Source: Squalus acanthias (Eukaryota). Taken from it: a stretch of DNA of 64,000 nucleotides. The position numbers and the translations under genes are program-made. The notes under the pieces are model-generated. The model saw only the letters and a program-made list of their open reading frames with translations. It was not told the DNA's origin and did not search any database. This document shows, piece after piece, positions 1 through 64,000 of this stretch. The stretch covers positions 118,856,001 through 118,920,000 of the forward strand of contig CM059431.1 of NCBI GenBank assembly GCA_030390025.1, written 5' to 3'. Position 1 is the stretch's first letter. Each line of letters opens with the position of its first letter.

Positions 1-257
1 CTGCAGGACTCTTGGGACACAGGTGAAACAATGGACCTCAGCAACAAATTCCGAGAGCCTCAGCATGATTTTTCCCACATTATGAAATTGCCAACCTAGT
101 GCTAGTTAGTACAACATTTGAGGGCACCTCTGTGCTGTGATCTGCAATCTAGAGGGGCCTGGATTGTATTCAGCTTCAAATAGGTTTCATTCCTAATACT
201 CAATTGTATGATTAATGTCTTTAATAACAAAATCAATTTGATAATGGCAAAAGATCA

Positions 258-438
258 GGGAAAAAATGATCATTTTAACTTAATCCACCTAACGGGAAAA
301 TGACGGGATTGGATCAGCCGCCTGTTTTATCCCCTCCTCCACCCCAACCTGATTTTACTTTCCATGGACGGTAAAATCAGGCAACCGATCTGATTCTGTC
401 GGTCTGCTGCCAGGTGGATTAAGTTAAGATCACCCCCA
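258..438. mobile_element. Short foldback MITE
   Basis: Perfect 16-bp inverted repeat TTAACTTAATCCACCT (275-290) / AGGTGGATTAAGTTAA (412-427), plus inner arms CCTGATTTTAC / GTAAAATCAGG. Outer boundaries approximate. Confidence 0.65.
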
Positions 439-1159
439 AAATTATAGCTGAATAACGCTTTCGCCTTTTAGGCACAAAAATGATTTCACATGGCAAAAAT
501 TCAATCTGCTGAGCTGAGGTGACCTTACCTCTTTTCCGTTTAATAGCTCACGAATATTTCAGATGTTTAGCAAGCTATTTGCTGAGCCAAACGCTAGAAG
601 GTTCTCTGAAAAAAAAGACTGTCAGTACTAAAACTAAGAGCTATAAATATTTTAAAGTTATTTAGTCAGTAATAATGCATTGCGCATACGCTCGTAAAAT
701 TAAACATGTTTTGCTCCTAAACAAAGTATTGTTTTATCAGTATCTAGTTTGTGCAGCTTGTAATACCTTCTAAGCAGAATGCATGCCTATAAGTCGGTAA
801 CATTAATATCTGTCACCATATCTCATTTTTATCAATAAAATTTAGCCGGGATTAATGCCTGCATTGAAATAGTGGACAAAGGCATTGCATACAAATATGT
901 TAAGTGCTCATATGCTTTTCTTCGCACAGCATAATTTCAAAGCTTTAGTCGTACTCTATTTGGTGATAGGCTGACCTCATCTCTTCACAAGGACGAAAGT
1001 TTGACTGGATCTCCTGATCCTCTTAATTGTGTCTTTGTGGAAAAACTCTGAATACATTAATGGTATTGCAGCCTATGGTCTACTTCAGATGGTAGGAAGC
1101 GAGATTGGCACTGTCCTTTACTATAATGGCACCTGGAAACCATCTTTGGTAAGAGGGTA

Positions 1160-1550
1160 AAAGAAAGAAATATATGCATTTATGTAGCGCCTTTCACAAC
1201 TTCAGGATGTACCAAAGCACTTTAGAGGCATTTTTGAAATGCAGTCACCATTGTAATGTTGGAAATGCGGCAGCCAATTTGCACGCAGCAAAGTCCCTCA
1301 ACCAGCAATGAGATAATTAACCAGATCATCTGTTTTAGGTGTTGGTTGAGGAATAAATATTGTCCAGGCCACCGGAGAGAACTCCCCTGCTCTTCTTCAA
1401 ATAGTGACATGGGATCTCTTATGTCTGCCTGAGAGGTTAAACATCTCATCTATTAACTGGATTTCATAGTTAAGTCCCTGGAGTGGGAACAGAACCCACA
1501 AACCGTCTGACTCAGAGGTGAGAGTGCTACCAATTAAGCCACAGCTAACA
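1160..1550 (-). mobile_element. tRNA-derived SINE (DeuSINE/SacSINE1-like)
   Basis: tRNA-like head on the minus strand at ~1480-1550 and (CTTT)n-like tail at 1160. Homologous pieces recur at ~45298-45415 and 46106-48040. Family name is from recall. Confidence 0.6.
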
Positions 1551-1921
1551 CCTAAATGAAAGTCTAGGAAGATAAATTTCAGTACAAAGCATTTTTTCTT
1601 TATATAGATATAAAAAAAATCAGGAACCATTTTGTGGAAAGGATTGTCACTTTTTGGCAAATCTGAAAAAAGACCAAGGCAGGGAATTTGGTGAGTGACA
1701 GGAAAGGAGTTTGAGGAAAATCCAATTCATGTCAACAAATTAGCTGCTTGAAACCCAAAAATGATATCAACCTTAGGAACGATTAAGGTGTATCTCAGAC
1801 CCAAACCCCATTAGGATTGGAAATTAGAATCCTGGACCCAAGCGTCCATTAGTAACTACAAAATCTTGACATTGCAATACCCACAATTATTGTAGGAAAT
1901 ATTGTCTATGATTGAACAGAT

Positions 1922-2100
1922 GGGGGTAAATTTTCATCTTCATTATAAGGGCTGTAAACTAGTGGAACGGATCAAAACCCATTATAGAACCCACCCTTTG
2001 AAATCGATGGAATAAATCCTGGGGGGTCGGGTACATTCTATAATGTGTGAATGGTCTGTTTCACCAGATTTTTGCCCATGCGATGAAGAAACTTTATCTC
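1922..2100. mobile_element. Degenerate foldback MITE
   Basis: Left end GGGGGTAAATTTTC with an imperfect inverted right end. Same size and layout as 258-438 and 50458-50632. Confidence 0.4.
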
Positions 2101-4254
2101 ATGATATCATACTTAGTCCACCTTGAGTTGCCCTAACAACAGTGAGAAAGCATTCAGCCAACAGCCTGAGTAAAGTGCATCATTGGTTGAGAACCATTTA
2201 ATTCTTAGCTTACCAGAGATCAAAAAATGAACAGCCAAACTATGTTGTATCTATAACAGCACTTTATTTTCTTTATTGGCTCTATGCATGCAAGGACAAC
2301 ATGGCTATCGGAGTAGTCACACAAATATTACAATAGCATGGTTTTGGAATTACAACACTATAGCATCAGCTGGTTTCAACTTAATATGGCATAATTCATG
2401 ACATAAAACATGACAGTAGTATAGTCTTATCTAAGTTTAGCATACTACTGCAGGGTAAATTTTATGAATTTGTACCCCTGGCATGAAATTTTGTCAGTCA
2501 GGAGTACAAATAGAAAATTTGGGCATCAGCTTCAGCCAGAAGGACGTCAGAAGCAATACTCTTTCTGGCTCTGACAAAAAGGTTAGACCTTTTTGGGCCT
2601 CCTGCTTGCTATCTGCCCCTGCTAAGAACCTCTGATCTGAGAGGCTAGTCACAAGCAATAAGGCACATTTACTGCTGTTGAAGCTTGGTGGGGGTGTCAA
2701 GCAAAAAACAACCCAGGAAAATGAGGTGAGGAGCACTGATGTCACTATTGCTTCATTTCTATATAATTTCAATGCTTACGCCTGGTGTAGGTACAAGTGC
2801 TTCATTCCTGCGCACCGCCCCCCCACCCCCCGACTTAAGAGAAACCCCCATCAAGTACCTGACCAACAGAAAGGAAGTGGAGACCTACTGTCACAGGTCT
2901 CCCCTCCTTTCTTGTTTGCTTTATACCTGAGAAATAAGTGTTCGCTGATCACAAAACAGAGAAAAATTTGCCCTATAACAGTTTGTATAGCAGCTTAACC
3001 AATAGCAATCATATACTTTAATATAAGTCTATGATATGAGTAAAAAGGCTTACAATCTCTGTACGTAGAAAGTATTTGCTCTGTCTCTCTCCGATAGGTG
3101 GCTATGTCTTCAGCAAGTCCTTCATAATGACGTTCATTTGGGTCAGTTGGGCATCTGCTTTGCTTCTTTCAGCTTACCCGAAATATAAGTTTATATTATA
3201 GCCCAGGAATGACTGTTGAATAGGTTAATACCTCTGTTAAAATAGCAGAGAGAGGAATATAATCTAAGTTTATTAAGCATTTGTACATAAGATCGCTTTA
3301 TGCTTCTTATACCTTGAGAACCTACATTAGTGAATTAACTGCTCACAATTTTATTGGACCTTTCATTCTGAACTGAATTGGCTTACTCCTAAGGACTCTT
3401 ACTATGAACCAGTGCTCCCAGCAGGGAATGGCACTTGCAGGGAGCACATCTTGGGAAATTACAGGGGCATTACCTGTGATTTTTCATCAATTAATCTTCA
3501 AAGATGCAATTCCTGCGAGTACCAATCACTGGATTGTGGAATAACTTTTTGAGTTACTTCTTTATAAGGCTGCACTTTCCTCAGTTTTTTTTTCTTTTTT
3601 TAGTCTTCCTTGTTGCCATTACTATTTCTGGTCTCCAATACTGAAAAATTGGAGTAAGGCTACCTCAGTTATACCTGAACATCAAAGAAATCTTCAGGCA
3701 ATCTAACCTATCAATCATTTCTTCATTAAGACTAGATTACTATTCCTTCTAACCTATCGAGAACCATCAATCAAAACACTACAGCCTTTGTTATGTTGCT
3801 GTGATGAATTTGGCTCAAATGTTCTTGACCTTGCTAACTCTTAACCTTCAGTTATGCTTCATTAAAGTTGACAACCATCTTGGGAGAAATCCTTTATTTA
3901 TTACCCCAAGATGTCCCTCTGCAGTTGAGAAGGCTCTTTAATCAGGAATTGTCAATAAATCCACTAAGTATTGCAGTTGTCCCTTAAGCTTGAGAGCCGA
4001 ATGACCTCTTTAGTCATCCAAACATAAACAGAGAAACTCTAATTGCATCATTTCTGCTTATTAGATTTTCTATAGCATCTGCATTAAAGGTACTTCCAAT
4101 CAAAAGTTTACCTGGCACATGCTGTTATTCAGGAAATGTATCCTTGGGAATCAGTCTCTCTGTTGTATATCAGTGTTGTCATTAACACAAATAGAGAAAG
4201 TACTTTTATCAGTTTCAGCTGCATAAGATTTGACCATTTGCTTATCACCCGTGT

Positions 4255-4682
4255 CATAGAAACATAGAATCTAGGAGCAGGAGTAGGCCATTCGGCCCGT
4301 CGAGCCTGCTCCACCATTCAATACGATCATGGCTGATCATCCAAATCCAGTACCCTGTCCCTGCTTTAATCCCCACAGTACACATATCCCACCCTACCCC
4401 CATAACCCCACGTATTTAATTCCCCCTAACATATCCCATCCTATCCCCATAACCCCACATATTTAATCCCCCCCTAACACTAAGGGTCAATTTATCATAG
4501 CCAAATCAACCTAACCCGCACATTTTTGGACTGTGGGAGGAAACCGGAGCACCCGGAGGAAACCCACGCAGACACAGGGAGAATGTGCAAACTCCACACA
4601 GACAGTCACCCGAGGTCAGATTCGAACCCGGGTCTCTGGCGCTGTGAGGCACCAGTGCTAACCACTATGCCACCGTGCTGTC
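4255..4682 (-). mobile_element. V-SINE (HE1-like elasmobranch SINE), near full length
   Basis: Minus strand shows a tRNA-like head with B-box GGTTCGAATC, the V-domain (plus strand GGAGGAAACCGGAGCACCCGGAGGAAACCCAC) and a CR1-type 3' tail ending (TTTCTATG)n. Confidence 0.8.
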
Positions 4683-5368
4683 AATAATCTTTAAGCTAGA
4701 GACACATACCTGTTCTTTAAAGAATCCTCAAATATCAAACAAAATGAAGTTTTAACCTTATCTTACACATACAGGCCTAGACATCCTGCCAGTTTCCCAT
4801 CAATTATTCAGTGGATCGAGGCTGGGTGGGAGCGGAATTTTTTTTTAAAGACTTATGTCTTTGCTTCTTTGCACTTTCTCCCCTCTTGTTGGTGCCTGGG
4901 CTGGTAGTGCGGAATGACGCATCTCTATATGGGCGGGTGTATGAAAAAAAGATGCAAATGAGAGAAATATGTCCTCCAATAAATTTCCTATCATTGGCAT
5001 CATTTGAACGCTGGATGCAAAGGATACGGGTTAAGCTCAAGCATCCAGTGTTCGAGGTTGGTGGGGTCAGAATTTTTTCCCCATTTTAAGAAGGAAGGTT
5101 TTTTAATTAGCCTTGTTACTGGCTCCTAGGGTCAGGGGTGCATCTCCATGACAGACAGAAGGAGTGCATCTCCATAGCAAACGGAAGTCCCCCCCCCCCC
5201 CCACTACTGGAGATATGCCTCAATCAAAGAAGGTTGGAAAATCCAGGCCACATTATCAATAATAAAGAAGAGCATTACGTAAACCAAAGTGCTTACTAAA
5301 GGACACAATGTACTGTGAAGCAACTTGAAGAAACTATTTCTGAATTGTTTTTCATGCAGAATGTCCAT

Positions 5369-6345
5369 TGTGGTTAGGTGAACCCACACCTTCCCTCTTA
5401 TACTCTAATTCCAGAATCCAACCTGAACCCATCTGGGTGGGGTAAAATGATCAAGGCTCACAACTCAGTACAACTCAGTATTCTTTTAACTGTTTATTGT
5501 ACTACGGATAACACACAAATGTCAATGCACTGATCCCTTTAACTTCAAACAGTACTCACATACACTGTTCCCTTTAACTCTCTTTAATTTCAAACACCGC
5601 TCACTCGGAGGAGTATGTTTCCATCTGTATGGGTGATCAAATCCGTCCGCAGTTCCCTTGCAAGTTGCCGAAGTTTGTCCTTAAACGCACCCTTTTTGTA
5701 ATACAAAGATCATAACCATGACAACTGATTGACGCAACCCCCTCCTTTTAATTGTACCATCTTAATCTTGTTTGTTTCTGCAAATCTATAGAGTACTTGA
5801 TTTGATCACTTCTCTATCCTGGGTCAGTGAATAGTCCATTATCACACAAAGGTGTTTTGATGGGGTCTGAAAGGTTGGCGAATGGGTTTTACTCCAGCAA
5901 CAATTAACATCTCCAAAGGATGAGGGAACCAATTCAGACTCGGTGGAACCATGGTCGTTACCTGTGGTGTTGATTTGTAAGTCTTGTTAACAGCCTGAGC
6001 ACAAGAGTTCAATGGACAGGACAGTCAGTTAAATTTAAACAAACACATGTCATTGTGTGGCCTGATTACTCCAGCTACTTCCTTGGTTAGCATATTCATA
6101 AAGTCAATCAATCGTGTCTGTGACTCTATATGAATAATTTCCTCCTGCATTCCGTTCAGCTCACAGCTTGTCTTAAAAGTTCATCTAAAATTCCCGTTGG
6201 TTCCTTGAGGCATGCTGGGATATGAAGCTTGGTCAATTTCTTATGATTGGTCAATTTACAAAACTGTCTGCACAGTACAGCCGCTTAACCCTTTAATGTC
6301 GGTTTACTTTAAGTTAAGTGCGTTCTTGCTGCAGGACTGGCTACA
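5369..6345 (-). repeat. 3' LTR (977 bp)
   Basis: Direct repeat of 18845-19617 plus 27213-27457; begins TGTGGTTAGG and ends GGACTGGCTACA on the plus strand. Confidence 0.95.
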
Positions 6346-6398
6346 GGAGTCCACCATTAAGTGACTGATGTACTGACTCCTCAGGGAATCAGTCACTT

Positions 6399-8694
6399 TT
6401 AAACCAACTTCTCCTCTTCTTGCTGAACCAAGACCTCACACGTTAACTTTTGCTGTCTCTTCTTCTTCCGCCGTCTTTTCTCCGCCATCGCCAGATATAG
6501 CAAATAGATCACAATGATCAATTGGATTATGACCAATACATGAGACACGATTCTTATCCAAGGATTTATCTCAACTGTAGTTCCCCAATTCCATAATTGT
6601 TTCCACCATGGGATAATTTTGATATTTTGTATGTCTTTCCCCACTTCCCTTTGTCATTGTTTTAATTCCCACAATACATGCTAGGTTACATCAAGATCAT
6701 TCCGTAATTTAGTTATTTTAGCCTGAACTTCGGGTTCAAGTAAATCTATATCAAAGCCAAACTGACTAACAAATTCTTCCATGTTCAAATTAGAGAGTGG
6801 GTCTGATACATCGATACCAGTTTCCTTTCCTAGGTGTAAGGGTTGTAGGATCCCAGGCTCAATGCAAAAGGTTGGTTGTATAACTGGGCATGTCAAATTA
6901 TTTCCATAAATAAAAGATTTTACAGTTGCGGTTACACAATACATTCCATTCCAATTAACAACTCCATGTCTTCCTGATGTAGATTGCGTGGTACAATTTG
7001 CACTCTTCCCAGAGAATCCACACGCTGATCCTTCATGGTCATGTAGTCTATAGGGACAAATGACTGTCTCTCTCACTTGCTGACATCCCACCAGGTCTGT
7101 GGGAATCCATCTATCCGCTCCACTCGCGGAGGCGTTATAGGCTACATAAGGAGCATTGTCTCGGTGCTCTGTTACTATTTGTGTCCCATACAATACATGT
7201 CCAATGTTTTCTACTCTAAACAGGGGATATCCCTGATGGTTTGGAGTTATGAGAGGGAATTTCAACACTATTCCTACCACTGTATCATTAGCAGGACTAT
7301 CACATTTGTGATAAACTACTTGAGCCTTAATCAACCTTCTTAATTTACATATACTCACATTAGGTGAAATTTCATAATCTGTCAATTGTGTTAAGTGTTC
7401 ATTGCTAAGCCAATCAGGTACGTGTCCCTCCTCTAATTTCTCTAAATTATGGCGGGTTTGTTCTACTAACCAACCCCCATACATCATGCACACGTCATTC
7501 TGAGCTGCCTCTGTGCTAGCATTTTGATCTTCCTTGATGAGCTGATCCACCTTTCTAGCAGTATCTAAAATAGGATTAGTAAGTTTTGTTATCAGGTCCT
7601 CGTATAGTTGCTGTTGCGTTAAATTATTTCTTTGCTGTAAGATACTTTTGCTTTTCTGCTTAGCTTTCCTTAATTCACTATTCATTGTTACTAAATCTAA
7701 TCTATTATAAGCCATTCCTGCTGTATTGACTCCCGTCACTATATCATTAATCAAACTCCTTCTCTTCCTCTTTCCTTGTGGGCTTTGGGTCATGACCATG
7801 GCAGTAGATGGAGTAGACCACTTCTCCACTTTTTCATAATGATTTTTAAATCTTTAGATTCTCATGAATCTCCAGTGTCCCCCAAAAATCTTTAACTATT
7901 TGTTGCCACATTTTATCTATAAGCTGTCGGGTGTCTCTTTTATACCAGCTTGGCCACCTTGCCTTGGTCAAATTCAAAATAACTGGAATTATCTGATAAA
8001 GTACGTTTTGATATAAAATCTGATTGGTTGGGACCAATGCCAGGCCATTTTTGGGTCCTGGTATTTGCTTTGAACACTCTGGAGATTTTTGTTGTTTTAA
8101 TTCGGGTGTTTTCTTTGGTGCCGTTTTTAACTGATACATTATTATAGCTTGATAGTTTACTTCTTCTTTACTCACACTCTTTCCTGCTACATTATTCCCA
8201 AACGCACTACGCTCACAATAATATCTGCCTTCGTATTGCTTATTCCAATTCAGCCAACAATAGACTATACCGTCACTCACAGAGTGATTGGTTTCGTACA
8301 ATCTTACAGATACAGCCGGTTCTACATTTAACCTTTCCACACTCGGTTTTCCCGGTGTAGGCGTGAGCAGTACTATGTCTAAGGCACTACGTAATTGAGG
8401 TATTATGTACTTGTTACCATCCCGGGGTGACTCAAAGCTACATTTTACACAAATACGTCTCCTTTCCTTTACCTCTATCACCTTTACCAAAGCTAAATTA
8501 CCCTTGCATCCTGTTGCCCCTTTTTCAGAGCTGTTATTACTGTCAAAAGGACAGGCAAAATACAATTCCTTAGAGTATGTTTCAGCTTCGGCTGTTTTCC
8601 CCAGGTAGGTGACTGTCGATGAGCACCAACCTACTTCGGAGGTCACACTTTCGCACCACACGATTCCCAAGAGAAGTGCTAACACACTCTTCAT
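6399..8694 (-). pseudogene. env: Envelope glycoprotein (class I fusion, F-protein-like), in three broken ORF pieces
   Basis: Signal peptide MKSVLALLLGIVWCES; furin site RKRR/S (7769-7758); fusion peptide then heptad repeat; long Cys-rich ectodomain; TM helix IVSHVLVIIQLIIVIYLLYL; basic tail. Confidence 0.85.
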
Positions 8695-8718
8695 CTTTTC
8701 CTCCTTTTCCCTTTTTCC

Positions 8719-8745
8719 CTGTAAAATAAAATAAACGAAGATTCG
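8719..8745 (-). promoter_or_regulatory. env splice acceptor
   Basis: Minus strand CTTCGTTTATTTTATTTTACAG, ending 24 nt upstream of the env ATG. Confidence 0.6.
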
Positions 8746-9434
8746 CTCTGCGTTGGCCCCTACTACACTATCCAGGCTATGCAGATCCGATTGGTTAAAT
8801 AAGTAACATATTCATTTACAGAATTTACATGCGTGCCCTTGGCATTTATGACTCCTCAAGTTATATTTCAGGCCTCTAGGGATGTAAGACGTTCTGATTG
8901 TCTGACAGTTTATAGAGTTCAGACCCGTGGAACAGACAACACAAAACCCAATGAATCTGTGAAACTTCTTTTACTTAAAAATCAACAAGAGGTTACAAGT
9001 AATTACCAGAATACAAACTGTACTCAATTCATGTACTTATTACAAGCAAACATCTAAAATCATTTACTTTAGGCTCAGGTGATTATAAGCACCACATACG
9101 TACTAACACCAGATGAGAGGTCAATTCAATGATGACTAGACGTATGACTTTAACTGGCAACTGACCAGGTCACCATCGACTGCAGCCCCGAATGTCAGCC
9201 TACAACATCCCTTATACCCCAAAACTTGGCAACTCGCTCACAGCATTCGTGTCCCAAACTGTGTGATTAACGTTGTTTTTCTCTCTCTCCTTCTATCTGT
9301 TTTGACGCTTAGTTAACCAAGGCCAGACATTCAAGGATTGGAGAGTGTCGTTGTTTTCACATTTGCAGGTTGTTGACTCGTGGTTCTCACAGAATTTTCA
9401 AGATCTTATCTTTAGAAGGAAAAATACCAGCACA

Positions 9435-11957
9435 TCATGCTTTAGCCAAGCAGTCTCTTGCCCTCAAAGTTTGTCGGTACACTTGGTAACTTTTCGATTC
9501 AGTCAAGTTTATCATAGACAGTATTACACGGCTAGCGCCCTTTGGGCTCTCTCCCTTTCTGTTGGCACCTCCTGTTGCCATTCTTCGAAGGGCTGGGACT
9601 GATGCTGGTGGCCTTTGTGGCTGTCTCTGTGGCTGTATTACCATAGGTACACCCTCATCTTCCATGGTCCACCATTTTATCATACTCATAACAATCCCTT
9701 CCGCTCTCTGTTGTTTCCTTTGGGGTTTGTACAGTTTAATTTGATTGATGTGGAATCATTTTACCTTCTTGGGTAGTTGTACCGCATATACCAGTGGGCT
9801 AGCTTTTTCCACAATATTATACGGTCTCTTATACAGCGGTTCCAACACTCCTACCCGAGCATAATTCCTTACCATCACCTGTTCCCCCCATGTCCCATTC
9901 CTGTGATTTGTGTGGTTCTAAATTCATTTTATTGGTTTGATGTTTTCTGCCAATATTCTCTGCAATGTCTGCAGAGGTCCTCTAACTGTTTCTTCAGGTC
10001 TCTCACAAATCTGTCCCGAGTTACTTCCTTCTCCTGTCTTTCAGTCAGAACAGGTACCAATAAGTGTACCGGTGTTCTCATAGGTCTCCCTGTCATCAAC
10101 TCATGAGGGGAATACCCTGTTGTATGATAGGTACTCCCCCTAATAGTCATCAACACCAGTGGTAATACTTCATCCCATTTCTTCTTTCATTTAGGGTTCT
10201 ATTCATGTGCACTACAATTCCTGAAGACTGCGGATTATGGCTTACATGCCATTTCCTTTTGATACCCAGCAGTTTCAAAGTCGCTTGCATTACCTGTCCA
10301 GTAAATGACTTCCCTGATTTGATTCCACGATCCGTGGTAGACCCTATCTGGAGAATACCTCCTTCACCAGGAATTTAGCCGTAGTTAGGGCAGTAGCTGC
10401 CTTACATGGAAACGCCTCAACCCATTTGGTGAAGTTATCTACCAGAACTAAACAGTACTTATTCCCTCTGCTGGAAGTTGGGAGGGGTCCTGTAAAATCT
10501 ATCTGCACACACTGCCAAGGCCCTTCTGATCTTCTGGTGTGCCCCAAAGGTGCCTTTCTCCTATGTGGGTCTGGATTATTGGACGCACAAATCAGACAAT
10601 TATGACAAAAATCCTCCACATCTTCTCTCTGATGAGGCCACCATCCCACTGCATTTACTCGTCTCCACGTTTCCTCCACACTAGGATGCCCTGCTCCCGG
10701 TCCCCCATGTACTAATCAGAGAAAATCCAGCCCTTCTTTTATTCCCACTTCAGATCTTCCATAGGGTCCCTCAACAGTCTCCCCCTTTTCTAGTTTGCCT
10801 AACACCTCCCTGCGTACTGGATCCGCCTTTTGCACAACCGTAAGATCATTCTCTCTCACTGGCTCAACTGCTGCCATCATTGCTATTTCTCCCATTCCTT
10901 CCATGGGATGCCAAGGCACTCCTCCTACAGCACCTTTCTTTGCTAGCACGTCTGCTTTCTCATTTCTTTCCCATCTCGGCTCTGCCTTAGAGTGAGCCTT
11001 CACTTTGTGTATAAAATAGTCATATTTCCCTTCATTGTTCCTGATCACCTGATCCTGAGCAACGTCTTCAGCATAGGGCCACTTAAGAGTGGTTTCCCGT
11101 CTGCTGATTTAAATCCTCGCTTTTCCCAAATCGTTAGAAACTCCGTCAGTGAATTACAAACAAACATAGAATCCGAACAGATAGCATATGGTGGTGGGAA
11201 CTCAGTTGGGTGAGTTGCTACATATGCAACAGCAGCCAACTCCGCTTGCTATGCACTCGGATGATTCGATAATTTCAGTGACACGGCTATCTTATTACTC
11301 GGATCCCAAATTCCACATCCTGTCTGCCTTTCTCCCTTTTCCATATAACTGGATCCATCTACAAAGATGTCTCTCCCCTGCGGGAGAATGCCCTTCTTAA
11401 TTCCTTCTTCTATTTCCCACACCCCCTCTACTGCACTTTGATGTGGTTTAACCATGTACCCCATATTTACTGCGAGGGTCGGGTGGTTCAATGGTTCCAC
11501 CTTCAGATCATATGACCCCAATAACACAGTCCATCTACTAATAGTAGGGCTGGACACCGTCCCTTCTTTAATTCTCCCATCTACCAATAATCTCGTCGGA
11601 GTATGTCCCGTTCTCAGGGTTACTGTGGCGGTTCTTGTAAATACAGCAAAGTGTTTAACTGCCCAGTAGGTAGCTAACAGATGTCTCTCACGTGATGAGT
11701 ATGCCATTTCTACCGGAGTTAATGTCCGAGAAGCGTACGCTACTCGTTTCCCATGGGCTGATTGTAACTCACCGCAATATCCTGTCAGTCCTAAAAATGA
11801 TCTTAAAGCCGAAACATCCTCTTTGCCTCATCTATGCCTCTCTCTCCCGGTCTCAGTGTGAGCCCCAAAAATTGTACCTCCTTTTGCCCTATCTATTAGG
11901 GTTTACCTTCAACCCGCATCGCGTTAGGAGCTACAACAACTCCTTCAGCAACACCAT
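9435..11957 (-). pseudogene. pol: pol 3' part: RT thumb, tether (degenerate RNase H), RNase H, integrase, C-terminal extension
   Basis: AYASRTLTPVEMAYSSRERHLLATYWAVKHF; IFVDGSS..AELAAV..SDS..HKVKAH..NEKADVLAK; HHCC (CHNCLIC); WQCVQIDFTGPL; DQGSHFT. Multiple stops and frameshifts. Confidence 0.92.
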
Positions 11958-12156
11958 GGGCTCGATTTTAATTCTCGAGTCGGGTTGTGTGGTGGGCGGG
12001 TTCCGGAGCCGCTTCCGGCGGGATCAGCTGCTGATGTCCGATTTTGATTCAATGAGCTTGTTGATTTCAATGAGGCGCGCTGGCCGGTCCAATGAGTGCG
12101 ATCGAGTCGGCTGGCCACCTCTGATGATGTCATAATAGCTGCTGCTTTTAAAGCTG

Positions 12157-12236
12157 AGAAGTCGCACAACACCAGGTTATAGTCCAACAGTTTTATTTGA
12201 AATCACAAGCTTTCGGAGCTGCTGCCCCTTCGTCAG
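12157..12236 (-). ncRNA. Penelope-like terminal fragment with minimal type I hammerhead ribozyme core
   Basis: Minus strand CTGACGA-A-GGGGC-AGCA-GCTCC-GAAAGCTT, then AATAAA. 13-bp TSD GCTTTTAAAGCTG at 12144-12156 and 12237-12249. Confidence 0.75.
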
Positions 12237-12310
12237 GCTTTTAAAGCTGCCATTCAGCCTAAGCCTTTCTCTTGTGGATTCCTGGACTCATTGAAATTGA
12301 TTTTGATGCA

Positions 12311-14181
12311 ATGAATTCTTCCAGAGGCAAGGCAGCTCCTAGTTTTAATGATGACTTCCTCCATGTTCTTGTTGATGCGGTCAGAGGGCGCAGGGAGATT
12401 CTCTTCCCTCCTGATGACCAGAGGAAGCCTCCTCAGCAGACAAAGGCAGCCTGGCTGCGCATTGCTGAGGAGGTCGGCGCAAGGTCCATATATGCACGCT
12501 CATGGATCCAGTGCCAAAAAGGTTTAATGATCTTGTGCGAACATCAAAACTCCCATCACACTTGCTTTCAATCTGCTTCCCTTCTCTTCTCATCATCAGC
12601 ACTCTGTGTTGTAAGCCTCCTCCTTCACATCCCACCTTACTCTTACTTTCCTTGCACCCTTTCCTATCCATCTCTGTCTCTGTACTGAATCACTTCAGCA
12701 TCCTGCCTATGCACCCCTTAGACTTGCTCTCACTGTCATGCAGTGACAACTAACAACGCACAGGGAGCTACCTTCCTCTTGTCACCTTACCCCATCTTCG
12801 TCTCCCTCAAAGCTTCTATGGTAGAGATTATTGACCCTCACTCTATCACTGTAGCTGATACACCGCTTTTGTCCCTCCTTGCAGGAAAAGATAGCCCACA
12901 ATAAGAGGGAGAGAGCAATGACTGGAGGAGGAACACCTACCCTAGCCATATTGACCAGTGTTGAGGAGGCTGCAAATGAGATTGTTGGCAGTGGCGAGGA
13001 CCTGGAAGTGGGCGATGGAGAGACGGGCACACTAGAGGAAGCTGGTGATATAATAGAGTTTCATTCCTCTCAGAATGCAATGGCATATGATGTTCATAGA
13101 GAATCGAATTGTATCATCTGCTCAAAAGGATGTGTCAGCTACATCAAATATCAGATGTCTAAATCATGCCTTTACTCTCCCACAGGACCATCGAGCGCCC
13201 CCCTCCCCACGATCCAGGATGAAGAGCCGGACATCTCCTCAGAGGAACCTGAAGCCTCTGAGGGAGCAGCGTCACCAGGACTCAGTGCACCCAGCACCAG
13301 CGCAGCATCGCACACCTCGGTGGGGCCCTCGTGAGTTAGAGTAGTGTTGCCAACTGGTCTATCACAGCGCACAAGTGAGCATCAGCAGATGGTGGAGACA
13401 GCGACAGCAGTGGAGAGTCCTCGACGGAGGTCGCAGCAATCTCCTAGCTCTGCTGAGCTTCATGCAGACGCTGTGCCTCTGGGGCCATCCAGAAAAAGAG
13501 CATCTCGGGAAATACAGGAACAAGTGCAGGTGTCTCTGGAAGGGTTTGCCTCCAGGGTTAGTGTGAGTGTGGAGAGAATGGAGGAGTCCATCTGTAACAT
13601 CAGCACTGCCGTGGTGGAGGCAATGGCGCATGAACGCACCACCATGGATAGGATGGCAACCTCAGTGGAAAGGCTGGCTACCTCAGTGGAAAGGATGGCT
13701 ACGGCCATGGAGGAAATAAATCACCAGAGCTCAGGAAAACATGGAGACTGTTCAAAATAAAATGTCATCTCTGGAGGAGCGATGGGCAGCTATTGAACAG
13801 AGAAACCAGAGCTTCATGGACGTCCTTGTTAGGAGGACTGCCAGTGCAGATACGGGTCCTCGTGGCCCCCCTGAAGTGCAGCAATGTCCTCTCCAGGCAC
13901 TTGCCAGCACTGAGGTGCAGTTGACCCATGAGAGGGATGTTGTTGGCAGGACAGAAGGAAGTGTGGGGTCCTCTCAAAGCACTCACACGACCATGCCACT
14001 ACGGAGCCCTCGGTCAGAGACACACTTTGCGGAGACAACTGAGATGGCCATTTCAGCCCCTGCACAGCCGCAGGAAGAGCAGACTCTTGAAGAGCCCTCC
14101 CAGGCTCCCAAACTCAGAGGATGCCTGCCAAAGGCTTTTTTTCTGACTGTTGTTGATTTATTATCCTTTTGTGATGTGTAA
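12311..14181 (+). pseudogene. Harbinger Myb/SANT-like DNA-binding protein, three exons
   Basis: APSFNDDFLHVLVDAV..AWLRIAEEV..RSWIQCQKRFNDL; acceptors before 12885 and 13186, donor at 13045; heptad repeats at ~13644-13710. Confidence 0.8.
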
Positions 14182-15103
14182 AAGAAAAATTATGGCAAAC
14201 AGTTGATTGTGTGGCCTATGTGTTATGGGAGATGGCAAAAGTGCATTGAGGGCTCAGGGCGACTTGCTTTTGTGATGCTGATGGTAAAAGTGATTGGAAA
14301 TAAGAGGGTATAGCAGAGATGATATATGATGTTGGACAAGTGTCGCCTGCAATTACAGAGCCATATGGTGGCCACCTTTGGTTGAAGAGTAAGCTTATGG
14401 TAGTGTGGCATGGCAATGTGCATACCCGCTTGACGGGCAGCAGTGAACTGGAGGGAAGCTGCGTTGGTCACAACAGGGCATGCAAGGCGCCCCTCATCCT
14501 CCTCCTACTCCTCTTCCCAGGAAGATCTGCGCTGAGCCATGCAGCTGCTACTCCTCCGATTATGAGGACCAGGATGAGAGGGCTTAAATGTTTCCCATCC
14601 CCTTGCTATAGATTTCATTTGAGGCAACAAGTTTGCAAGCGCACAGTCGAAGTGGCCTGAAATTATTCCATTCATGTCACACTGCAGATGTGTGTCAGCT
14701 TGAACAGTCACAAGGTCAGTAGATGTGCAAAATCTTATCCCGTACCTACAACAGCAAAGTTGTTGCATTTGAATGTCAGCCATGTTTTAGGGGTGCTTTT
14801 AAAGCGCTCCACCAATGCATACAAATCATGTCCTCCAGCAACTCGTCTCCTTGAACCTGGCCTGTTTCTGACAAGTTGGGAAACAGTAGCCAGGAGCACG
14901 AAAATGGGAAACCACTATGAAAATAGGATTAGCAAGGCAGTTAACAGGCTGTTAACTGCCTTAACTACCTGTCCCGCCGGTTCCAGTCGAGTCAGTTTGG
15001 GAGCGGCTGAACAGACACTCACGAAAATTGGGTGGGTGTCTGAAGCCATTTTTTCCGATTTTCGCTACAGACCCGCCTCCTCAGGGCTATTAAAATCGAG
15101 CTC

Positions 15104-16176
15104 CATATGTTCCTCAGGAGCCTTTGTGAATAGTAACAAGTCATCCATATACTGGACCAGCTTGTCCCTGCCAGAGAACCCTTCGAAACACTAAGCCATT
15201 TGCTGATGGAATACTGATGGACTATTATGAAACCCTTGTGGCAGACATGTCCACGTGTACTGCTGCCCTTTAAAGGTGAAGGCAAATTTGTACTGATCTT
15301 TTCTCATCGGAATAGACCGAAACCCATTAGAAACATCCAGCACAGTGTATACTTCCGCAGAGCTTGGTATGCTGCCAATCAAATCTGCCACAGCAGCGAC
15401 CGTTGTGGCACATGCTGGAATGTTCTTATTTAACACCCTTTAATCGATCGTCATCCTCCATGATCCATCTGGTTTCTTAACAGGCCTAATTGGTGAATTT
15501 ACGTTTGTCGCCAGAGGTCTTAAGACCCCTTGATCCACAGGGACTTTACCGGTACCTCTAAATCCCTCTCTGCTTCTTTGGGGAAATTATATTGCCTCTG
15601 CGGGGTTTTCATAGATACTCCCTCTACTACCACCTCTACTCCTGGTATTCTCCCGCAGTCGTGTTTGTGTTGGGCAAACACCCTCTTCTCCTGCTCTATA
15701 ATGGCTTTACTCCACTCTGGGCTTTTTTTCACTAATGCCTGCCAGTCGTATGCTCCCTTTCCCGAAACCATGCACACCTTTCCTTGCCCATCCAGCAGAA
15801 CACACTGTCCTTCACTGCCCTTCCATAAACAGTGATTAACTAGATCTATCACTATGCCATTTGCTTCCATACAGTCTGATCCCAATACTCCTCTCTCCTC
15901 ATCCCAATTCATTAATATGCGCACCTACTTTGTTCCGAGTGGCCCCACTTGTATACAAAGAGGTTTTGATACCGTGCCAGCCAGTGTATTTCCCGTAAAT
16001 CTTCCCAAAACGTAGGGTTCGCCGATTGACCAATTGGACCTCCGTGGATCCTTCGCGTAGACCACGATATGTGACGCCCTTGTATCTACCAGGTATTCCC
16101 CTTTCTTTCCTTCTACTATTAAATCCACGTTGGGTCTTCCGTGGCTGTCATACCTGAGTGGACACAGGTATGCTAG
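15104..16176 (-). pseudogene. pol: pol 5' part: aspartic protease and reverse transcriptase
   Basis: YLVDTRAS (DTG mutated); NSPIRPVKKPDGSWRMTID; VLDVSNGF; LPQGFHNSP; YMDD at 15151-15140. Confidence 0.93.
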
Positions 16177-18805
16177 CTGGCTGTTACGGCCCCTTCATTG
16201 CTCGGAGGGTGTGAGGGTTCCAGCTTAGGTTCCCCTCCGTCTCCTCCCTTGGAGGAATTACATTTACCTCCAGCCTGGCTTACTACCTTCTCCAAGGCAT
16301 GGGCCAGTCGTACTATTGCATCCTGAAATCCACCACCCCCAGGATTCTTTCTCAGTCCTTCCCTATTCCTCGGCGCGTAGCACTCCCGTGACATACGGCC
16401 GAGTTTCCCACAGTTATAGCATTCACTGCTATCTCTACCTGGTTGGTTACCTACACTGGTTTTTCCCTCGGCTTTGCTCCTTCATATCTCCACTCTCTCC
16501 CCTGGCCCTGTTTAGGGGCCGGGTCTGGAGTTACCTGGGGTTTCATCTCCTGTACTTTTCCTTTCTTCCCCCTTTCTACCTTGCTCCTATCCTGCTTGTC
16601 CTGTTTATCCTCCCAAAACATAATCAACTTCCTCAACACTCGAACTTCTGTCACGCCTGGGTCTCCTACATCAAACCCTGACATGGCTGTATTAGTAACG
16701 GGTTCCGTGCGAGCTAGCAGAGCTCTTAACCAATGGCAGAGACCGTCTCCTGCCAATTGATTCCGATCCAACCCTCCTCCTTGTGTTTAACTATAAACAG
16801 GCCACAATCTGCTAACAAACACTTCTGGGTGTTCCTCCTTCCCCTGCATAGTTTGTGCCGTGATCTTAAATGGATCACCCCTTCCATACCCGCAAGCTTC
16901 TCTAACATGTCGCTTAGTATTGTCCCAAGTTACCACGGGTCGGGCATACTTGGGGGGAAAAATTGGATTGCTTTATGTCTCCCGTTAGCGCCCTAAGAGG
17001 GCGCTAAGGGGGCTCAAAGCAACTAGCGCCCGGGCGCGGTGATGTTTGCACCGCTTGCGAAATTGACCAGACATTTTGTGGCAGCGCTAAACACTACCAT
17101 CACGATCTCCTGCGCCCGCAGATCGTGACGTCAGTTGAGCATGCAACACCCCGCTAGCGCCCCGGACTGGATATTGAGTGGCGCCCACTGCCTTACCGCC
17201 AGCCGCGAACAACAACAGGTTGAGGGGAGCGTTTTGCAGTCGGGAAGGGACTGGGGGAGCACTATTTAAAGGCGACCACTTCCTGCCTTTTTTTGTCGGC
17301 GACATTTTTGCACCATGCATTCTGAGAGAGAGAGAGAGACTTCTGGAGAGATTCAATGCTGTGTGAAGGAGTTTTGGGTACTGAGCAGCACTTTGCAGGT
17401 TCATCTTGATTTGACCTTCCTTGCATCAATTTAGAAGAGACTGTGGGGGCTGCACTCTGAGCTCTTTCCCTGGGCCTCTCCATTGTTCTTTCCCGCAGAT
17501 TTGATGTACAGGTCTCTCCAGGCCGAGATTCAAGGCTGGAGTGAGCAGGATGTGGATGGAAAGCAAGATCGACCCTTCCCTTTAAGAACTGGCCGGCGCC
17601 AGTGTGTCTGTGTTCCATTGCTGACTGACATCACATGAGCTTCGCCAGTGCTCTGAGGTAGCGCCTCGCTCCTCGGCCTTTGCGCCTTAAGACAGGTGTG
17701 TAGCGCCTGATTTAGCGCTCCAATCATCCCCGGGGCAATAGAAGCCAAGTTTGCAGTTGGAGGCGATAATTAGTGCCAGGCACTAAACTTTGCGCCCAGC
17801 CGATAATTGCACCCCAAACGGGGCGATACCAAATTTCTCACGCTTGGTGTCTTCTGGTAGCCCAGCCAGAACCGCCCCATTCAGACTAAAAAGCAAACAA
17901 CTCTTTTTCTCGGATTCGTCAAAACCCTGCATCGCAGCCATCGTTTCTAAGCACAAAAAGTGCCCTTCCACATCTCCTCCCCGTCTGAGAGTTCCTAAAT
18001 CCCTTGCTGCATCCCTTAATTGTGAGGGAGTATAAGCTTCATCATAATTCGACACTACCAGGTCTCCCCCAGCCCCCGGTGTCATTTTCGTGTGTCGTAC
18101 CGGACACATTACTCCTCGCCCTATACTACCACCACCTTTCTCTTCACCTTCCATAACTTCCTCCTCTGCCTTCTTCCACCACGTGTCTAACGCATTCCCT
18201 TCCTCCACGGCCCCTGCCATAGCACAGACTGTACCTCTCTGTATCTGTAGCTTGTGCTGGAGCTGTTCGATCTCTTCCTCGCATGCTGAATGATCAGCAC
18301 ATTTTTCGAGTTCCTTGTGCTGCTCTCGCAGCACCCGGAACGCCGCCTTTAAATCACTACACTCCTGAGACACTCGACTATTTTCTTCCCATTCACTATC
18401 CACTTCTTCCCGCAATTGTCCGCACTGGTGTTGCAAATCAACTGCCTGTACTTCTAGGTAGCTGCACCTTGTCTCCATCTTTTTCCTTTCATCTTCTCTC
18501 TCCTGTCTAGCCTCCAACAATTCTTTCACCAATCTCACTATTTCAGCATCCTTTTCCTGCAGCCTTTCATCCTTCTCCTGCAACCTTTCTTCATATCGCT
18601 GATGTTCCTGCGATTACTTTTGTGTTTTCCACTTATATGTTAACAAACACACAGGTTGTACCCATTTTGGATTTCTCTTGTCCATGGGAGTTTCCTCCCA
18701 TTCCTCAGCTTATTTTGGAGGATCGGACGCAGCCGCGATGACTCGTACCCATCCATCTTTCAAAGATAATTTCTTACCTAAATACTGCTCTACACTATCT
18801 TCCAT
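16173..18805 (-). pseudogene. gag: gag: coiled coil, capsid with MHR-like motif, one zinc knuckle
   Basis: ATG 18805 is in frame with ORF 17783-18583. After MITE removal it reads QGKEEHPEVFVSRL (MHR-like) and CYNCGKLGRMSREC (CCHC with H->R). Confidence 0.85.
16952..17842. mobile_element. Harbinger-type MITE inserted in gag
   Basis: TSD CTT; left end GGGGGGAAAAATTGG; inverted homolog of 25760-26652; removal restores the gag frame (EDTK|YARP). Confidence 0.88.
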
Positions 18806-18819
18806 TTATCCCCTATCAG

Positions 18820-18837
18820 GTCCTTGTTCAGGCGCCA
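18820..18837 (-). promoter_or_regulatory. Primer binding site, tRNA-Lys(UUU)/Lys3 type
   Basis: TGGCGCCTGAACAAGGAC matches TGGCGCCCGAACAGGGAC at 16/18 positions. Confidence 0.85.
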
Positions 18838-18844
18838 CTAAATC

Positions 18845-19617
18845 TGTAGGTAGATGAACCCACACGTTCCCTCTTATACTCTAATTCCAGAATCCGACCT
18901 GAACCCGTCCGGGTGGGGTAAAATGGTCAAGGCTCGCAACTCAGTACAATTCAGTATTCTTTTAACTGTTTATTGTACTACAGATAACACACAAATATCA
19001 ATGCACTTTTCCCTTTAACATCAAACAGTACTCACATACACTGTTCCCTTTAACTCTCTTTAATTTCAAACAGCACTCACCCCGGCGATCACTCGGAGGA
19101 GTATGTTTCCATCTGTACGGGTGATCAAATCTGTCCGCAGTTCCCTTGCAAGTTGCCAAAGTTTGTCCCTAAACGCACCCTTTTTATAATAAAGATCATA
19201 CCCGTGACAATTGATTGACGCAACCCCCACCCTTTGATTGTACCATCTTAATCTTGTCTGTTTCTGCAAATCTGTAGAGTACTTGATTTGATCACTTTTC
19301 CATCCTGGGTCAGTGAATAGTCCATTATCACACAAAGGTGTTTTGATGGGGAAAAGCTCCGGGCTTATCAGCATTCTGAAAGGTTGACGAATGGGTTTTA
19401 CTCCAGCAACAATTTTGATATTTACATCTCCAAAGGATGAGGGAACCAATCCAGACTCGGTGGAACCATGGTCGTTACCTGTGGTGTTGATTTGTAAGTC
19501 TTGTTAACAGCCTGAGCACAAGAGTTCAATGGACAGGACAGTCAGTTAAATTTAAACAAACACATGTCATTGTGTGGCCTGATTACTCCAGCTACTTCCT
19601 TGGTTAGCATATTCATA
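18845..19617 (-). repeat. 5' LTR, U5-R-proximal U3 part (interrupted)
   Basis: Homologous to 5369-~6100. Minus strand has TATAAAAAGGG at ~19188 and AATAAA at ~18975. Confidence 0.95.
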
Positions 19618-20176
19618 GAATCATAGAAAGTTACAGCACGGAAGGAGGCCATTTCGACCCATCATGTCTGCGCCGGCCAACAAAGAGCTATCCAGCCTAA
19701 TCCCGCTTCCCAGCTCTTGGTCCGTAGCCCTGCAGGTTAGAGCCTCCCAAGTGCATATCCAAGTAATTTTTAAATGTGATGAGGGTTTCTGCCTCTACCA
19801 CCATTTCAGGCAGTGAGTTCCAGACACCCACAACCCTCTGGGTGAAAAATTTCCCCTCAAATCCCCTCTAAACCGTCCCCCAATTACTTTAAATCTGTGC
19901 CCCCTGGTTTTTGAACCCTCTGCTAAGGGAAATAGGTCCTTTCTATCCACTTTATCTAGGCCCCTCATAATTTTATACACCTCAATAATGTCTCCCCACA
20001 GCCTCCTCTGTTCTAAGGAAAACAAACCCAGCCTATCCAGTCTTTCCTCATAGCTAAGATTCTCTACTCCCGGCAACATCCTTGTAAATCTCCTCTGTAC
20101 CCTCTCTAGTGCAATCACATCTTTCCTGTAATGCGGTGACCAGAACTGCATGCAGTACTCTAGCTGAGGCCTAACT
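19618..20176 (-). mobile_element. CR1 LINE 3' end (first half of a split, 5'-truncated copy)
   Basis: QFWSPHYRKDVIALERVQRRFTRM. Continues at 26664-27206; TTCATA is duplicated at the LTR junctions. Confidence 0.9.
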
Positions 20177-20992
20177 GAGGGGACGGAGTGCAGATCGGAA
20201 CAGAGTGTTAAGCTGCAAGTTTGATGAGTGAGGGAGTGAATCTTAAAGGTTAATCTCTTTTTTTAATAAAATCTAGTCTTGTGTGCTTGCAATTAGCATT
20301 TAACTTAAATTTAAATTTACTGTTTCAAGTTTTAAGTTTCTTCCAGGCTTGGGCAGGGCTAAGCAAGCTCTGTGCTGGAGAGCAGGTGAGAGTAATTAAT
20401 TAATTAACTGGTCCAATCTGGTTCTGTAACTGCCAGAGAGCTCCCTTATTTAAATCTCAGCCGTATAAAAAAGGGAGGCTAGAGTGCAGTTTGTCACGGA
20501 GTGCAGATCGGAACAGAGTGTTAAGCTGTGAGTTTGGTGAGTGTGGGAGTTCAGGGAGGGAGGTGTTCCTTTATTTTTCTATCTTTGTCAGCTTCCAGGA
20601 GAGCAGGAGCTAAAAAGCTGCACAAGAGGGGACAGAGAACCAGCGGGAGTTCGGCTCTGTGACACCCCCCAAACGCATCTGGAGAAAAATAAAAGTGTGG
20701 TTTAAACAGAGTGCTGCGAGTTGGGAATTGGTTCTTACTTTACACCAAGGAAAGAGTCCGAGAGCGGAAGCAGTCAAACAACAACAAATGCGAAACCGCT
20801 AAAGTGACTTCATAACCAGGGAAGGAGCTGATTGGTAAGTAGGACCTGGTGAGTATTTCTACAGTCCAGTCGTTAAAGTAAAAGTAAGGTCTCTAGTTTA
20901 GAGTAAGTAGTGTTTAAAGGGAAGTAATGTACCTAGTGCATTTAATATTCTTTAATTTAAAGGAAGTAAAGGGAGTAAATTAAGGGTAGGAC

Positions 20993-21920
20993 ATGGCAGG
21001 GCAGCTCGGCATCATGGAGTGCTCCTCCTGTGCTATGTGGGAAGTCAGGGACACTTTTGGTGTCCAGGACGAACACATGTGTAGGAAGTGTCTCCAGCTG
21101 CAGCTACTCGAAATCCACGTTTTGGAGCTGGAGCTGCGGCTGGAGTCACTGTGGAGCATCCGCAAAGCTGAGATCTTCGTGGATAGCACGTTTAATGAGG
21201 TGGTCACACTGCAGGTAAAGAGTGCACAGGCAGACAGGGAATGGGTGACCGACAGACAGTGTAAAAGAACTAGGAAGGTAGTGCAGGAGTCCCCTGGGTC
21301 CATCTCCCTCTCCAACAGATTTTTCCGTTTTGGATACTGCTGGGGGAGATGGTTTCTCAGGGGAATGCAGCAAGAGCCAAGTCCGTGGCACTACGAGTGG
21401 CTCAGCTGCACAGGAGGGGAGGAAAAAGAGTGGGAGAGCAATAGTGATAGGGAATTCTATCGTAAGGGGAACAGATAGATGTTTCTGTGGCCACAGACGT
21501 GACTCCAGGATGGTATGTTGCCTCCCTGGTGCCAGGGTCAAGGATGTCACTGAACGGCTGCAGGGCATTCTGAAGGGGGAGGGCGAACAGTCAGAGGTCG
21601 TGGTTCACATTGGTACCAACGACATGGGTAGAAAGAGGGATGAGGTCCTGCAACAAGAATTTAGGGAGCAAGGTAGCAGATTAAAAAGCAGGCCGTCAAA
21701 GGTTGTAATCTCTGGATTACTCCCGGTGCCACGTGCTAGTGAGTATAGGAATAATAGGATAGAGCAGATGAATGCGTGGCTAAAGAGTTGGTGCAGGAGG
21801 GAGGGCTTTAGTTTCCTGGATCACTGGGTCTGCTTCTGGGGAAGGTGGGACCTGTACAAGCCAGACGGGTTGTACCTGAACCAAAACGGGACCAACATCC
21901 TTGCGGGGAGATTTAAACTA
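20993..21920 (+). pseudogene. CR1 ORF1: zinc finger/leucine zipper plus SGNH esterase
   Basis: CSSC..CRKC followed by leucine heptads; VIGNSIVRG, LPGA, HIGTND, DGLYLN; frameshift at ~21325. Confidence 0.85.
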
Positions 21921-22039
21921 ACTTGGCAGGGGGATGGGATACGGAGTGGAGCTATAGTAGGGGGTGATGCACAGCCAAATATAGATGAAAAAACAAGTCC
22001 GCCTGGAAGGCAGAGCAAATATGTAACGGCACAAGGGAG

Positions 22040-24837
22040 TATGGCAAGGCTGGATGGCATTTATTTTAATGCAAGGAGTCTTGCGAGTAAGGCAGATGAA
22101 TTGAAGGTGTTGATGAACACATAGGAGTATGATATTGTTGCTATCACAGAGACATGGTTGAGGGAGGGGTAGGACTGGCAGCTCAATATTCCGGGGTATA
22201 GAATCTTCAGGCGAGACAGAGGGGGGTGCAAAAGCGGAGGGGGTGTTGCAATATTAATCAAGGAGACAATTACTGCTGTAAGGAGGGATGATATCTTAGC
22301 AGGTTCCTCTAATGAGGCCATATGGGTAGAACTTAAAAACAAAAAGGGGGCAAGCATTTTGCTGGGAGTGTACGATAGGCTCCCAAACAGTCAGGGGCAG
22401 ATAGAGGAACAGATATGTAGGCAAATCTCAGAGAAGTGTAGAAATAATAGGGTAATAATAGTAGGGGATTTCAACTTCCCCAATATTAACTGGGATAGTC
22501 AGAGTGTGAAAGGCTTAGAGGGTATAGAATTCTTAAAGTGCATCCAGGAGAGCTTTTTGAGCCAGCATGTAGAAAGTCCTACAAGAGAGGGGGCGGTACT
22601 GGACCTAATTCTAGGGAATGTAGCCGAGCAAGTGGTAGAAATGTCAGCAGGAGAGCATTTTGGTGACAGTGACCATTATTCGGTGAGATTCAAGGTAGTC
22701 ATGGAAAAGGACAAAGATGGACCGGAAATAAAGGATCTAAATTGGGGGAAGGCCGATTTTAATATGATAAGGCAGGATCTGGCCAAAGTGGACTGGGATC
22801 AGCTACTTGTAGGAAAATCCACATCAGAGCAGTGGGAGTCTTTCAGAAAGGAAATAGAGAGAGTACAACTCCAACATGTTCCCATAAAGGTCAAGGGTGG
22901 GACTAACAAGCCCAGAGAACCCTGGATGTCAAGGGGTATACGAGAATGGATAAGGAAAAAAAGGGAGGCTTTTGGCAGATTCAAAGGACTAAAAACAATG
23001 GAAGCCCTAGAGGAGTATAGAAAGTGCAGGGGGGTACTTAAAAAGGAAATTAGGAGAGCGAAGAGGGGGCATGAAAAAACACTGGCGGGCAAAATAAAGG
23101 AAAATCCCAAGGTGTTTTATAAGTATATTAAGGGCAAGAGGAAATCCAGGGAAAGAGTAGGGCCCATTAGGGACCAAAGTGGCAATCTGTGTGTAGAGCC
23201 AGAAGATGTAGGTGGGGTTTTAAATGAATATTTTGCATCTGTGTTCACTGTGGAGAAGGATGATGTAGGCATAGAATTCAGGCAGGGGGATTGTGATATA
23301 CTTGAACAAATTAGTATTGAGAGGGAGGAAGTACTAGCGGTTTTAGCGGGCTTAAAAGTGGATAAATCCCCAGGCCCAGACGAGATGTATCCCAGGCTGC
23401 TGTGTGAGGCAAGGGAGGAGATTGCAAGGGCTCTGACACAAATTTTCAGAACCTCTCTGGCCATAGGGGAGGTGCCAGAGGACTGGAGAACAGCTAATGT
23501 AGTACCATTATTCAAGAAGGGTAGCAGGGATAAACCAGGGAATTACAGGCCAGTGAGCCTAACATTATTGGAAAAAATTCTGAGGGACAGAATTAGTCTC
23601 CACTTGGAGAGGCAAGGATTAATCAAGGATAGTCAGCATGACTTTGTCAGGGGGAGATCATGTCTGACCAATTTGATTGAATTTTTCGAGGGGGTGACTA
23701 GGTGTTTGGATGAGGGTAGTGCAGTTGATGTAGTCTACATGGACTTCAGTAAGGCTTTTGACAAAGTCCTGCATGGGAGACTGGTCAAGAAGGTAAGAGC
23801 CCATGAGATCCAGGGCAATTTGGCACATTGGATCCAAAATTGGCTTAGTGGCAGGAGCCAGAGGGTGATGGTCGAAGGTTGTTTTTGTGACTGGAAGCCT
23901 GTGTCTAATGGTGTACCGTAGGGATCGGTGCTGGGTCCTTTGCTGTTTGTAGTGCACATTAATGATTTAGATATGAATGTAGGAGGTATGATCAGTAAGC
24001 TCGCAGATGACACGGAAATTGGTGGAGTGGTAAATAGCAAGGAGGGAAGCGTCAGGCTACAGGACGATATAGATGGGTTGGTTAGATGGGCAGAACAGTG
24101 GCAAATGGAATTTAACCCTGAAAAGTGTGAGGTGATGCATTTTGGGAGGACTAACAAGGCAAGGGAATACAATGAATGGTAGAACCCTAGGAAGGACCGA
24201 GGATCAGAGGGACCTTGGTGTGCATGTACATAGATCCCTGAAGTCAGCAGGATAGGTAGATAAGGTGGTTAAAAAGGGATATGGGATACTTGCCTTCATT
24301 AGCCGAGGCATAGAATATAAGAGCAGGGAGGTTATGATGGAGCTGTACAAAACGCTAGTTAGGCCACAGCTGGAATACTGTGTGCAGTTCTGGTCGCCAC
24401 ACTATAGGAAGGAAGTGATTGCATTGGAGAGGGTGCAGAGGAGATTCACCAGGATGTTACCTGGGCTGGAGCGCTTCAGCTATGAAGAGAGACTGGACAG
24501 GCTGGGGTTGTTTTCCTTAGAGCAGAGAAGGCTGAGGGGGGACCTGATTGAGGTGTACAAAATTATGAGGGGCATAGATAGGGTAGATAGAAAGGAACCT
24601 TTCCCCTTAGTAGAGGGGTCAAAAACCAGGGGGCATAGTTTCAAGGTAAGGGGCAGGAGGTTTAGAGGGGATTTGAGGAAAAACTTTTTCACCCAGAGGG
24701 TGGTTGGAATCTGGAACTCACTGCCTGAAAGGGTGGTAGAGGCAGGAACCCTCACAACATTCAAGAAGCATTTAGATGAGCACTTGAAACGCCATAGCAT
24801 ACAAGGCTACGGACCAAGTGCTGGAAAATGGGATTAG
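22040..24837 (+). pseudogene. CR1 ORF2: APE endonuclease plus reverse transcriptase
   Basis: YFNARSL, VGDFNFP, SDH, KSPGPD, NYRPVSLT, YMDFSKAFD, LADD; in-frame stops and a frameshift. Confidence 0.93.
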
Positions 24838-24909
24838 AATAGACAGGGCTTGATGGCCGGCGCGGACACGATGGGCCGAAGGGCCTCTTTCTGTGCTGTA
24901 TAACACTAT

Positions 24910-25748
24910 GGGCTGGATTTTGTGGTTGGAGTCGTGTTGGGGTCGGGAATCACACATTCTGGCTTGTCAACCCGCCTCCAACAAGATGTGGCCAACCCAC
25001 TGTATTTTCCCTTGATTGACCTTGTTGAGCCCACCCAGTGGGCTCAGCAGGCCAATTAAGGGCCACCCGGCAACAGGTGACGTCACAGACTGACATTTCA
25101 TCTGTCAAGAGCTTTTGACAGATGAAATATCAGCATTTGACAGCTCTGTAAAGCTGTCAAACACTCACAATATGATTTCTAACTTCAGTCCTTCCTTTCA
25201 GGCTGAGTTAGAAATCATTCCAACACATAAAACAGAAGGCTGCTGTTTTTGACAGGTCCACGGCTTTCCTGCTTTCTGTGCCGGTGAGATTTCTAACTCC
25301 CGAGAACTGAAGGGCTGACACCTGCAGGAGGAAGTTAAGGTAAGTAAAACTTTTTCCAACACTTAGCACTTACCTTACACACTTACCTCTGCACACATGC
25401 ACCCATCACTCACCTGCCCACCGGACATATCGACCCCTCCAACCCCTGCAGACCCACGGCCCGACCCAATATCTTGGAGTGTTTGCCACCTGTCGGGAAG
25501 CCCACACTTTTCTTTTAAAAATAAAGTTTTTCCAAAACACTGCCTGTTAACAACCTGTTAACAGGCAGTTAATTGTCACTAATCCCTTCCCGCCTCAGGG
25601 AGTCGGGTCTCAGACCAGGTCGGGTACCCGCCGCCAGAGAAACTGGCATGGAGACGGGTTGGAGTCGGGATGGGGTCGGGACCCCCGACTCTGCAACTTT
25701 AACCCCCGCCTCCAAACCCGACTCCACAGGTCATTGAAAATCCAGCCC
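24910..25748. mobile_element. Harbinger-type MITE
   Basis: Perfect TIR GGGCTGGATTTT / AAAATCCAGCCC; TSD TAT. Confidence 0.88.
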
Positions 25749-25759
25749 TATGACTCTAT

Positions 25760-26652
25760 GGGGGAAAAATTCAGTCGCGCCCCGTTTGGGGCGCAAATAT
25801 CGTCCGGGCGCAAAGATTAGCGCCTGGCGCTAATTATCGCCACTGACTGGAAACTGCACTTTTAACGCCCCGGGAGGTGATTGGAGTGCTAAATCAGGCG
25901 CTGCACACCTGTCTTAAGGCGCAAAGGCCGAGGAGTGAGGCGTTAACTCAGAGCGCTGGCGAAGCTCATGTAATGTCAGTCAGCAATGGAACACACACAC
26001 AATGGCACGGGCCAGTTCTTAAAGGGGATGGTTGATCTTGCTTTCCATCCACATCCTGCTCATTGCAGCCTTGAATCTCGGCCTGGAGAGACCTGCACAT
26101 CAAATCTGCTGGAAAGAACAATGGAGAGCACCAGGCAAAGAGCTCAGAGTGCAGCCCCCACACTCTCTTCTAAATCGATACAAGGAATGGTAAATCAAAA
26201 TGAACCTGCAAAGTGCTGCTCAGTACCCAAAACTCCTTCACACAACGTTGAATCTCTCCAGAAGTCTCTCTCACTCTCTCTCAGAATGCGTAGTTCAAAA
26301 ATGGCACCAACAATAAAAGGCAGGAAGCGGTCACCTTTAAATAGCATTCCCCCTTTCCCTTCATGACAGAAGAACGCTCCTATCAACCTGTCGTTGCTAG
26401 TGTCAGGCGGTAAGGCAGGGGGCGCCACTCAATATCCGCTCCGGGGCGATACCGGGGCGTTGCACACTCGTCTGACGTCACGATCTGCCGGCGCAGGAGA
26501 TCGTGGCGGTAGTGTTTAGCGCCGCCGCAAAATGTCTAGTTAATTTCGCGAGCGGCGCAAACTTCGCCGCGCCCGGGCGCTAGCTGCTTTGCGCCCCATT
26601 AGCGCCCTCTTAAGGCGCTAACGGGAGGCGCAACCAACTGAATTTTTCCCCC
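25760..26652. mobile_element. Harbinger-type MITE
   Basis: Perfect 16-bp TIR GGGGGAAAAATTCAGT; TSD TAT; second copy at 16952-17842. Confidence 0.92.
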
Positions 26653-26663
26653 TATAACTCTAT

Positions 26664-27206
26664 AACTAGTGTTTTATACAGTTAAAGCATAACCCCCCTG
26701 CTCTTGTATTCTATGCCATGGCTAATAAAGGCAAGCATTCTGTATGCCTTCTTAACCACCTTATCCAGCTGGCCTGCTACCTTCAAGGATCTGTGGACAT
26801 GCACTCCAAGGTCCCTTTGTTCCTCTACACTACTTAGTGTCCTACCATTTAATGTGTATTCCCTTCCCTTGTTAGCTCTCCCCAAATGCATTACCTCACA
26901 CTTCTCCGGATTGAATTCCATTTGCCACTGTTCTGCCCACCTGACCAATTTATTGATATCTTCCTGCAGTCTACAGCCATCTTCTTCAGTATCAACCATA
27001 CAGCCGATTTTAGTATCACCTGCAAACTTCTTAATCATAACCCCTATATTCAAGTCTAGATCATTGATATATACCACAAAAAGCAAGGGACCTCGTACTG
27101 AGCCCTGCGGAACCCCACTGGAAACAGCCTTCCAGTCACAAAAACACCCATCAACCATTACCCTCTGCTTCCTGCCTCCGAGCCAGTTTTGAAGCCAACT
27201 TGACAC
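26664..27206 (-). mobile_element. CR1 LINE RT fragment (second half of the split copy)
   Basis: SGVPQGSVRGPLLF..FAGD; colinear with 19618-20176. Confidence 0.9.
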
Positions 27207-27212
27207 TTCATA

Positions 27213-27457
27213 AAGTCTATCAATCGTGTCTGTGTCTCTGTATGAATATTTTCCTCCTGCATTCCGTTCAGCTCACAGCTTGTTTTAACAGTTCATGTAA
27301 TAGTCCCGTTGGTTCCTTGAGGCATGCTGGGATATGAAGCTTGGTCAATTTCTTATAATTGGTCAGTTTACAAAACTGCCTGTACAGTACAGCCGCTTAA
27401 CCCTTTAATGTCGGTTTACTTTCAGTTAAATGCGTTCTTGCTGCAGGACTGGCTACA
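27213..27457 (-). repeat. 5' LTR, distal U3 part
   Basis: Homologous to ~6101-6345; ends GGCTACA followed by the TSD CCAT. Confidence 0.95.
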
Positions 27458-28603
27458 CCATATACAACAAATACTTCCAATAATTTGCTCCATTGTTAAA
27501 ATCTGTCCTCTTGAAGAGATGAATGAATGTGGCTGTTAAAGCGTGGGGCTTGGAACATCTTTTATCATCTCACAATGGAAGACGGAGGCAGCGTGATCTT
27601 TTTTATTTCTATATTTGCTTCCATACCAATGCTCAATGAATGAAATCTGTCAACAGGGGATTGTTCTCTGTACTTGTATGTAATGGAACAGAAATAATGT
27701 GAAAATTGTGAGAGTCCTTGTTGCATATTTTAGGCTTTAACTAATAAAAAAGCATTTTAACTTAAAATGTATAATTGTGATTACCACCCTTCTAACAGGC
27801 TTGCAGGAAGTACAGATTAGAGAATTGAATCTACAATGCTGTAATCTGTAACACATGCTCCCTTTGAGTGTGAGATTTACCCTATAAAGCTAAGACTTCC
27901 CAGCCTTCAGATAAATATATATTGCTTTGCCCTGAATCAGATATTAACACTTATTGCAACTCAAGTTTAACTCAGTGACCATCATGGCAGACTTTGAGCA
28001 GTTTTTTTTGTTTGTTTTACATTTTTAATAATTTTCTTAGTGTTATCAAGTTCTCTTTCACCATATACAATTCCTCAACTGAGAGTGTGGGCATGAACCT
28101 GCTCGTCCCAAATTCTGCTCTTTGAGGAAACCACTTAAGTATGAGAACAGATCTTCTTGGAAAAGGCCAAAGACAGATACTATCATGGTTGCAAATAACT
28201 GCTGCAATCAGGCAGCAGTGAAGGTCAGCTGGAGAATGGGGTGGAAGGTCAACTCCCAACTCCCATCATTTTGCAGAATTTCAAACAAGGAAAAGTTGGA
28301 AGAACTTCAAAAATACTCAAAATTGTCAAATTGAAGATAAATATTTGGTGTTTTTGAGATCACATGTAGTCCTGTAAACCGAATGAAAACCAGGCCATTG
28401 CTGAAAATGTGACTTTGTCTGCTTGACTCAATTTGTTTAAAAAATGAACAATTCATTTTCCAGTCCAAGAACAAACAGGTGTCAGTTTATTAATAGGAGG
28501 TATCTACAGTTTTGCCATTCAGCTTACCTTTCATGGAGACACGTTTACATTTCTGCATCTTTTCTGCTTGTTTTACTCTTTATTACTCTGAGATTATTCT
28601 TGT

Positions 28604-30260
28604 AGTGGCTGCATGGACACAAAACTGGCTAAGGGACAGAAAGCAGACAGCAGTGGTGAACGGTTGTTTTTCAGATTGGAGGGAAATATACAATGTACAA
28701 AGGTGTCCCTCAGGGATCGGTGTTGGGACCCCTGCTCTTCTTGATATATATTCATGACCTGGGCATAATTTCAAAGTTTGCAGATGATACCAAACTCGGA
28801 AAAGTAGTAAACAGTGAGGAGGATGGTAACAGAGTTCAGGAGGGGATAGGCAGACTGGTGAAATGGGCAGACACATGGCAGATGAAATTAAACACAGAGA
28901 AGTGTGAAGTGATTCGTTTTGGTACGAAAAATGAGGAGAGGCAATAAAAACTAAATGATACAATTTTAAAGTGGGTGCAGGAACAGAGAGACCTGGCAGG
29001 TGTACATAAACAAGCCTTTGAAGGTGGCAGGACAAGTTGAGAATGCTGTTAAAAAGGCATACAGGAACCTTAACTTTATTAGTGGAGGCATTGAGTACAA
29101 AAGCAAGGAAGTTATGGTAAACCTTTATAAAACACCGGTTAGGCCTCAGTTAGAGTATTGTGTTCAATCCTGGGCACCACACTTTAGAAAAGAAGTAAAG
29201 GCATAAGAGAGGGTGCAGTGGAAATTTACTAGAATTTTACCAGGAATGAAAGACTTTGGTCGGAATTTTCAGAGGTAAGAATGGGTGGGTTGGAGGCGTG
29301 GGGGGAAGTGAAATGGAAGAATGTGAACCACGTCCCCAGCCCGCCTCCAACCCGCCCACTTTCATCTTTAACTCAAGAGGGACGGGGGGGGCTGCGGGCT
29401 GCCAACCTGCTGCCAAAAGGCGGGTTGGCAATTTACATATTATAATGAGGCCTGAAGCCTCTACTTTAACGTGCTTTGCAGGTTTTACTGCAGGCGGCCG
29501 GGGATCCTGGGGCTCAGGATTCCCGGTGGCTGCAATGAGTGGCCTCAGCCTCGGGGAACAATGCTTGTGGGCCGGGAGGAGCCCCCACCATCCTGGGCCC
29601 AGCACTTACCTGTTGCTGCGGCCTCCTTCTCCGAGTTCCCCGCACGACTGGAAGCCAGCCTGTCAATCAGGCTGACTTCCGGGCGGGGATCCCGCCCCTG
29701 ACGTCGCACGCATGCTGTGGAGTTAAAATTCCACAGCGTGCCGGGAAACCCGAACTTCTGGGTTTCCTGTCTTCTCCCGGGTTCCACCTGCACAGTGCAG
29801 GTGGGACCTGGCAAAATCCAGCCCTTCATTTACGTGGAGAGACTGGAGGAACAGGTGTTGTTCTCCTTAGAGCAAAGAATATTAAGGGGAGATTTGATAG
29901 AGGTGTTCAAAATCATGAACAGTTTTGATAGAGTAGATAAGGAGAAACTGTTTCTGGTGGCAGAAGTTCGGTAACCAGAGGACACAGATTTACGGTAATT
30001 GGCAAACGAACCAGAGGTGACATGAGGAAACATTCTTTAATGTAGAAAGTTGTCTGGAATGCACTGCCTGAAAGGGTGGTGGAAGCAGATTCAATAATAA
30101 CTTTCAAAAGGGAATTGGATAAATACTTGACAGTAAAAATTTGTAAGGCTATGGGGATGGAACATATGATTGGGACTAATTGGATACCTCTTTCAAAGGG
30201 CCCGCACAGGCACAATGGGTCAAATGGCCTCCTTCTGTGCTGTATGCTTATATGATTCTA
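28604..30260 (+). mobile_element. 5'-truncated CR1 LINE, interrupted by a MITE
   Basis: GVPQGSVLGPLLF, FADD, RPQLEYCVQ; 3' tail TATGATTCTA. Confidence 0.85.
29258..29824. mobile_element. Harbinger-type MITE
   Basis: Ends GGTCGGAATTTT / AAAATCCAGCCC; the CR1 sequence resumes on both sides. Confidence 0.75.
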
Positions 30261-31062
30261 GGGGCTAAAAATTGAATAGCCCCTGAAAACAGGCCCAGGG
30301 ATCGCTATGTGCAATTAACTTGTTCAAAGTAATGCAGGCAGCACGCAAACTTTGTGCTGCCTGCTAATTATAATGATTGTGGCATGCAGCCCAGCGCTAA
30401 CTCACTGCTGAGTGGCTGCACATTCAGCAGAGGGTTCAAGTTTGTGTGAGGCTTGCACCAATTAAAGCTAGCCTGCAGTTCTTAAAGCCAGCCTGCACCT
30501 CTTAAAGGGGTGGTGCATTCTGGCTGCAGCAAGTACTGGAAGTCATTGTAGAGGAATGGGTGACCTACAGGAAGAGTGAAGTTGGCGCAACATGGCAGAG
30601 CGAGGGTTCCCAGATTTTCTGATTCAACACTCGGTGCCCTGGTGCAGAAGATGGACAAGAGGAGAGATGTCCTGTATACACAGGGTGCCAGGAGGCCCTC
30701 CAAACAGACTCTGAGAAGGGAATGGGAGCAGATAGCCGTCGCTGTCAATGCAAGCAGTGTAGCCCCGAGGACCTGGATGCAGTGCAGGAAGAAGACCTCA
30801 CATGAGTGGTCAAGGTCAGTGAATTCATCTTCAAATGCCATAGTCCACAAACTGCACCACTAGCCTCACACATTGCTCAATTCACCACACCCTCATTACT
30901 CACCTACCAACAACCTCAATCAATCACGACTCATACCTCACATTCACATGCTCCATCTCACCCTCATACACTTACCACTGCTGCAAGCCTCACACCCACA
31001 TCTCAAAGCTTGCACACACTGCCAGCTATTCAACCATGAGATCCTCATCAGCCAAACACAGT

Positions 31063-34000
31063 GGGGGAAAAATTGTCCCCTTAGCACCTCCCATTAGCAC
31101 CAGTAGATGGCACTAATGGGACGCTAGAGCATTATCGCCGGGGCGACGTGAATCCAGTGCCACACACCAAATTCCACCACCCCCCCCATAATGCCGCCGG
31201 TAACAGTTATCACCAGGAGTGTCGACGGCAGGTCGATTGTGACGTCAGTGAGTGTGGAACGCTCACTGACCGTCCGATCTGCAAAATTGATTGTTGCCAC
31301 TTACCTTAGCGCCTGAAGTAAACACCGACAGTGAGAGCTGGCATGAAGCACCAGGAAGCCGGCTCCAGGGATTTTATTTAAAGGAATCATTAGTAATGAT
31401 TCGCAGCTGTCCGGTTAGTGCAGTTTCAATGGTTTCTTGTCAATATCACATACTCCAACAGTTTCATTCAGTAATTTCAAGGTTCTTTTGTATCGGGAGT
31501 GTTGTGACAACTAAAAAGTAGCTACATTTATTCCTAAAAAAAAATCAAACTGCTGCACTTGGTAACATTAATGGGGGCTGTACTGGCATGCCACCTCGAC
31601 CTCCAGGATCAACGGCAGAGGGAGCGTAGGCAGCGAGAATGACGGGAACATGTGTGCAGAGAGATGAGGAGGGACATCAGGGCTCTCACCAGGAGGCCTT
31701 ACCCGCCAAGGGTATTCCGAAAGCCCTTCTTCTACATTCAATGAAGCGAGGAGCAGCGTATTAGATGGCTCCGCCTCACCATGGAGGTGGTCACAGAACT
31801 CTGCCGCCTCCTCCAAACAGACCTCCAGCCTCACAACAGGATGACTTAAAGCCCACATCCCCTTTGCTCACCACATTGCCATCATTCCATCCCACTCGCA
31901 GGCCCTTTCATACCGCCAAGCTGAAATGACAGACACCACCAAAGAATCGTAAGTGAATGAATAAATTTATCAAAAATCAGTGAACACATAATTACAACAA
32001 AAATATTAACTAATTCCTTAGTGCCTCTCATTACTATGCCTTTGCCTACTCTAGTGCTCCTACAAAGTGTTGGCCGAATGGCTGCAGCAGGGCTGTATGA
32101 AGGCTGCTGAGTATCTGTGTGGGAGACATCAGATGGCCTTGCAGGATGCCCTCGACCAGCTCTCGGCCTGGAAGGCCCGACTGTAGACTGCACCACCTCA
32201 GCATGGGTGGCAGCAGTCTGGGCTGGCTGGATGACAGGCAGCGACAAGGGCAATGGCGGAGTGCCAGTAGTGGGAGCAGGAATGCTGTCATCCTGAGAGA
32301 GGACAGCAGGTTCCTGCTCCACTGACCCACTGCCACTCCCCGGGGGCAACACCTCAGCATCCCTAACAATCTGTTGGAGCAAAGTTTGCTGGCCTGCTGC
32401 GACACCGTGAAAGCTCCAGTCGATGGTGGTAGACCCGGCCACGATGGCAGCAGTTAGAGCTTGCGTGGCATCAAGCTCAGAATGTATGAGAGCAGTCTGA
32501 GATTGGATGTCACCAAGCATAGACTGCATTACAGCACTAAGACGTTGCGTCGCTTCCGCTTGTGCTGCAATGGAAGCTGCCAGATTGCCCATCACACGCA
32601 GCATCTGGGCTGGGTCGCTACGGTCTTTCTGGGAGTCTACCAACCTTTGCAGACTGGAAATGATGGGCTCCATGGTGTGCGCAGAGCCTTGTGCAATGTT
32701 GGAGGCGGACTCCTCCACGCTCCTTATCATTGCCGAGAAGCTCTCGGGCACCCTTGCCACTGCACCTATCATCTCCATGGGGTTACGGGGGTAGGGTGGG
32801 ATATGTGTACTGTGGGGATTAAAGCAGGGACAGGGTACTGGATTTGGATGATCAGCCATGATCGTATTGAATGGTGGAGCAGGCTCGACGGGCCGAATGG
32901 CCTACTCCTGCTCCTAGATTCTATGTTTCTATGTTTCTATGTGCATGCCCATCACCCTTCTTCTAAAGGCCTCCCCTTCGAGGCCCTTATCTGAGTCTTG
33001 TGCAGCAGAACTTGCGCGCGAACTCGCCCTCTGGGGAGCTGGCCCCCGAGTTACCTTTTCCCCCAAGGCCTTGCTGCAGCCCACTCGTCCCCGGTGCCTT
33101 ACCCTGTGCAAATCCCACTACTATACTAGCCTCTAAAGAACCAGTACTGCCAATATCTGAGCTGGTGCCTGTGGGTGAGTGATGAAGTGACGCGATGTGA
33201 TGTGTTCTTCCTCCTCCTCTTCTCCTGCCTCGCTCTCTACGGTGCCCTCAGGGACAGGCTGCTCAGGTGCTTGCTCATTATCTGAAAGCATAAAGGCACA
33301 AGAATCGAGTTAAGGTGAGGGGAGTGGGGTAGGAAGAGAGAAATGCATGCATACATCATGATTAGCTGGAAAGAGTGAAATGCTTGTGGGGTGAGAGGGA
33401 AGTAGGATATGAGAATAAGGAGTAGGGATGAACATACTGTTGTTGTTCCCAAGGGGGTCAACATCGCCGGTGGCCACGGCGCCCACCACCTGGTGACTAA
33501 TAATCTGCAGCACTCTATTCTCCAGCACAGACAGTGGTTGGGTGTCAGCTTGTCCCCCGCCTGTGCGCTCCTGCTCCCTCCTATTGTGAACGACCTTGAC
33601 CTGCAAGAGAGAGGAAAGTGTGTGAGTGAGTGTGGAGCAATGTGTTTGGGAGATGTGCCTGCCATAGTTGAATAGCTGTCATTGTGTGCAAGGTGTGAGA
33701 TGTGGGTGTGAGTGTTGGTAGGTTGAGATTGCTGGTGGGTGAGTGCTGGGGGTGTGGTGCTTTGGGCAGTGTGCGCAGACTGTGGTTCAGATGGTGGTAT
33801 GTAGCATTTGTTGAAGCATTCACTCACCCTGACCACCTGAGTGAGGTCGTTAAATTTCTTCCTGCACTGTGTGTGAGTCCTGGGGAACACAGTGCTGCCA
33901 GAGATGTGCTGCGCTACCTCCCCGCACATGGTTCGGAAGGCTTGCGGCGTGGGCCTCCTGCCACTTGCCGGGTAGAGCACCGCCCTCCGTCTCTCCACAG

Positions 34001-34415
34001 TGAACACCAACGCCTCCAATGCTCGATCGCAGAATCTGCGGGCTCTCTCCCTGGGACATGGAGCTGCCATGAGTACACCTGGTTCAGTCCTCTGGCTCCT
34101 TCTCCTTGTCCTGCTGCTGCTAGCTGAGGCAGCTGTGCAGCCAGCAATGCTGAGAATGAGGTTCTGCAGCATCAATGAACCTTCCCTTTAAGTACTGAAA
34201 AAAGCCTGTGGCAATCATTACTTGTGATTAGACTGCTCCTGATATTGGTCCACTCTTTGAGTGTCACGCCAATGAGCTTGGGCTTTAAGACTTGAATTAG
34301 GACTCCAATCATTTCTTTGAGCAGTGAGCACGAATTTTGCGGTGCTCACTGGCGCTAATTCTCCAACTTTTCTACTGATACCACCCATTCCTTGGCTATA
34401 ATGAATTTCTAGCCC
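31063..34415. mobile_element. Harbinger B: transposase internally deleted, Myb gene on -, nested in intron 1 of the A Myb gene
   Basis: TSD AGT; ends GGGGGAAAAATTG and GAATTTCTAGCCC; RTHTQCRKKFNDL; same family as 40910-44871. Confidence 0.88.
32779..32940 (+). mobile_element. 5'-truncated V-SINE copy
   Basis: Nearly identical to the reverse complement of ~4255-4405; absent from the sister Harbinger copy at ~43398. Confidence 0.85.
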
Positions 34416-35999
34416 AGTAAACCACACTCACTGACACACTTCCCTCTCTCTTGCAGGACAGGTTGGCACATAATCGTAGGCAGCAACAGCTAACTGGAGG
34501 GGGCAGGAGCGCCTCCATATCCTGACCCCACTCAAGGCGACAGTGCTCGCCATAATTGGAGTAGCTGTGACTGAGGCCGTGGCCAGCGGCGGCACTTAAA
34601 CCATTGAAGATGATGGTTTGCTCATACCTAATCCTCCTTCTCGCATCCCACTTCCCCCTCATCCCACAATCTCTTCTGATTTACAAGCTGCAGATGTTGT
34701 AAGCATGCACCTTTTGCTTCCCTCCCTCCCACTTCACCACAACCCTATCCTTGTGCCTTTCTCATTTCAGAAATCCAACCTGGCCAGGCTGTGGTGCAAG
34801 AGGAAGAGGAGAGTGACGCTGATGAAGAAATACCATCACTCAATCTGACAGTCGCAGCCACCAGCTCAGATATTGGCACTGCGCGGACGTTAGAGGGTAG
34901 CTTAGAGGCGGGATCTGCACGTGGTGAGTCACTGGGCACGAGTGGGCTGCAGCCAGAGCAGGGGGAAAGGGTAGCGCAGGTGCCAGCTCCCCGGAGGACG
35001 TGATTGCACACAAGTTCTGCTGCACAGGACTCAGATGACAACTTCGATGGGGCGGCCTACAGAACAAAGCTGATGTGTATGCACAACAAAATGCTTGGTG
35101 CATTGGCAGGCCTGCCAGAAAACCTGAATGCAATGTCAAAGAACATGGAGGAGTCCTGCTCCAAACTTGCACAGGGATTTGCACAGAGTGTGGAGCCCAT
35201 CCTTTCCAGCGTGGAAGGGCTGGCAGATCCATTAGCGCACTTGAGGACCCAACCACCATGCAGCGTCTGATAGCCGATGTTTCAGCAGAAGCTACCCAAC
35301 ATCCGAGTGCTGAAATGGAAGCTCAGACTGAAGTCATGCAAGCTCAGCCTGCTGTCATGCAAGCTCAGACTACTGCCATAATGGCTAGGTCTACCAATGA
35401 TGAAAGGGGCTTGCAGTATGTCAGAGCAGCCCAGCAATCTGCCCTCCAGCAAAGTACTAAGATTGCTGAGGCGCCGTCCCGGGGAGTTGCAGTGTCTGCG
35501 TGGAGGATGAACCTGCTGTCCTCTCTCAGGATGATAGCATTCGTCGTCCCACCACTGCCACTAGGCCAGTGCCCTTGCTGCTACCTGTCAGCCAGCCAGC
35601 CCAGGTGCTGTGGCGCAGTCAGCAGCTGGGCCTTCTAGGCCCAGAACTGCTCGATGTCATCCTGCAAGGCCACCTGCAGTCTTCCCCATTGAAAGTCAGC
35701 AGCCTTCCACCAGCCATACTGCAGCCACTGGGGAAGCACTGCGTAGAAGCATAAGGACAAGCAAAGGCACACTGAAGACAGGCACTAAGGGAATAAACAA
35801 GGGTAATTAGTTGACTTTTGAATGAAATTTTTATACTGGTTTGATTCATAAAATTGGTTTAGAATGTTAATTTTGTGGTGGCTTTTAGTGTAGCATTGTG
35901 GCCAAGAGGAAGCTGTGATGGTCAGTAACAGAAAGAATGTAAGGTGTGGGACTATTGTTGAATGTGTTATTGTTTTTTTTTCCATTGGTTCCGCAGTCG

Positions 36000-37099
36000 G
36001 ATGAGTCGATCACGGACAGCCCAGCAGAAAGGGGTTATCTGGGTTGCCTCCTCCCTTCTGCTTCCTCCTCTTCCGCTTCCTCCTCCTACTCTTCCTGCTC
36101 CTCAGCTGGTCGCCGTATCCCTGGTGGCAAGGGTTGTGCCTCATGATGACGAGGTTGAGGAGCATGCAACAGACAATGACAAGTCCTGAGACAGGCTCTG
36201 GTGAGTACCGCAGGGCTCCTCCAGAGCAGTCCAGGCAGCAGAAGCATTGTTTAAGAACACCAATGGTCTGCTCTATCGGATTCTGTATGGCAGCGGAGTC
36301 ATGAGCCCGGTGGTCAGCAGATAGCCCTTGTCGTCCAGTAGCCACCCTCTGGTTTGTCATGGTGGCTCAAATGCTGATAGTACAGCGGACTGCCGCAGAA
36401 TGAAGGCATCAAGGCCGCTGCCAGGATACTGAGCATTGACTTGTATGATGCGATGAGTATGGTCGCGCACCAGCTGGGCATTGAGGGAGTGGAATCCCTT
36501 CCGATTGCGGTACATCTCCGAATTCAGATGCGTCGCCCGCAAAGCGATGTATGTGCAGTCAATGGCACCCTGCACCATGGGGAAGCCTACTATCCTGGCG
36601 AAGCCATGTGCTTGCTCCGCCTGCTTCTCTCTGGCAAGAGAAAATGGAATGTATTCAGCTCTCTTTGTACACAGACTCTCACTTGCCTCCCTTATACAGG
36701 AGTGGATGGTGAATTGGGAGATGTTACAGATGTCACCTGCTCAAAGCAATCAAGGATCCCGACATGAAGAAGTTCAAGGCCACGGTCACCTGTACAGCCA
36801 CTGGCAATGCTATTCTCGCCCTGGACTGCGGCTGCAGGTCTGCCTCCAGCAGATGGCAGATTTCAGTGAGCACCTCCTTAGCAAAACGGAGATGTTGCAT
36901 GCATTGCTCCTCGCTGAGGTTGAAGTAGGAGAATTGCTCCCTGAAGACCCTGGGTGGATATGGCCTCCTGCTGAGAGCCCTACCCCCCGCCCCCCCCACT
37001 CCTGCTCCCTCTTCTAGCAGTTTGTCCTGCTCTGTGTCACCTCTGCTCATTCTCCCTGTCATGGAGCAGGCCAAGGGGGATACAAACCACTACACCCAT
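36000..37099 (-). pseudogene. Harbinger DDE transposase (HARBI1 family) of element A
   Basis: RRPYPPRVFRE, LPVAVQVTVALNFF, VQGAIDCTYI, RKGFHSLNAQLV, YPGS, IEQTIGVLKQCF, CCMLLN. Confidence 0.88.
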
Positions 37100-40000
37100 G
37101 TCTGGGAGCAACTGGTCTGAGCGGATCCCTTGCAAGTCAGTATCAAGTCCTTGAGCACATGCCACACCACTCCTTGAAGACTTTAGGCAACTTTAAAGAA
37201 GTCTAGAAAGCACCAAACACTTCTATAAACTTAGCAACACCTAGTAGAAATCAATCAACAACTAACCTGTAAGTAGATGATGAACCCTTTAAATAGCGCT
37301 GGTGTGTGCTCCTTCCTGCTTGTGATCGCATGTTCAGCTGTGCGAGGTTAACGCTCGAGGTTGAGATCAAAAATGGCAGCGCTGGCGTCTAACCAGCGTT
37401 ACATGCTGATTGACATCACAATCTACCTACTCTGCATACTTACGGCGCACGCTTCCTCCGCTGACACTAGCGCCCTCACCAAAATGGCGTCCGGTATGGC
37501 CTGCACCAGAGGTGTGCACGTGCTGCTCGGACGCCATTTTTGAGCCAAATCGGCACCTGCAGCGCCCAAATCAACGGGTGCTACCCAATGGTCTTAGCTC
37601 CTTACAGGCTGGAGAGGACCTTCAGTAGCCCTGACATCTAGGTAAGTTTCTGTCAGCAGGCCCATGACCGCAAAACCTATCTGTTAATTACTTTAATATC
37701 CTGCACCTTCATAGGAACTTTCTTCCAGCTCTGAAAATCAGTAAATCATCACAAGCTCCGATCTTCATTCTAGGTTTTTAAACTATCAGGTGTTTGAACT
37801 ATATTTAACAATAAATAAAGAAACAAATAAATAACAGTAATATGGCATATGTAGTTACAGTAGAAATTATACTATCTAGCTCTTCAAGAGGAAAATAAAT
37901 GTTTGCAACCTGCACGCTAAAGTGCTGTCTCTTGAATTAATTATCTTACATACATAGTGATTCTTTTCTTCTATTTCTCACCACTGTGGGAATGCACTTG
38001 CCTAACCTAACTTAGGAAAGTTCCAAACAGATTGAACAATTTGCCTTACTTAACTATCCCTGAAAAGGTTTATGAATTTAAATAATTGACAACTCAATTC
38101 AGGAAAGAGCTGCCAGTCAGACCCATAATTGAATTTTGTAACTTGGTTCATTTCTCAAACCTTGCATGCATTGACAATACCTCACTTGTGCATTGATTTC
38201 GGCTGGGATCAGGATCCTGGCTGTAGCTGCATTTTGAAAATTCCTTCACCAGAAACCTTCTCAGGGGCTTTTTCAATTGACTGTCGTGACTTCGACAGAA
38301 GATTGGCAGAAACTCTGGACACACTTGGAAATGGGGTTTCCATCGATATTCTGCTGAAGCTAGAACAGCTGATCAGGAGAAATCTCGAGAAAGTTCTCAG
38401 TGCTGATGTAGTGTGATTTAAAGGGATAGTCACCAAGCTGAAACTGGACAAAAAATGTAAATATTGTCACAGGAGGCATATCACTTTGAGTTTCCACTTT
38501 CCCAGAGTTGCTCTGATGACATAAGTTACAAATGTAATGGGTGTCTGATTTAATTAGCTTTATTCCTTTACATTGAAATTGGCACCTTGAATGAACGATA
38601 ATGTTGAATTTTAAAAAAAAGCCAGTATGTTCGCATTGTAATGTGATATGCTCCAGAGGGGTTAGACATAAATCCATTCCAATCTTAGTTGAGTGATCCA
38701 AGGAATGCACCAGGCAAAGACCCGAGAGTGGGAGAATATTGATAGGATACCTCCAGGTTTGCATCCAAGCTGGTTCAAGGAATTGGCATTCAAGTAAGTC
38801 GCTGTAAATGGCAGGTCTTCATGGGAGACAAAGTGACTTACTAACTTGAAGCTATTTTTCTACCATGTAGGAGACACATTCTTCAATTTATTTTCTAATT
38901 GTACAGAAGACACAGAGGTGACGAAAATAATGCATACTGAAATTGCGTACCCAAGCTTTCCTTTCCAGTTAATATTTTGAATTTCTTTTCATTTTCTCAC
39001 AAATTTTCCCTTCTTTCCTCTCCCAGAGATGCTGACTCCTTGCTGAGATAACGTTCCTTGGTCTAGAAATTCCAATACGCCAAAAACCTGCCGGTGCCAC
39101 TGTGGGCCGCAGTAAACGGCCACCCGAATTCATAGTGCAGGCAACACGGGTATTTTGGTGCTGCCTGCTAATTTAAATTAGCGCAGCGCTAAACTTACCT
39201 CTTTTTTCCAGTGCTCCTCTCAGCAGAACGCCCAATGTAGCATGGCTGTAGCGTCCCTGGTGCAAGAACAGCCTTCTCTTAAAGCAAGGCTGTCATTTTA
39301 GAAAGCAGCGTCAGTCCCTTAAAGGGGAACTGCCTTCTAAAATGAAAAAAATGAAAAATCATTTAAAAATAGGCAGTTTTTAGCACTTAGAGCTCAACTG
39401 CTTTCTGGAAAAAAAATTGAAAATTCTTCCCAAATGACAGTCTTCAGCTCTTAAAGCTGAATTGCCTTCTGCACCTAAAAAAAACAGTAAAAATGCTTCA
39501 GCACTAACACAAATGGCTCAACAAGCCAGAGAAGGGGTACCCAGGGTTTCACATGCAGCACTCCAGCTTTGTGCAGGCGGTCAACACTGCAAGAGAGCTC
39601 CTCTACCCACAGGGGCCAGGAGGCCCTCCAGAAAGAAGAATGTGGGACCAGATCACCGAGGCAATAACTGCCAGCAGTGTCGCCCCCATGACCTGGCTCC
39701 AGTGCCCAAAGAAGCTTCATAACCTCAGAGCAGTGGTCAAGGTCAGTGAATGCATCTTCAAAAGCCATCTCCTACCAACTGCACCACGAGCCTCACACAC
39801 TGCTCATTGCATGACCCACCAATCATTCACCTGCCAACAATCTCTATGAAACACCAGGCACAGCTTCCATTCCTAGCTTCACCTCAAGCCCCTGGAGGAG
39901 ACGGTGCATGCCATTCTTGGTAGGGGGATGGTTGAGCCCTTGGCCAGTGGCAGGGCTGAAAGGATACAAGATGCTGGTATCCTCATACGTTATCCTTCTT

Positions 40001-41414
40001 CTCGCATGCATCTCTTGCTTTCCATAATTCCACCCTTGTGGCTTACTCATTTCACACATCCAAGAAATTCAGCGTGCCCAGCCAGTGGTTGACCAAGATG
40101 AGGGAGAGAAGAGTGAAGAAGAACAAGAAGAAGAAGAAAGACCATCATTCGATTTGACACTGCCAGCCACCAGATCCTCGAGGTCATCCTGCAAGGCCAT
40201 TTGCAATGTCCCCCACTGAAAGTCAGCAGCCTCCCACGAGCCATGCTGCAGCCACAGGGGTGACATCTGTAGGATAGGCAAAGGTACACACAAGACAATC
40301 ACTAAGGGAATGCAAAAGGGTAATTAGTTGATTTCTTGATGTCATATTGGATGGATAGATGTATAAAGTTGGATTGGAAAGTTTGCTTTGTGGTGGCTTT
40401 TATTTCAGCATTGTGGCCAAGAGGGCACTATGATGGTCAGTAACAGAGGGAAGGTAAGGTGTGGGACAAATGTTGAAAGGGAAATTGGGGTTACATTCAC
40501 TGGTACTGCAGACGGATGATTCCACCCCGGATATCCCGGCCACAAAAGGGCTGTCTGGGATGCATCCTTCCGTCCGCTTCCTCTTTTTCTGCGTCTTCCT
40601 CTTCTGCGTCTTCCTCTTCTGCTTCTTCCTCTTCCCTCTGCGAGCGGATGCTGGAAATCTGAAACAAAAGCAGAAAATGCTGGAAATACTCAATAGATCA
40701 GGCAGCATCTCGACCTGAGACGTGAACTCTGTTTCTCTATCCACTGATGCTGTCTGACCTGCTGATTATTTCCAGTATTTGCTGTCTTCTCAGGGGCCTT
40801 CCTTTACCACCTAAAGCCTTGCAAGCATCCAGCAGCATTCCCCACACTCCCAGCACATTTTAAAAACTTTTAACATCTATTGCACAAAGGCACTTCAATA
40901 AAATATATAGGGGGAAAAATTTGTCCCTTGGCACCTCCAGTTAGTGCCAGCAGGTGGCATTAATGGGGTGCGAGAGCAGTATTGCCAGGGTGAGGCGAAT
41001 CTAGTGCTGCACGTCAAATCCCGCCCGCCCCGTAGCGCTGCAGGTAAGAGTTATCGCCAGGAACGTCAATGTCAGATAGATCATGACATCAGTGAGTGTG
41101 TAATGCTCACTGACCACCTGATCTGCTAAATTGATTATCGCCATTTACCTTAGCGCCTGGAGTAAACACTGATGGGGAGAGCTGGTGTGAAGCACAAGGA
41201 AGCTGGCTCCAGGGATGATATTTAAAAGGATCATCAGTAATGATTCGCAGCTGTCAGGTTAGTGCAGTTTCAATGGTTTCTTCGCAATTTCACATAATCC
41301 AAGAGTTTCATTCAGTAATTTCAAGGTTCTTTTGTATCGGGAGTGTTGTGGCAACTAAAAATTAGCTACATTTATTATTCAAAGAATCAAACTGCTACAC
41401 TTGGTAATATTAAT

Positions 41415-42590
41415 TGGGGCTGTAGTGGCAGTTGACCTCGCCCTCCAGAATCTATGGTGGAGGGAGCGGAGGCAGTGAGAAAGATTGGAGCATGTGCCCA
41501 GAGGGAGGAGGAGAGTCATCAGGCCACTCAACAGGAGGCCTTACCCTCTGAGGGCATTCCGAGAGTAATTCGCCTACCTCCAATTAAGCGAGGAGCTGTG
41601 TATTAGAAGGCTCCGCTTCACCAAGGAGGTGGTCACAGAACTCTGCCACCTCCTGCAACCAGACCTCCAGCCTCAGACCAGGGCGACCACGGCTCTCCCA
41701 GTGGCAGTCAAGGTCACTGTTGCCCTCAATTTCTTCACCAGCAGATGCTTCCAGTCTGCAACAGGAGACATAGGTAATATCTCTCAATTCGCCGTCCATC
41801 GCTGCATTCGGGAGGTCACAGAGGCTCCTTACAGTAGGAAAAGGGAATACATTACCTTTTCCATCACCAGAGAGAAGCCGGACGAGCATGCATGTGGCTT
41901 TGCCAGGATAGTGGGCATCCTCGTGGTGCAGGGCCCCATTGACACCACCCACGTGACTTTTCGGGCACTGCATAACAATCCTGAGATCTTCCATAACTGC
42001 AAAGGCTACCACTCGCTTAATGTGCAGTTGGTGTGCAACCATAGACAACAAATCCTCAATGTTAATGCCCACTATCCTGGTAGCAGCTACATTGCCTTCA
42101 TCCTGCGCCAGCATTCTTCCAGCCACCACACCAAGTTCGCGGCTGGCTGCTCGACAGCAAAGGCTATCCACTCTCCACCTGGCTCATCACTCCCCTCCGC
42201 AATCCCAACACTCCTGCCCAGCACTCATATAATGAGAGCCATACTGCCACCAGTGACATCATCGAGCAGACCATCGACCTGCTAAAGCAACTGTTCCACT
42301 GCCTTGACCGCTCGGGAGGAGCCCTCCAGTACTCAGCTGAGCTGGTGTCCAATTTTGTGGTAGTCTGCTGCATGCGCCACAACTTGGCCATCATGAGGGG
42401 CCCCCCCTTGCCACCAGGGATTGCGGGACCACCTCAGGAGGAGGAAGGGGAGAGGAGGAGGATGAGGAGGAAGACAAAGAGGACGAGGAGAAGGAAGAGG
42501 AGGAACAGGAGCGAGGCAGGAGGCAGCCACTCAATCGGTCTTCTGGAAGGGCGGCCCGTGATCGCTCATCAGACTGCAGTTCGAGTTAAT
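41415..42590 (+). pseudogene. Harbinger DDE transposase of element G
   Basis: LPVAVKVTVALNFF, VQGPIDTTHV, KGYHSLNVQLVC, YPGS, acidic C-tail; frameshifted. Confidence 0.9.
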
Positions 42591-42750
42591 TAAACCCCAG
42601 ATCCCAGTTGTTCACATCCCCATCATTCCATCCCTGTCGCAGGCCACATCACAGCGCAAAGCTGAAATGAGACACACCACAAAAGAATCCAAACCGAATT
42701 AATGAATTTATCAAAAGTCAGTGAACACATATTTACACCAAAAATATTAA

Positions 42751-44507
42751 CTATTCACTCTTGTGCAATCCCTTAGTGCCTGTCGTTACTGTGCCTTTGC
42801 CTGCTCTAGTGCTCCTATGAAGTGTTGGCCCAGTGGCTGCAGCAGGGCTGGTGGAAGGCTGCTGAATGTCCATGCAGGAGACTTCAGATGGCCTTGCAGG
42901 ACACCCGCGACCAGCTCTACCTGGAAGGCCCGGCTGTAGACTGCACCACCTCAGCATGGGCGACAGTAGTCTGGGCCGGCTGGATGATCGGCAGCGATAA
43001 GGTCAATGACGGAGGGGCAGTGGTGGGAGCAGGAATGAGCCAATCGACAGTGGTAGATTCAGCCATGATGGCAGGAGTCAGATCTTGCGTGGCATTAAGC
43101 TGAGACTGCATGAGAGCAGTCTGAGATTGGATGCCACCAAGCATAGACTGCATTACAGCACTAAGACGTTGCGTCGCTTCCACCAGTGCTGCAATGGAAG
43201 CTGCCAGATCGGCCATCACACGAGGCATCAGTTTTGGGTCGCCACGGTCTCTCAGGGAGTCTACCATCCTTTGCAGACTGTAAATGATGGGCTCCATGGT
43301 GTGCGCAGAGCCTTGTGCAATGTTGGAGGTGGAATCCTCCATGCTCCTTATCATTGCCGAGAGGCTCTCGGGCACCCATGCCATTGCACCTATCATCTGT
43401 GTGTGTATGCCCATCACCCTTCTTCTAAAGGCCTTCCCATTGAGGTCCTCATCTGAGTCCTATGCAGCAGAACTCTCCCTCCGGGGAGCTGGCCCCCGAG
43501 GTACCCTTTCCCCTGGCCTTGCTGCAGCCCACTCGTCCCTGGTGCCTCATCCTGTGCAGATCCCGCTACTATACTAGCCTCTAAAGAACGTATAGTGCCA
43601 GTATCTGAGCTGGTGTCTGTGGGTGAGACATACAGTGACGCGGTGTGTTCTTCCTCCTCCTCTTCTCCTGCCTCGCTCTCTACGGTGCCCTCAGGGACAG
43701 GCTGCTCAGGTGCTTGCTCATTATCTGAAAGGACAAAGGCACAAGAGTCAGGTTAAGGTGAGGGGGGCAGGAAGGGAGCAATGCATGCCTACAGCATGAT
43801 TAGCTGGAAAGTGCGAAACGCTTGTGGAGTGAGGGGAAGTGGGATGTGAGAAGAAGGAGTAGGGATGAACATACCGTTGTTGTCCCCAAGGGGGTCAATG
43901 TCACCGGTGGCCATGGCATTCACCACCTGGCACCCTTTAATCTCCAGCACTCTATTATCCAGCTCAGACAGTGGTTGGGTGTCGGTTGGTCCCCTGCCTG
44001 TGCCCTCCTGCTCCCTCCTGTTGTGAGACACCTTGGCCTGCGAGAGAAAGGAAAGCATGTGAGTGAGTGTGGAGCAATGTGTTTGGGTGATGTGCCTGCC
44101 ATAGTCGAATAGCTGTCATTGTGTGCAAGGTGTGAGATGTGGGTGTGAGTGTTGGTAGGTAGAGATTGTTGGCGGGTGAGTGCTGGGGGTGTGGTGCTTT
44201 GGGCAGTGTGTGCAGACTGAGGTTCAGATGGTGGTATGTAGCATTTGTTGAAGCATTCACTCACCCTGACCACCCGAGTGAGGTCGTTAAATTTCTTCCT
44301 GCACTGTGTGTGGGTCCTGGGGACCACAGTGCTGCCCGAGATCTGCTGGTCTACCTCCCTCCACATGGAGCAGAAGACTTGCGGCGAGGACCTCCTGCCA
44401 GTTGCCGGGTAGAGCACCGCCCTCCATCTCTCCACGGCGAAAACCAATGCCTCCAATGCCTCATCGCAGAATCTGCGGGCTCTCTCCCTGGGGCGTGGAT
44501 CTGCCAT
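42751..44507 (-). pseudogene. Harbinger Myb/SANT protein of element G, three exons
   Basis: RARRFCDEALEALV..WREV..RTHTQCRKKFNDL; donor GTGAGT; C-terminal coiled coil. Confidence 0.85.
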
Positions 44508-46105
44508 GAGTACAACTGGTTCAGTCCTCCAGCTCCTTCTTCTTGCTTCTTCCTGCTTCTGCTTGCTGAGGCAGCTGCACAGCCAGCAATGCTGAGAATG
44601 AGGTGCTGCAGCAGCAGTGAACCTTCCCTTTAATTACTGAAAAAAGCCTGTGGCAACGATGAGTTGTGATTAGACTGCACCTGATATTGGTCCACCCTTT
44701 GCGTAAAATGCCAATGAGCTTGGGCTTTAAGACTTGAATTAGGACTCCAATCATTTTATTGAGCAGTGAGCACAAATTTTGCGTGCAGTCTAAAGCATTT
44801 GCGCCTGGTGTTAATTCTCCAACTTTTCTACTGACACCGCCCATTACTTGGCTATAATGAATTTCTAGCCCATAAAATCCAGTCCAAAATCTTAAATCCA
44901 CACTTATCTGAAAGGTGCGTGTGTTCCTTTAAGTAGTGCTGGCAGCATCGCTGTAGGTCTGCTGCACACTCGCTTTTCTGAGCGTGCTTAAGACCCAACG
45001 TTAAAGTCAGCTCAAAGGTTGAAGTTTGCATAGCGTGGCATCAAGGGACAGCGCTGCTAACGGCAGCACTATGGCCCTCACTAAAATGGCGGCTGCCAAG
45101 TCCCGTGCCAGAGACAGGCAGAAGTGAGGCAGGCGCCATTTTTTTTTCAAGATAAGGGCCTTAATGGAGAGCAGCAATTCCGTGAATTTCCAGGCCCATA
45201 GTTGCTAGTAACCCTCTAATTTTCATATGTGAGTCTTACATTGCGTATTGTCTGGCTCTTTGCATGCAAGAGGTGTCACAGAAAAGTCTGATTCCTTAAA
45301 AAGAAAGAAAACCTGGATTTATATAGCACTTTTCACAACCTCAGGACATCCCAAAGTGCTTTACAGCCACTTAATTGCTTTGGAAGTGCAGTCACTGTTG
45401 TAATGTAATTTGCTCACACAATACTGATACATGCAAACTTCTGACGGAGGTCCCTGGATGACAATCTGATCTTTTTTCCCCAGCCTAGCCCAGGGATGCT
45501 GAGGTCAACTGCAGAGCTCTATCACCACCCCAGCTTCAGTCAGCTAACTCAACACAGATCAGAGTTTGAACTTGTATGGCTCAACTATTCACGAGATAAA
45601 CGCACTGAGCTATTTCAGGAGACTATTTCTCTTTAACATGTGGTTTAGGAATTGTCCTTACTTTGTGTCAGATAATGAGACTTCCAGTTTCAGATTTCAC
45701 GATCCTGCTATGGTTTTAACCAAGGTTATTACATAATTGGAAATGATGACGTACAATCACCAGTTGTTTCAATTGAAATTTTTGGCAAAATTAGCAAATC
45801 ACAATTGGACATAAAGTCTGGTTCAGGTACTCGAGCATGATGGACATTATGGAGTGTGACATTAATTAGGTGCTCTGTTTAGTTCCAATGGCACAAGTTA
45901 AAACTTGCGCTGCTAACAAAAAGTGCTGCGTTATGCCTGACATGCTGGGCATAAAACTGACTAATTGAGGAAGCATTGCATCATGCTTTTGTGGGTACAG
46001 AGCAAATCCAATGATATGGAGAAAGCTACAGCAACCTTGGCACAGCTGAATGAATGCAAATAAGCAGCAGCAGAGAGAACATACACAAGAGGTCCTTATT
46101 AATAC

Positions 46106-48040
46106 AAAGAAAGAACTTGTGATTATATAGCACCTTTCATGACCTCAGGGCACCTCAAAGCCAATGAAGGACATTTTGAAGTGTAGTCACTATTGTAACG
46201 TAAGAAAACACAGCAGCCAATTTATACAAAGCAGCGATAAATGACCTGATAATGGGGTGGAAATTCATTTTGGGCCTGAATTAGGTGGCATTCTGGGTGG
46301 CAGTGCGCACCAGAAGTTGGAGGCCCAAGGCTCACCAAAAATTGGGTCTTGGACATCATCAGCATATTGCCGCCAAGCTGCGGATGCCAATTGGTCATCC
46401 AGAAACAGTTCAGTGGTTCCACGAGTATGAAGGTGGGCTGACTGCCTCCCCGGCAATGGCTCTGGGAGGGAGCATGATCAGGAGGGAGGTGGGGCAATTC
46501 AGGAGCAGGGAGGGGGCAATTAGACTGGAAGGAAAAGGGTGATTGTGATTGGGGCCGAGCAGGGGGCCAGCAATGGTCCTTGGGAATGCACTCCTGCTCC
46601 TCCTGACTACACATTCAGATAAATATAGTTTTATAAAACTTACCTATTTGGTGGTGGCCTCCAGAGGTCCCTTAAAGTATCACTGAAATGTAGACATGGT
46701 TGTCCTCAACACAGTACGTCCGGCACCGTCTGCGTTCAGGGCAGTCTAACTTCGGGAAGGATGCCCTCAAACAGGCATTATGCTCCCTATTTGCAGATCC
46801 GAAGGACCTGACGCGGTTTCAGGTGCGGGCCCTAGACATAAGAACATAATAACATAAGAAATAGGAGCAGGAGTAGGCCATTTGACCCTTCGAGCCTGCT
46901 CTGCCATTCAGAAAGATCATGGCTGATCTTCTACCTCATCTCCACTTTCCTGCACTATCCCCACATCCCTTGATTCCATTAGTATTCAAGAATCTATCGC
47001 TCTCTGTCTTGAATATACTCACTGACTGAGCCTCCACAGCCCTCTGGGGTAGAGAATTCCAAAGAGTCACCACACTCTGAGTGAAGAAATTTCTCCTCAT
47101 CTCAGTCCTAAATGGCTGACCCCTTATTCTGAGACTATGACCTCTGGTTCTAGACTCCCCAGCCAGGGGAAACATCCTCCCTGCATCTACCCTGTCAAGC
47201 CATGTAAGAATTTTGTATGTTTCAATGAGATCACCTCCCATTCTTCTAAACGCTAGAGAATATAGGCCTTGTCTACTCAATCTCACCTCATAGGACAATC
47301 CCCCCATCCCAGGAATCAGTCTGGTGAACCTTTGTTGCACTCCCTCTATGGCAAGTACATCCTTTCTTAGTTAAGGAGACCAAAACTGTACACAATACTC
47401 CAGGTGTGGTCTCACCTGGGCTACAAAAATGCAGTAAGACGTCTTTACTCTTATACTCAAATCCTCTTGTAATATAGGCCAACATACCATTTGTTTCCTA
47501 ATTGCTTGCTGTACCTGCATGTTAACTTTCAGTGATTCGTGTACAAGGACACCCAGGTCCCTCTGAACACCAACATTTCCCAATCTCTCACCATTTAAAA
47601 AAAGACTCTGCTTTTCTATTTTTCCTACCAAAGTGGATAACTTCACATTTCTGCACATTATATTCCATTTGCTGGAGCCTTTAAATACGGCGGGCAGCTT
47701 TCTTCTGGCGCAGAATGTGCCTGCGGATACCGCACACCATATTGAAAGCTTAGATGCCTGTTTTGGCATCAGCAAATTTGTATGTCAATCTGTTTTGATG
47801 ATATTAGAATAAATGTTTGCCATGGTATCTCTCCTGCTATTTGTCCAATAGTACCGTAAGTTTTTTACATCCACCAGCAGACATTTAACATCTACGTGAA
47901 AGTCAGCACTTCTAACAGTGCGGCACTCCCTCAGTACTGCAATGCAGTGTACATTATGTGCTTGAGTTTCTGGAATGGAGCTTGAAGAATAGCATTCTAA
48001 CTGAGAGGTGAGTGTGCTACCACGGAGCCAAGGCAAACAC
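46106..48040 (-). mobile_element. DeuSINE-like SINE split by a MITE (46254-47786)
   Basis: 46106-46253 and 47787-48040 are colinear with 1160-1550; AAT is duplicated at the junctions; insert left end GGGGTGGAAATTC. Confidence 0.6.
46836..47670 (-). mobile_element. CR1 LINE 3' fragment
   Basis: RPHLEYCVQFWSP, QRFTRLIPGM; (ACATAAGA)n tail. Confidence 0.88.
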
Positions 48041-48043
48041 TAT

Positions 48044-49785
48044 GGCCAGAATTTTCCTGGGGGTCTGCGGGCGCGATCGGTAGCGGGTCGGCTGGGAAAG
48101 TGTTTTTTTTTGACAGCGGGTCAGTAATCCGCTGTCAACCCACCGCCACGCACCTTTCCCACTGTCAGGTCTGTCAACGCAGAGCAGACCCGACCGGCAG
48201 TGGCAGGGGACCTAATTAAATGGTTAGCACCTAGTTGCCAGATGCTTAACAGCCTTTTTTTCATTTACCTTTTGTCTTTAAATTCATGACCACAGGAACC
48301 CTGCTGTGCGCAGTCCATGGATGTCAAGCTGAGGCGTGAGTTCAGTGGCCATTGCTCCAGCTGATTACTTGACAGCTTCAAATGTACAGTAAAAGCTCAC
48401 ACCTAACTGATATTCACTTTCCTCAGACAGAAGTTTTTTCTCACTTCATTTCCAGCACACATTCTGCAGGCTTTCCACTTTCCACTCTTCAACCACTCTC
48501 ACCTCATTGGAAGAACTCTCTCACCATTGACAGAATACTTCTGTCATCTCTACTTCACCTGCCATCTATTCCACCAGCATGGGAGCCCTTTATACTCTCT
48601 CACCTTGGTCCTCAGAATCCTACCACGATCAGCCCCAACACCAGCAGCACCAGGCACACCAGCAGCACCAACAACAATACCAACCTTCTCCGCAATTACC
48701 TGATGCTGCACAGGACAGAGGGCATCAGCACCTGACCACATTGCTGCCCGGGAGGCCAGGGATGGCCTCACCATTGCCAGATTGACTTCACTTAACGCTG
48801 TACACCTTGGCTGCCATATGATGCACCAGGTTGGTACCACCCCACACCAATACCATAAAGCATCCCTACAATGCCCAAGCCATTCCTTTCACACTCATGA
48901 CCATTGCGGGGGTTTCTGTTATGACTCACCATTCACTGCAACTCACTAAGCCACTTCCAAAGGTTCACATGAATCTGTCCAAGAATGCAAGGTGTTGAAA
49001 ATAAATGTTTCAATGTTTGACAGCACATTAACAGAACCTTGACATGAACATTGCATAAAACACCCAAGTGCCTACCCTTGTGTGTTGTTAGTTGATATGA
49101 CTGCATTAGGATGAAGGTGAGTGTGAGGGGTGGCTCATGATATGGGGATGTGATAATGTAGATAGAGAGGGATGGGTGGAGGTGCAAGGTAAGTTGGTGT
49201 GAGTAAGGATGTGCAGGAGTAGGGTAGGGAAGGCAGAGTGATGAGGATGTGATGAGAGGCACAGCAGGATGAGGTTGAGTGTGGCTTTGTACTAATGTTT
49301 CATGATCTACTGAGATCATTGAAACATTTGCGACACTGCACCCAGGTCCTCCTGACCACATCCCTGCTTGTGACCTCCTCTGCAATGTGCAACCAGGCTG
49401 GGTTGATCTTCTCCTGGGGAGGTCTCTTCCACCCATGGGAAGGGAAGCATATGGAGGGAGTCATGGGAGAGCCTCGGTGCAAGCATGTGCCTTTGTGCAG
49501 TCATTGTCAGTGTTTGCAACACCTCAATGCTGTAGAACACTGACAGCGCAAATGTCAAGACAAATGTGGCCATGGTCCCTTTAAGGAAACCGACTGATGA
49601 CGCATCATGAAATGACGTCACCAGACCCGCTTCCTCTAATTGGGCTGGGTAATGTGCTGGGGGAGCTTAAAAAGACCAATCAACGGAAAGTCATTTTACA
49701 CCGCGGGATGGAGCCAGCAGCGGGGTCGGGACCCGCCACCGACATCGCCCGCCCTGGCCCCTCCGAGGTGAGTAAAATCGCGGCC
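48044..49785. mobile_element. Non-autonomous Harbinger with Myb exon 1 on -
   Basis: TSD TAT; TIR GGCCAGAATTTT / AAAATCGCGGCC; AWLHIAEEV..RTWVQCRKCFNDL. Confidence 0.8.
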
Positions 49786-50457
49786 TATGTTTCCAGTGAT
49801 TAATTATGTATAATATTACAGGCAGTACATTTTTGTTTCATTGGAAATTATGTTTACTAGAAGGAGAATGCCTGACTTAATTAAAAACTAGTTACTGGAC
49901 AAAGAATATTATTTATTTTGGTACATGTATTTTAGGCAAGGATGGTGCCTGATTTTACAATTATGTTTTATCCAGCAGGTGATAAAATTATTCTTAAATG
50001 CAGTAATCAGTTTTATTGAATATAAGCACATCTATAGAAATATTTGTCTCTGATTATAAAGGTATTCAGATACCTTTTTAGGTTTTCATCAGAATTCACA
50101 CAGGAACATAGAAAGTGCTAAATGAAAGAAAGACTGAGCACAATCTAGTTCACCTTCTACCATCCTGGTAGCCACATGATACAATGATAATGGAGTTGTT
50201 GACTAATCATAGCAACCAATCTCTTTCAATTCGTCAAAACAGTACCAGAAATGACATGAGCAAACCCCAGTGGTGGAGAGCTTTGGGAATTGTCGATCCA
50301 AAGTGCCTACACTTACCACATGGCGTGTCACAAATTACTCATATACTCTATCCCAAAAAGTTGTTTTCTAAAAGAAATCTATCTAAAGTTATAAACCCTT
50401 AAAAATGAAAATAACAAATAAGAAAGGCAATATTAGTTGGCAGTTACAGAGACACTA

Positions 50458-50632
50458 GGAGTAAAATTCGACTTGGGGAGGGTCGCAACACGGACAGTAT
50501 CGCATCTGGCGCCAGTTATACGGCTCGCCTGATATTCAGTTCCACTGTGGAACTGAGTATCAGACAGGCATATATCTGGTGGCAGATGAGATACTGTCTG
50601 TTTTGTGTCCCTGCACAGTCGAATTTCACCCC
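50458..50632. mobile_element. Short foldback MITE
   Basis: GGAGTAAAATTCGACT / AGTCGAATTTCACCCC (14/16) with inner hairpin TCAGTTCCAC-T-GTGGAACTGA. Confidence 0.7.
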
Positions 50633-50992
50633 CATGCAGCTTACAGGCTCAACCGTCTACATTATTGGATTCAGAAGGAAGGAGACAAGGAAAATGCATA
50701 CATCAACTTCCTTTACCAAACATTAAACAGACTATTGAGGACTCAAACACTGGCCCAGATACTTGAAACAGAAAATACTCTTCTTAATAATCTTTGCTGC
50801 AGTAGAGGTCTTCCTCGTGATCTTCCAGTCTCAGGACAACAACTCCACCATGTCATGATGGAAGTAGCGAACAACTAGAATATCTGGAGATGTATCCAAA
50901 CTATTTAGCTGCAGTCTGTTGATGTTACATTAGACTTCCTAGGATGATGGCATCCCTAATGCCCATGTTTCCCATTTACACTATCCAAATAA

Positions 50993-53025
50993 GGGAACAT
51001 AGGAACACAGGAACAGGAGTAGGTCATTCAGCCCCTCGAGCCTGTTCCGCCATTCAAGTAGATCATGACTGATCTGCGATTTAACTCCATACACCCGCCT
51101 TTGGCCCATATCCCTTAAGAACATAAGGAGAACATAAGAAGTAGGAGCAGGAGTAGACCATTTGGCCCCTCGAGCCTGCTCTGCCATTCAATAAGATCAT
51201 GGCTGATCTGATCTTGGCCTCAACTCCACTTTCCTGCCCGCTCCCCATAACCCTTGACTCCCCTATAGTTCAAACATCTGTCTATCTCCACCTTAAATAT
51301 ATTCAATGACCCAGCCTCCACAGCTGGGGTAGAGAATTCCAAAGATTCACGACCCACTGAGAGAAGAAATTCTTCCTCATCTCCGTTTTAAATGGGTGAC
51401 CCCTTATTCTGAAACTATGCCCCCTAGTTCGAGGGGAAACATCCTCTCCGCATCTACCCTGTCAAGCCCCCTGAGAATCTTGTATGTTTCAATAAGATCA
51501 CCTCTCATTCTTCTAAACTCCAATGAGTATAGGCCCAACCTGCTCAATCTTTCTTCATAAGATAATCCCCTCATCTCAGGAATCAACCTAGTAAACCTTC
51601 TCTGAACTGCCTCCAATGCAAGTATATCCCTCCTTAAATAAGGAGATCAAAACTGTGCACAGTACTCTAGGTGTGGTCTCACCACAAGTCCTTAATACCT
51701 TTGGTTAACAAAAAACTATCAATCTCCGATTTAAAATTAACAATTGATCTAGCATCAATTGCCATTTGTGGAAGAGAGTTCCAAACTTCTACCACCCTTT
51801 GTGTGTAGAAGTGTTTCCTAATTTCACTCCTGAAAGGTCTGGCTCTAATTTTTAGACTATGCCCCCAGTCCTAGAATCCCCAACCAGCAGAAATAGTTTC
51901 TCTCTATCTACCCTATCTGTTCCCCTTAATATCCTGAAAACTTCGATCAAATCACCACTTAACCTTCTAAATTCTGGGGACTACAATGCTAATTTGTATA
52001 ATCTCTCCTCGTAACTTAACCTTTGAAGTCCGGGTATCATTCTGGTAAACCTACGCTGCACTCCCTGTTCACAGCATTTTAATGATCTATGTACCTGAAC
52101 CCCCAAGTCTCTTTGGACATCCACTGTTTTTAACTTTTCACCATTTAGAAAGTACCCTGTTCTATCCATTTTAGGTCCAAAGTGGAGGACCTCACATTTG
52201 CTTACATCGAAATCCATTTGTCATAGTTTTGCCCATTCACTTAATCTATCGATATCCCTTTGTAATTTTATGCTGCCATCTACACTGCCTACAATTCCAC
52301 CTATCTTTGTGTCATCGACAAATTTGGATATATGACTTTCTATGCATCATCTAAGTTGTTAATAAATATTGTGGGATTTTATCAAATGCCTTCTGGGAGT
52401 CCATATAAATAACATCCATAGACATTCCCCTGTCCACTACTTTAGTCACCTCCTCAAAAAATTCAATCAGGTTTGTCAGGCATGACTTACCTTTCACAAA
52501 TCCATGCTGGCTCTCTCTGATCAACTGAAAATTTTCAAGGTGTTCAGTCACCCTATCCTTAATTATAGACTCTAGCAATTTCCCGACAACAGATGTTAGG
52601 CTAACTGGTCTATAATTCCCTGGTTTCCTTCTCTCACCATTTTTAAAAAGCAGAGTGACATGTGCAATTTTCCAATCTAAAGGGACGTTTCCTGGATCTA
52701 GAGAACTTTGGAAGACTATAGTCAGGGCATCAGCAATGTGCTCACCTACTTCCCTTAAAACCCTGGGATGGAAACCATCTGGTCCTGGGAATTTGTCACT
52801 CTTTAGTGCCATTATTTTCTTCATTACTGTTATTTTACTTACGTTAACTTTATCGAGTCCCTGTCCCCGATTCAATATTAGTTTCTTTGGGATTTCTGGC
52901 ATGCTTTCCTCTTCTTCTACTGTAAATACTGATGCAAAGTAATTATTCAACATGTCCGCCATTTCCCTATTGTCATTGCCAATACCACCACTTTCAGTTT
53001 TTAAGGGGCCAACCTTTTCCCTTTT
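50993..53025 (-). mobile_element. CR1 LINE (internally deleted) with a second CR1 3' fragment nested at 51117-51684
   Basis: KFPGPDGFHPRVL, NYRPVSLTS, YMDSQKAFD; two tails; CCTTAA duplicated at the nest junctions. Confidence 0.85.
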
Positions 53026-54026
53026 TAAGGGAAATATCCATAGTAAGTATTAGGGAAGGAAGTGATTGCTGCAACAGAGCGGCCTGTGGCAACCATTTGC
53101 TTTAGTTTAAAAATGTAAGCTATTTTGATGTATGTCATGATAGATAAACACAGCTCCAACTGCTTAAATTGGTTTGCAATCTAAGCTTCTCTTGCCAACC
53201 ACAAATCTGACTCCTACCATTTCCTCAGTGTTGACAGCCCCGATGCCCACCTATACATTCAGCTGAATTCTGTAATGAAGTGCGCTGATGCATTAGTGCA
53301 ATTTTTGCGCTGTTATTTGACAGGTGCCATTCTGTTTACTGGTACGCTTTTGTACCACGTTGTTGCATTTTTCTCCTGTACAAATGCTTTAGGAAAAAAG
53401 TTACATTTTAAAGTGGTAAAAAAGAGAGCACTGAAAGTAGCCATGTACTAAATCTTGAGATTTACTCTGAAAGAAGAAGAAGAGAGCACACCCATGTTAC
53501 TAGATGTTATTTCTGTCTACCATGGACTACCGTGTGCACTACTGAAAATTACAAATTTTAAAGGGGTGAAAAATTGATTCGAAATATTGTGACTCTAAGA
53601 AATGTCGCATTGCAAAAGACTACAATTCAAGAAAAGTTTTAGAGGTATGTTTTTCAGAAAATAAAATTTGGTGAATCAGGTGTTTGTATAATAAATTTAC
53701 ATTATGGCCTGTTAAATCTTGTGGCTAAAACATAATGGTAAGTTAAGAAAGTTATTACTTCTCATAGCATTGCTCTGTTTCAGAGGCATCCCTGGGCCTG
53801 TCTTCTCCTTCAGCATCACCTGGGGTAATATAAAAGCTGGAGAGACTGGTCATTGAGGAGGACGTGCCTGGACAGAGTGACAGCTTCTGTTTTCAGTCTA
53901 TCGACCCATAGCTTTAAGTCGCAGGAAAATTTTATGACAGTAATCCTTTGGCTCCTGTGTAGCTTCTGCCATGCTCATGTGTACACATTGTGGAACCTAT
54001 AGAAACAAGCCTAAAGTACCAGTTTA

Positions 54027-57000
54027 TGGCCTAGAAATTGGATATGCCCCAAAAATGGTCGGTGCCATGGCCCAGTGCTATTTAACTGCGCCAGGTCAAA
54101 GTGGGCTAGTTAGCACCCAAAATTCGTGCTCAGTGTTCATTTACATGATTATAGTGCTGATCTCAGCACTAAAACCGCTGCTCATTGACATACTGCTCAA
54201 CAGGTGGGCCAATATCGGCTGCAGTCTAATTCGAAGTCATGTTTAGCACAGGCTTTCTCCACTACTTAAAGGGGAGGGCCTAGAAATTTGTGCTGCCACA
54301 AAAGTTGCCGGTGTCACTGGAGTTAACGGCAGCTGAAAATGGCCACAACGATAATGAGACTAAATTCGTCTGGGGGGGCTGGAGATTGGTTGCGCAGCGC
54401 TTACCTTCCGTACAACGTTGTCCTGGTGACATTATTGGAGACCTTCAAGGTGAAGTTTCCACCCTGAAGTGGTGTGGTAGCTTCATAGAATCTCTGGAAG
54501 CAAGGCTGTGGAGCTCGCAAGGAATTGTGGGCAATCAAAAGGGGACCGAAAATTAAAGGGGCCATGTACTCAGAACTAATACATATTAAAATGCAGTGAA
54601 ATAATGCAGTTTTCAGCCCTTTCTGCCTTTCAAAAAAGAATTAACATTAAAAAGATGTCCCAAATGTGAATATTCAGTTCGTAAAGCTGAATTCACAACC
54701 TAACCTTGAAAAAGTGGAAAAACTGCTTCAACACTAACACAAATGGCTCAGCAAGCCAGGGAAGAGGCACCCAGGGTCTCGCACGCTTTGTGCAGGGAGT
54801 CACCACTGCAAGACATGTCCTCTACACACAGGGGCCAGGAGGCCCTCTTGAAAGACTACATCGCTGAGGCTGTCACTGCCAGTAGTGTTGCCCTCCACCA
54901 CCTGGCTCCAGTGCCCAAAGAAGCTTCATGAACTCAGGTCACTGGTCAAGGTCAGTGAATGCATCTTCAAGTGCCGTCTCCTACCAACTGCATCACTTGC
55001 CTTACACACTGCTCAATGCACGACCTCCACCCCTAATCACTCAGCTACCAACAATCTGCACCAATCATAAGGCACACCTTCCATTCCTAGTCTCACCTCA
55101 CCCTCTTGGAGGAGATGGTGCAGGCCATTCTTGGCAGGAGCATTACTGAGCCCTTGGCTAGCGGCGGGGCTGAAAGGATACAAAATGCTGGTATCCTCAT
55201 ACGTTATCCTCCTTCTGGCATGCACCTCTTGCTTTCCCGCCCTCCTCTCACCACAACTCCACCCTTGTGCCTTTCTCATTTCACACACCCAAGAAATGCA
55301 GTCTGCCCAGCCAATGCGTTACCAAGAAGAGGGAGAGGAGAGTGAAGAAGTAGAGGATTGATTTTACACTCCCAGCCACCAGCTCCTCACAATCAACCAG
55401 CAAGGCCATTTGCAGTGTCCCCCACTGACAGTCAGCAGCCTTCCACCAGCCATGCTGCAGCCACTGGGGTAGCACTGTGTGACATCTGTAGGATAGGCAA
55501 AGGCACACACAAGACAGTCACTAAGAGAGTTCATACGGGTGATGAGTTGCTTTCTTGATAGTCATAATGGATGGATAGACGTATAGAGGTGGATTGGAAA
55601 GTTTGCTTTGTGGTGGCTTTTATTTAAGCATCGTGGTCAAGAGGATATTGTGATAATCAGTAACACATGGAAGGTATGGTGTGGGACTAATGTTGAAAGG
55701 GGAATTGGTGTTGTGCTCACTGGGTCTGCAGGCGGATGATTCCATCCCGGATATCCCGGCCACAAAGAGGCTGTTTGGGATGCATTCTTCCGTCTGCTTC
55801 CTCCTCTTCTGTGTCTTCCACTTCCCTCTGTGAGCAGATGCTGTCAATCTAAAATGACAGCATAAAATGCTGGAAATACTCAGTTGCTCAGGCAGCATCT
55901 TGACCTGAGACGTGAACTCTGTTTTTCTCTCCACGGATGTTGCTTGACCTGCTGAGTATTCGCAGCATGTTCTGTCTTCTCAAATGCCTTCATGACGGCA
56001 GGAAGCCATCGGCCCATACGTGTAGAAGGTTCTGGCTGGAGCTGTCTGCTTACGTGATGACCAACAACATGTTCCCCAGGTCCTGGATCCAATGCCACAA
56101 GAAGTTTCATAATCTCCCACAGCAGGTTAAGGTGAGTGAAGGCTTCAGCAAGTGCCATATCCCACCATCTGCACCACAAGCCTCACACACTGCTCAATGC
56201 ACCACACCCCCAGCACTCTCTAACAACAATCTCTACCTATCACCACTCAGACCTCGCAATCATAGATTCACTTCACCCTCACAACCTCACCACTGCTGCA
56301 ACACTGACACTCACATCTCACACCTTGCACACACTGAAAGCTATTCAGCTATGTCAGGCACATCACCCAAACACATGGCCCCACACTCACTCACACACTT
56401 CCCTTTCTCTTGGAGGCTAAGGTCGCGCACAATTGTCAGGAGCAGCAGCAGAGAGTCGGGGGAACGATACAGGCCTTGAGCCAACTGGAGGAGAGTGTGC
56501 TCGACATCATTGGACGGGAAGTCATTGAGGCTGTGGCAATGGGGGAAGTTGAAGCCCTTGGGGACAATAACGGTGTACTCAATCCTAATCCATCTTCTCA
56601 CATCCCACTTCCCCCCTCATCCCACAATCTCTTCTCACTTACAAGATGCTGATGTTGTATGCATGTATATCTTGCACTCCCCCCCTTGCCTCACCACAAC
56701 CCGACCCTTGTGCCTTTCTGCTTTCAGATAACCAAGAACAGGCAGCCACAGAGCCTGCCCCCAAGGCGATGGAGGAGAGTGAGGGTGAAGAAGACACAGC
56801 TTCACTGCATCTGACGCTCGCAGTCACCACCTCAGAAACTGGCACTGTGCCTAATTTAGTGGAGAGTGTAGTAGCGGGATCAGCACGTGGTGAGGCACCT
56901 GGGGTGAGTGGGCTGCAGCAAGACCAGGGGATAGGGTAGCTTGGGAGCCAGCTCCCCGGAGGGCGAGTTTGCGCGCGAGTTCTGCTGCACATGACTCAGA

Positions 57001-59643
57001 TGAGGACCTCGATGGGGCGGCCTTCAGAAGAAGTGTGATGGAAATGCACGCCGGATTGCTCGGTGCAATGGCAAGCCTGCCAATGAGCCTCTCGGCAATG
57101 TCAAGTAGCATGGACGAGTCCGCCTCCACCATTGGCCAGGGCTTTGCGTAGAGCTTAGAGCCCATGAATTCCAGGCTGGAAATGATGCAAAGCTCCAGGA
57201 GAGACCGTGTCAACGCAGACATGATGCTGCGTGTGATGGCTGATATTGCGGCTGCCATTGCAGCACAGGCGGAAGCGACCTAACTTCTTAGTGCTGCAGC
57301 GGAAGAGCAGACCGCTCTCCTGCAGTCTCAGATTGCTGCCACACAAGCTCAGACTGCTGCCACCATAGCTGGGTTTACCAGTGTCGAATGGGGCTTGTAG
57401 GGTGTCGCAGCTGGCCAGCAATCTGTCCTCCAACAGATTGCTAGGAAGGCGGAGGCGCCTCCCCAGGGGAAGTGGCAGTGGGTCTGCGGAGCAGGAAGCT
57501 GCTGTCCTCTCTAAGGATGTCCGCATTCTTGTTCCCACCACTATCACACCCCCATTGCCCTAGTTGCTTCCTGTCAGCCAGCCAGCCCAGACTGCTGCCG
57601 CCCATGCCGAGGTGGTGCAGTCTACAGCTGGGCCTTCTAGGTCCAGAGCTGCTCGATGTCGTCCTGCAAGGCCATCTAAAGTCTCCCCCATGGAAACTCA
57701 GCAGCCTTCCACCAGCCACGCTGCAGCCACTGGGAGAGCACTTTGTAGGAGCACTAGAGCAGGATAGGGCAGCCGAACGACAGGCACTAAGGGATTGCAC
57801 AAGGGTGATTAGTTGAGATAGTAGTTGTGAATTGATTGTTGATAAATTTATTCATTTTGTTTGGAATCTCTTTTGTGGTGCCTCTCATTTCAGCTTTGTG
57901 CCCAGAAGGACACTGTAATATTCCGTGACAGAGGGATTGTATGATGGGGATTTTGTTGATGAGGATGTAGTGAGCAACAGGGATCTGGGATTTCATCCAC
58001 TCGAATTGGAGTCTGAGGAGGCATTCATGGACAGCCTGTGCAGAAGGGGGATTTGCTGCCTGCCTCCTACCTTCCTCCTCATCCTCTTCCTCTTCCTCCT
58101 CCTCTTCCTCCTCCCCCTCTTCCTCGTCCTCCTCCTCCTCCTCCTCCTCTCCCTCGTTCTCTTCCTGAGGTGGTCCCACGATCCCTTCTGGCAAGGGCTG
58201 TGCCCTCATGATGGCCAAGTTGTGAAGCATGCAGCAGACCCCAGGAAATGGGACACTCGCTCTGCTGAGCACTGGAGGGTTCCTCCCGAGCAGTCAAGAC
58301 AGCAGCCCAATGGTCTGCTCGATGATGTTCCTGGTGGCAGCATGGCACTCATTATATGAGTGCTGGGCACAAATGTTGGGGTTACAGAGGGGAGTCATCA
58401 GCCAGGTGCAGAGCGGATAGCCCTTGTGTCCAAGCAGCCACCCTCAGGTTTGACGTGGTGGCTGGAAGATTACTAGCACACCAGACTGATGCAGGATGAA
58501 GGCATCATGTTTGCTGCCAGGATAGCGGGCATTGACCATCAGGATGCGCTGGGTGTGATCGCACAACAACTGCACATTAAGTGAGTGGTAGCCTTTGCAA
58601 TTACGAAAGATCTCAGGATTGTTATGCAGCACCCACAAAGCCACGTGGGTGCAGTTGATGGTGATCCTCCTGCTTCTCTCTGCTTAGAGAAAAGAAAACG
58701 CAGTCCCTTCTCCTGGTGTAGCCAGTCTCTGTGACCTCCCGGATGCAGCGATGGACGGCGAACTGTGAGATGTTAGCTATGTCTCCTGCTGCAGACTGGA
58801 AGGATCCACTGGTGAAAAAATTGAGGACCACGGTGACCTTGAGAGCTACTGGGAGAGCTGTGGTTGCCCTGCTCTGAGGCTGCAGGTCTGGTTGCAGGTG
58901 GAAGAGTTCTGTGGCCAACTCCTTGATGAAGCGGAGTCTCCTAATACATTGCTCCTCACTTAAGTGGATATAGAGAAGTTCTTTCTAAAGACCCAAGGTG
59001 GATAAGGCCTCCTGTTGAGAGCCCTCCTGGCCCTCCTCCTCCTCCTCTCTCTGCACGCATCTTCTACTCTTCCTCGCTTTCTCCACTCCCTCTCACAAAG
59101 ATACTCGAGCATGAGGGGGACTGCCAGTAGAACCCCCATGACTGTGAGCAAGTGTTGTGAGCAGAAGCCTTTAAATAATAATGAAAGTATTTTGCACTTG
59201 CAACAACTCCCTGTTACCTTAGAACCTTGAAAGAAGTTAATAAAGCTGCTAGAGTTGCAGAAAGTTCCACAGAGCCAGTCAAACTGCAGAAACATGTCAG
59301 CTGCAAGTTGTTGCTGATGATCCCTTTAAATACCGCTGCTGGAGCCTCCTTCCTGCTTGTCAATGCTTGCTCACCTGGTCGCAATTAAGACAGGCCAGTA
59401 AGTGGAGTGGCACACTTCAAAATTGCACATCGGGCGTCAAGTGAGCATTGCACACTCACTGGCGTCACGATCTGCATACTCCCCATAATGATAGTGAGCG
59501 CACACAACGGCAGCGCTGCCACCCAGCCAAAAATGGCGGTCGCTGCGGGACACGCTGGCAGTGGGTGGAAGTGCGCAGCTGCCTTTTTTTTCCCCTGAAT
59601 CGGGCCTTAACGGCCGGCACTAAACTTCCGAATTTCTAGGCCA
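54027..59643. mobile_element. Harbinger D (Myb on + ~55996-57811, transposase on - ~59139-57995)
   Basis: 13-bp perfect TIR TGGCCTAGAAATT; RSWIQCHKKFHNL; LPVALKVTVVLNFF, KGYHSLNVQL; poly-Glu tail; no clean TSD. Confidence 0.85.
54276..55985 (+). mobile_element. Truncated non-autonomous Harbinger E nested in D
   Basis: Left end GGGCCTAGAAATTTG; homologous to ~39370-40790; right end missing. Confidence 0.7.
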
Positions 59644-60568
59644 AAGTGTTGTTGGCAGGTAGCCTTTTATAGTGACTGCTGACCTGTTTTTTGTGCCTCA
59701 TTTATACTGCTTTCGTTTCATCCAAATGTGCCAAACAATTTGTCTGCAATTTGTAATGAAAACAGGTGTTCAACCATATCCACAGAGAGTTGGGCTAAGA
59801 GACTGTGAAGATCCCTATTAAATGAATGAATAATCTTGTGTGTTGCATGACTACATTGAAAAAAATCTGTTGTTTTAAGAATATCGATTTTCTTCACCAA
59901 TATTTATGCTGCTCTGAAATGGCATAAATAATGGCGCAGAGTGTAAGTGGCTATTGCTTTTGAAGTAATTTTTCTGACTTAATAAAAGCAGGCTGTACAA
60001 ACATTGATTGTACAAACAGGGTCAAATTATGGAAAGAAAGGCATCCCTTAGGACATACAGAAATCTCAATTGTTTCATAGATTGGTCTGTCATGCACAGT
60101 TTGAGTATTTATATATAATAAGCAAATACTGTGTGAGGAGTATAGAAAGGATTAGAAGTGTCATGTCCACATAAATTGGATATTTCCAGTACTACTGAAG
60201 CTGAATCTGTCAGACCACCTCTGGAGCAACCGTGGCATCAGTCAATCATTACTGTCCAAAGTCATTTCTCAAGTTGCTACTACCTTGCTCAGGAGATGTA
60301 GTGCAATATTAGATTTCAACATCTTGTAACAGCATCAGAGATGCTACTGGCTGTGCCATACGTGCACCTGCAGGGAATGTTAATGTCTAACTGAACAGGA
60401 GAGGTTTTCATTCCACAAACATGTTATGTGACTTCCGGAATATTATGGCAGATGTTTAGGAAAATTTTGCACGCAGCCACATGACATTCATTTTTTTTTG
60501 CACTCAGTTGAAGGTTTATGGATGGACAACTGATGATGACTACCAGGTAAGAAACCTGGAAAGTCAAT

Positions 60569-63500
60569 CGGTGAGAAATTGGGCTCATGAGCATCCGTTT
60601 TTTGGGTGCAATGAGTGCCCTTAGAGCTCCAAAATGGTGTTCGTGGCACAAGCACAAACTTGTGGGGTGATTTGTGCCGGACACCATATTGGTGCAGTGA
60701 ACATCCGCTGGAAGTATGCAGAGCAGGCACAACACTGATTTGACGCCAGCGATGCCATTTTGGAGCTCAACGCTCCAGCCAATGCCCTCTCTTAACCTGC
60801 ACAGCTGAACATGTGTTCAGCAGCAGGAAGGATCCCCGCCCCCCCGCCTCTCAGTGCTATTTAAAGGGTTCATCAACTACTTACAGGTTGGTTGCTAGTT
60901 GATTTCTCCTGCCTGTTGCTATGATTCTACAAGTGTTTTGCGCTTTCTATAGGTGTTTCAAGTTACAAAAGTCGACAGGGTGCAGGTGGCAGGTGTAGCA
61001 GGTGCTAAAGGACCTTTTGTTGACTTCAAGGCTTCTGCACAAACCAGTTGCTCCCAGACATGGATGCACTAGTAGGCATTCCCCTTGGAAGACAGCATGA
61101 CTTGGAGAATGAACAGAGGCCACGCAGAGCAGGACAAGCAGCTGGAAGAGGGAGAAGAATGGGGAGAAGGGCTCTCAGCAGGAGGCCATACCCACCCAGG
61201 GTGTACAGGGAGCAATTATCCTACGTGAACCTCAGTGAGGAACAATGTGTGAGATGTCTGCGCTTCACTAAGGATGTCCTCACTGAAATCTGCCACCTGC
61301 TGCAGTCACAACTGCAACTTCAGAGCAGGGCAAGGACTGCATTGCCAGTGGCTGTGAAGGTGACTTTGGCGATGAATTTTTATGCATCTGGCTCCTTCCA
61401 GGCTGGAGCTGGAGATATTTGAAAAGTTTCACAGTTTGCAATAAACTGTTGCATAAGGGAGGTCACTGAGGCTCTCTATTCAAAGGGAAACTAATTACAT
61501 TTCATTCTCTCTGGCCAGAGACAAGCAGTCGGAGCGAGAACGCAGCATCACTACGATTGCAGGCTTTCCCCTTGTGCAGGGTGCCACTGACTGCACGCAC
61601 ATCGCTTTGCAGGTGCCTCATGTAAACTCTGCCTGATAGCAGAACCAAAAGGGATTCCACTCCCTCAACGTCCAGCTGGTGTGTGACCATAGGCAGTGAA
61701 TCATGCAGCTCAATACCCGATATCCTGGCAGCAGTCATGGTGCCTTCCATTTTGCGGCAGTCCACTGAGCCAACTGCATTTGAGCCACCGCGGCAAACCA
61801 AAGGGTGTCTACTGGGCGACAAGGGCTATCCGCTGACAACATGGCTGATGACACCGGTGCACAGCCCATGCACACGTGCGCAGCATGCATACAATACAGC
61901 AGATCATTGGCATGCTGAAACAACGCTTCCACTGCCTGGACTGCTCTGGAGGAGCCCCGCAGTACCTGGCAGAGTGGGTATCAAGATTTGTGGCAGTCTG
62001 CTGCATGCTGCACAAGATCGCCACCATGAGGGCACAGCCCTTGCCACCAGCTATATGGTGAGCAGCTGAGGATGAGGATCAGGAGGAAGAGGAGGAGACA
62101 AAGGAAGAGGCGGAAGAGGAAGGGAGGAGTCAACCTAAACAGTGTCTTTCTGCCCAGGCTGTCCATGAAGAACTCATCCAAGTGCGATACCAGTAACTGT
62201 AACCCCAATTCCACATTCACCAACAGTCCCACACCTTACCTCTCATTTGTCACTGACTTTCACAGCGTCTGCTTGGTCACGATAGAAAAATAAAAGCCAC
62301 CACAAAATAATCATTCCAAACCAAATTTATAAATGAAATCATGCCATATTGCATACAAAACCACATAAACAAGTTTACTAATCACCCTTGTGCATTCCCT
62401 TACTGCCTGTCTTCCGTGTGCCTTTGCCTGTACTAGTGCTCCTATGCAGCGCTACCCCAGTGGCTGCAGCATGGCTGGTGGAAGGCTGCTGACTTTCAGT
62501 GGAGGAGACTGCAGATGGCCTTGGAGAATGACTTCGAGTAGCTCTGCACCTAGAAGGTCCAGATGCGGACTGCACCACCTTGGCATGGGCAGCAGCAGTC
62601 TGGGCTGGCTGGTTGACAGGCAACAGCAAGGGCACTGACAGAGTGGCCGGGGTGGGAGCAGGAGTGCTGTCTTCCTGAGAGAGAACAGCAGATTCATGCT
62701 CCACAGAGCCACTGCCACTCCCCCGGGGCGGCGCCTCAGCAATCCTAGTAATCTGTTGGAGGACAGATTGCTGGACTGCTGTGGCACCCTGCAAGCCCCT
62801 ATGCGCACACTGTAATACACAGCCATGATAGCAGCAGGCTGAGCTACCACTGCAGGACTCAGACGTTGGGTGGCTGCTGCTTGTGCTGCACGATGGTTTG
62901 GTCCACAAGTGTGCAAATGGAGTTAGCCACCAATTCCATGATGGAAAGGATGGGCTCCAAACTTTGCGCAAAGCTCTGTGCCAAGTTGGTGCTGGACTCC
63001 TCCATGCTCCTTGACATTGCACACAGGCTTTCTGGCAGGCTTCCCAATGCACCAAGCATTTTGTTGTGCATACCCATCAGCATTCTTCTGCAAGCTGTCC
63101 CATTGACGACCTCAACTGAGTCCTCTGCAGCAGAACCCGTCTGCGACCTCGTCCTCTGGGCTATCCTTACCACCTGCCCTGGCTGCAGGGCACTTGTGCA
63201 TGTGATCTCACTATGAGCAGATCCTGCATCTAATCTATCCTCTAATTTACGTGGAGTGTCAGTATCTGAGCTAGTGGCTGCAAGTGTGAAATCAAGTGAC
63301 GATGCTGTGTCTTTGTCATCTCTCTCTTCTTGGTGTTCCTCCACTGCCTGGCCAAGTTCCACCTCTGAAAAGAAAAAGGCACAAGGGTAAGGTTGTGGTG
63401 CGGGAGGGGAGGAAGTAAGAGGTGCATGCTTACATCATCTGTAGCTTGTAATTCAGAAGAGAGTGTGGGATAAGGGGGAAGTTGGATGGGAGATGGAGGA

Positions 63501-64000
63501 TTATGTATGAGGATACCGTCATCTTCGATGGGTTCGGCCCCGCCGCTCGCCACGGCCTCAGCAATAATCATCCCAATAATAACCAGCACCGTCTCCTCCA
63601 TGGGGGCTACATTCACCCCCGCCTGCCTCCCTCCAGTTACCGCCTGCTGCCTCCAGTTATGTGCCACCTTATCCTGCAAAAGAGAGGGAATTGTGTCAGT
63701 GAGTGTTGTGCAATCTGTCTGGCTCATTTGGCTGTCATGGTTGAATAGATGGCAGTGTGTACAAGGCTTGCATCATTGCTAAGTGTGTGAGGGTGAGATG
63801 AAACATATGAATGTTAGATATGTCCTGATTGATGGAAATTGTTGTTAGGTGCGTGATGGGGGTGTGGTGATTTGAGCAGTGGCTGAGGCTACTGTTGCAG
63901 TTGGTAGGATATGGCATTTGAAGATGCATTCACTGACCTTGACCACTCGTTGAGGTCATTGAACTTCTTGTGGCACTGCATCCAGGACATCAGGGCTTGA
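60569..64000. mobile_element. Harbinger F (transposase on + ~61060-62196, Myb on - 62378 to window end), runs off the window
   Basis: RRPYPPRVYRE, LPVAVKVTLAMNFY, LLGDKGYPL, GMLKQRFHCLD; Myb WMQCHKKFNDL at the window edge. Confidence 0.85.

Follow-up and report, generated by a model that had tools for sequence, protein, structure and literature searches.

The question raised by this locus is whether Squalus acanthias carries a lokiretrovirus or a retrovirus of another lineage with a similar envelope. The first-pass annotation of the window, a stretch of 64,000 nucleotides (assembly GCA_030390025.1, contig CM059431.1, positions 118,856,001 to 118,920,000), described a complete provirus belonging to or near the lokiretroviruses. 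A provirus was found on the minus strand, with the gene order gag-pro-RT-tether-RNase H-IN-env between two LTRs of about 1 kb. It is very probably a canonical endogenous retrovirus (ERV) of the snakehead retrovirus (SnRV)-like clade (clade Huo, or class III in the broad sense) in the elasmobranch germ line, with an F-type Env. Its features, in window positions, are as follows.

5365..5368 (left) and 27458..27461 (right): target-site duplication CCAT
5369..6345, minus: 3' LTR, 977 bases, TGT..ACA read on the plus strand
6346..6360, minus: polypurine-tract region, decayed here, G-rich in four sister copies
6401..6680, minus: env C-terminus, made up of a stop-containing membrane-proximal part, a transmembrane helix at ~6551-6491 and a basic tail
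6681..7850, minus: env fusion-subunit frame, 389 aa, furin-type RKRR at ~7769-7758, predicted F-type (class Ib) fold
7849..8694, minus: env surface-subunit frame of 282 aa, which opens with a signal-peptide-like stretch and may include an Ig-like domain
8719..8740, minus: splice-acceptor-like site of putative function (pyrimidine tract, then AG), ~25 bases ahead of the env start codon, ATG
9435..10712, minus: integrase (IN) with the Pol C-terminus, disrupted by a stop codon and by frameshifts
10960..11380, minus: second RNase H, broken
11450..11752, minus: tether (degenerate first RNase H), RT_RNaseH E=2e-12
11753..11957, minus: remnant of the RT C-terminus, which lacks ~205 bases near 11767
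11958..15103, plus: insert 1, Harbinger-like DNA transposon remnant inside RT
15104..15586, minus: RT fingers and palm, LPQGFHNSP and YMDD, two stops
15836..16176, minus: damaged protease, matching a related Pol at E=9e-18
16173..16948, minus: C-terminal half of gag, with what is presumed to be the C-terminal part of the capsid and a single zinc knuckle at ~16424-16380
16952..17842, no strand assigned: insert 2, non-autonomous Harbinger-like element inside gag, 3-base duplication CTT
17846..18805, minus: gag N-half, coiled-coil-like stretch, two stops
18820..18837, minus: primer-binding site (PBS), tRNA-Lys3-like 18-mer beginning 7 bases past the 5' LTR end
18845..19617, minus: 5' LTR, inner part
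19618..27206, no strand assigned: insert 3, composite, inside the 5' LTR, duplication TTCATA
19618-20176 and 26663-27206, minus: truncated CR1-type LINE of insert 3, split by a second CR1
~20177-26662, plus: long CR1-type LINE of insert 3, interrupting the truncated one
~24909-25750 and ~25759-26654: two Harbinger-like non-autonomous elements within the tail of the plus-strand CR1
27207..27457, minus: 5' LTR, outer part

Both LTRs and the CCAT duplication on either flank are present as annotated. The LTR pair differed at 50 of 975 aligned sites (K2P 0.053), and 4-base duplications were found at six of 20 LTR loci examined. Subtraction of the insert lengths, an arithmetic estimate only, leaves about 10.45 kb, close to the ~10.5 kb first proposed. 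As for the Lys3 PBS, a PBS-like 18-mer is in place but carries two mismatches to the sequence that we take to be the tRNA-Lys3 site, on which the tRNA identity depends; one sister copy matches it in full. No tRNA genes or Rfam families were found in the provirus region. The env frame stops ~55 bases short of the 3' LTR, with no clear 3' accessory ORF.

The provirus is dead, not complete as had been claimed, and every gene is broken. Pol consists of seven frame pieces with seven stops within the aligned parts, stops occur in both gag and env, and a frameshift near 7850 leaves the surface-subunit frame out of register with the rest of env. The protease motif, zinc-knuckle motif and polypurine tract are damaged. 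The ~205 absent bases, belonging to the RT thumb/connection, are present in two sister copies. Instead of four nested insertion blocks, six elements were found at three sites. Insert 1 has terminal inverted repeats, a 3-base duplication (CAT) and a Myb/SANT domain, and insert 2 is 87% identical to positions 25764-26652. After integration, the copy would have decayed, and Harbinger transposons and CR1 LINEs would have inserted into it.

The CR1 ORF2 was 52-57% identical to shark and ray entries versus 37-42% to turtle and bird entries; the top match (63%) is labelled as a bacterium and was taken as contamination. Among the first 10 Env matches looked up, the nine named clusters were seven sharks and two frogs, which together with the CR1 identities agrees with the shark or ray host originally suggested. 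A first look at the provirus's own genome gave 12,620 RT candidates (150 scored) and 8,369 Env candidates (106 scored); the lineage is abundant, and so many sequences should make it possible to ask whether an F-type Env is ancestral. The loki RT motif, searched as a DNA pattern, had 8 matches in the 3.7 Gb genome and none in the control (pattern matches only). Part of the env stretch occurs in 20 of 23 sequencing-run rows, under eight organism labels and with a share of at most 0.46, which gives no evidence on range; no RNA run containing it was among the rows listed.

The Env of the provirus is demonstrably F-type (class Ib) by homology, judged from profile alignments and a predicted fold, in agreement with the F-like Env of the annotation. 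Like loki Env, it is related to paramyxo- and pneumovirus F and combines an RxKR site with a coiled coil and a transmembrane helix. In hhalign, the Env family profile matched loki Env with P=97 (275 columns), walleye virus Env with 89, foamy Env with 88 and, weakly, SnRV Env with 42, whereas the gamma, delta, beta, alpha and reversed loki controls all gave 3 or less. The loki, foamy and walleye-virus Envs had no direct match among themselves and were all matched by this profile. A shark-only profile scored 29.6 bits on loki and 25.5 on foamy Env (best of 202 decoys, 125 of them scored, 0.6), and with a frog-type profile, loki reached 50 bits while everything else stayed below 6. Foldseek matched the Env model to foamy Env 8rm1 (E=3e-5), RSV F (7.8e-4) and hMPV F (1.1e-3), which filled ranks 1-10; because the model is a low-confidence monomer (pLDDT 55, pTM 0.33, TM-scores 0.17-0.34), this result carries moderate weight. 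BFVD gave RSV F (2.4e-4), and the Atlas scores were 0.94 for Baculo_F and 0.92 for Fusion_gly. By sequence, foamy Env was reached at E=0.12, PF00523 had no match in the provirus Env itself, and the Env profile found nothing under E=0.5 among PDB sequences. A Pfam Baculo_gp64 match (E=0.042) was taken as chance, and the VIA wide fold search, with coiled-coil matches only (Z up to 6.3), was uninformative.

The env C-terminus matches the ends of relatives. The N-terminal surface domain is possibly Ig-like (Atlas 0.88, a lead only; V-set E=0.045 in one relative; a GxYxC motif ahead of the cleavage site in 4 of 12 loci with such a site, of 14 examined); folded alone, the surface subunit gave an unusable model (pLDDT 33), and a search for longer homologues found none. 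One frog Pol of the SnRV-like clade continues into a stretch that shares 48% identity, across 107 aa, with the beginning of an Env from this family.

The RT (RVT_1 E=3.5e-22, Pfam) reads YMDD, as annotated; this is not the family's usual form, since 28 of 29 related loci of the same genome read YVDD. It is 51% identical to SnRV, 37-41% to foamy and 35-36% to loki RTs, and where it reads LPQGFHNSP, 24 of 24 loki rows have PFG. In a tree of 47 sequences and 265 columns (142 residues from the provirus's own RT), the provirus, its own-genome relatives, frog and coelacanth Pols and SnRV grouped together (SH-aLRT/UFBoot 92.8/89; FastTree 0.94) inside the canonical retroviruses, with loki outside. 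The RT tree was built without ERV-L/ERV-S, Odin, fish foamy-like or CmiERV sequences, and the trees left out 23 of 29 own-genome RT loci, the short fragments P0041-P0046 and, apart from representatives, the majority of the caulimo/gypsy (69) and gamma/foamy/delta (34) loci. An AU test rejected a grouping of the family with three true loki RTs (p=0.002). The RT did not fall among metaviruses and the RNase H is dual, which sets the element apart from Ty3/Gypsy. On its RT sequence, the provirus is placed with the snakehead retrovirus group, inside the canonical retroviruses, and not in or near the lokiretroviruses.

The two RNase H-like domains and the IN after them were both confirmed. The second RNase H was supported by a Pfam match in the C-terminal piece (E=0.046) and by an N-terminal motif seen in the sequence, and the IN by H2C2 (E=7.5e-13) and rve (E=9e-7). 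To our knowledge, a dual RNase H is common to all retroviruses. The tether is 41% identical to loki, 23% to SnRV and 9-16% to foamy sequences, and the IN 40% to loki and 31% to SnRV. Of the trees proposed with the annotation, RT thus joined the SnRV clade (without Odin), RNase H and tether were poorly resolved (the provirus RNase H piece, too short, was dropped), and IN leaned to loki, not significantly: loki nested among provirus, coelacanth and frog INs (98.5/99; only two loki INs, without CGIN1), and in AU tests the RT-like topology (p=0.08) and a monophyletic family excluding loki (p=0.17) both escaped rejection.

These results could reflect a mosaic, with an SnRV-type gag-pro-RT and a tether, IN and env exchanged with lokiretroviruses in either direction; in one variant, the provirus lineage could be the unnamed source of the loki CGIN1-like integrase. 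This is compatible with the SnRV-clade reading, differing in the origin of the loki likeness, and we consider it unlikely, although a serious contender. Besides the nesting of loki IN and the frog-type Env profile, it is favoured by the NYNRIN-like annotation of the provirus's relatives and by the position of loki IN next to CGIN1/NYNRIN in PMC7947760. Both AU results, the two-sequence loki sample and the poorly resolved RNase H tree weigh against it, and shared ancestral states can cluster slowly evolving lineages.

The UFBoot value of the SnRV node, 89, is below the usual 95, and SnRV lies on a long branch. A separate deep canonical lineage of sharks, coelacanth and frogs, with SnRV loosely attached, would fit the clade without SnRV (89.6/84) and the differences of SnRV in IN, tether, PBS and Env. 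It is improbable, and would change the name and not the content, because published trees already join a chondrichthyan member, CmiERV scaffold 2 of the elephant shark, with SnRV (PMC4422223).

In foamy viruses, accessory genes lie downstream of env, before the 3' LTR, and Gag has no zinc knuckle. The short env-LTR interval and the Gag knuckle (weak, E=0.003) of the provirus, its tether identity and an AU test (p=0.007; SH p=0.08; mammalian foamy viruses only, without fish foamy-like elements) make a foamy-like ERV of cartilaginous fish very improbable. The best solved-structure matches are foamy for both RT (E=1e-26) and Env, and the duplication has 4 bases; foamy is nearest by default because SnRV has no solved structure.

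Gag has the coiled-coil-like N-half that was annotated (Pfam coiled-coil families below cut-off), and a search for capsid homology found none. The SMC-like Gag attributed to lokiretroviruses did not hold: smc is an additional gene of some loki genomes (PMC7947760), and neither a Pfam SMC match in Gag nor a separate smc ORF was found in the provirus. An smc gene is not needed for loki membership. A lokiretrovirus proper, widening the loki host range to cartilaginous fish, is scarcely credible: loki Env is the best-scoring target of the Env profile, IN and tether are nearer to loki than to SnRV and the RNase H is dual, but the RT motif and AU test oppose it, as do the mean hydropathy after the cleavage site (0.39 in this decayed copy and 0.39-1.04 in relatives versus 1.84-1.96 in loki, suggesting that a strongly hydrophobic fusion peptide is lacking), the zinc knuckle, and a protease without a match to that of loki.

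The preferred reading therefore remains an SnRV-clade ERV with an F-type Env. Its loki-like IN and tether, weak Env model and PBS type and spacing unlike SnRV speak against it. By analogy with retroviral biology, the virus would have primed on tRNA-Lys3 and integrated with a 4-base duplication; Env would have been made from spliced RNA, cleaved at RKRR and refolded like foamy or pneumovirus F proteins in membrane fusion, its N-terminal, possibly Ig-like, domain perhaps binding the cell.

Cartilaginous fish do lie outside the reported loki host range, as no lokiretroviruses were found when 6 chondrichthyan genomes were screened (PMC7947760 Fig. S1). The claim to widen it falls; SnRV-like ERVs were already known from these fish, and the Env remains the new part. 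F-type Envs are on record in lokiretroviruses and, from structural work, in foamy viruses, with orthoretroviral Env set apart as class Ia (PMC11468914), and loki and canonical retroviral Envs have been stated to lack detectable similarity and to have separate origins (PMC9040795). The provirus is a canonical retrovirus of the SnRV clade, and the profile of its Env family extends to loki, foamy and walleye virus Envs. This combination of Pol and Env was not found in print, in a literature search of partial coverage. An F-type Env may, tentatively and with some doubt, be ancestral to all retroviruses, the shark, frog and coelacanth form being slowly changed and gamma-type and other class Ia Envs later replacements. 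If so, this form links loki, foamy, walleye epsilonretrovirus and (weakly) SnRV Envs by sequence, one class Ia replacement is visible inside the SnRV-like Pol clade, in CmiERV lineage I. The four scenarios between which PMC7947760 did not decide would then narrow to 1 or 3, and the separate origins stated in PMC9040795 would be undone.

Among known systems, CmiERV lineage I (Han 2015, PMC4422223) shares with the provirus a cartilaginous-fish host, ~1 kb LTRs, the RT signature LDISNGF...LPQGFHNSP (motif agreement by eye, so that the two may belong to one Pol subclade) and a charged, repeat-rich Gag with one zinc knuckle (by eye). The Pol clade was already catalogued in this host group, and at that level the annotation's own condition for refutation applies; the Env differs, being gamma-type in CmiERV lineage I (LQNRxxLD, CX6CC, by eye), which suggests Env exchange within the SnRV-like Pol clade, and its PBS is another one, close to the LTR. 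SnRV, whose clade corresponds to clade Huo (PMC12193657, PMC6001957 and PMC4977317), resembles the provirus in RT, in a Gag with coiled coil and single zinc knuckle and in a genome near 10.7 kb, and differs in IN and tether, in a PBS for another tRNA 1 base from the LTR, in a 1134-aa Env frame with a long tail, and at the 3' end. Lokiretroviruses (Wang and Han 2020, PMC7947760) share the profile-homologous F-type Env with an RxKR site, the dual RNase H and, possibly, the CGIN1-like IN; the provirus differs in its RT, the lack of smc, the weakly hydrophobic post-cleavage segment, a surface subunit that is longer and may carry an Ig-like head, and a zinc knuckle not seen in the loki Gag scanned. 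Foamy Env (PDB 8rm1, 8ozh), of which gp130 is a class Ib fusogen (PMC11468914), is the best fold match, with a ~200-residue collinear match and shared cysteines; the provirus Env has neither the leader peptide nor the large receptor-binding domain of gp130, and the provirus is not foamy in its RT, Gag or genome organisation.

The minus-strand provirus at 5369-27457 of the window is a snakehead retrovirus (SnRV)-clade retrovirus with an F-type envelope, real but decayed. It carries, in this order, gag, protease, RT, tether, RNase H, IN and env. The two LTRs and CCAT target duplication of the first-pass annotation were recovered, the duplication at both flanks; its nested insertions are also present, at three sites (RT, gag and 5' LTR) rather than as four blocks.

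Features of the provirus and its insertions
5369-6345, minus strand: 3' LTR
18845-19617 and 27207-27457, minus strand: 5' LTR, two pieces interrupted by the LINE block
Inside RT: Harbinger-like transposon
Inside gag: non-autonomous relative of that transposon
Inside the 5' LTR: LINE block comprising a pair of CR1-type LINEs and a pair of Harbinger-like elements

The window copy is a dead provirus, not the complete one first described, because gag, pol and env carry stops, pol falls into 7 frame pieces when set against a natural relative, env has a frameshift, and RT is without about 205 bases that two sister copies have. The LTR pair showed 33 transitions and 17 transversions over 975 sites (K2P 0.053), giving an insertion age of 12 My at a rate of 2.2e-9, 53 My at 0.5e-9 (applied to a catshark in PMC10699275) and 121 My at 2.2e-10 (PMC4422223); these estimates span a tenfold range.

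The window (C7:118856001-118920000) lies in a genome of 3.71 Gb. With 40 of 204 candidates scored, the LTR query had 63 matches there, the full-length ones 84-90% identical. Twenty LTR loci were extracted, counting that of the window: six are solo LTRs bounded by a perfect 4-base duplication, four have a PBS after the LTR and five a purine-tract region before it. A 35-base unit (LTR positions 157-211) was tandemly expanded in some copies:

C1:262012450-262014032, LTR copy with expansion (LTR search, source-genome contig C1)
C1:114901411-114902680, LTR copy with expansion (same search and contig)
C14:37344256-37345390, LTR copy with expansion (same search, contig C14)

Seven bases (18838-18844) separate the LTR end from the PBS; three sister copies have the same spacing and one has 6. 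The G-rich tract ends about 4 bases short of the 3' LTR. SnRV is shorter at both places, with 1 base before its PBS, and the greater spacing suggests that the unintegrated DNA had long ends. The stretch of about 600 bases from the end of Pol to env (8810-9430) holds no open frame of 100 aa and could be a decayed accessory gene. A related, much larger family in the source genome (RT about 75%, Env 35-42% identical) is apparently younger; 21 of the 150 scored RT matches sit in frames of at least 1000 aa.

The RT protein search retained 17 proteins out of 187 candidates: unnamed records (51-72% identity), Pols from frogs and coelacanth annotated 'NYNRIN-like' or similarly (48-61%) and protein P0040 (47%). 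The latter was taken as SnRV because it matches the SnRV row in Dataset S2 of PMC7947760 and a viral record of 10,688 bases, the published SnRV genome length. References came from scans of viral and metagenome records; the labels MuLV, FLV, KoRV, REV, WDSV, BFV, EFV, FFV, SFV and SnRV were set by match to published rows, with which three scanned lokiretrovirus (loki) loci also agree. Three loki loci from metagenome records (L116, L121 and L124), one with gag, pol and most of env, presumably derive from fish host DNA. The RT tree (LG+F+G4, 265 columns) drew on a reference set that stops short of ERV-L/ERV-S, Odin, fish foamy-like and CmiERV groups, a gap that counts against the SnRV-clade reading. 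Its labels alpha, beta, delta, lenti, gypsy and caulimo were assigned by motif. Loki and retroviruses were united at 98.6/99, as in the published frame, with loki branching first and the remaining retroviruses weakly joined (13/55). The window RT nested with relatives from its own genome, then with the frog and coelacanth Pols, then with SnRV at 92.8/89, a moderate support that also counts against this reading.

IN and tether lean the other way and count against the SnRV-clade reading. An exchange of both with loki is possible: identity to loki exceeds that to SnRV (IN 40 vs 31%, tether 41 vs 23%), and loki IN nested within the family group at 98.5/99; but an RT-like IN topology was not rejected (AU p=0.08), and the RNase H tree was poorly resolved. 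In constrained RT trees built by fast search, grouping the family with foamy viruses was 34 log units worse (AU p=0.007, SH p=0.08) and grouping it with loki 65 log units worse (AU p=0.002). Membership in or near the lokiretroviruses, as first proposed, is not supported, given this rejection and the PFG motif of 24/24 loki rows vs LPQGFHNSP in the window RT.

For the SnRV-clade provirus, the F-like Env of the first annotation held. The 389-aa fusion-subunit frame (6681-7850, minus strand) had 25 relatives at E ≤ 0.001 among 1.84 billion representatives; the first 10 hit clusters looked up included 7 named shark, 2 frog and 1 unnamed, and 3 further named ones were shark. Among solved-structure sequences the best match was foamy gp130 (E=0.12). 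With a weak structure model (16-row alignment, pLDDT 55), Foldseek ranked foamy Env, RSV F and hMPV F on top (2 matches under 0.001), and BFVD pointed to RSV F; the weakness of the model counts against an F-type SnRV-clade reading. Atlas gave a Baculo_F cluster at 0.94 and a Fusion_gly cluster at 0.92, with low recognition. Against 241 reference frames, the Env profile scored 60 and 55 bits on loki Env, 24 on walleye virus, ≤19 on foamy and 3 on SnRV; hhalign with the family profile kept this ranking and found no match to gamma, delta, beta, alpha or reversed loki Env. Pairwise hhalign of loki, foamy, SnRV and walleye Envs gave no direct match, and the family profile, deeper than the others, is biased toward a hub role. 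An 8-row profile (window and 7 named shark proteins) scored 29.6 bits on loki and 25.5 on foamy (decoys ≤0.6), and one from three frog-type rows 50 bits on loki and <6 on all else. A single loki Env found frog-type members at E=3e-10 (set of about 250); the window Env, used by itself, picked up foamy Envs at E about 0.001 but no loki Env.

The 282-aa upstream frame (7849-8694, minus strand) is assigned from sequence as the surface subunit, because four full-length relatives align to its end and one sister copy joins both parts in-frame; an Ig-like head on it is a lead only. Since the segment past the cleavage site is only weakly hydrophobic, the fusion peptide may differ in form from that of loki. 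The Env of L110, a walleye dermal sarcoma virus-like epsilonretrovirus record, aligned over 174 columns with the profile of this family (hhalign P=89), hinting that it may also be class Ib. P0024, a sawshark 'Niban 1-like' protein, matches this Env family (39%) along about 100 residues, which would reflect either fusion of gene models or capture.

For the CR1 ORF2 that interrupts the 5' LTR, identity was 52-57% to Scyliorhinus, Hypanus, Heterodontus and Mobula entries and 37-42% to those from turtles and birds. These identities and the shark proteins among the Env hits make a shark or ray the most likely host. The top match of the ORF2 (63%) was P0060, on a 3 kb contig labelled as the bacterium Carnobacterium, probably vertebrate contamination of that assembly. 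The CR1 ORF1 at 20990-22124 opens with a zinc-finger-like segment, encodes a GDSL esterase domain (E=2e-11) and is of the ordinary CR1 type. From 29200 to 64000, Harbinger-type remnants are densely clustered in both orientations, interspersed with CR1 fragments; the cluster includes Myb-like frames and:

36357-36737: DDE_Tnp_4
41569-42282: DDE_Tnp_4

The locus records retroviral integration with a 4-base duplication, then decay and insertions. Priming would have been on tRNA-Lys3, env RNA would be spliced at an acceptor near 8719, and Env would be cleaved by furin before refolding of the F type, which PMC11468914 proposes for foamy Env. The finding would matter more should the F-type envelope prove ancestral to retroviruses.

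PMC7947760 gives loki in 0/6 chondrichthyan genomes, in line with the host range in the first-pass annotation, and smc as an additional gene. Clade Huo has hosts in all major vertebrate lineages (PMC6001957), the main coelacanth ERVs are SnRV-like elements (PMC4977317), the elephant-shark CmiERV lineage I clusters with SnRV (PMC4422223), and bioRxiv 2023.10.26.564294 defers vertebrate ERV analysis to a separate publication. Compared by eye, the CmiERV lineage I RT has the same motif run as the window RT, and its Gag charged repeats of the same kind. Its env carries LQNRxxLD and CX6CC, which are gamma-type marks, whereas the window Env is F-type. On these agreements and this difference, the Pol clade is probably already catalogued in cartilaginous fish, and the Env type is what sets the window family apart.
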